Below are positions 1 through 36,245 of a stretch of 36,245 nucleotides of DNA, piece by piece. Positions within the stretch are counted from its first letter, which is position 1, and every line of letters begins with the position of its first letter. Source of the stretch: a virus (lineage: Duplodnaviria > Caudoviricetes); IMG/VR virus record IMGVR_UViG_3300022890_000451, positions 1 through 36,245 of that record. One strand, given 5' to 3'. The notes below the pieces were generated by a model. That model searched no databases, had not been told where the DNA came from, and saw nothing but the letters and a program-made list of their open reading frames with translations. The position numbers were made by a program, and so were the translations under genes.

Positions 1-421
1 TAAATCCTGAGGCTCCTGATATTAATATGTTCTCGAAATCGTCATAACCTTCTTTAGCTGAATTGGTTATAGTGTCCCATAGACTTTCTTCTTTAGGAGC
101 TTCTACTGGTACTTGGGGTACTAGTTGTTGTTGTACATCTTCTCCTGGAGTGTTTACTAGTAGGTCATCTGGTACGTCTGCTATCATTTGATCTACTGTT
201 TTGAGGGCAGGGATTGCTGCTAGGCCTATGGCTCCTGCTAGTTCTGGATCCATTCCCATTGCTATAGCTTCTGATCTCTCTTTATACAGCTGTAGTTCTT
301 GCTCTTCTGGGGATACTGGTGTTGCCGAAGGTGTAACTGGTAATGGGCTGAGAGGCATTGTATCATCGGCATCTAAATCTACTCCATACTGCTTCGCCAT
401 TTGTTTTAAGTATTCGTCCAT
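1..421 (-). CDS. Internal virion (ejection) protein, N-terminal part, truncated by window edge
   Basis: Not in the ORF track. ATG at 421 overlaps the upstream stop (TAATG). The frame MDEYLKQMAKQYGVDLDADD... is open to position 1. Position at the end of a podovirus structural operon suggests the function. Confidence 0.65.
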   Translation of the reverse strand, partial: MDEYLKQMAKQYGVDLDADDTMPLSPLPVTPSATPVSPEEQELQLYKERSEAIAMGMDPELAGAIGLAAIPALKTVDQMIADVPDDLLVNTPGEDVQQQLVPQVPVEAPKEESLWDTITNSAKEGYDDFENILISGASGF

Positions 422-1617
422 TAATTACCCTTTGGTTTCATCGCTACATCTGAAGAACTTAAAAGCCTCATATTTAGTATTTTAAGTAACTTAGCATTTT
501 TAGGATCTGCAAATATTTCTATCTCTTTTTTATTATTAGTAGCTCTACGTTGTAACTGTGCAAGCATTATTCTATACGCTTTCATTTGTATAGGTGTCAT
601 ACCTTCTCTAATAGCTACTTGTCCATTACCTGATTTATCAGCTTTATACATTATTCTATCATATTTATTCCATAAAGTTGTATTATTAAGCATGCCAAGT
701 CCTCTTTTAAGCATATCAGCATGATCCCATCCACTAGGTAGAGCTGATTTAATCCATTGAAGTTCTCTGAAACCATACTGGACACCTGACTGTGTTTTAA
801 CAACTTTCATTATCATCTTTTTAAGATCTCTCATTTGTCCTAGTTGTTCTTTAGAGTATAGGTTAGCTATTCGTCCTAATCTGGCTGATACTGGAGAGCC
901 TGACATTACTTTAGATAACAATGTTGGATGTATTCCTGAATTTATTTGGTCTATCATAAAAGATATATTAGTAGTAGCCTCTCTACTACTAGTTAATGCT
1001 TTCTGTTCCCCTACTGTCCATTTCTCTCTTTTTAGTCTAGCTGCTTCCTCTCTTGTAATTCTGCCTCTTTCTGTGAACAGCTTATTTACCTCTTTGGCAT
1101 GCTGTATTTTAGCTGCTGCTTTTTCTTCTGGAGTCTGGAATGAAGCTAATTGATTTTGTTTTAATTGCATATTTATCATATCTAGTAAAGGGTTCTCTGC
1201 TGTTGGTGTTGATCCTGCTCTACTTACTAATACCTTTTCTGCTAGATCTGGTCTTGCTTGTGACAATGCTTGTAAGAACTCATCTGATTGTAGATCTACT
1301 GGTTCATTGACCGCAGGAGTAGGTAATTGTTCATCACCCTGTCCTATCATATTGGTTACTCCTCCGGCACCAATAGCACCTTGAACCATGTCTGGAATAT
1401 CTTGAGTATGTGGATTAGATTGTAAGACATCTATTAAACTCTTTTCCATTCTATTTTGCTGCATCATAGCGCCACCTAAACGGAAAGGTTCACCTAAATC
1501 TCCTTTAAAGTCTGGACCAAAGAGTACAGGACCCGCTATAGATCCTATAGATCCTAACATAGTTAACAGATTCTCACCTGTTTTACTTCTACCTTTTGAT
1601 TCTTTATCATCTGCCAT
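421..1617 (-). CDS. Putative internal virion/ejection protein
   Basis: 398 aa, helical, Q/M/A-rich, AAGGA RBS; follows the tail and GNAT genes where podoviruses place ejection proteins. Confidence 0.55.
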   Translation of the reverse strand: MADDKESKGRSKTGENLLTMLGSIGSIAGPVLFGPDFKGDLGEPFRLGGAMMQQNRMEKSLIDVLQSNPHTQDIPDMVQGAIGAGGVTNMIGQGDEQLPTPAVNEPVDLQSDEFLQALSQARPDLAEKVLVSRAGSTPTAENPLLDMINMQLKQNQLASFQTPEEKAAAKIQHAKEVNKLFTERGRITREEAARLKREKWTVGEQKALTSSREATTNISFMIDQINSGIHPTLLSKVMSGSPVSARLGRIANLYSKEQLGQMRDLKKMIMKVVKTQSGVQYGFRELQWIKSALPSGWDHADMLKRGLGMLNNTTLWNKYDRIMYKADKSGNGQVAIREGMTPIQMKAYRIMLAQLQRRATNNKKEIEIFADPKNAKLLKILNMRLLSSSDVAMKPKGN

Positions 1618-1634
1618 ATTATTTATCCTTTAGT

Positions 1635-2246
1635 TTAGAATATTCCACCGCTAGAAGTTCTGGCTCCTGTATTACTTGTAGTAGTTCCTGAAGTTCTTTT
1701 CTTTTCTCCTCTGGATGTCTGAGCCATCTGTTGTAATGTCTGTAATAGTCCCATACCAGGAGTTAATTCATTAACTAATTGTGCTCTAGCTGTTAATGCT
1801 TCTTGATTACGTGCTTGTATCATAGCTTGTCTTTGAAGATCTGTAGCTCTCTGTTGTTCTAGCTGTGCTGGGTATAAAGAGTTCATAGCTCCTGCTGATC
1901 CTATTTTAGACTGTCTATTTAGGGCAGTAAGTAGTGCAGAGTTGTTTCCAGTACCTTCTACGTTTAAAGCGTTTGAAGTAGCTTTATTGGCTGCTGTTTC
2001 TCTTGATTTGATGTCTTGAACACCCTTAGAGAAAGTATTAGCCACTATTGGGTCAAATCCTTCGGAAAATATAGGGGCTTTCTCTAAATTTAATGGTTGA
2101 CTTACCCTATTACCGAATAGTGACATTAGATTTCCATACCCTTGATCGAACTGGCCTTGGTATCCTTCTATGCCAGTAGGGGTAGTGGTAGTAGTCATAT
2201 CTGTAGTATCTGTACTTCGTTGTTTTGATTCTTTGGTTGAGGACAT
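1635..2246 (-). CDS. Putative DNA-transfer/pilot (ejection) protein
   Basis: 203 aa, S/T-rich termini, Q/N/G-rich helical core, AGGAG RBS; synteny. Confidence 0.55.
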   Translation of the reverse strand: MSSTKESKQRSTDTTDMTTTTTPTGIEGYQGQFDQGYGNLMSLFGNRVSQPLNLEKAPIFSEGFDPIVANTFSKGVQDIKSRETAANKATSNALNVEGTGNNSALLTALNRQSKIGSAGAMNSLYPAQLEQQRATDLQRQAMIQARNQEALTARAQLVNELTPGMGLLQTLQQMAQTSRGEKKRTSGTTTSNTGARTSSGGIF

Positions 2247-2259
2247 ATTTTACTCCTAA

Positions 2260-2547
2260 TTAGATTTGTTTTTTATATAGTGGTTGGGATCCAAATCCCA
2301 TGTGTTCTGCGTTTAAAGCATCCAGTAGTGTATTAGTGGGTATTTGAGCAGGAGTGGTAGGTGCTACATAACTTCCTATTCCTCCTAAACCACCATTTAC
2401 TAATGCTGAGTATAAGTTTCCTCCTCCTTGGAGGTTCTCTAAGGCACTCATTCCACCACCTGCTACTGCACCTGCTACTGGTCCTCCGGCTGCTGTAGCT
2501 CCTGCTGTTACTCCTAGCTTTGCTGCTTTTTTGAAGACTCCACCCAT
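2260..2547 (-). CDS. Small Gly/Ala-rich virion protein (ejection/pilot-like)
   Basis: GVTAGATAAGGPVAGAVAGGG glycine-zipper-like segment; AGGAG RBS. Confidence 0.5.
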   Translation of the reverse strand: MGGVFKKAAKLGVTAGATAAGGPVAGAVAGGGMSALENLQGGGNLYSALVNGGLGGIGSYVAPTTPAQIPTNTLLDALNAEHMGFGSQPLYKKQI

Positions 2548-3104
2548 GATTCATACTCCTGTAAGGCCTTAGCCCTTGTTTTATTAAAATAGTATGCTGT
2601 CATAGAGTATCTTAATTCATTTACGTATCTTCCTTCTATGAAACATTCTTGTATTAGTTTACCTTCTCTGTAAAAGCCATTAGCTGCTATTGAGTTCTTT
2701 AAGGATGTATTGTTTTCTAGTATTTCTATTATTATTTTATTATATCCTTGTCTGTTGAATAAGTAATCAAAAAATATTAAAAATACTTCTGTAGGTAATC
2801 TTTTAGATTGGTGTTCTTTATCTATGATTAAGCCTATGTAACCAGCTTTATTCTTTTTATCTGAAGGTATTACTTGTACCATTCCTATTGGTTTTTCACT
2901 ATCTAATAAATGTATCATAAATACTTCTCCACCCATTACTCTACTGTATTGTTTGAAGTCTTCTTCTGATAACATTCTAGTAGATTGTCTATACATTTCT
3001 GAATATTCTTTGTCGTAGAACCATGCAGCTACATTACTCCAATATTTGGAACTAAAGGGTAATAGTTGAATGTTCTCTCCTTGTAACATTGTCTTGGTTT
3101 CCAT
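2514..3104 (-). CDS. GNAT N-acetyltransferase, RimJ/RimL-like
   Basis: MLQGENIQLLP start, IGLIIDKEHQSKRL (acetyl-CoA loop-like), N-x-S-x-N...GFYREG, FIEGRYVNE..Y end. Confidence 0.85.
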   Translation of the reverse strand: METKTMLQGENIQLLPFSSKYWSNVAAWFYDKEYSEMYRQSTRMLSEEDFKQYSRVMGGEVFMIHLLDSEKPIGMVQVIPSDKKNKAGYIGLIIDKEHQSKRLPTEVFLIFFDYLFNRQGYNKIIIEILENNTSLKNSIAANGFYREGKLIQECFIEGRYVNELRYSMTAYYFNKTRAKALQEYESWVESSKKQQS

Positions 3105-3120
3105 AGTCTTTTCTCCTTAG

Positions 3121-3306
3121 TTATGACGAGTATCCATCGTCAGCCCATCCTCTTCCCTTCAATATGAAAGATGTTTGGCTTATTATCTTTTTCATTTCAC
3201 CTTTGCATTTAGGACATACCATAGTTCTTGGTGGTTCATCAACTATTCTCATTACTATTTCTTTAATGTGTTTACACTTCTTACATTCATACTCATAAAT
3301 AGGCAT
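3121..3306 (-). CDS. FmdB-family zinc-ribbon protein
   Basis: MPIYEYECKKC...CPKCKG...IISQTSFILKGRGW. Start moved to ATG 3306 behind GGAGG. Confidence 0.85.
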   Translation of the reverse strand: MPIYEYECKKCKHIKEIVMRIVDEPPRTMVCPKCKGEMKKIISQTSFILKGRGWADDGYSS

Positions 3307-3370
3307 TAAACACCTCCGTAAATAGGTCTGTAACGCTTGAGGATGGCTGAGGTTCAACGATCTCTAATGT
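3307..3370 (-). promoter_or_regulatory. Copy 1 of dispersed ~50-bp intergenic motif (candidate phage promoter/operator)
   Basis: AGAGATCGTTGAACCT (rc of 3350-3365) is identical to 28832-28847; both are followed by GTTA..TATT..GGAGGTGTTT at near-identical spacing. Confidence 0.5.
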
Positions 3371-3390
3371 ACCTAGGTATTGGTATGGGT

Positions 3391-4386
3391 TTAGCATGAT
3401 TTAATCTCCATGATGCCTGATCTAATTTCTATATTGCAGTCTGCTACTGCTGTAGCCCATGTTAAGAGTAGTTTAAGGTCTGTTTCTGTAGTGGTATTTA
3501 TTGTAATGGGTGAACCGTTAGTTGCTCCTGTACCAGCTACTCCTAGGGATCTATTGGCTGGGGCTGTGTTGGAGTTCCATGCTGTCATCCCTTGTGATTC
3601 TATGGTTCCTGTTACTCCTATGGATAGTACAGTTAGTATGAAGTCTATTTTGATCGAAGAATCAACCAATGATGCTGTGGGGGTAATTACTCCTGTTGTT
3701 AGTAATGTAACAGTTCCATACTTGAGTGTTATACTAATATCACTAGTGGCTGCTGCTGGAGTATCCATTAGGCCATATATGGTACCTTTAATGGTGGTTC
3801 CTACTTTTAAGAAATCTGCTGGTACTATAATTGTTAAGTCTTCTACTTCTGTTTCAGTATCACTATTGCTTACTGTGGTAGCTGTAGTTAATACTTTAGA
3901 CATTAAAGGAGCGTGTAGATCTTCTAGGGATCTTACTTTAGCTTTATAGGCTTTGCCTGTGGATGTAGTCTCTGCTAAGAAATTAGCTCCTGTATTGGAG
4001 TTTACTGATTTTACTGTGTCTCCTGTACCTGCATTTACGTAATGGACTACTGGTATTGTACTGCTGGCATTGGTTAGTGATCTATACGCTAGGGCTGCAT
4101 TTACTTGGGCTGCACTAGAAGTAATGTAGTCTCCGTATTTAGTTATTGCCATTATTGCACTTACAGTTAATGATCTATTGTTGTTAGCTGCATCTGATAC
4201 TATCCATGTATGTCTGTTAGTCCAAGGGAATACTGCGCTAGCATTTAAGTTACTGGTAGCATCTAAGTTGTTTCCATTTAGGAATGTAGTTAAATCATTG
4301 TATCTTACTATTAGATCAGATCCTTCTGCATCTGCTGTTAGATTAGCAAATTGATTATCTGTATTGCTCCAACTTAGTTCTGACAT
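3391..4386 (-). CDS. Tail fibre/virion structural protein
   Basis: 331 aa T/S/A/N-rich beta-type composition; lies in the tail module. Confidence 0.55.
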   Translation of the reverse strand: MSELSWSNTDNQFANLTADAEGSDLIVRYNDLTTFLNGNNLDATSNLNASAVFPWTNRHTWIVSDAANNNRSLTVSAIMAITKYGDYITSSAAQVNAALAYRSLTNASSTIPVVHYVNAGTGDTVKSVNSNTGANFLAETTSTGKAYKAKVRSLEDLHAPLMSKVLTTATTVSNSDTETEVEDLTIIVPADFLKVGTTIKGTIYGLMDTPAAATSDISITLKYGTVTLLTTGVITPTASLVDSSIKIDFILTVLSIGVTGTIESQGMTAWNSNTAPANRSLGVAGTGATNGSPITINTTTETDLKLLLTWATAVADCNIEIRSGIMEIKSC

Positions 4387-4396
4387 TTAATTCTCC

Positions 4397-5905
4397 TTAA
4401 TCGTAGTCTGTAAAGTCTACGGTTGAATATTCAAAGTTACCTGTATGATCTCTAATGAATAATGGGGTACTGTTATCATCTGTGTCTATTAAGACGGTAG
4501 CGTTTAAACTATTGCCACCTTCATTTTCAGAGAATAGAGGTATCCATCCTGTAATGTATGTATCAAGTAATGTGTCGTATCTTATTATGACAGTTCCTGT
4601 ATTGCCGTAGTTAGTTGATGTTACAATACTGGATATGTATAAGTAATCATCTGATGTTACTATGTTATTCCAAAAGGTGGCTAATGCTCCTCCTATTGGA
4701 ACTATTGATACTGTTTCTAAAAGTAGATCAAATACTGCTATGGCTGAATCGTATTGGGGAGTTCCTCCATTGTTTGCTAGTGTTTGATTTGATACTACTG
4801 GTATGTATAGGTTATTTCCTACTTGTACCATTGTTTTAGCTAGGTATGCGTAGGTAGTAGTGAATGTATTTGCTAATGTAAATGTGTTTATTTGTACTTT
4901 AGCTATGCTTGCTGATACGTTTCCTAGATTGGTGTATAGGCAGTAAAGAGAGCCTCCTATTTTTAATATTTCACCTGGGTAGCAATAGGAATCTGTGGCA
5001 TCTAGGGATAATGTTGTTAATGCTTCAGTTGTTTTATTTACTCTGCTTATGTATGTCTTTTTAGTGGCTGAGTTTGTGTGTGTGAAATATATATTAGTAT
5101 CATCTACTAGTAGTGAGGATATGTTTTTAACTGTTAGTACTATAGTGTATAAATGGTCTAATGTGAATGTAGTTAGGTCTACTTTAGTTACGAATATTCT
5201 ATTGGCTGCTCCATATTGGTAGGTAATAGCGTATAGGAAGCCGTCGGCTGCTATGGTTAATGCACTAAGTCCTGCATCTATGTTGGCACCTAGGTTTAGG
5301 TAGTCTGTGGTTCCTGTGGTTCTATTTACTCTGTATATCATTCTTTGGTTAGTTGCTAGAAATCCTCCTGTGGCTGTTATGTAGAAGTAGTCTCCGTCTG
5401 TTACTACTGAATTGAACTGGTCTGCTTTATAGTTATTTAGTCCCCATAGGGCTTGGTTAGTGAAGTTCTTTACTACTGTTGGTTTGAATGTTACTTGTAT
5501 GTCTTCTATTTGTTCTATTACTATTTCTTGTGTTATGTTTTCTACTGTTGTATTTGTATTGGCGTAGCCGTCTCCACCTTCTGCTTTTAATGATTCACTT
5601 GTTATTGGAGGTCCAAATATTATTAGTATTTTGTAGTTTACTGAAGGTTTAGTAGATCTTATATCCATGTACTTATTGTCTATTCCTTGAACATATACAT
5701 CTCCTACTAGTGGTAACCAGCCTACTGGTCTACGTGCTGATGAATGGTTTACTAAATTCTTAGTATCTGATCCTTTAGTGGTTCCTTCTAGTACACGTAG
5801 GGACATATTATCTAAAGATACATTACCGCCTAATACGTTTCTAATAGATTCAAAGTTTTCTTGAACTATTTTATCTATTTTTGTATCTTCTATAATGGGT
5901 TTCAT
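4397..5905 (-). CDS. Tail-associated protein with probable beta-propeller (receptor-binding candidate)
   Basis: Recurrent blade-like units (DGDYFYIT, DGFLYAI, DDTNIYFT, GGSLYCL, GNNLYIP, DDYLYIS). Confidence 0.6.
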   Translation of the reverse strand: MKPIIEDTKIDKIVQENFESIRNVLGGNVSLDNMSLRVLEGTTKGSDTKNLVNHSSARRPVGWLPLVGDVYVQGIDNKYMDIRSTKPSVNYKILIIFGPPITSESLKAEGGDGYANTNTTVENITQEIVIEQIEDIQVTFKPTVVKNFTNQALWGLNNYKADQFNSVVTDGDYFYITATGGFLATNQRMIYRVNRTTGTTDYLNLGANIDAGLSALTIAADGFLYAITYQYGAANRIFVTKVDLTTFTLDHLYTIVLTVKNISSLLVDDTNIYFTHTNSATKKTYISRVNKTTEALTTLSLDATDSYCYPGEILKIGGSLYCLYTNLGNVSASIAKVQINTFTLANTFTTTYAYLAKTMVQVGNNLYIPVVSNQTLANNGGTPQYDSAIAVFDLLLETVSIVPIGGALATFWNNIVTSDDYLYISSIVTSTNYGNTGTVIIRYDTLLDTYITGWIPLFSENEGGNSLNATVLIDTDDNSTPLFIRDHTGNFEYSTVDFTDYD

Positions 5906-7806
5906 TCTGTTATTATCCTATATAGTAATCTCATGGCTTTGATTGCAAATTGTGCATCTAAATCATCATTGTAGAATCCAAATCTTCCTACGTATGCTTT
6001 TCTATTTGGAAAGAAGCTTATTGCTGAATATATTAGGCCAGCCCATTTGAATGTGGCCCATTTAGCTGTGGCCCATTTGGTACTGGTGGTTATTGTAGCT
6101 GTTTCTGTTTTTACTACTGATTCACTACCATTCTCTTCCCAAGTGTTGTTTAATATGTTATCAGGGGATGCTGAATTAGTGGTAGCTAGGTATTTTATTG
6201 AATGGAATGATTTTAACATCATGGCATCTCTACCTGGTTCCCATTGGCATTTTACTCTAAAGTATATTGGATCTCCATCATCATTAGTGCCGTAGTTGTA
6301 TCTACATACTTTACCGTTGGAGTTACTACTACCAAAGTAATGTTCTGTTTGGTTGTTTATAGTGGTTTCCCATATTGATGCTATTGGGAGTCCTGGGTGT
6401 GAACTGTTTATAGGACCTGGGCTAAACATTGTCCATGCTATTACAGGATAGTTTTGGTAGTGGGCTATTAGTTGATAGTCTGGTTCTGTTTTACCTTCTC
6501 TGGTTGCAGATATTATTATTTGTAGATTCGATGATATTACTACACTACTTGCTTTGTATGCTTGGTCTTTGTTTAAGCTACGAATAGTATCTCTTATTCT
6601 ACTGGCTATTGGGACTACGTCTACTCCGTTAGTCATGTATATGTTGTCTTTACCTAGCCATCCCATTTTACCTGCTACTTCAAATATTGAATGATGATTG
6701 GTTCCTGTACAATCATCTGATAGTCTTCTGTATAGGTACTTGGTGGAGCCTCCTGTTTCTAGTCCTCCTATTGTTAGGTCTAGTGGGATTAGTTTTCCTA
6801 CTTTCTTTTCTTTAACTACTCCTACTTTAGTATCTATTAGGCCTAATCCTATTATTTTATCTTTATCGTTTAGGTCACAGTCTATGAAGTCTGTTGCTTG
6901 GAATGATTCGAACATGGAGCCATTGATGCCTATTTTAGAGTGATGTATTCTATTAGGATTGGAAGCGAAGCCTCCTACGAATAGTCTGCTGTCTAAGAGT
7001 ATGGCAAATTTGGCTGGTTCTGGGAGTCTTTCGTTGTCTATTTCTAATTCATCTCCTAAGACTGCATCTGATATGGTTGATTCATATGTGGTGGCATCTA
7101 TGTCTGCTGTGCCATCTAGGAAGAATATGGAGCCTCCTGATACTGTTCTATATACCTTTATTTGGTCTGATAGGGAGTTACCTGGAGTTATTTGTATTGT
7201 GATACCTCCGTTGGCTCCTGCATCTAGTGTTGCTGATGGTAATGATGGGGATGATTCTGCTCCTGATAATGTATTATAGTAGGTGTATACATATAAGTAA
7301 TGACCATCTATGTTTAAGTCTCCTGATATGTTGCTGTGTATTGTTGGTATTACCGTAGGAGCATCTATTCCTATTTGTTTAGTAGTGGTTCCGTCATACT
7401 GGAAATCTTCTTCTCCTGTAAATACAAATAGTGCTGTACGTACTTGTAGCATGCAAGGTTTAATGCCGTCTGGTAGTCCTGTTTTAATGCTGTCTAAAGT
7501 AGTTCCATTCTTACGAGCTAGTATTCCACTATTACCTGTGGCGGTAGTTGATACTAGGTATACTATTGTTTCTATTGTACCATCTGGTTTAATGTAGTCT
7601 ATACCTTCTCTTGGAATGTAGTTTCCTTTAGCTCCTGTTACTGTGGTATATCCATTACGAGTTTTAATGATGTCTGCATTAATCATTTCACCATTTAGAC
7701 ATTCAGATAGAGTGTTGGCTATGTTCTCTGATTCTAAAGGTGTAGTGTTATCTACACCATTTATGAATGTTCTAGTTGGTAGGTATTGTTTGGATTTAGT
7801 TGCCAT
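5902..7806 (-). CDS. Tail nozzle/stabilisation protein (tubular protein B, P22 gp10-like)
   Basis: 634 aa; N-terminal F.NG.D...C.N.....D.IKTRNGY pattern, beta-rich; follows the adaptor gene. Confidence 0.7.
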   Translation of the reverse strand: MATKSKQYLPTRTFINGVDNTTPLESENIANTLSECLNGEMINADIIKTRNGYTTVTGAKGNYIPREGIDYIKPDGTIETIVYLVSTTATGNSGILARKNGTTLDSIKTGLPDGIKPCMLQVRTALFVFTGEEDFQYDGTTTKQIGIDAPTVIPTIHSNISGDLNIDGHYLYVYTYYNTLSGAESSPSLPSATLDAGANGGITIQITPGNSLSDQIKVYRTVSGGSIFFLDGTADIDATTYESTISDAVLGDELEIDNERLPEPAKFAILLDSRLFVGGFASNPNRIHHSKIGINGSMFESFQATDFIDCDLNDKDKIIGLGLIDTKVGVVKEKKVGKLIPLDLTIGGLETGGSTKYLYRRLSDDCTGTNHHSIFEVAGKMGWLGKDNIYMTNGVDVVPIASRIRDTIRSLNKDQAYKASSVVISSNLQIIISATREGKTEPDYQLIAHYQNYPVIAWTMFSPGPINSSHPGLPIASIWETTINNQTEHYFGSSNSNGKVCRYNYGTNDDGDPIYFRVKCQWEPGRDAMMLKSFHSIKYLATTNSASPDNILNNTWEENGSESVVKTETATITTSTKWATAKWATFKWAGLIYSAISFFPNRKAYVGRFGFYNDDLDAQFAIKAMRLLYRIITE

Positions 7807-8522
7807 TAGTCCTCATATCCATCACAGTTAAAGTTTAATGGATCTATTTGGTCATAAGCTACTCCTAGTTCTTCTTCAAAGAACCTAAATCTAGCTGATG
7901 ATTCTAAATGTTTCATGTCAGCATTGATAGCTAGGGGCCTCCACATTTTAGTTATTTCTACTAGTAGGCCTTGTCTGCGGTCATCGTTGTCTATAATCAT
8001 CATTTCTGATAGTACTAGTTTTTCTAGTAGGTAATGTGCATAGTCAGGTACTCCACATACTGCTTCTAAGTCATCGTCATCGCTAGTGGGTAGAGTGGCT
8101 TTAGCTAGGTATAAATACTTCATTACATATACTGCATCTGGAATGTTATCAATGTGTATTGACTTATTATCCCAAGGGGCATATCTTTCTGGTTTACCTG
8201 AAGCTAGTCCTTCTGGGTATTGTCTTCTTAGTGTTCTTAATGTTGTTTTACTTAGTACTGTCTTGTTCGTAGAATCATACAATACTTCTAAATCTTGAGA
8301 AGATCTTACATCTACACTAGATGTACTTACATCGTATGTTTCTGTTCCTGATACTGTACTAAATGTACCTTCCTTATGTTTCCAATTCCAATCATGCATA
8401 TCAAACATTACAAATAACATTTGATCTAATCTACCTGATATCTGTGTTTTAAATGCTGTATCATCAGGTCTTTCTAATGCAGTAGCTACGTTGGTAATAA
8501 ATTGTCCTCTAGTTAATGCCAT
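7806..8522 (-). CDS. Head-tail adaptor (tail tubular protein A-like)
   Basis: HDWNWK...T..GTETY, G.P..Y, P.D.VY...Y.Y, VPDYAH..L pattern typical of podovirus adaptors. Confidence 0.7.
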   Translation of the reverse strand: MALTRGQFITNVATALERPDDTAFKTQISGRLDQMLFVMFDMHDWNWKHKEGTFSTVSGTETYDVSTSSVDVRSSQDLEVLYDSTNKTVLSKTTLRTLRRQYPEGLASGKPERYAPWDNKSIHIDNIPDAVYVMKYLYLAKATLPTSDDDDLEAVCGVPDYAHYLLEKLVLSEMMIIDNDDRRQGLLVEITKMWRPLAINADMKHLESSARFRFFEEELGVAYDQIDPLNFNCDGYED

Positions 8523-8524
8523 AA

Positions 8525-9121
8525 TTAGTCCCTTTGGTTTTTAAATAGCATTATAGGCAATAGGAAAAATGCTCCTAGTGCTGATCCATAGTGTGCTAAG
8601 TATCCTATTCCTGAGTTCATAAAAAGACTTTTTCCTGCTGATAGTCCTTGAGACATGAAATAGAATAATGCTGGTAGTACTATTATTAGTCTTCCATTGA
8701 TTAGGTGGTGGAATATCCATATCATCATTAGTCCACAAATACTTCCTGAAGCTCCTAATGCTGTAGCTTGTGGTAAGAACATTGCAAATAATACACTTCC
8801 CATTATTCCTGTAAAGCAATAAGCCAATAGTATAAATCTTTCTCCATAGGCTTTCTCTATTACAGGTGTAATGAATGATAAGAATAACATATTACCCATT
8901 AAATGTCTTAATGATCCATGTAAGAAACAAGCTGTTAAGTATGAATACCATATATTACTACGGAATACATACATACTTGTTATATCTGGATTTATACATT
9001 GCATTATATATACTATTATATTAACTACTATCAGTATTTGAGTCATTATTAGTGCTTTACTAGATATTTTACTAGTTAATCTTCTTAGTAATTCCATTAA
9101 CATGTAGTGTAATTTTATCAT
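8525..9121 (-). CDS. Rhomboid-family intramembrane serine protease
   Basis: FLHGSLRHLMGNM, E..YG, catalytic GASG, AHYGSALG; about six hydrophobic segments. Confidence 0.92.
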   Translation of the reverse strand: MIKLHYMLMELLRRLTSKISSKALIMTQILIVVNIIVYIMQCINPDITSMYVFRSNIWYSYLTACFLHGSLRHLMGNMLFLSFITPVIEKAYGERFILLAYCFTGIMGSVLFAMFLPQATALGASGSICGLMMIWIFHHLINGRLIIVLPALFYFMSQGLSAGKSLFMNSGIGYLAHYGSALGAFFLLPIMLFKNQRD

Positions 9122-9418
9122 TTACATTATACTCAATACCAGGATACCAATTACATATCCTGAATAGTTAGTTATAAGATCTGTTAATAGGTCTATTTTA
9201 GCTTCTCTGTCTTCATTAAATATATTATAGTGTTTATCAATTATAAATTCTTTATATAAAGGATATATAGCTACCCAGTAAGGGCTAGTGAATAAATTAA
9301 ATACAAATACCATAGAACAAGTTAAGAATATATGTAATGCTGCTTGAGTACATACATACTTATTATTTAAGTTTAGCCAAGTAATCTTACTTAATTTATT
9401 TATTATCTTGTCTATCAT
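9122..9418 (-). CDS. Small membrane protein (holin-like candidate)
   Basis: 98 aa with 2-3 hydrophobic segments; abuts the rhomboid start with no gap. Confidence 0.45.
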   Translation of the reverse strand: MIDKIINKLSKITWLNLNNKYVCTQAALHIFLTCSMVFVFNLFTSPYWVAIYPLYKEFIIDKHYNIFNEDREAKIDLLTDLITNYSGYVIGILVLSIM

Positions 9419-9913
9419 TTAAAATGCCTTATAGTCTATAACTACTCTTACTCTTCTATCATCAGTATCAGAAAAATTCCCTGAATTAAGTAGTGCCTGA
9501 GCAGCGGTAGCTATTCTAAGTAGCATTGCTACACCACTTGCTTCTGCAATTAATCCTAGCCATGTTCCACCATTTCTATAGTAGCCATTCATATTCATGC
9601 TAGCGACCGAATAATCTGTAGATATTTTACTGCTTGCTGGTATAGCAAAGTATAGAATATCAGCACCACTACCCGCCGTTCCTCCAGCATTATTAGTTAA
9701 ATTTATAGCTAGAGACATCTTTCCATCTCGTTGTAATGTATAATAACAAGCCTGTGTGGCAAAAGTAGGTAAGGTAGATGCCCCAGTTTGGAATATGTAA
9801 CCCCCTGAATCTGCACCATTCTGCCCTGTTGGGAAGGTAAATACTGTTTGTTCATGGTATCTGTTAATACCGTCTGCGTTATTTAATGTTTGAATTGTCC
9901 AATAATCAGCCAT
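9419..9913 (-). CDS. Virion/tail-fibre-like protein, probable C-terminal half of a split gene
   Basis: G/T/N/A-rich beta composition, ends with a fibre-tip-like ...VVIDYKAF; GAGGA RBS; same frame as 10190-10687. Confidence 0.55.
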   Translation of the reverse strand: MADYWTIQTLNNADGINRYHEQTVFTFPTGQNGADSGGYIFQTGASTLPTFATQACYYTLQRDGKMSLAINLTNNAGGTAGSGADILYFAIPASSKISTDYSVASMNMNGYYRNGGTWLGLIAEASGVAMLLRIATAAQALLNSGNFSDTDDRRVRVVIDYKAF

Positions 9914-10179
9914 TATATTTCCTCATTTAATATTTGTACTAGGTCTGCTCCTAGGCTTACTGCTTCATCTAATAGTTCTTGTGCTAAATCTTTCTTTATC
10001 TTGAGTTCATTGATTTGTCTAATCATTTCCTTCTTAGGTAGTTCTTTAATACCTTTTCTATTGCTCATGTGTTCTATGTTCTTTATTTGAGCTTCGCAAG
10101 TAGTGACCTCTTGTATTTTACGTCTTATATTAATACTCTCTTCACCTTTAGTTAATACACTTCCATTTAAAGTACTCAT
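9913..10179 (-). CDS. Charged coiled-coil protein (88 aa), possible chaperone
   Basis: AAGGAG RBS before ATG 10179; K/E/I/L-rich helical sequence. Confidence 0.6.
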   Translation of the reverse strand: MSTLNGSVLTKGEESINIRRKIQEVTTCEAQIKNIEHMSNRKGIKELPKKEMIRQINELKIKKDLAQELLDEAVSLGADLVQILNEEI

Positions 10180-10189
10180 ATATATCTCC

Positions 10190-10687
10190 TTAGGTAGTCC
10201 ATTGTATTCTAATTGCTCCCACACATACACAAGGCTTGGCAGCTAAATCATCTCCACCACTATCTGTCATACATAAGAAATTACCTTGTACATTGGCTCC
10301 ACCTACATTTTTATAGTATACTGTGGCAGGGGTTTCTGTTTTAGTTGGGTCATCTGATAGGCCCCAATACACTTTAGAATTACCAAAGTTTATTGCATAA
10401 AGGTATAAAGGTCTGTCTTCAGCCCAGTTTACTGTAGTAGTAATACCCCATGAGTTATCACCTAATTCATTAGTGTCTCCATGTGATATGGTTGCATTGG
10501 CTGTTACGTTTAATGTTTTAACTAGTCCTGCTGTAGTACTTGGTATACCTACTGAGCCATAATTAGAAGTACTTAAACTAGATCCATCTGCACGACATAT
10601 ATTGAAAGCTGTTGCTGTTTGGCTTATACCTATGTCTCTACATTCACCTAGTGATAGTAAAGTTTCTTCTCTTGGAAATATTGGCAT
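10190..10687 (-). CDS. Virion/tail-fibre-like protein, probable N-terminal half of a split gene
   Basis: AGGAG RBS; T/S/G/N-rich; ends abruptly at PCVCVGAIRIQWTT. Confidence 0.55.
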   Translation of the reverse strand: MPIFPREETLLSLGECRDIGISQTATAFNICRADGSSLSTSNYGSVGIPSTTAGLVKTLNVTANATISHGDTNELGDNSWGITTTVNWAEDRPLYLYAINFGNSKVYWGLSDDPTKTETPATVYYKNVGGANVQGNFLCMTDSGGDDLAAKPCVCVGAIRIQWTT

Positions 10688-10699
10688 TAGTTTCTCCTA

Positions 10700-12067
10700 T
10701 TATTGTATTTTATTCCATACTATTGAATATGGTAAAGCTCTATCTGCTGCTTCATCTACATCTTCTTCATATGTTACTTTAAAGTCATCTGTGACACCCA
10801 TGTTTAGATCTATATATACACCATCTAAGTCTGCTGTAGTCCATGATTCACTCATTACTTCACGATAGTTAGTACCATCTACTTTATAATATATTTTAAT
10901 TGTACCATTTTGAGTCATATTTACCATATCTAGCCATACTCCATATAATATCTTTCTGTCTGTTACTGTTAGTTCTACTACTGTTTGTTCTGATCCTGCA
11001 TCTGTATAACTAAATGTAGCCTTGTCTTCACCAGAACCTCCTAGAGCATCTACTGCTGTTTGTACAGCTGCAATGTCTGTACTGATGTCTGCACCTACTG
11101 GTGATCCAATAGTTGCTTCTAATGCACCATTATCTACTACTGCTTTAATGGCTCCAAGACCATCTGTAGCATTGTCTAAATCTGTTTGGATTCCATCTAC
11201 TACTGTGTCTACTGTGGTAAGGGCTGCTGCTTTAGCTACTGTACTGTCTAAGGCCATGTCTGTTGGAGCTGGGATTGCACTTAATCCTAGTCCTGCTACG
11301 CCTACGGTTGTAATTAGGCCATCTATTAGTGTATCTAGTGAGGTAATGCTACTTTCTAATGCGCCATTGTCTGCTACTGCTTTTATTGCAGCAATGTCTG
11401 CGCTAATGGATGCACCTACTGCGGATCCTATTTCTGCTGTATCTAATAGTATGTCATCTACTATTCCATCAATAGTTGTTACATCTCCTTGTACTGCATC
11501 TACTTTACCGTCTGTGACTGCGAAAGCTGCTGCAATTACTGAAGCATCTGCTGGATCAGTAGGGAGGTTGTCTGTACTTGTCTTAATGGAATCTACTACG
11601 GTATCTACTGTAGTTATTAAACCATCTGTTGTTACGAATGATGCTGCTACTACAGCTGCATCTGCTACGTTTGCTGGAAAAGTGTCTGTTTTAGCTTTAA
11701 TAGCATCTACTATGCTGTCTATTAGTCTTACTAATCCTACTAATGATGTTCCTGCTGATGTGTCTGACTTACTTCCTATTACATCACTCATTATTACATT
11801 GTCTGCTGAGTCTGCCGAAGGAGTGTCATGGAAAGCATCTATTACATCTATCTTGCCATCTGTTACAGCAAATGCAGATACTATTACTGAAGCATCTGCT
11901 GGATCTGTTGGTAGATTATCTGTAGAGGCCTTGATTCCATCGATTAGTAAATCTAACCTGCCTCCATCCTTTAGATCTCCTTGTATTTCATTAGTATCTT
12001 CTAATATTGAATCCACATTAGCATCTATAACCGTTAGTTCTAATGTATCTTTGCTTGTAAATGGCAT
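10700..12067 (-). CDS. Acidic fibrous virion protein with internal repeats
   Basis: D/A/T/V-rich heptad-like stalk, repeated STDNLPTDPADASVI..AFAVTDGK, C-terminal beta domain. Confidence 0.6.
   Translation of the reverse strand: MPFTSKDTLELTVIDANVDSILEDTNEIQGDLKDGGRLDLLIDGIKASTDNLPTDPADASVIVSAFAVTDGKIDVIDAFHDTPSADSADNVIMSDVIGSKSDTSAGTSLVGLVRLIDSIVDAIKAKTDTFPANVADAAVVAASFVTTDGLITTVDTVVDSIKTSTDNLPTDPADASVIAAAFAVTDGKVDAVQGDVTTIDGIVDDILLDTAEIGSAVGASISADIAAIKAVADNGALESSITSLDTLIDGLITTVGVAGLGLSAIPAPTDMALDSTVAKAAALTTVDTVVDGIQTDLDNATDGLGAIKAVVDNGALEATIGSPVGADISTDIAAVQTAVDALGGSGEDKATFSYTDAGSEQTVVELTVTDRKILYGVWLDMVNMTQNGTIKIYYKVDGTNYREVMSESWTTADLDGVYIDLNMGVTDDFKVTYEEDVDEAADRALPYSIVWNKIQ
11535..11905. 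repeat. Intragenic duplication
   Basis: ATTACTGAAGCATCTGCTGGATC identical at 11535-11557 and 11883-11905. Confidence 0.85.
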
Positions 12068-12096
12068 GGTATTAATCTCCTATTTATTAAATTGTA

Positions 12097-12534
12097 TTAG
12101 CCCCATTGAGGCTTTCTGTCTATAAAAGTTCTTGGTAATTGTGGTATAGCTGTTACGAAATGAGTTCTAAATATCTTTTCTGCTCTCTTATGGTCTACCA
12201 TTCTCATCTTAATTAGGTTCGATACTATAGCTCTCCATCCTCTCCAAAGGAATACTTCATCATTTGGAGCATGTCCTGTATCTATCATCTCATTTAATGT
12301 TTCTCTTCCTTGTTCTTCTATTATTTCATTAAAGTTTAATGCTGATACTGAATATTCAGGTACATGATTATGAGGTATTCCAAATAAGTATTGCATTATT
12401 CCTTTAGCTTCTCTTAGATACAGCCCTGCTGTGGGGTAGTCTTTAAATCCTGGTTTAGCTACTTGATGTTTTACATCTATGTATAGTCTAGGATTTAGTT
12501 TCTTTAATAAATATTGAAAGTCTGTAAATAGCAT
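12097..12534 (-). CDS. Hypothetical protein downstream of capsid gene
   Basis: 145 aa ORF with GAGGT RBS. Confidence 0.6.
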   Translation of the reverse strand: MLFTDFQYLLKKLNPRLYIDVKHQVAKPGFKDYPTAGLYLREAKGIMQYLFGIPHNHVPEYSVSALNFNEIIEEQGRETLNEMIDTGHAPNDEVFLWRGWRAIVSNLIKMRMVDHKRAEKIFRTHFVTAIPQLPRTFIDRKPQWG

Positions 12535-12546
12535 TTAATACCTCTA

Positions 12547-12574
12547 GGATAGGGAGGAGATCCCTCCCATACCC
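12547..12574 (-). terminator. Hairpin after major capsid gene (attenuator/processing site)
   Basis: GGGAGG-5 nt-CCTCCC stem at 12552-12568; no clear U-tract. Confidence 0.4.
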
Positions 12575-12581
12575 AAAAGCA

Positions 12582-13568
12582 TCAACCACCTGTGGCTGCA
12601 CCTCTAATCTGTACGCATAAGTCTGGTGATGCACCTTCGTCTGCATCTTCTGCCCAGGCTCCGCCTACATAGGCACTGCCGAACATCATTTTATAACCTA
12701 TTGAACCTCTTTGGTTTAATGGGTCTGCTGCTCCTGATGATCCTACTTCTTTATTGATGTATTCGATGAAATCTTTGTCTAAAGATGTGAATACAAAAGG
12801 ATCTTGGGCACATAGTAATCCTCTATATACATTTACACTACTACCATTTTCTACTGAGCTAATGTTGTTAGATTCGATTACTTTAGCACCGTAGGCTTTA
12901 CCTACTTCACCTTTTAATGGTTTTTCTTGCATACCTGCTACATACTTATTCAATTCGATGATACCACCTGCTGAAGTGTCTGACATCATATCCATAGCTA
13001 TTAGACTATGGACTACCATTGTATAGTATCCATCTTCTCTTTCAGGGGCATCTTGTCCTCTAAGAACACGTACGCCTTTAATTACATCTAGGGCTGTAAA
13101 TACTTCTGTAGCTGAAATGTCATCATCTACTGTATTACCTGCTCCTACATATTGGATGCTATTTGTAGCTCCTGCAATTAATACTGCTATAATTGTAGAA
13201 TCTACTGATTTAGCTGCTGCATAACCAAGTCTTTTGGAAATGTTTTCAACTACATCATCTATGGCTACTTTTGATATTACATCAGAGTGGCCTATCCATC
13301 TACCATATTGGGATAGTGTTATAGTAGTCTTATTGGTTGATATTTCACTTTCTGATGGTGTTACACCTTCTGTTATAGAATCGCTAGTATTATCTAAATT
13401 AGAGTACTGTAACACGTATGATTCTTTACCTGTTCTTTTAGGATGAAGTTTTTTCATTCCTAGTTGTGCTACTACTAGTTTCTTTTCGGCTGATTCTAAC
13501 AGAGTTTTAAAGTAAAAACTATGTAAGTTATCTGATAGTGTACTAGTATCTACATATGGAGTTGTCAT
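12582..13568 (-). CDS. Major capsid protein, N4-gp56-like
   Basis: P..TG......Y, ITEGVTP, L.QYG.W...SD, GEVG..YG..VIES, DPLNQRGSIGYK. Confidence 0.88.
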   Translation of the reverse strand: MTTPYVDTSTLSDNLHSFYFKTLLESAEKKLVVAQLGMKKLHPKRTGKESYVLQYSNLDNTSDSITEGVTPSESEISTNKTTITLSQYGRWIGHSDVISKVAIDDVVENISKRLGYAAAKSVDSTIIAVLIAGATNSIQYVGAGNTVDDDISATEVFTALDVIKGVRVLRGQDAPEREDGYYTMVVHSLIAMDMMSDTSAGGIIELNKYVAGMQEKPLKGEVGKAYGAKVIESNNISSVENGSSVNVYRGLLCAQDPFVFTSLDKDFIEYINKEVGSSGAADPLNQRGSIGYKMMFGSAYVGGAWAEDADEGASPDLCVQIRGAATGG

Positions 13569-13588
13569 TGTTTATTCCTCGTACAGCA

Positions 13589-14422
13589 TTAGTATTCTAG
13601 TTCACCACTTTTTAGTTTGGCTTTGATTTCTGATGCTGTTAGTTTGTCTACGTCTGATTTCTTACTTTCTTGATTGCCGGAGGATCCTTCGATCTTAGCT
13701 TTAGCTTTTTTACGCTGTAGCTTCTGGCCCTTAATGATTCCCTTTTGTTTAGCTTCGTCTGCTGCTTTCTTTGCTATTTCTGTAGCTTTTACACCTTTAG
13801 CTGCATAATGTAGAATGTCTAATAGACGAGGATCGTTATTCATACCATTAGCCTGTATCATGTCTCCATAATGGGTGGCTATCTGAGTCATTACTGGCTC
13901 TAGTTCAGCAAATTCAGGATCTTGCATACGTTGTTCGTATGCTCCTGCAAATTTCTCTGATTGGGCTACATTTCTATCCTTGTCTGTTTCTGATCTAACT
14001 ATGTTCTTAATAGCTTCTACAGGGTCTTTCTTTATCTCTTCAGCAAATCTAACTAATCTTTCATTTCTGTCTTCTGGGGATTCTCCCTTGCGGGGTGGGG
14101 CTGTTACCGCTGATCTTAGTTTCTGGATTTCACTACTTTGGGATCCTGTGAATGTTTCTAGTTCTCTGTAGGATTTAAGTAGATCTTCCTGAGTTTTGAT
14201 CCTTCCTGGTATGATCCAATCTTCATCTGGAGTTCCCTCATCAGAATCGTTGTCTGAGGCTCCCTCAAGTGTTCCCTCTTCATCAGAGGCACCTTCATCG
14301 TCTTGGGATTTCCCTTCGTCTTCATCGAGTTCATTGTCTAGTTCAAGATCTTCTTCATCGTTTTGATCTTCGTCAATGGCCTCTCTGAGTTCGTCTAGGG
14401 ACTTGTCCATTTCTTTGTCCAT
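13589..14422 (-). CDS. Scaffolding protein
   Basis: Highly acidic N-terminus, KT.EDLLKSY.ELE motif, basic C-terminus; directly upstream of the capsid gene. Confidence 0.75.
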   Translation of the reverse strand: MDKEMDKSLDELREAIDEDQNDEEDLELDNELDEDEGKSQDDEGASDEEGTLEGASDNDSDEGTPDEDWIIPGRIKTQEDLLKSYRELETFTGSQSSEIQKLRSAVTAPPRKGESPEDRNERLVRFAEEIKKDPVEAIKNIVRSETDKDRNVAQSEKFAGAYEQRMQDPEFAELEPVMTQIATHYGDMIQANGMNNDPRLLDILHYAAKGVKATEIAKKAADEAKQKGIIKGQKLQRKKAKAKIEGSSGNQESKKSDVDKLTASEIKAKLKSGELEY

Positions 14423-14444
14423 TTTGTTCTCCTTTTTTCAGTTA

Positions 14445-14744
14445 CTATATATCGTATTCTTTTTTTAATTGTTCATCTTCTAATATGTCTTGCATTTCTT
14501 CATATAGTTTTTCTTTAATACTTTTTGATGATTTTAGTATCATTATGACACTATCAAATGCTCTATAGCGTTCTTGGTATCTTACTATTTTATTGTAGTC
14601 CTTTTCTTGTAGTAATGCTTGAGTTACTATGTTTTTTACTCTTTCTAATTCACTTAGAAGGATGGGCCATCCATCATGTTGGGTTAGATTGTCTAAGAGG
14701 GTATATTTATTGGTTTCTTGGCTTTTAGATTCTATTTCACTCAT
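14445..14744 (-). CDS. Small helical protein between portal and scaffold
   Basis: L.QHDGW..L motif; position conserved in podoviruses. Confidence 0.6.
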   Translation of the reverse strand: MSEIESKSQETNKYTLLDNLTQHDGWPILLSELERVKNIVTQALLQEKDYNKIVRYQERYRAFDSVIMILKSSKSIKEKLYEEMQDILEDEQLKKEYDI

Positions 14745-16594
14745 TGTTGACCTCCTTTATCACCTTGTACTTGTTCAATGGGTACTACATTTACTGGTTG
14801 GCCTTTTTCGTCTAAGAGGTTACCTTGGCCATCGTCTATTACTGTAGTTGGACCTTCTGGGTTTAGGAATTTGTCTGGGTGTGGGTATCCTTTAAGTTTA
14901 AATGATTCTAATAAGAGTTCTCTGAAGTTTACTGTTCCTGGAACTACTCCTTCTACTTGGGCTATTGTTTGCATTAGGTATGCTAAGTCTTCTGATCTTT
15001 CTGCTCTGGTTGCTTTGATTGGGGATGATTCTGGTACAAAGTCTACATCTGATAAGAAGGATGTGTTGTCTAGTTCTCTGAATGGGTTACTCTCTGTATC
15101 TGATACTCTGTACTCTGTTTTAGATCCTTCTTCTGTTCCTATAAATTCTCTGTTGTACCAAAGGAGTATCCTGGCCAATGGTTTAATGAATGTGTACTGT
15201 AATAGTTTAGCCTTAATTACACTTCTTAATTGGCCTCTACTAGCTAAGTAAGATATGCCTGTTGCTGTTCTACCGAAAGCTGCTCCTACGTTAGATACAT
15301 CTTGTCTTGGGTTTAGTATTTCTGTAGTGGATTGGATGTCATAATCTATTCTAGCTAGTTCTTCTACGGAGGCTTGAGAAGCTCCTGAATGTTCTAGTTT
15401 CTCTATGGCTTCTTTATCATCGCATAGTACTATCTTATCTGGTGCTGTGTATAAATCTCTTAAATTTACACCTGAAGTACGTTCTACTAACCACATTGAG
15501 TGTAATGATATATTAGTTCTATCTAATCTAGCGTTTCTTAGTGCTGTAGATTCACTAATTAGTCCTTTAATGTGATTTAGTTCTCCGTAACCGTAGGATT
15601 CACCTTCTACTGGATAGTTGTATGACATTGTAAAGGGTTTGAATTTATATTTAAAAGGGTTGGGTTCTTTTCTTAGTAGTAGAGCATCATCTTCTCCTGT
15701 ATGTGCTACTGCTATTAATGCTGGTTCTTTACGACCTTTTCCTAGATTGTACATTCCCCACCATTCTATGATTTCCCATTTACCTTGATTTTTCTTATCT
15801 AGGTCTTTTCCTTGACCAAATAGTGCTACTCCTGCTTCTTTAGATACTTCTTTATCCGAATCATTCCTTATTACTGGTTTATTTGATTCTAGTTTGTTAT
15901 CTTTCTTACCTATCATCTTTTTAATCTTAGCATGTGCCATCTTGTAGTTATCATTATCTAAGAGTTCTTCTGGGGTTCTATATACCCTATGGGCTACCCA
16001 AGGCATCTTTTGTACATTGCAATGGTCTACTCCTTTAGGGATTATAAAGGAGAATAAGGAAATGTTATAGAATCTTGGACCATCGAATGTTACTCTATCT
16101 TGTATATATTCTTTAGGTTCTCCTGTTTCCATGTCAAATTCATATTCATCTGGTTCTAGTTCTATTTCTGTTGAATCTTCTTCCCAGTTAATCTTCATTA
16201 CGGCATTACCTAGTTTTCCTAGGTTACGGAAGTATTTTCTTGCTTCTGGGTAAAGTTCACCTATTTCTGTTTGCCATTGGGTGAAGTTTGTTATTTCTTC
16301 TGATGCTTCTAAGTCTTCTTTGTTTCTTCCTACGTACTTTATGTAAGGAGCTTCTCCTAATAGAAGTTCTGATAACTGGTCTACGAATGGTTCTATTTGT
16401 TGGAAAGCTATGGGTAGTTCTAGGTTGGCTCTGCCTCTAGGAGTGTTCTTTTTAGCTGCTCCTTTAGCATAGAGGTATTCGAAGGTGTTCCACTTCTTAT
16501 GGAGTGGTTTATAGAATTTTCTTGAGCTAGTTAATAGATCATCTACGTATTCTAAACACTCTTTATTCTTTATCTTTTTAGACTTTTTAGCCAT
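14741..16594 (-). CDS. Portal protein
   Basis: 617 aa; GNAVMKINW, P..GESYGYG, RN.RLD, RTATG; follows the terminase. Confidence 0.88.
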   Translation of the reverse strand: MAKKSKKIKNKECLEYVDDLLTSSRKFYKPLHKKWNTFEYLYAKGAAKKNTPRGRANLELPIAFQQIEPFVDQLSELLLGEAPYIKYVGRNKEDLEASEEITNFTQWQTEIGELYPEARKYFRNLGKLGNAVMKINWEEDSTEIELEPDEYEFDMETGEPKEYIQDRVTFDGPRFYNISLFSFIIPKGVDHCNVQKMPWVAHRVYRTPEELLDNDNYKMAHAKIKKMIGKKDNKLESNKPVIRNDSDKEVSKEAGVALFGQGKDLDKKNQGKWEIIEWWGMYNLGKGRKEPALIAVAHTGEDDALLLRKEPNPFKYKFKPFTMSYNYPVEGESYGYGELNHIKGLISESTALRNARLDRTNISLHSMWLVERTSGVNLRDLYTAPDKIVLCDDKEAIEKLEHSGASQASVEELARIDYDIQSTTEILNPRQDVSNVGAAFGRTATGISYLASRGQLRSVIKAKLLQYTFIKPLARILLWYNREFIGTEEGSKTEYRVSDTESNPFRELDNTSFLSDVDFVPESSPIKATRAERSEDLAYLMQTIAQVEGVVPGTVNFRELLLESFKLKGYPHPDKFLNPEGPTTVIDDGQGNLLDEKGQPVNVVPIEQVQGDKGGQQ

Positions 16595-16607
16595 AATTTA
16601 TTCCTAG

Positions 16608-17312
16608 TTATATTGGAAATCCTGTTGTGCTGTCGTATTCTCTTTCCATGTTGGTTTGGGATTGTTTATCGTATCTAGTTACTGATCTTAGTACTAGTAC
16701 TTGTTCCCAGGCTAATGCTAATGCCATTACTGTATCATCGTTGGCTACGCCTTTGGCTCCTATCTTGCCTGTCTTTTCATCTCTTACGAATGTACTTAGT
16801 TCTTTTATTGTTCTTTGGTCTTTGACTTTCAGTTCACCATCTCTTAGGGCTGCTTTTAAATTGGATATTAACTGGCCTTTATTGTTGCCTGTTCTGTATC
16901 CAATGATTTTAGTTTTCTTTTTAGTGTATTCGTTGTACTCAAACCTTTTATATAGATATGGGTATCTTAATGATGTAGAGTATGTTCCAGCTAGGTTTGT
17001 TATTACTGCACTACCTGTATTGTTACTTTCTATAATTACTCTTGCTTTGTTGTAATAGTAACCTGCTTTATATACTTCTGCTGCATAGTTATCTTCGTCT
17101 ATTTGGTTGGACCAGAAGTTAGCTACTACTACTCCTGTATCACAGTCTACTACTTGGGAACATGATGCATCTTTTCCTTTGCCTTCGGCTGTATCCACCC
17201 CTATAGCATAGGTATGTAGTTCTTTAGGTTGTTCCCAGATTCTCCAGCCATGGAAATCTTCATCATCGCCTTTAAATACTCTGGATTCAAATTTTATCTT
17301 TAATTTAGGCAT
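16608..17312 (-). CDS. terL: Terminase large subunit, C-terminal nuclease domain
   Basis: IWEQP....YAIGVDTAEG...DAS, IESNNTG, NDDTVMALALA. Confidence 0.88.
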   Translation of the reverse strand: MPKLKIKFESRVFKGDDEDFHGWRIWEQPKELHTYAIGVDTAEGKGKDASCSQVVDCDTGVVVANFWSNQIDEDNYAAEVYKAGYYYNKARVIIESNNTGSAVITNLAGTYSTSLRYPYLYKRFEYNEYTKKKTKIIGYRTGNNKGQLISNLKAALRDGELKVKDQRTIKELSTFVRDEKTGKIGAKGVANDDTVMALALAWEQVLVLRSVTRYDKQSQTNMEREYDSTTGFPI

Positions 17313-18339
17313 GGGCTGTTCTCAAGTCTCCTTTAAATGCTGGATCTGTACTGTTCATCCATAGGTTTCTTACTAGCTCTGCTGAGAATATTGATGATGC
17401 TCCTGATAAGAAGCATGTTACTGGATCTTCTGGGTATTTCTTTAAGAACTCTGCTTCTGAGTCTCCGGCTTCTGATATCTTTAATCTTCTAAATAGTATG
17501 TGATCTTCATCTAGGTCATTGATCTTCATTAAGTCATCTTCTTTATCTGTAAGTACAAATGTTTTAGGTCTTCTCATACAAGAAATATCTTCTTCTTCTG
17601 GATAGATCCACCACCAAGGAAAGAAGTGTCCTGTGAACATAGCTTTATCTGGGTTCTTTAGGAATGAGTCCCAATACTTAAAAAAGAGTCCTGATGCTCC
17701 GTCTGGAGTGGACTCTAATACGATGTGGCCTGATAGGGGGACTGATTCTATTGATTCTTGGATTCTCTTTTCTTGGACAAATGCTGCTTCTGCTATATGT
17801 AGGAAATCTAAGGTAAGTCCTTTAGTTTCAGTACATACCATTAGAAGAGAACCTGTTTCTGCTATTAGTAATTCAAAGGCATTATCAATAGAGTTATGTA
17901 CTGGGTAGAACTCACCCCAATCTTTTTGGAATTGGTTGAAAGCGTTTTTAGTTATTCTGAAGTACTTTTTAACGTTGGGTAGAACTTCTGCCATGATTGC
18001 AGCGTTCATGCCTAGTCCAAATAAGCATAAATCTAATGCCATTACACAAGATAGTGTCGTAGTACCACCTTGTCTCATTTTTAGGATTGAGTCTCTATGG
18101 GTTCTATGGTCGTAATAATAGTCTTGCATTTTGTTCATTCTAAATGATACATATCTTGATCTTTGCCCAGGGATTGCCCTTTTAGGTCTTACTTTATAGA
18201 GGTTATTTATACGTTCTTTAGCACCTAATTTTATCATGCCTTTTTCAAAGAAGTCTCTTAAAACTAGAACTGGCTCCTTTTTGGAAGCCATTTCATTTAG
18301 TTCTTTTAAGAATTTCTCGAATTTAGGTGTGTAAGACAA
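17305..18339 (-). CDS. terL: Terminase large subunit, N-terminal ATPase domain
   Basis: ILKMRQGGTTT (Walker A variant), LHIAEAAF (Walker B), LESTPDG, HFFPWW, YPEDP..CF.SG; TTG start after AAGGGG. Confidence 0.88.
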   Translation of the reverse strand: MSYTPKFEKFLKELNEMASKKEPVLVLRDFFEKGMIKLGAKERINNLYKVRPKRAIPGQRSRYVSFRMNKMQDYYYDHRTHRDSILKMRQGGTTTLSCVMALDLCLFGLGMNAAIMAEVLPNVKKYFRITKNAFNQFQKDWGEFYPVHNSIDNAFELLIAETGSLLMVCTETKGLTLDFLHIAEAAFVQEKRIQESIESVPLSGHIVLESTPDGASGLFFKYWDSFLKNPDKAMFTGHFFPWWWIYPEEEDISCMRRPKTFVLTDKEDDLMKINDLDEDHILFRRLKISEAGDSEAEFLKKYPEDPVTCFLSGASSIFSAELVRNLWMNSTDPAFKGDLRTAHA

Positions 18340-18358
18340 TATTATCCCCTTATATACA

Positions 18359-18589
18359 TTATATCATACTATCGGGTATATCTTCAATACTTTCTTCATT
18401 TATTTCATATATTTGGTAAGAATGTCCATCTTCTGTTAGATAGTCCATATTTAAGACTTCTTGGGCAATGAACTCATTAGATATGTAGTTATGGTCATAA
18501 CGTCTATTTATGGCGTTTATATAGTCTTGGATAGTGATAGGATTATCCTTTCCATTTAGGGACAGATAAATAGTTATTAGTTGTTCCAT
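18359..18589 (-). CDS. Hypothetical acidic protein between terS and terL
   Basis: 76 aa ORF filling the gap; overlaps the terS end, so the start is uncertain. Confidence 0.45.
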   Translation of the reverse strand: MEQLITIYLSLNGKDNPITIQDYINAINRRYDHNYISNEFIAQEVLNMDYLTEDGHSYQIYEINEESIEDIPDSMI

Positions 18590-18947
18590 TTCGTTTTCTC
18601 TCTGATTCGGTTAAAAACTCTGCTAGTTTAAGTATGTATTTACGTGCTTCTGCTCTTACTCGGGGGTCCTCATCCATTAGGTCTAATTCTGCTGTTTGCA
18701 TGGCTAGTTTCATTAATCCAGTATCTTTCATTGTGTCTAGCATGCCATCTTTTAATTCTTTTATTTTAGAATCTACTAAATCTTGGATTAGGGGTTTGGC
18801 CATGTTTTGAGTACCTATATTTCCAGCGTCTATTTTATTCTTAGCGTCATAAGATACCATAGCTGCTTTAGTAGCATTTCCACCATTTGCTACGTACTCA
18901 TCTACGAATTTGGATTGTTTTAAGGTGGGTTTTCTTTTCTTGGTCAT
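18543..18947 (-). CDS. terS: Terminase small subunit
   Basis: TLKQSKFVDEYV..GGNATKAA...Y HTH signature; upstream of terL. Confidence 0.85.
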   Translation of the reverse strand: MTKKRKPTLKQSKFVDEYVANGGNATKAAMVSYDAKNKIDAGNIGTQNMAKPLIQDLVDSKIKELKDGMLDTMKDTGLMKLAMQTAELDLMDEDPRVRAEARKYILKLAEFLTESERKRNGTTNNYLSVPKWKG

Positions 18948-18953
18948 ATCTAT

Positions 18954-18982
18954 ATTATATCACATATAAGGGGTATTATCAA
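18954..18982 (-). promoter_or_regulatory. Sigma70-type promoter of terS/late operon
   Basis: TTGATA-17 nt-TATAAT with TG extended -10; only 6 nt before the ATG. Confidence 0.65.
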
Positions 18983-19011
18983 CATTATTATAGTGGTGCT
19001 ACAGAATTGTA

Positions 19012-19040
19012 AAAATAGAAAATAGAAAAATAGAAAAATA
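19012..19040. repeat. Short tandem repeat (AAAATAG)x~4
   Basis: aaaatag aaaatag aaaaatag aaaaata. Confidence 0.7.
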
Positions 19041-19225
19041 TTTAACGGGTATCTGTGTGTATGTGCTAGGGGAGGTAGTATACACACTGTTACACTACAC
19101 AGAGTGGCCTTGTGGGTAAGGGGGGGTGGTTAGTATCTATTAGCATGTAATATACTTACTATTAGAGGTATATGCTATTAATACTATATGGTATTATTAT
19201 AGTATTGTTATATGATATACTGTAT

Positions 19226-19360
19226 TATTACCGTAGGTGTATATAGTATGTAATGTTATAATATATACATATGCATATATATACATATATACGCAGAGGT
19301 TTTGGGCAATGCAGACCCCACCCCGCTAATAATGCGCTGTAGCATACACCTACGGCAATA
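19226..19360. repeat. 17-bp inverted repeat with ~100-bp spacer
   Basis: TATTACCGTAGGTGTAT (19226-19242) and ATACACCTACGGCAATA (19344-19360), one mismatch. Confidence 0.8.
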
Positions 19361-19567
19361 AAGGCAATAATAGGTAACATATAGACGTATAGAAGTGTAT
19401 AGAATGGGTATTTATCCGATAATTTGTATAATATTCCTTCTAATCTCTTATATAGGGAATGTACCTAATATGCAATAGTAATTGTTAGTGTTTACCTTAT
19501 ATAATCTTTACCGACGGAGTATCCTATGTTCTATTAATTCTATTAAGTAGGCTAGTAACACCAATAC

Positions 19568-19608
19568 AATTACCTTTCTAAGCCCTCTGAAGGGGTCAAG
19601 GTTCTACG
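19568..19608 (-). promoter_or_regulatory. Copy 2 of dispersed intergenic motif
   Basis: rc CGTAGAACCTTGACCCCTT-8 nt-TTAGAAAGGTA matches CGTTGAACCTTGACCCCTT-8 nt-TTAGAAGGGTA at 28838. Confidence 0.55.
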
Positions 19609-19750
19609 CAATAGTGTTATCAATAGCTATGCTAGGGTTTTTAATAATAATGGCTTAAATAGGTCTTGTAGGACGTAATTGACTATAACAGGTGCTAACC
19701 TATAACAATTAATAGGCTAGCATTGATAAACTATAATTACTTAACTTCAA

Positions 19751-19930
19751 TTAATGAATAGTATCATCCTTTTGAACATACCTTATCTCAATACCTGCAC
19801 TTGTAGCCGAATAGGTGCTAAGTATTTTATATTTGGCCTTTAAAGCATTGGTAAAGGTATCAATGCCTTGCTCTACTACCGTTTCAATAGTTTCGTCCAA
19901 TATATCATCCACTAATACTAGTTGATACAT
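19751..19930 (-). CDS. Hypothetical protein (59 aa)
   Basis: Below ORF-track cutoff; MYQLVLVDDI..., TGAGGT RBS. Confidence 0.65.
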   Translation of the reverse strand: MYQLVLVDDILDETIETVVEQGIDTFTNALKAKYKILSTYSATSAGIEIRYVQKDDTIH

Positions 19931-19945
19931 AGTTACCTCATTGGG

Positions 19946-20458
19946 TTATTTATTAAGTTTGTCTTTAACTAATTGCTGTAATATTATCAACCTTTTCCTA
20001 ATAGCCTCATAAGATAATCCATGCTTATCACCAATGGCGCGATAAGATAAATCATTCATATTCCTATCAATATATATCTCATAATCTACACTATCGCCTA
20101 ATATGATTTTAATTTTATCAAGTAACAATTGAACTGTAATATTACTATCTGAATTGTTATGGTGCAAATTGTCTACAAAATCGGCACACCTACTATCACA
20201 CAATTTATGCTTATAGCTTGGAATACGTACTAGAGAGCCTGTATTCTCAATCGCTCTGATGATAGATTGTTTTATCCATTGGTACGCATAGGTGCTAAAC
20301 TTACACTTATTGTTCTCAATATACTTGCTATTAGCTGTTAGTAGCCCTATGTAGCCCTCTTGACACAAATCCTCGAAGTCTAATCCATTATTAATATACC
20401 TTTTAGCTACATACTTGACCAATCCCGTATGCTTTTCTATTAGTTTGGCATTATCCAT
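19946..20458 (-). CDS. Phage sigma-70 family RNA polymerase sigma factor
   Basis: Region 2 LV..VAKRY...GLDFEDLCQEGYIGL...KFSTYAYQWIKQSIIRAI...VRIP; region 4 HTH SYRAIGDKHGLSYEAIR. Confidence 0.9.
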   Translation of the reverse strand: MDNAKLIEKHTGLVKYVAKRYINNGLDFEDLCQEGYIGLLTANSKYIENNKCKFSTYAYQWIKQSIIRAIENTGSLVRIPSYKHKLCDSRCADFVDNLHHNNSDSNITVQLLLDKIKIILGDSVDYEIYIDRNMNDLSYRAIGDKHGLSYEAIRKRLIILQQLVKDKLNK

Positions 20459-20476
20459 GTTACACCCCTTCGGTAA

Positions 20477-20656
20477 TTATTCAAGATTATCCATCTGTTC
20501 AATATCTCTATAACCCGTCCTACAATATAAAACCTCATCCAATGTATCTAGACTACATCCTTTCGCATTAGTGATTAACTTTAATTCCTCTTCGGTAGCA
20601 ATGCCACGTTCGATAAGTATATCCCACATATCGCTTATAGTTTCGTCAATGGTCAT
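20477..20656 (-). CDS. Hypothetical protein (59 aa)
   Basis: MTIDETISDMWD...ATEEELKLIT...LYCRTGYRDIEQ; TGAGGT RBS. Confidence 0.7.
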   Translation of the reverse strand: MTIDETISDMWDILIERGIATEEELKLITNAKGCSLDTLDEVLYCRTGYRDIEQMDNLE

Positions 20657-20679
20657 AATATTACCTCATTAGTTACTTA

Positions 20680-21096
20680 TCATTGCTTTCTTAAAAATAT
20701 GAATTTATTGCCGTATGCCGTACATTCATTGATAGGGGTTTCCCATAGTCCAAAACTGCCCCATTTACTAATAACCCTAGTATTTAGCAGGTTCTTATTA
20801 TCGGTGCTAGATACTAAAGCATAGTGTAGCAGTATGCTATGGTCAAGAACACATACTAAATCACCTTTTTTTATATCGTTAAGTGTGATTTTATTATAAC
20901 CCTCTTCCAATAGTTCTTGTATACTATAATCGCTCCATATCCATTCAATAAGGCAGTCATGTACTGCATAGCTTTCACAATTATATTCCGCATTACTATC
21001 TTCATGTAATATATTGCTTATAGTGCTTTTTGGAGTGTACCTGTTTTCATCATTGTTTATGTATGATGGAGTTTCAATAGTATATGTATAAGTCAT
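20680..21096 (-). CDS. Hypothetical protein, possible papain-like fold (NCxxYA...HYA...SKWG)
   Basis: YNCESYA, GDLV, HYALV, ISKWG pattern; family not established. Confidence 0.55.
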   Translation of the reverse strand: MTYTYTIETPSYINNDENRYTPKSTISNILHEDSNAEYNCESYAVHDCLIEWIWSDYSIQELLEEGYNKITLNDIKKGDLVCVLDHSILLHYALVSSTDNKNLLNTRVISKWGSFGLWETPINECTAYGNKFIFLRKQ

Positions 21097-21108
21097 AATA
21101 TTACCTCA

Positions 21109-21360
21109 TTAGTTGTCTAAGTCGTATATATACGGCCGTTTACCTTCAATATCCACTTCACTATATGAGGCGATATAGTAATTATCACTCTCAAGTAGTC
21201 TATCTAAATCCATATAGGTTTTATCAGTAGGCAATAACTTGCCGTTCACTTGTAATAATAAATAATCTTTACAGCTTTGCTCCGAAAAGCCTATAAACTC
21301 AATTATTGTATTGTTTTCGTCCCAATCGTCATAATACTTTAAAATATAAATATCCTGCAT
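21109..21360 (-). CDS. Hypothetical protein
   Basis: ATG 21360 lies 8 nt after GGAGG. Confidence 0.65.
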   Translation of the reverse strand: MQDIYILKYYDDWDENNTIIEFIGFSEQSCKDYLLLQVNGKLLPTDKTYMDLDRLLESDNYYIASYSEVDIEGKRPYIYDLDN

Positions 21361-21379
21361 GGTGTACACCTCCAGTCAA

Positions 21380-21562
21380 TTAGTTATCTAAATTTACTAT
21401 CAATATCTCTGTATCTGGTAATTCAGGATGGTAGTCCTCACTATTCCATTCAACACTTTCCACCCCTTTATCTTTTAGGTACTTCTCTATAGCCTTGTCG
21501 CCGTCTAGTTCTTTACTTTCTGCAATATCGTTCAGTTCTCTTATTTTGTCTAATCCATGCAT
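21380..21562 (-). CDS. Hypothetical acidic protein
   Basis: AAGGGG RBS. Confidence 0.65.
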   Translation of the reverse strand: MHGLDKIRELNDIAESKELDGDKAIEKYLKDKGVESVEWNSEDYHPELPDTEILIVNLDN

Positions 21563-21581
21563 ATTATACCCCTTCGGTTAA

Positions 21582-21872
21582 TTATTTAATAAAATGTACA
21601 TCTGTATCAACTACCTCAAAATATATACAATCCTCTTTCCATCTTTTATTTAATGCTATTATGTAGGCCTTTAACACTTCAACCTTATCTGTCAATACCT
21701 CATACTTATAAGACAAGTCATATTCAACCTTTCCAGTTTCTGGATTAAACCATCCACCTTTTATTTCATACTTTGTAAAACCACCGAACTTCTCACACAA
21801 AGTATCATGGAATAGCAGTTTATCACACAATACTAATTTACACAATGGAACTATAAAGACTACCTTTTTCAT
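21582..21872 (-). CDS. Hypothetical protein (FGGFT...GGW...EDCIYF motif)
   Basis: GAGGTG RBS; ferredoxin/PII-like pattern suspected. Confidence 0.65.
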   Translation of the reverse strand: MKKVVFIVPLCKLVLCDKLLFHDTLCEKFGGFTKYEIKGGWFNPETGKVEYDLSYKYEVLTDKVEVLKAYIIALNKRWKEDCIYFEVVDTDVHFIK

Positions 21873-21874
21873 AA

Positions 21875-22558
21875 CTACACCTCGCTTTCTAGTTTATTTA
21901 ATCTCTTTAATAGCAATAGTTGATAAGTATCACCAAATTTTAAGTCTTTTAACTGGCACTTTATACCTTCGGCAGTATTGTCAAACTTGTTAAAATCTAC
22001 ATATGAATAAACATCAATATCATCCATTACATTATAATACAAGTCTACTTGCTCCAAATCACCTAGTATAAAACCTAACACACTGCCTAACATATGCTTA
22101 TTGTCGCTAAAATCCGTAAACTCTTTTGTAGTTGCTATCCAATCCCTATTATCATTACTATAATATGAACTAAAGCCGTCATACGAGGTATACCTATTTT
22201 TAATATATTCTTTAAATTTTGCCTCATTATCTCTTATATATACTTGAATAGCCTGTATTGCATTATCTGTTAAAGCTATCTTACAGTTAATAATATCAGT
22301 TTCAAAGTTATAGGCGTTCGGACTATATAAGCTATCAAATTCAATCCTAATATCTTCAAACTGCAAGCCTAAATCTAATATAGTATGTGCCTTAATTACC
22401 TTACATAACCTTTTAGACACGTCTTTTTGATACTCTTTATAATCTATGTAGTCAAGTATCTCATCACCATACTCGTCACGTAATTGACTATCGTCAAAAT
22501 CCCAAATAGTTTCATAAAACCCACTGAATTTAGGCAAGTATGTATCATATGTAGCCAT
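21875..22558 (-). CDS. Conserved phage hypothetical protein
   Basis: FSGFYET, SPNAYNFETD, YTSYDGF.S.YSN motifs; AAGGGG RBS. Confidence 0.7.
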   Translation of the reverse strand: MATYDTYLPKFSGFYETIWDFDDSQLRDEYGDEILDYIDYKEYQKDVSKRLCKVIKAHTILDLGLQFEDIRIEFDSLYSPNAYNFETDIINCKIALTDNAIQAIQVYIRDNEAKFKEYIKNRYTSYDGFSSYYSNDNRDWIATTKEFTDFSDNKHMLGSVLGFILGDLEQVDLYYNVMDDIDVYSYVDFNKFDNTAEGIKCQLKDLKFGDTYQLLLLKRLNKLESEV

Positions 22559-22582
22559 AAGACCCCTTTTGTTAGTTATAAA

Positions 22583-22870
22583 TTACATTCTATCATTAAA
22601 AACTATTAAACTAGTGTATTTTGCGCCTTCGTTATAAAACATCTCCAACTCTTCAACTAAAGCTTGTAAAGTTTCGTTCACTGTAAAGCCGTCTTTTAGA
22701 ATAAAACCTGACTGTAAAAATCCAGTGTTGCAGTAACCACCAAACACTAATGCTCTTTCAGTTTCTAATATATCAAAGTATACAAAACCATCATTAGTTT
22801 CTAATTCAATACCACTTAAATTTTCACCAACTCTTTTTGCATCTTTTAAGTTTTGTGCCGTCCATTCCAT
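22583..22870 (-). CDS. Hypothetical protein
   Basis: GAGGT RBS. Confidence 0.65.
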   Translation of the reverse strand: MEWTAQNLKDAKRVGENLSGIELETNDGFVYFDILETERALVFGGYCNTGFLQSGFILKDGFTVNETLQALVEELEMFYNEGAKYTSLIVFNDRM

Positions 22871-22886
22871 GTTAATACCTCTTTGG

Positions 22887-23087
22887 TTATTTAATATTAT
22901 CTATCTTCTCCACTAATGTTACATCATCATCATCATTAGTTAACAAGTCTTTATTTTGACACATTAAAATATCTTGAAAGAAAGATGTGAAGTCTTCATT
23001 AGTTTCATCAAAGTATATATGGCCTTCTGGCATCATGTTATAATCACTTACTTTACTTGCTACGATTATTTTATATGCTAGTTTCAT
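22887..23087 (-). CDS. Hypothetical protein, first gene of leftward array
   Basis: Likely start ATG 23087 (MKLAYKII); the longer track ORF runs over the promoter. Confidence 0.5.
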   Translation of the reverse strand: MKLAYKIIVASKVSDYNMMPEGHIYFDETNEDFTSFFQDILMCQNKDLLTNDDDDVTLVEKIDNIK

Positions 23088-23145
23088 ACTTCTATTACCC
23101 TGCATGTACCATGCCAATAAAAACTCCAATGATATTAGTATGAGA

Positions 23146-23174
23146 ATATATTCCCGTGTCATAATATTGACAAG
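23146..23174 (-). promoter_or_regulatory. Candidate leftward sigma70 promoter overlapped by palindrome
   Basis: TTGTCA-17 nt-TATATT on minus strand; GTCA-TAATAT-TGAC dyad at 23158-23171. Confidence 0.4.
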
Positions 23175-23497
23175 GTATTGCACAATAAGCCTATAACTTA
23201 AGGTGTATCTATATGATATTGTTATACAAGTAATTAATGACCCACTATAGGGTGTATTTATACCTTTAAGGTAGTATTACACCCCTTTAAAATATAATGA
23301 CATAATTATTATAATATGGTATATTAATTGCAACTACACAAACTATACCAATATGGCTAGAATTATTATTTATTATTAAAAATATAGGACTTTATTTAAT
23401 TTGTGTCGAATAATGAGGTTTGCAATATTTTCATACTTTTAGCTATGGTCCGAGAAACTTCGATTAGGGCTTGGGTATTACAACATAAGGAAACTAT

Positions 23498-23632
23498 ATG
23501 GAACGAATAGAAAGCTGTGTAATATGTGGTGAACCGTTATCAGTAGATAGAGTTATGAATGGTATTTCTATATGTGATGAATGTGAGGAGTTATCAACTA
23601 CCGAAGGAGAATGTTATGATAAAGAGGATTAG
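23498..23632 (+). CDS. Small zinc-finger protein (44 aa)
   Basis: MERIESCVICGEPL...ICDECEE; AAGGA RBS. Confidence 0.6.
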   Translation: MERIESCVICGEPLSVDRVMNGISICDECEELSTTEGECYDKED

Positions 23633-24170
23633 TATATTACTTTTATTGCTATTTATAGCTTCATGTGGTAGAACCTCCGGCAAGTTTGATCAAAATGATA
23701 CAACACCATTAACGTGTCAAGAAATGTATAGTCAAGAGTTTTGTGATAGTATTAGAGGAGAGGATGGTGAGTCTATTACTGGTGCCGAAGGATTATCAGG
23801 AGAGAATGGTATTAATGGAATAGATGGTGAGGATGCAGAGCCTTGCACAGTAGTTGGTGTATTAGATGAGGACACAGGAGACACAGGAGCCTTAATAACG
23901 TGCCCAACTAGCCAAGCTATAGTATGGGATGGGGTAGAGGGAGAAGATGGATCAGATGCCATCCTGGAGGTTATAGACCCCTGCGGTAAAGAAACTACTT
24001 ATGATGAAGTATTGTTTAGACTATCTGATGGTAATATATATGCTGTATATGCACACATTAAAGGTAATAAATATGAAATAATGTTGACACAGCTTATTAA
24101 TTCATGGTATATAACAACTGATGGCACAGATTGTAATTTTAACCTATTCAATGGTGAGGTAACCTGGTGA
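23616..24170 (+). CDS. Lipoprotein with short collagen-like G-X-Y repeats
   Basis: MIKRISILLLLLFIASC lipobox; GAEGLSGENGINGIDGED; Cys-rich C-terminal domain; AAGGAG RBS. Confidence 0.8.
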   Translation: MIKRISILLLLLFIASCGRTSGKFDQNDTTPLTCQEMYSQEFCDSIRGEDGESITGAEGLSGENGINGIDGEDAEPCTVVGVLDEDTGDTGALITCPTSQAIVWDGVEGEDGSDAILEVIDPCGKETTYDEVLFRLSDGNIYAVYAHIKGNKYEIMLTQLINSWYITTDGTDCNFNLFNGEVTW

Positions 24171-25483
24171 GAAATAAGATTATAAAAGTATGGAAAGATG
24201 AGGATAACAGAAGATGGTACTTACCTGACTGTGATGACTTTCCTTATATATCCTCTTCAACATTGGTAGGCATAGCCAAGACTTATAGGTATAGAGGTTT
24301 TAAGAAAGATGATAAATCAGCTAAGAGATTACAGAAAGCTGGTCAAATAGGTACTAATATACATGCTGTATTTGAACAATATAATAGGAAACAACTAGGA
24401 GAAGACTTCTATGTAGATCCTAAGATATGTACTAGATATAATCAAATACTACTCAATTATATTAAGAAAGTAGAATTAATATCTCTTAATGAAGGAGAGG
24501 TTAAAGTAGTAGAGGTAGAACGTGGTGTTATTAACTCCTTATACAAGTATGCTGGTAGATTTGATGTATTAGTTACCGTAGGAGGAGAATATGAGATATG
24601 GGATTATAAAACAAGTAGACAAGTAAAAGAAGAGGACGGCTGGCAGTTAGCTAGTTATATGCTTGCATTGCTCCTAGAGGGGATTAAAGTAAAAAGAGTA
24701 CGTATCATACACATAGATAAAATATCCTATAAGATAACAGATTTAAAATATCGACATCATGGATATATGATACGTAAGTTTCTAGGACTAATGGACACAT
24801 TTAAAGGAATGTACTTTAATGACCTATTAAGAGGCCGTATTAATGATATAGATGAACTAGGTAAGAAATATAAATGGCCTTTAGACGAATTACTTAAGTG
24901 TTATGTAATAGACTATAATAAACAAGAGGAGAACATTATGGAACTACAAGAAGTAACAGGACTAGGAGACAAGAAAACATTTGTCAAAGATCCTAACAGA
25001 GTAGATTTTAGTGATGGAGAAGTAATTGGCACCCTATTAGGTGCTGTGCCTAGCCGATGGGTACACAAAGCCGGCAAGAAAGTATTTGCATGTACCGGTA
25101 AGGATAAGTGTGAGAGATGTAAGTTAGGTATGAAGAAAGCAGTACAGTTTAAAGCCAATTTCTTAACACTAGATGCTACAGATAAACCAGTTATTAAATA
25201 CATAGTATCTGAATCAATTAGACTGTTCTTTGCTTTAAATGGAGCTATGAAAGAAATAGCCGCTAATGATGGTGATACTAGAACAGCAGTAATAAGGATA
25301 GAAAGATCAGGTACAGGATATGATACACAGTACAAAGTAGAAAGTATTGCACCTAAGTGTAAAGCATTACAGAACATAGCTGAAACTATTAAAGATATGG
25401 AACCACATGAATTAACATTTGATCCACTTGAAGATGATGGAGATCAAGGTGATACCCCTGATAGAACAGATATTGTAGAGTAA
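24167..25483 (+). CDS. PD-(D/E)XK exonuclease fused to probable ssDNA-binding protein
   Basis: GTNIH..FE, YAGRFD, WDYKTS, WQLASY; second domain H..C..C..C, IERSGTGYDTQY, acidic tail; internal GAGGAG-ATG at 24938. Confidence 0.75.
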   Translation: MRNKIIKVWKDEDNRRWYLPDCDDFPYISSSTLVGIAKTYRYRGFKKDDKSAKRLQKAGQIGTNIHAVFEQYNRKQLGEDFYVDPKICTRYNQILLNYIKKVELISLNEGEVKVVEVERGVINSLYKYAGRFDVLVTVGGEYEIWDYKTSRQVKEEDGWQLASYMLALLLEGIKVKRVRIIHIDKISYKITDLKYRHHGYMIRKFLGLMDTFKGMYFNDLLRGRINDIDELGKKYKWPLDELLKCYVIDYNKQEENIMELQEVTGLGDKKTFVKDPNRVDFSDGEVIGTLLGAVPSRWVHKAGKKVFACTGKDKCERCKLGMKKAVQFKANFLTLDATDKPVIKYIVSESIRLFFALNGAMKEIAANDGDTRTAVIRIERSGTGYDTQYKVESIAPKCKALQNIAETIKDMEPHELTFDPLEDDGDQGDTPDRTDIVE

Positions 25484-25501
25484 TAACTAGAGGACAATAC
25501 T

Positions 25502-26197
25502 ATGTTTAAGAAGACACAACATAAACCGTATTTAATTATTCCAGATACACATGCACCTTATCATCATAAGGACACCATCAAGTTCCTTAAGGCAGTATAT
25601 AAGAGGTTTAATTGTCAAGATAAGGTGATACATATAGGAGATATATTTGACTTTCATGCCATTAGTAAGTATACAGTAGAACCAGATGCACCTACGGCAA
25701 AGGATGAGTACCAAAAGGCATTAAAGTTCAGTAAGGAGCTATGTAAAGCATTTCCTAAAGGAGTATTAATAATAGGTAACCATGATACCAGAGCTACATC
25801 TACATTAAAAGCAATGGGAATACCTATGGAGTTTATGAAGTCATCTAAGGAACTATTCGGATTAACTAAAGGATGGAAAGTAGAACCACTATGCCATGTA
25901 ATTAAAGAACTAGATGTATTATGTGAACATGGTAACAATAGTACCGGCCCTAATGGAGCATTAAACACAGCTATATTTAAACGTACTAGCTTTGTTCAGG
26001 GCCATTGCCATAGTGAAGCAGGATGTAAGTACAGTGCTAACCACGATAGCTTAATATTTGGTATGAATGTAGGCTGTTTAGTGGATAATACATCTCTAGC
26101 TATGAGATATGGCAAATACTTAAAGAAAAAAGGTGTATTAGGATGTGGTCTAGTATACTCAAATAGTCATGCAGAGTTTATACCAATGGAGATATGA
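25502..26197 (+). CDS. Calcineurin-like metallophosphoesterase
   Basis: DTH, GDIFD, GNHD, HG, GHCH motifs. Confidence 0.9.
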   Translation: MFKKTQHKPYLIIPDTHAPYHHKDTIKFLKAVYKRFNCQDKVIHIGDIFDFHAISKYTVEPDAPTAKDEYQKALKFSKELCKAFPKGVLIIGNHDTRATSTLKAMGIPMEFMKSSKELFGLTKGWKVEPLCHVIKELDVLCEHGNNSTGPNGALNTAIFKRTSFVQGHCHSEAGCKYSANHDSLIFGMNVGCLVDNTSLAMRYGKYLKKKGVLGCGLVYSNSHAEFIPMEI

Positions 26198-26207
26198 GGA
26201 GGAAGAT

Positions 26208-26684
26208 ATGATTGGTAAAAGAAATTGCCCTAAATGTGGTAGAGCTATGGAAGTATTATTTACTAGCTACTACTGCCCTTACTGTGCAAAGATGGAAGAA
26301 AGAGATAAACTCAATAGAGAACTAAACGAATGGGATTGCCCAGAAGAAGGACAAGATGGTATATCAGTAATAAGTTATGGTACTAAAACAGAGTATGATC
26401 CTACTTATGGGAATACCTCAAGTGGGGCTAAAGCACCTTCTCCTTCTGGAGTACCACAATGCTCATTTAGAGAGCTTATTATAGGAGATACTGTAACGAT
26501 AAAGAATGATCTAATTGTAGGTAGTGACTATGATGATGCACCCTTTATGGATGAAATGAAAGCATTAGCAGGAACGACTACAGTGATTAGGAGTAAAAAG
26601 TATAATTCATTTATTTCTAGTACCTTATATAGATTAGATGCAGATCAAAGGAAATGGAATTGGACTCAAGAAATGTTTGAATAA
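26208..26684 (+). CDS. Zinc ribbon plus SH3/KOW-like domain protein
   Basis: CPKCG...CPYC; IGDTVTIK...WNWTQEMFE; GAGGAGG RBS. Confidence 0.65.
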   Translation: MIGKRNCPKCGRAMEVLFTSYYCPYCAKMEERDKLNRELNEWDCPEEGQDGISVISYGTKTEYDPTYGNTSSGAKAPSPSGVPQCSFRELIIGDTVTIKNDLIVGSDYDDAPFMDEMKALAGTTTVIRSKKYNSFISSTLYRLDADQRKWNWTQEMFE

Positions 26685-26699
26685 ACTAGGAAAGGTATA

Positions 26700-27059
26700 A
26701 TGAAAAAGAAACGTATTAAAGATCCTGAGTTTAAAGTGTATATAGAGGGACTACCCTGTTATATATGTGGCCATAAAGCTGATGGGTATAGGAGTATATA
26801 TAGTGAGTATACTGATACGTTTAAGAAGAAACCTTGTAAGAATACTGCACATCATTGTGATGTAGATAGGACTAGAGCTAAGAACGATCATAGAGTATTA
26901 CCTTTATGTGGTCACTATGTAATAAGTGGTAAAGGTACTTGTAATTGTCATAATATTGTTCATTCCGAAGGAGTGTACAAAACTAAAGAATCACTAGAGA
27001 AGCTTAGTAAAGATGCTGATAAGTATTATGAAGAGTATCTTAAACTAAAGGAGAATTAG
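26700..27059 (+). CDS. Zn-binding HNH-like protein (DUF968-like)
   Basis: LPCYICG...AHH...VLPLC...CH..VH. Confidence 0.65.
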   Translation: MKKKRIKDPEFKVYIEGLPCYICGHKADGYRSIYSEYTDTFKKKPCKNTAHHCDVDRTRAKNDHRVLPLCGHYVISGKGTCNCHNIVHSEGVYKTKESLEKLSKDADKYYEEYLKLKEN

Positions 27060-27542
27060 ATGAAAGCCTATTTAGCAGGTGGTATTGATAGAAGAGATGA
27101 TAGAGGCATGACCTGGAGAAGACTAATTACTCCAATGCTATCTGATATAGGCATAGAAGTCTATAATCCATGTATAGAAGAGAATGATATATTTGAGAAA
27201 CATAATGTAGCACCTAGTGAATTAGAAACTACTAAGAAGTATAACTTTGAAATAACTAAAGAATTAGGACATGATATCTGTGAAAGAGATATATCAGCAA
27301 TCAAGAAATGTGATATGATGATAGTATATTATGACCGTTCAGTAAATCTCTCCTCCGGTACAGTATCGGAGATGACTTTAGCTAAACATATATTCAAAAT
27401 GCCAATATATTGTATTAAGAAGGTATCTAAAAAAGATATACCATTATGGACTTGTGGTACACTATACTCTAATGTACCAGAATTTAAAAACTTAGAAGAG
27501 TGTGTAAGCTATATTAGAAAGGAACATAAGAATGGGATATAA
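27060..27542 (+). CDS. Nucleoside 2-deoxyribosyltransferase/NMP hydrolase-like protein
   Basis: YLAG, WR, VYNP, D...I..CD, SSGTVSE. Confidence 0.8.
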   Translation: MKAYLAGGIDRRDDRGMTWRRLITPMLSDIGIEVYNPCIEENDIFEKHNVAPSELETTKKYNFEITKELGHDICERDISAIKKCDMMIVYYDRSVNLSSGTVSEMTLAKHIFKMPIYCIKKVSKKDIPLWTCGTLYSNVPEFKNLEECVSYIRKEHKNGI

Positions 27543-27717
27543 GCCTAAGTTTAAAATAGGTGATAAAGTAAGATACATAGGAAATGAAAGAAAAGTACCA
27601 GGACCTTGTACAATAGATAGAATAGTAAAAACGTTCCAGAATTATCATGTAATAGACGCTAAAGGAATAGGTAGAGTATTCACAGAGAATGATTTAAAAC
27701 TAGTAAAGGAGAAGTAA
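27532..27717 (+). CDS. Small SH3-like (YorP-like) protein
   Basis: PKFKIGDKV...F.E.DL. Confidence 0.6.
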   Translation: MGYKPKFKIGDKVRYIGNERKVPGPCTIDRIVKTFQNYHVIDAKGIGRVFTENDLKLVKEK

Positions 27718-27719
27718 AT

Positions 27720-28469
27720 ATGCTTACCATAGGAGAAATAGTAAACTATAAAGGTGTAGCCTATAGCACTGTTGCTAATCCTTGTGTAGTATTGAAGGTA
27801 GACCCTGGTTCAGCATACCCCTTTATTGTCCAAGATAGTAATAATAACACCTGGTGCTTTGAGGAAAAGGACCTAGAAGCAGTACCTAATGATGAAGAGA
27901 AGGACTGTGACTGTATAAGCTGTAAAGGTGATGGATGTACTAAGTGTAGTGTTAATAGTTTAGATAATTATGAGCTAAGGGTAGATCAAGCATTACCGGA
28001 GGATTATACAGGAATTGCATTACAAAAGTATACAAAAAAGAAGAATGATGCACTTGATAGAATGTGCAAAGAAAATAAGGAGCCTGATCCTGTGGTGATT
28101 AAAGAAATGACAGATAGAATACTACAAGACTTCGGAGATCCTTCGGCAGAAGAAATAGAAACTAACTCTAAAGGCGGTAAGAATAGTAAGATAGGAGTAA
28201 GATATGACCTAATACCTCCATTAGCTATTAAAGAGTTAGCTAAAGTATTAGAACAAGGATCTAAGAAGTATGACGAATGGAACTGGTTGAACGTAGATGT
28301 AAATCAACACATTAATCATGCTTTAAACCATATATTTGAATCACTAGTAAACAAATCTGAGAATAATACTAGTGAAACTATAGAACAAAATAGAATAGAA
28401 GAACTATCACATGCTTTCTGTAGATTAGGGATGGCATTAGAACTACTACTAAGAAGGAGACTTAAATGA
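27720..28469 (+). CDS. dATP/dGTP diphosphohydrolase (DUF5664) domain protein with N-terminal extension
   Basis: RYDLIPPLAIKELAKVL..G..KY.E.NW...H..HA..H...LSHA. Confidence 0.8.
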   Translation: MLTIGEIVNYKGVAYSTVANPCVVLKVDPGSAYPFIVQDSNNNTWCFEEKDLEAVPNDEEKDCDCISCKGDGCTKCSVNSLDNYELRVDQALPEDYTGIALQKYTKKKNDALDRMCKENKEPDPVVIKEMTDRILQDFGDPSAEEIETNSKGGKNSKIGVRYDLIPPLAIKELAKVLEQGSKKYDEWNWLNVDVNQHINHALNHIFESLVNKSENNTSETIEQNRIEELSHAFCRLGMALELLLRRRLK

Positions 28470-28564
28470 CTAGTACACTAATACTAATACTAATGTTTAT
28501 AGGAGTAGTATTCATATTACGTAATGCTCCTAGTAGTGATGATAGTGATTATGATAACTTTTAA
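28466..28564 (+). CDS. Small single-TM peptide (32 aa)
   Basis: AAGGAG RBS; MTSTLILILMFIGVVFILRN... Confidence 0.5.
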   Translation: MTSTLILILMFIGVVFILRNAPSSDDSDYDNF

Positions 28565-28579
28565 CCGAAGGAGTAAGGT

Positions 28580-28813
28580 ATGCCAATATTTGAAACTAAA
28601 GATGATCTAGTATCATTCTTTAAGGTACTAACGGATAACCTGGATAAGAACTTAGGTGAATCAGGATTTGAACTAAGTTTAAACATATCTGCCATCAATA
28701 TGAACAATACTGATGCTATAATGGATGCATTTAAAACCTGTCAGAAAGCAGGAGAGAAGAAGATAGTAGGAGTAAAAGGCAATATACCTAACCCTTTGGC
28801 AAAGAAAGGGTAG
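28580..28813 (+). CDS. Hypothetical protein
   Basis: AAGGAG RBS. Confidence 0.65.
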   Translation: MPIFETKDDLVSFFKVLTDNLDKNLGESGFELSLNISAINMNNTDAIMDAFKTCQKAGEKKIVGVKGNIPNPLAKKG

Positions 28814-28831
28814 GCCTATGTATAGGTAGAG

Positions 28832-28889
28832 AGAGATCGTTGAACCTTGACCCCTTAGAGAGTGTTAGAAGGGTATTATAGGAGGTGTT
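28832..28889 (+). promoter_or_regulatory. Copy 3 of dispersed intergenic motif, upstream of DNA polymerase
   Basis: Shares 16 bp with copy 1 and ~38 aligned bp with copy 2. Confidence 0.55.
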
Positions 28890-30677
28890 TTGAGTAAGAT
28901 ACCAAAGGTATTAGATGTAGAGACTACCGGACTTAACTGGACTAAATGCGGTATTATAGGCTGGGGATCTTACAGCAAACAAGATAAAGATATCAGCTTT
29001 ACTAAAGATATTGAATCAGAAGAGAAGTATGAGTATATCTACCATAATGGCTCATTTGATGTTAAAGTAGCACATAAGAATGGAATAGAGTTACCATTTG
29101 ATCATGATACTATACTAATGGCTAGTTTATTACAGTATAGGAATAGTGTTAAAGAGTATTACTATAATAGTTATGATGAAGAGACTAAACTTAAAGAGAG
29201 TCTATCCTTAGATGCGTTAGCTAAGAAAGACCTAGATATTCAAAATACCTGGAAAATAGACTGGAATAAAGATACTCCTACTTATGATGAGATTAAAGAA
29301 CATTGTCTAATGGATTGTAGAGTAACTTACCACCTGTTTGAAATATATAAGGAAAGACTTATTAATAATGGACTGTGGGAGTACTACGTTAAACTAATGA
29401 TGCCCTTTGCTAGGATGTTAGTAGATGTAGAGTGTGCAGGTATTAGATTAGATTTAGCGAAGCTAACCAAACTTAAAGCAGATTATGGAGAACGATTAAA
29501 AGTATGGGAAGTTGTATTCCGTAAAACTCATAAAGAAGTACTGGATATAGTAAGTAGACATTTGATCCGAGATAAAATAGCTAAAGTAAAACCTGGTAAG
29601 AAACCTGAAACTAAACAAAATAGAATAGATAAGATAGTTAAGGATGGCATTGAATTTAACCCAAGATCTAATGTACATATGAATAAGTTATTAGAACTTA
29701 AAGGATTAGAGATAAAGGATAAGAATGGTAAAAGAACTAGCTCCTCTAAGTTATTATATAGGTATAGACATGATCCAGTAATAGGGTCTATATTAGAATA
29801 CAAGAAGATTAAAAAGATCCATAGAGACTTCTTATGTAAATGGGACGATTTAAGGATAGATGATGTATTATATACTAACTTTAGATTATGGGCTACTAGA
29901 ACAGGTAGACTAAGTAGTGCAGAGCCTAACTTACAGCAAGTACCTAAAGATAAAGAGATTAGAGAGTTGTTTATACCTAGAGAAGGTAAGGTGTTTACTG
30001 TAGTTGATGCTAAACAAATGGAAGCAAGGCTAGCTGCATACTTCAGTAAAGAGCCTAATCTTATTAAAGCATTTAAGGATGGTACAGATGTATATGGACA
30101 AATAGCAATAGATCTTATGGGACTAGATTGTCTACCCAATGATGTAAAACTTAAATATCCTAAGGAGAGACAAGTAGGTAAACAGTTATTCTTAGCTAGT
30201 TTATATGGACAGGGATCTAAGAGTTTACATTTTATATTAAGTAGAGAACATGAGATAGATATTACATTAAGTGAGTGTAGGTCTTATAAGAGATTATTTA
30301 ATAAGACATACCATAAACTTATCTCCTTCGGTGAAAAACTTAAAGAAGAGGTAATGGATAAAGGTTATATTACTAATTGGTTTGGACGTAAAGTATTTAT
30401 ACCGAAGGATAAGGCGTATAGAGCTATTAATTATTATATTCAAGGGTCTAGTAGTGAATTACTATCATTCGTTCAACTGAACATAGTTAAACATCTCCCA
30501 GAGGGTGCTAGGATACTTCTATTAGTACATGACGAAGTAGTATATGAACATAAACCAGAAGATACTGATAAGATAGTTGACATCGTTAAGAAATATATGA
30601 TAGAACTAGTTAACAGCAAGTATGACATGTTTATGGATATGGACATCTCAACTGGCAAAGATTGGAGTGTAAAATGA
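28890..30677 (+). CDS. polA: Family A DNA polymerase with 3'-5' exonuclease
   Basis: DVETTG, HNGSFD, TGRLSSAEPNLQQVP, motif A DAKQMEAR, motif B R..GK...L...YG, motif C VHDE; TTG start after AGGAGG. Confidence 0.96.
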   Translation: MSKIPKVLDVETTGLNWTKCGIIGWGSYSKQDKDISFTKDIESEEKYEYIYHNGSFDVKVAHKNGIELPFDHDTILMASLLQYRNSVKEYYYNSYDEETKLKESLSLDALAKKDLDIQNTWKIDWNKDTPTYDEIKEHCLMDCRVTYHLFEIYKERLINNGLWEYYVKLMMPFARMLVDVECAGIRLDLAKLTKLKADYGERLKVWEVVFRKTHKEVLDIVSRHLIRDKIAKVKPGKKPETKQNRIDKIVKDGIEFNPRSNVHMNKLLELKGLEIKDKNGKRTSSSKLLYRYRHDPVIGSILEYKKIKKIHRDFLCKWDDLRIDDVLYTNFRLWATRTGRLSSAEPNLQQVPKDKEIRELFIPREGKVFTVVDAKQMEARLAAYFSKEPNLIKAFKDGTDVYGQIAIDLMGLDCLPNDVKLKYPKERQVGKQLFLASLYGQGSKSLHFILSREHEIDITLSECRSYKRLFNKTYHKLISFGEKLKEEVMDKGYITNWFGRKVFIPKDKAYRAINYYIQGSSSELLSFVQLNIVKHLPEGARILLLVHDEVVYEHKPEDTDKIVDIVKKYMIELVNSKYDMFMDMDISTGKDWSVK

Positions 30678-31033
30678 ATAATAAAGAATACGCAAAGGCA
30701 TTAAGATTAATGGCAAAGATATATAAATATAATCCAGAGCTTCCTCAGATTAATGAACTTAAGCTATATCCATCAGGAATAGAGCAGGTTAGATTATGTA
30801 TTAAATCATTAGATAATATTAAAAAGAACTATGATTCCCATTTTATACGTATTACAGGTACTATAGGTGGAATACGTATAGAAGCAGTAGATTGGAGAGA
30901 GGTAGTATGTACTAAAAGAGTAGTAGGTACTAGACTAGTTAAAAGAGAAATACCTATAGAAACTAAAATAGTAGAAGTAGAAGAAGAAATAGTAGAGTGG
31001 GATTGTAATCCAATACTGGGAGACTCAAAATGA
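30674..31033 (+). CDS. Hypothetical protein
   Basis: REVVC...VVGT...EEEIVEWDC.PIL motif; ATG 30674 overlaps the pol stop. Confidence 0.7.
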   Translation: MNNKEYAKALRLMAKIYKYNPELPQINELKLYPSGIEQVRLCIKSLDNIKKNYDSHFIRITGTIGGIRIEAVDWREVVCTKRVVGTRLVKREIPIETKIVEVEEEIVEWDCNPILGDSK

Positions 31034-31269
31034 TAGTAATGAATTTTACATTAGAACATGAGAATAATCTTTATGAAATAGAATGTGATGTAACATTGAG
31101 TAGAGAGTTATATGGAGCAGATTATGATGGTAATAGAGGAGCTATGTTAGATATGTATGAGTTAGAGAATTGTTATATAAGTAACTCAGCAGATGGAGAG
31201 ACAGCTAATGAATTATTTGAATTACTAGAAGACCCTATAAATGATTATATAAGTAGTAACATAGACTAA
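31030..31269 (+). CDS. Hypothetical acidic protein (YGADYDGNRG motif)
   Basis: GGAG RBS, ATGA coupling. Confidence 0.65.
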   Translation: MIVMNFTLEHENNLYEIECDVTLSRELYGADYDGNRGAMLDMYELENCYISNSADGETANELFELLEDPINDYISSNID

Positions 31270-31276
31270 AGAGGAT

Positions 31277-32266
31277 ATGATGACTGAACCTAAAAAGAAA
31301 GAGTTTAAGGATATTAATAAGGCTTATGGAGAGGATACTATTAAGTACCTTACAGATGATTATGTTACTCCTGATGAGGTAATTCCTACTGGTGTTCTTT
31401 CTCTTGATCTTGCCGTAGGAAATGGAGGGTTAGCTACTGGTACTATAATGGAAGTATATGGCCCTGAATCAGCAGGTAAGACTACTATAGCCATGTTCAT
31501 TATGAGAGAAGCACAAAGGTTAGGACATAAAGTAGCATTTGTGGATATGGAACATGCATTTGATACAGGACTAGCTAAGAACTATGGACTAGACCTTTCT
31601 CAAGTGGCTTTCTCCCAACCTGAATGTGGAGAACAGGCTTTAGGAATAGTAGAGATGTTAGTAGAAGAAGGGAATCATAAAGTTATAGTGGTAGATAGTG
31701 TAGATGCATTAGTACCTAGATCTGTTCTAGAGGGAGACTTTGGTGACAGTAATATGGGTAGGCAGGCTAAGATGATGAGTCAAGCATTAAGGAAACTTAC
31801 TCCTGCGGTATCTAAACAAGGAGTATTACTAATATTCATTAATCAAATCAGAATGAAAATAGGCATAGTATATGGCAATCCAGAAACTACTAGTGGAGGT
31901 AATGCTCTTAAATTCTACGCTAAGTATAGATTAGAAGTACGTAGGAGAGAAGTACTTAAAGACGGTACATTAGTAATAGGTGCTAAAACTAGAGTAAAGG
32001 TAGCTAAGAACAAGAAAGCACCACCTTTTAGAGAATGTATATTTACATTAATATATGGTAAGGGTACCGATACAGATCAAGAACTAGCTGATGTATCCTT
32101 AGAGCTAGGTATAGTAGATCGTAAAGGGGCCTGGATGTTCATAGATGGAGAACAGATAGGACAAGGCTCTAAGAGCATAGTAGAGAAGATTAAGTCAGAC
32201 CCAGAGTTTAAAACCATGCTTACAGATCTAGTAGCAAATAGTACTAAAGCTGAAACGAAGGAGTAA
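31277..32266 (+). CDS. recA: RecA recombinase
   Basis: GPESAGKTT, VDMEHA, SQPE.GEQAL, VVDSVDALVP, FINQIRMKIG, GGNALKFYA, KNK.APPF. Confidence 0.97.
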   Translation: MMTEPKKKEFKDINKAYGEDTIKYLTDDYVTPDEVIPTGVLSLDLAVGNGGLATGTIMEVYGPESAGKTTIAMFIMREAQRLGHKVAFVDMEHAFDTGLAKNYGLDLSQVAFSQPECGEQALGIVEMLVEEGNHKVIVVDSVDALVPRSVLEGDFGDSNMGRQAKMMSQALRKLTPAVSKQGVLLIFINQIRMKIGIVYGNPETTSGGNALKFYAKYRLEVRRREVLKDGTLVIGAKTRVKVAKNKKAPPFRECIFTLIYGKGTDTDQELADVSLELGIVDRKGAWMFIDGEQIGQGSKSIVEKIKSDPEFKTMLTDLVANSTKAETKE

Positions 32267-32267
32267 T

Positions 32268-32474
32268 ATGAAAGATATAACTGTTAGAGTAACACCTTGT
32301 ACATATAGAGGCATCTATAATAACTGTACTGAGATACGTGTTGAAGTAAATACTAGGGGAGAAAAATATTCATATATTATGATGCTTGATAATGATGTAT
32401 TTTCAAGTATTTGGGAACAATCCTTCGACCATATTAAAGAAATAGTGAAAAATGAAATACAAGATAAGGAGTAG
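32268..32474 (+). CDS. Hypothetical protein
   Basis: AAGGAG RBS. Confidence 0.6.
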   Translation: MKDITVRVTPCTYRGIYNNCTEIRVEVNTRGEKYSYIMMLDNDVFSSIWEQSFDHIKEIVKNEIQDKE

Positions 32475-32475
32475 T

Positions 32476-32772
32476 ATGACTGCATTACTTACACTATGGG
32501 CTAAGAAGATATTTATTAATAAGTATACATTAATGTTCTTAATTCTTGTGCTATGCAGTATGGCATCTTATTATAAGGGTAGACAAGATATGAAGAATAA
32601 GTACGCCAGATCTCAACTTAAAGAGGTGATAGAATATGTGGATGAAAAGAATAAAGTTACTGATTATTATGATAGCAATAAGTTTGATGATGAATGGGTG
32701 CTGTCGGGAATCATTAGTAAAAATTCCAAAGGATGCATATCCTCAGATGGAATGTGTGACAATAAACGATAA
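32476..32772 (+). CDS. Inner-membrane spanin (Rz-like) candidate
   Basis: N-terminal TM followed by YYKGRQD and a helical segment; overlapped by a lipoprotein ORF. Confidence 0.55.
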   Translation: MTALLTLWAKKIFINKYTLMFLILVLCSMASYYKGRQDMKNKYARSQLKEVIEYVDEKNKVTDYYDSNKFDDEWVLSGIISKNSKGCISSDGMCDNKR

Positions 32773-32878
32773 TTGTGTATGTGGAGAAGAGCTTAGGAAA
32801 GTAATTAATAACATGCTTAAACTACAAAAACACATTGACAATTTAAGTATATCACCAGGCTTTAAAAAGGAGAAATGA
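32636..32878 (+). CDS. Outer-membrane spanin (Rz1-like) lipoprotein candidate
   Basis: MKRIKLLIIMIAISLMMNGC lipobox; +1 frame overlap with the previous ORF; GAGGTG RBS. Confidence 0.6.
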   Translation: MWMKRIKLLIIMIAISLMMNGCCRESLVKIPKDAYPQMECVTINDNCVCGEELRKVINNMLKLQKHIDNLSISPGFKKEK

Positions 32879-32879
32879 C

Positions 32880-33029
32880 ATGAAACGAATAAAACAACCA
32901 ATAAATTTTAAAGAATTGGATCCTGCTACGCTAAGAGGTAAGGATTTACTTAAAGCATTAGATATAGTAATTAAAGATATTTATAAGATATTAAATGAAC
33001 TAAAGGATAACACTAATGAAACCAGATAG
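32880..33029 (+). CDS. Hypothetical protein (49 aa)
   Basis: AAGGAG RBS; MKRIKQPINF... Confidence 0.55.
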   Translation: MKRIKQPINFKELDPATLRGKDLLKALDIVIKDIYKILNELKDNTNETR

Positions 33030-33231
33030 ATCATATACATATGTAGAACACACTAATCCAGAAAACTATGACTCTGATGATATAATCTATGCTAATGGAG
33101 GTAGAGGATATAGGAGTAGAAAAGATGGTAAAATTAAGCTAATCAGATGCCCTGCTTGTAAAAGAGAGAACTGGGCTATGGCTGTAACTTCAGGTGAATG
33201 TGCCTGGTGTGGCTACAAAGAGGAGGAATAA
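33016..33231 (+). CDS. Zinc-finger protein
   Basis: RCPACKRENW......CAWCG. Confidence 0.65.
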   Translation: MKPDRSYTYVEHTNPENYDSDDIIYANGGRGYRSRKDGKIKLIRCPACKRENWAMAVTSGECAWCGYKEEE

Positions 33232-33416
33232 TACTTACTTATAAAGTAGAGGACATACTAGCTAACATATCCGTCCAAGTAGGAGGATATGGAGAGACTC
33301 TTAGTAAGAAAGGTATAAGTCTTACAGATCTAGTAGACTTAACAGAGTTCTTAGTAAATGAAGTATCTAAACTTAAAAGCATTATAATAGAAATACCAGA
33401 GACTTATAACTCATAA
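33198..33416 (+). CDS. Hypothetical protein, start uncertain
   Basis: ORF fills the gap; AGGAGG precedes ATA codons at 33228-33233. Confidence 0.5.
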   Translation: MCLVWLQRGGIILTYKVEDILANISVQVGGYGETLSKKGISLTDLVDLTEFLVNEVSKLKSIIIEIPETYNS

Positions 33417-33424
33417 GGAGAGGC

Positions 33425-33700
33425 ATGATGCCTAGATCAAAGAAAAAACAAAAATCTATTAGTGATAAGTATACTCTAGTAATAGTTGAATGGATAGATA
33501 TAGCAAGTGATGCTTCATGGGTTAGTGAGAAAGATGCTCAAAAGATGGAATGTGTTACATGTATTGAGGTAGGATGGATGATACATGAGGATAAGAAGCA
33601 GATAGTATTATCATCACAGTTCAATGACAGTGACTGTGGAAATAGGACTGTAATTCCTAGAGGGGTAATTTTAGATATAAAGAGGATTAACAATGAATAA
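33425..33700 (+). CDS. Conserved phage protein (V.W.D...W...VGW...IP.G.I)
   Basis: Motif pattern common in phage hypotheticals; AAGGAG RBS. Confidence 0.7.
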   Translation: MMPRSKKKQKSISDKYTLVIVEWIDIASDASWVSEKDAQKMECVTCIEVGWMIHEDKKQIVLSSQFNDSDCGNRTVIPRGVILDIKRINNE

Positions 33701-33821
33701 GTTCCATGCATTATACATATACACTATTATTAAGTTCTTATTAGATTTCTTATTTATTGTACTATGCAAATGGGATGTATTCGCTGGATTTATAATTAAA
33801 CTACTAAAGAGGACAATATGA
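33693..33821 (+). CDS. Small hydrophobic protein (42 aa)
   Basis: GAGGA RBS, coupled at both ends. Confidence 0.5.
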   Translation: MNKFHALYIYTIIKFLLDFLFIVLCKWDVFAGFIIKLLKRTI

Positions 33822-33997
33822 GCAAATATAGTATATACCAAGAACAAGAGATAATTCAGACAATAGATCTAGTACTGGATAAGGTATATGATATAGATAT
33901 ACCTGGATTTACAGTTATTATGATAAGAGAGATCAGAGAAGAAGTATTAGGTGAATTAAAGATAGATCCACTTAAAAAGGAGGTCGTATATGCGTAA
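33818..33997 (+). CDS. Hypothetical protein (59 aa)
   Basis: GAGGA RBS, ATGA coupling. Confidence 0.55.
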   Translation: MSKYSIYQEQEIIQTIDLVLDKVYDIDIPGFTVIMIREIREEVLGELKIDPLKKEVVYA

Positions 33998-34265
33998 CCA
34001 TGAAGATGGGCATACATTAGTAAATAATGTTAATGGTATTAAGATCAGGGTATTTAAAGATTGTATGGTACTAGGAGCATTGGATAGGCAGGGTATGTTA
34101 GCATTATCTTTTTTAAGTAGTTCTATGGATTATACAAGTAACTCAAATATTACAGTACATTCATTAGATGATGAATCAGTACATACAGTAGAGATATATT
34201 ATAATAAAGAACAAGACGATGAACCTGAAGATAAAAGTAATGAAATAGGTTTTGTATTTGAATGA
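33990..34265 (+). CDS. Hypothetical protein
   Basis: AGGAGG RBS. Confidence 0.65.
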   Translation: MRNHEDGHTLVNNVNGIKIRVFKDCMVLGALDRQGMLALSFLSSSMDYTSNSNITVHSLDDESVHTVEIYYNKEQDDEPEDKSNEIGFVFE

Positions 34266-34283
34266 TTACCAAAGGAGTACAGT

Positions 34284-34799
34284 ATGATATTAGGACTCGA
34301 TCTTAGCAGTAGTTGCACTGGTTATGGTATCTTAGATACTGAGGGTAAGGTAGTAGGCTTTGGACAGATTAGACCTCCTGCTAAGTTAGACCATGGTAAT
34401 AAGTATTTGCACATAATACATGCAGTTAGATCATTACTAATCAGCCATAATATTACTGAGGTAGTACTAGAGAGATACTTTGTAGGAGGATTTAAGACTC
34501 AAGGTACATTTATATGTGCAGAACTGAGAGGGGCTGTTTTATGCACATTGGCACAGTACTTTCCAGATGTAGATATTGTAGAGCAAATCTTCCCCTCCAC
34601 TTTAAAGAAGACTGTTACAGGTAATGGTAGAGCTATTAAGAGAGAAGTATGTGAATGTATACTTGCGAAGCTCAATATTAAATATGATGAATTATTAGGT
34701 ACTAAGAAAGCTAGATTTAAGATAGATGGTGTAACCTATTATGATGATGTCGCTGATGGACTATCATTGGCTTACTGTCATTATTTAAAAGGAGTATAG
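34284..34799 (+). CDS. ruvC: RuvC-like Holliday junction resolvase
   Basis: ILGLDLSSSCTGYG, VLE, PSTLKKTVTGNGRA.K, DDVADGL. Confidence 0.9.
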   Translation: MILGLDLSSSCTGYGILDTEGKVVGFGQIRPPAKLDHGNKYLHIIHAVRSLLISHNITEVVLERYFVGGFKTQGTFICAELRGAVLCTLAQYFPDVDIVEQIFPSTLKKTVTGNGRAIKREVCECILAKLNIKYDELLGTKKARFKIDGVTYYDDVADGLSLAYCHYLKGV

Positions 34800-34800
34800 C

Positions 34801-35391
34801 ATGTTTAGTTTTATAAGAAATCTTATTAGAAACAGTAAGAATAAACTACCTGATTTTAGAAAGTACTCTAAGATACCTAGATTCAGTAGAGAGTGTATCA
34901 TTACAGAGAAGATAGATGGTACTAATGCACAGATACTCATTACTGAAGATAATAAGGTATATGCAGGTAGTAGAAAGAGATGGATAACCCCTGGCAAACA
35001 AACAGATAATTATGGATTTGCACAATGGGTGAAAACTTATGAAAAAGAATTATTAAAGCTAGGCCCTGGTAGACACTTTGGAGAGTGGTTCGGTAAGGGT
35101 ATTAATAGGAATTATAGGTTACAGGATAAATACTTTGTACTATTCAATGTACACTTTTGGAACAGTTTAGAAGATAAACCTAATTGTGTAGGTGTAGTAC
35201 CTGTTATAATAGAGGGTATTATGTCTAGTGAGCTTATAGAGACAGCTATTGATAAACTGGAGTGTAAAGGTAGTTATTTAGTACCTGGGTTTATGAACCC
35301 TGAAGGTATTGTTATTCACCACTGTGCAAGTAACAGACTGTTTAAGAAGACTATTGTAGGAGATGATTCACCTAAAAAGAAAGGAGTATAG
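34801..35391 (+). CDS. RNA ligase (Rnl2-like adenylyltransferase domain)
   Basis: Motif I TEKIDGTN, GSRKR, GEWFGKGI, F.LF, EGIV, FKK. Confidence 0.85.
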   Translation: MFSFIRNLIRNSKNKLPDFRKYSKIPRFSRECIITEKIDGTNAQILITEDNKVYAGSRKRWITPGKQTDNYGFAQWVKTYEKELLKLGPGRHFGEWFGKGINRNYRLQDKYFVLFNVHFWNSLEDKPNCVGVVPVIIEGIMSSELIETAIDKLECKGSYLVPGFMNPEGIVIHHCASNRLFKKTIVGDDSPKKKGV

Positions 35392-35684
35392 TGCCTAACT
35401 ATAATGACTATAAATTAGAAGACTTCCCTATAGGGTATGTAAGATGTACTGAATGTGATGGACCTGCCTTATGGTTATATGAAGATACTGCAAGTGCTAA
35501 TCTACTAATAGATGAAGATAATACAGTAGTAAGTCTTAGAGTAGGTAATATACTATTAGACTACCCTATAGATGATACAGATACATATTATTGTGATAGT
35601 TGTGGTTGTTCATTAGGTAGTAGTATCATATCTAGTGAGTTTATTTATTTCTTACCGAAGGATCAAAGTATTTATGTACAATAA
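35391..35684 (+). CDS. Acidic zinc-binding protein
   Basis: CTECD...CDSCG; GTG start after AAGGAG. Confidence 0.6.
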   Translation: MPNYNDYKLEDFPIGYVRCTECDGPALWLYEDTASANLLIDEDNTVVSLRVGNILLDYPIDDTDTYYCDSCGCSLGSSIISSEFIYFLPKDQSIYVQ

Positions 35685-35905
35685 CAGAATAATCAATATA
35701 TCCATTAGACTGATATACATATGGGAAGTGCTTAAGATGCTTGTCAGAATAGTCCTAATTCGCATGAGGTTCCATTCTGAGACATTATTATACACTACCC
35801 TACCCTCAGCCATGTGTAAGATTAAAAGATACTTCGAAAGAAGATTCTAATTAAACAGAGTCATTAACTAAAGTTAATGAACTATAGTTTATCAAGGAGA
35901 CTAAC

Positions 35906-36245
35906 ATGAGTGATAATGATATCTTAAAGAAAGACTTAATAGAAATATTACTCCGAGAACAGGCCGAAGATATAATTGATATGATTAAGACAAGGATGCA
36001 GAATAGACCAATTAGAAATATATGTGATAAAGAGTGGCAAGGGATAATGATGGCAAGGGATAATGAAGCAATACTTATAATACGAGCAATCAAAGATAGT
36101 AGTGGCGTGCACGAGTCGGATGGCGTGAACTGGTCGTATGGCGTGCACGAGTCGTATGGCGTGAACTGGTCGCATGGCGTGAACTTGTCGGATGGCGTAA
36201 ACCAGTCGTATGGCGTGAACTGGTCGCATGGCGTGAACGAGTCGT
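35906..36245 (+). CDS. Hexapeptide-repeat protein, truncated at window edge
   Basis: Not in the ORF track. AAGGAG-ATG at 35906, open to the end; ...SSGVHESDGVNWSYGVHESYGVNWSHGVNLSDGVNQSYGVNWSHGVNES. Confidence 0.75.
   Translation, partial: MSDNDILKKDLIEILLREQAEDIIDMIKTRMQNRPIRNICDKEWQGIMMARDNEAILIIRAIKDSSGVHESDGVNWSYGVHESYGVNWSHGVNLSDGVNQSYGVNWSHGVNES
36035..36066 (+). repeat. Perfect 16-bp tandem duplication
   Basis: TGGCAAGGGATAATGA x2. Confidence 0.9.
36104..36245 (+). repeat. 18-bp GC-rich tandem repeat, ~8 units
   Basis: GGC GTG MAC NNG TCG NAT. Confidence 0.95.

What the first reader, a model, noticed from the sequence alone, without database searches (positions are those of the whole stretch)
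325..35661. Genome-wide over-representation of CCGNAGG/CCTNCGG, built from rare synonymous codons
Seen: at least 33 copies counted by eye. Plus-strand CCGNAGG at 325, 1311, 7353, 11815, 12889, 13677, 15591, 19231, 23601, 23785, 24576, 26965, 27996, 28565, 30402, 31413, 35655. Reverse form CCTNCGG at 1361, 2059, 2483, 11301, 17182, 19349, 20467, 21571, 21966, 23674, 23980, 25691, 27352, 28140, 30325, 31802. A zero-order estimate at ~35% GC gives only about 3-4. There is no strand bias. In genes it appears in several frames (GCC GAA GG, CCT TCG G, CCT ACG G, TCC TAC GG, CCG AAG G), each time through C/G-ending codons in a genome that otherwise favours A/T endings. It also forms four RBS regions and the core of the 19.2-kb inverted repeat. 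Inference: a DNA-level signal maintained across the genome. Options are a methyltransferase site enriched by Vsr-like T:G to C:G repair (as for CCWGG or cyanobacterial HIP1), a self-mark, a protein-loading site, or a recombination hotspot for the phage Exo/RecA.
Basis: partly seen in the sequence, partly recalled or inferred. Interest (0 to 1): 0.8.

Follow-up and report, generated by a model that had tools for sequence, protein, structure and literature searches.

The report
Phage genome strewn with DNA mini-hairpins
This virus of bacteria carries the seven-letter word CCGNAGG about once per thousand letters on both DNA strands, far more often than chance; the word is a known, very stable fold of single-stranded DNA, and it likely accumulates because it stops DNA-chewing enzymes during the virus's predicted recombination-based copying.

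Summary
In detail: 33 copies (17+, 16-) at the stated places, against about 2 in dinucleotide shuffles; 26 in genes against 2.6-4.9 in codon shuffles. The key result: of 484 CG-containing gapped heptamers, the top two are CCGNAGG and GCGNAGC, the two published GNA-triloop DNA mini-hairpins, while the unpaired mixes are not enriched. The whole motif is favoured, using the rarest codons. Five relatives rank CCGNAGG 1, 1, 5, 2 and 1, at lower levels; two sister phages with a DnaB-like helicase instead of RecA rank it 170 and 12; 57 unrelated virus loci average 1.10-fold. Spacing is random and positions turn over. No C5 methyltransferase, Vsr or DnaG was found in the five records searched; the host is unknown. 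The Vsr idea gets mixed support (CTGNAGG depleted, CCANAGG enriched). My best reading (inferred, 0.35): dispersed mini-hairpins stop exonucleases on single-stranded tails, which RecA then uses to restart replication, so the sites spread by a Chi-like drive. No folding or function was shown here. The scan's earlier notes hold no record of this motif.

The parts
325..331 (+). CCGNAGG site (in the cut-off virion gene at the left end)
1311..1317 (+). CCGNAGG site, coding, antisense
1361..1367 (-). CCGNAGG site, coding, sense
2059..2065 (-). CCGNAGG site, coding, sense
2483..2489 (-). CCGNAGG site, coding, sense
7353..7359 (+). CCGNAGG site, coding, antisense; the only one in 2490-11300
11301..11307 (-). 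CCGNAGG site, coding, sense
11815..11821 (+). CCGNAGG site, coding, antisense
12889..12895 (+). CCGNAGG site in the major capsid gene, antisense
13677..13683 (+). CCGNAGG site, coding, antisense
15591..15597 (+). CCGNAGG site in the portal gene; same place in 4 of 4 aligned relatives
17182..17188 (-). CCGNAGG site in the terminase nuclease gene; same place in 1 of 3 relatives
19225..19242 (+). left arm of the 18-nt inverted repeat (site 19231-19237), non-coding, upstream of the small terminase; a similar site lies in the same region of G004
19344..19361 (-). right arm of the inverted repeat (site 19349-19355)
20467..20473 (-). CCGNAGG site in the RBS region of the sigma-factor gene
21571..21577 (-). 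CCGNAGG site in an RBS region
21966..21972 (-). CCGNAGG site, coding, sense
23601..23607 (+). CCGNAGG site in an RBS region (ATG at 23616)
23674..23680 (-). CCGNAGG site, coding, antisense
23785..23791 (+). CCGNAGG site, coding, sense
23980..23986 (-). CCGNAGG site, coding, antisense
24576..24582 (+). CCGNAGG site in the exonuclease-SSB gene
25691..25697 (-). CCGNAGG site, coding, antisense
26965..26971 (+). CCGNAGG site, coding, sense
27352..27358 (-). CCGNAGG site, coding, antisense
27996..28002 (+). CCGNAGG site using a CCG codon
28140..28146 (-). CCGNAGG site, coding, antisense
28565..28571 (+). CCGNAGG site in an RBS region
30325..30331 (-). CCGNAGG site in the DNA polymerase gene, antisense
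30402..30408 (+). CCGNAGG site using a CCG codon, DNA polymerase gene
31413..31419 (+). CCGNAGG site in recA, sense
31802..31808 (-). CCGNAGG site in recA, antisense
35655..35661 (+). CCGNAGG site using a CCG codon
391..397 (-). GCGNAGC site (second mini-hairpin form; 10 copies vs 1.2 expected)
5562..5568 (+). GCGNAGC site
6965..6971 (+). GCGNAGC site
10091..10097 (-). GCGNAGC site
11295..11301 (-). GCGNAGC site, directly abutting the CCGNAGG site at 11301
12658..12664 (-). GCGNAGC site
16744..16750 (-). GCGNAGC site
29457..29463 (+). GCGNAGC site
32925..32931 (-). GCGNAGC site
34665..34671 (+). GCGNAGC site
24167..25483 (+). PD-(D/E)XK exonuclease, predicted fused to a gp32-like ssDNA-binding domain; candidate partner
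   Evidence: Pfam PDDEXK_1 E 3.6e-10; C-terminal part resembles gp32/SSB folds, Z 5.3 at best, low-confidence model
26700..27059 (+). 119-aa Cys/His protein conserved in the clade; weak likeness to HNH folds (P1 Ref, McrA)
   Evidence: searches (E 0.077; Z 3.8): lead only
28890..30677 (+). family A DNA polymerase with 3'-5' exonuclease domain
31277..32266 (+). RecA
34284..34799 (+). RuvC resolvase

Best explanation
CCGNAGG matches the published GNA-triloop DNA mini-hairpin and is scattered on both strands of this phage genome; it likely folds when the DNA is single-stranded, likely halts 3' exonucleases there, and so would leave hairpin-ended tails that the phage's RecA uses to restart copying, which would spread new sites by a Chi-like drive. 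Shown: the count, the co-enrichment of the second mini-hairpin form GCGNAGC, the whole-motif preference, the link to the RecA-bearing clade. From papers: such 7-mers fold and resist 3' exonuclease in vitro. Inferred: that this phage, with RecA, exonuclease-SSB, RuvC and polymerase but no helicase or primase found, copies itself by recombination with long single-stranded stretches; that the fold forms in vivo; that stopping a nuclease, not something else, is what favours the sites. In this lineage a purine before and an A after the 7-mer are also favoured, likely through stacking or a protein that reads the fold.
For: Top two of 484 CG-containing gapped heptamers are CCGNAGG and GCGNAGC; CCGNAGC ranks 56 and GCGNAGG 313. 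PMC5009754 names exactly these two triloop forms; PMC13037366 says only GC-GC or CC-GG stems and only GNA triloops form it, and that it resists T4 polymerase 3' exonuclease. Reversed stems and A/T outer pairs are not enriched: GGGNACC 2/3.7, CGGNACG 0/0.4, ACGNAGT 7/6.7, TCGNAGA 7/6.8. In relatives the stems extend by a further pair more than expected: 26 of 56 vs 14.8 (p 0.001) and 17 of 36 vs 11.2 (p 0.03); GCGNAGC 34/13.7 but GCGNAGG 13/13.2. The loop G is favoured only when the rest is present: 8/11 vs 4/25 and 4/9 vs 0/25, which one-strand protection of a C cannot give. Relatives G003, G004, G005, G007, L072 rank CCGNAGG 1, 1, 5, 2, 1; sister phages G008, G009 (DnaB-like helicase, no RecA) rank it 170 and 12. 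Both strands, random spacing (CV 1.05) and turnover of positions (6/55 vs 12/202, p 0.23) fit a drive rather than fixed functional sites.
Against: No folding or function was tested; standard nearest-neighbour energies give +1.2 to +1.6 kcal/mol and cannot tell the strands apart, so the fold rests on the papers. GCGNAGC, the more stable stem type in vitro (76.5 vs 65.0 C for the tetraloop forms), is the rarer one here. CCGNNAGG is not enriched (1 in the window; 5/8.2 in relatives). In G005 and G007 the unpairable CCGNAGC ranks first (pooled 48/23.2). In the window a third pair is avoided (4 of 39 vs 27% expected, p 0.009), the opposite of the relatives. The RecA link is one evolutionary contrast, confounded with GC content, CpG level and probably host; G008 has GCGNAGC 27/15.6 and G009 CCGNAGG 21/10.5 by zero-order. 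L100, an unrelated virus with a helicase, also has the motif (11/2.2). GCGNAGC was noticed in the data before the papers were read, so only the relatives test it independently, and they are related to each other (76-80% DNA identity where aligned; G003 and G007 share 1.8 kb).
Confidence: 0.35

Rival explanations
1. Same mini-hairpin, but as a landing mark for the host primase on SSB-coated single strands (a dispersed G4/ssiA-like priming signal), about one per 2 kb per strand.
For: Mean gap per strand 1.9-2.1 kb. Known DnaG start triplets CTA/TTA/CTG (PMC2978363) lie directly 5' of 12 of 39 sites vs 19 of 134 other CCG (p 0.03). Mini-hairpins bind SSB poorly and CCGAAGG lies in RSF1010 ssiA (PMC13037366). 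No DnaG in 0 of 5 records.
Against: TTG, not a listed start triplet, is as common (7 of 39 vs 5 of 134). Gaps reach 6.0 and 8.8 kb on one strand and spacing is random. The sister phages also lack DnaG yet are not enriched. No 5' flank preference in relatives.
Confidence: 0.15
2. A neutral footprint: in single-stranded DNA the fold shields the C of CpG from loss, or a T.G wobble in the fold is repaired to C-G, so sites persist in an otherwise CpG-poor genome without any function.
For: CpG o/e is 0.33-0.52 in the clade while CGNAG sits near its zero-order level (0.75-1.5). In relatives C before GNA-G rises from about 8% to 20% at the cost of T, with the pyrimidine share unchanged (0.365 vs 0.353). 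CTGNAGG is down and CCANAGG and GCANAGC are up, the asymmetry expected if one strand is shielded. Probably explains the clade-wide 1.5-fold CGNAG excess (575/381).
Against: Does not favour the loop G or explain 8.5-fold over zero-order in this lineage, nor the flank preference. The loss of T in this context is partly generic: unrelated CpG-poor viruses show it too (0.32 vs 0.40, p 0.004). TG/CA is not raised genome-wide (1.01).
Confidence: 0.17
3. A host methyltransferase marks RCCGNAGG (or CGNAG) and Vsr-like or methyl-directed repair ratchets near-misses into sites, as proposed for HIP1.
For: CTGNAGG depleted, 7 vs 16.4-18.0. Density of one per 1.07 kb matches the set point of about one per 1000 nt in the HIP1 model (PMC4390886). 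Sequence-like flank: purine at -1 in 36 of 39 vs 80 of 134. CCGNAGC is top in two relatives.
Against: CCANAGG is enriched, not depleted, though the G is favoured too; about 4 of the CTGNAGG deficit of 13 is loss of CTGCAG. No C5 methyltransferase or Vsr in 0 of 5 records. Does not predict GCGNAGC without the mixed forms, or longer stems in relatives. Non-palindromic. Host unknown, so untested.
Confidence: 0.17
4. A plain double-stranded binding site (consensus near TRCCGNAGGA) for a phage or host protein: a Chi-, KOPS- or packaging-type mark or a nicking site for the HNH-like protein.
For: Flank preferences TR (25 of 39) and +7 A (25 of 39); third pair avoided; 6 of 33 sites in the 2,420 non-coding bases (p 0.02), four of them at RBSs, and a face-to-face pair upstream of the small terminase with a similar site in G004.
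Against: No strand skew; no candidate binder identified; GCGNAGC co-enrichment unexplained; the RBS sites share AGG with the Shine-Dalgarno word.
Confidence: 0.12

Closest known systems
DNA mini-hairpins d(GCGNAGC) / d(CCGNAGG) (PMC5009754 passage; PMC13037366 passages and sections 8 and 12)
   Same: Identical 7-mers; same allowed stems and GNA loop; reversed stems not enriched.
   Different: Natural examples in the review are single origin or promoter sites (G4, St-1, alpha3, ssiA, N4) within longer stems, and it says the frequency in natural DNA is lower than chance estimates. Here there are 33 bare two-pair copies, mostly inside genes, and the CC-GG form dominates.
RSF1010 ssiA and phage G4 priming signals (PMC13037366 section 12)
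   Same: ssiA contains CCGAAGG; the window has a face-to-face pair in a non-coding region.
   Different: No phage primase found, no long stem round the sites, dozens of dispersed copies.
Cyanobacterial HIP1 (PMC4390886 passages and section 18 part 1; PMC5861425 and PMC13756078 search listings)
   Same: Genome-wide, about one per kb, inside genes, function unclear.
   Different: Not a palindrome, no cognate methyltransferase found, random rather than quasi-periodic spacing, lower fold (about 10 vs 15-300), and in a phage.
Chi sites, DNA uptake sequences, KOPS (recalled, no call)
   Same: Short over-represented words, thought to spread by drive or selection through recombination or uptake machinery.
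   Different: No strand skew; the pattern points to a folded structure rather than a word read in duplex DNA; no RecBCD-, uptake- or FtsK-type partner identified.
Dcm/Vsr very short patch repair at CCWGG (recalled; PMC4924334 search listing only)
   Same: One C-to-T neighbour is depleted.
   Different: The other transition neighbour is enriched; no Vsr or C5 methyltransferase in the records searched.

Membership tests
GNA-triloop DNA mini-hairpin | Two G-C pairs in the order CC-GG or GC-GC | tested here: met
   CCGNAGG 33/3.2 and GCGNAGC 9/1.8 in coding DNA of window plus extension; GG-CC, CG-CG and mixed forms not enriched; rule
GNA-triloop DNA mini-hairpin | Loop G-N-A with any N | tested here: met
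   N = A 15, T 9, G 6, C 3; among the other CCxNyGG forms only CCANAGG is raised, about 1.5-1.9-fold
GNA-triloop DNA mini-hairpin | Actual folding, high melting point and exonuclease resistance in its own flanks | not testable with these tools
   Nearest-neighbour energies are positive and blind to the loop; the review says current models cannot explain the fold
GNA-triloop DNA mini-hairpin | Tetraloop relatives behave alike | tested here: inconclusive
   GCGNNAGC 25/12.2 in relatives and 5/2.1 here; CCGNNAGG 5/8.2 and 2/1.4
Methyltransferase site enriched by Vsr-type repair | Cognate C5 methyltransferase and Vsr in the phage | tested here: not met
   0 of 5 records for PF00145 and PF03852; G000 and G002 are incomplete
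Methyltransferase site enriched by Vsr-type repair | Cognate enzymes and enrichment in the host | not testable with these tools
   No host found
Methyltransferase site enriched by Vsr-type repair | Depletion of the T-containing neighbours | tested here: inconclusive
   CTGNAGG down, CCANAGG up; loss of T partly generic
HIP1-type iterated palindrome | Palindromic word | tested here: not met
   Reverse complement is CCTNCGG (sequence)
HIP1-type iterated palindrome | About one site per kb | tested here: met
   39 sites in 41,704 bases of window plus extension
HIP1-type iterated palindrome | Quasi-periodic spacing | tested here: not met
   CV of gaps 1.05; 76% of random placements are as even or more; only 33 sites
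Chi / KOPS polar motifs | Strand skew along the genome (recalled) | tested here: not met
   9/8 and 9/7 on the two arms
Chi / KOPS polar motifs | Recognition by a recombination nuclease or translocase | not testable with these tools
   Needs biochemistry
Single-strand initiation signal (ssiA / G4 type) | Mini-hairpin inside a longer stem beside a primase start | tested here: inconclusive
   Stems not extended (4 of 39); start triplets at 12 of 39
Single-strand initiation signal (ssiA / G4 type) | Cognate primase | tested here: inconclusive
   No DnaG N domain in 0 of 5 records, no primase family in Pfam scans of 58 window ORFs and 50 ORFs of G002, G005 and L072; a host primase could serve

The most novel reading that the evidence does not exclude
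A structural Chi: a helicase-less phage has seeded both strands of its whole genome, inside its genes and at a cost in codon choice, with 7-nt DNA mini-hairpins that mark where resection stops and RecA-driven replication restarts. It would be the first genome-wide signal whose code is a single-stranded DNA fold rather than a word read in the duplex.
Probability: 0.25. Interest if true: 0.85.

Novelty: new variant of a known kind. Interest (0 to 1): 0.62.

Why it matters
The natural role of the extraordinarily stable DNA mini-hairpin has been open for decades and rests on a few single origin and promoter sites (PMC13037366, section 12). It also says that over-represented phage words should be checked for single-strand folds before being read as methylation or host-prediction signals.

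Tried and rejected
Chance, codon bias and CpG context: rejected. Assembly artefact: rejected. RNA UNCG tetraloop on the other strand: rejected, since the pair outside C-G would be C-pyrimidine in 31 of 33 sites and 13 of 26 coding sites face the other way. Promoter element: no orientation to genes. Escape from CCTNAGG restriction: only about 5-7 such sites are expected, too few to yield 33. A general property of phages: 57 dereplicated unrelated virus loci (of 79 candidates) give 1.10-fold, and 8 unrelated CpG-poor loci show no CGNAG excess. Host search failed: 0 capsid relatives in genome contigs, one irrelevant 23% RecA-like match (nothing rests on G010), only matches of 37% or less in annotated phages. 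Stacking energies as the cause of the flank preference: Spearman -0.41, p 0.12, not significant, although A has the lowest energy on both sides and the two purines on the 5' side. Structure of the exonuclease-SSB fusion: low confidence (pLDDT 45). No solved-structure sequence match for the 119-aa protein. Literature: 'CCGNAGG' occurs in 4 papers of the library, of which I opened only the aptamer paper; searches found no report of genome-wide mini-hairpin enrichment in a phage; PMC5217627 has no GNAG passage; PMC2683140 was not held; subscription journals and supplements were not seen. REBASE was not available.

Full report
What the window is. A fragment (CheckV 92%) of a tailed phage: portal, capsid, split large terminase and small terminase on the minus strand; exonuclease, family A polymerase, RecA, RuvC and RNA ligase on the plus strand; a sigma factor and a rhomboid protease. 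The near-identical record G002 extends it 5,459 bases to the left, adding a GH108 lysozyme, so the host is likely a bacterium. 23 of 24 listed runs that hold the DNA are labelled salt lake metagenome. The host was not found.

The observation. In genes there are 26 against 4.86 or 2.6 in protein-preserving shuffles. It is the most enriched xyzNuvw heptamer, 8.6-fold over zero-order, in a genome where CG-containing ones sit at a median of 0.28 (CpG o/e 0.35). Other spacings of CCG and AGG give 0-4. There is no strand bias and spacing is random (CV 1.05), although 2490-11300 holds only one site (p 0.003, a stretch chosen after the fact).

The whole word is favoured. Of 221 peptide stretches that could encode it in window plus extension, 33 do, against 6.6 expected from codon usage; the 221 exceed the 179 expected from amino-acid frequencies (p 0.001, ignoring peptide repeats). 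Half-way states are not raised: the loop G is present in 8 of 11 cases when the AGG end is there and 4 of 25 when it is not; in another frame 4 of 9 against 0 of 25. Three of six CCG codons and 9 of 56 NCG codons lie in sites. The flanks matter in this lineage: purine at -1 in 36 of 39 (80 of 134 other CCG), TR in 25 of 39, A at +7 in 25 of 39 (449 of 1165 other AGG); relatives show no 5' preference (32 of 56 vs 433 of 808).

What the word is. Among xCGNAGy only two forms stand out: CCGNAGG (33/2.1) and GCGNAGC (10/1.2); the mixes CCGNAGC and GCGNAGG are 0/1.8 and 1/1.5. They rank 1 and 2 of 484 CG-containing heptamers. PMC5009754 (one passage) names GCGNAGC and CCGNAGG as DNA mini-hairpins with two G-C pairs and a sheared G-A pair. 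PMC13037366 (passages, sections 8 and 12) adds that only GC-GC and CC-GG stems and only GNA triloops form it, that it resists T4 polymerase 3' exonuclease and binds SSB poorly, that the RNA version is far weaker, and that CCGAAGG lies in the RSF1010 ssiA priming signal. The window's spectrum follows those rules, with exceptions: the CC-GG form dominates although it is the weaker stem in the paper's tetraloop table, CCGNNAGG is not enriched, and a third pair is avoided (4 of 39). I noticed GCGNAGC in the data before reading, so the relatives are the independent test.

Relatives. Records at about 55-69% protein identity have it more weakly: pooled over seven (G003, G004, G005, G007, L072, L073, L173) CCGNAGG 51/23.0, GCGNAGC 34/13.7, ACGNAGT 54/33.3, TCGNAGA 41/32.7, GCGNAGG 13/13.2, but also CCGNAGC 48/23.2; the core CGNAG is 575/381. 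L068, L069, L070 and L074 duplicate these records or appear to, and were left out. L073 and L173 are short and show little. Stems extend more than expected (26 of 56 vs 14.8; 17 of 36 vs 11.2, six records). RecA was seen in G003, G004, G005, L072 and L073; G007 and L173 are fragments without that region. The complete G005 has no helicase over cut-off, no DnaG, no C5 methyltransferase and no Vsr. Sister phages G008 and G009 share the virion genes, have a DnaB-like helicase and no RecA, CpG o/e 1.0, and coding CCGNAGG 16/16.4 and 17/12.7, though G008 has GCGNAGC 27/15.6. This is a single contrast among related records and is confounded with base composition. 57 unrelated virus loci pool to 1.10-fold; the one clear outlier is L100 (11/2.2), whose sites sit in longer stems (13 of 16 extended). 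Positions are mostly not conserved: 6 of 55 aligned comparisons keep the site against 12 of 202 at unrealised opportunities (p 0.23); four of the six are one portal site.

Mechanism. Two layers seem present. The clade-wide 1.5-fold excess of CGNAG looks like C kept at the cost of T (20% vs about 8% C, pyrimidine share unchanged), which a fold that shields or repairs the C would give, though part of the T loss is generic. The tenfold level in this lineage needs something that favours the complete fold on either strand, including the loop G. The phage has a recombination kit (RecA, RuvC, an exonuclease predicted to be fused to a gp32-like domain, and a weakly Ref/HNH-like protein; Ref's RecA dependence is recalled) and no helicase or primase found, so I infer replication through single-stranded tails. 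A tail chewed back to a mini-hairpin would survive, invade and be copied, favouring the allele that carries it. That predicts both strands, random spacing, turnover and whole-motif dependence, all seen, but so do parts of the rivals. I give it 0.35; the fold itself as the cause about 0.65 across the best reading and the first two rivals; a methylation ratchet 0.17 (CTGNAGG down but CCANAGG up; density matches the HIP1 set point in PMC4390886 section 18); a duplex binding site 0.12.

Novelty. Iterated words (Chi, uptake sequences, KOPS: recalled; HIP1) and mini-hairpins at single origins are known. Searches found no report of genome-wide mini-hairpin enrichment in a phage, within a library that lacks most subscription journals. 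The scan's own notes have nothing on this motif; one note on another genome concerns GNA hairpins in a protist repeat. Verdict: real, unusual, new variant of a known kind, mechanism inferred; interest 0.62.

Noticed in passing
L100:1-21452 (and the overlapping L101, L102): An unrelated virus with AAA/vWA pair, helicase, polymerase A and an RNA polymerase subunit (N4-like gene order, recalled) has 16 CCGNAGG sites vs 2.2, 13 of 16 inside longer stems of up to 5 extra pairs.
   Followed up: partly
window 24167-25483 +: PD-(D/E)XK exonuclease apparently fused to a gp32-like ssDNA-binding domain, conserved at 65-66% in three relatives; no match among 50,697 annotated phage records.
   Followed up: partly
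window 26700-27059 +: Conserved 119-aa Cys/His protein; best, weak fold matches are P1 Ref and McrA-type HNH nucleases.
   Followed up: partly
window 8525-9121 - and 2514-3104 -: A rhomboid protease and a GNAT acetyltransferase sit inside the virion gene cluster and are conserved in relatives.
   Followed up: no
window 16608-18339 -: The large terminase is in two ORFs (ATPase part, nuclease part), also in G003, G004, G005, G008 and G009.
   Followed up: no
whole window: Strong avoidance of GAATTC (0/14.8), CTGCAG (0/14.8), GAATGC (0/16.5) and TCTAGA (4/24), likely host restriction sites; CTGCAG is also absent in G003 and G005.
   Followed up: no
window 19110-19135: A G-rich run upstream of the small terminase is nearly invariant in four otherwise diverged non-coding regions; possible packaging or origin element.
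   Followed up: no
window 36100-36245: The contig ends in degenerate 18-nt coding repeats; L066 ends in the same repeats with a different order of units.
   Followed up: no
window 30035-30225: A block of 7 differences in the polymerase gene is shared by 4 of 4 laid runs and by L066, suggesting a recombined tract in the window's strain.
   Followed up: no
window 20652-20674 and 21092-21114: Identical 23-nt leaders in front of two small early-region genes.
   Followed up: no
L072:1068-1496: A relative carries a Tad6-family Thoeris inhibitor next to its polymerase gene (E 1.4e-46).
   Followed up: no
G008 and G009 replication regions: Sister phages with the same virion genes have swapped replication modules: DnaB-like helicase, no RecA, and an integrase in G008.
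   Followed up: partly
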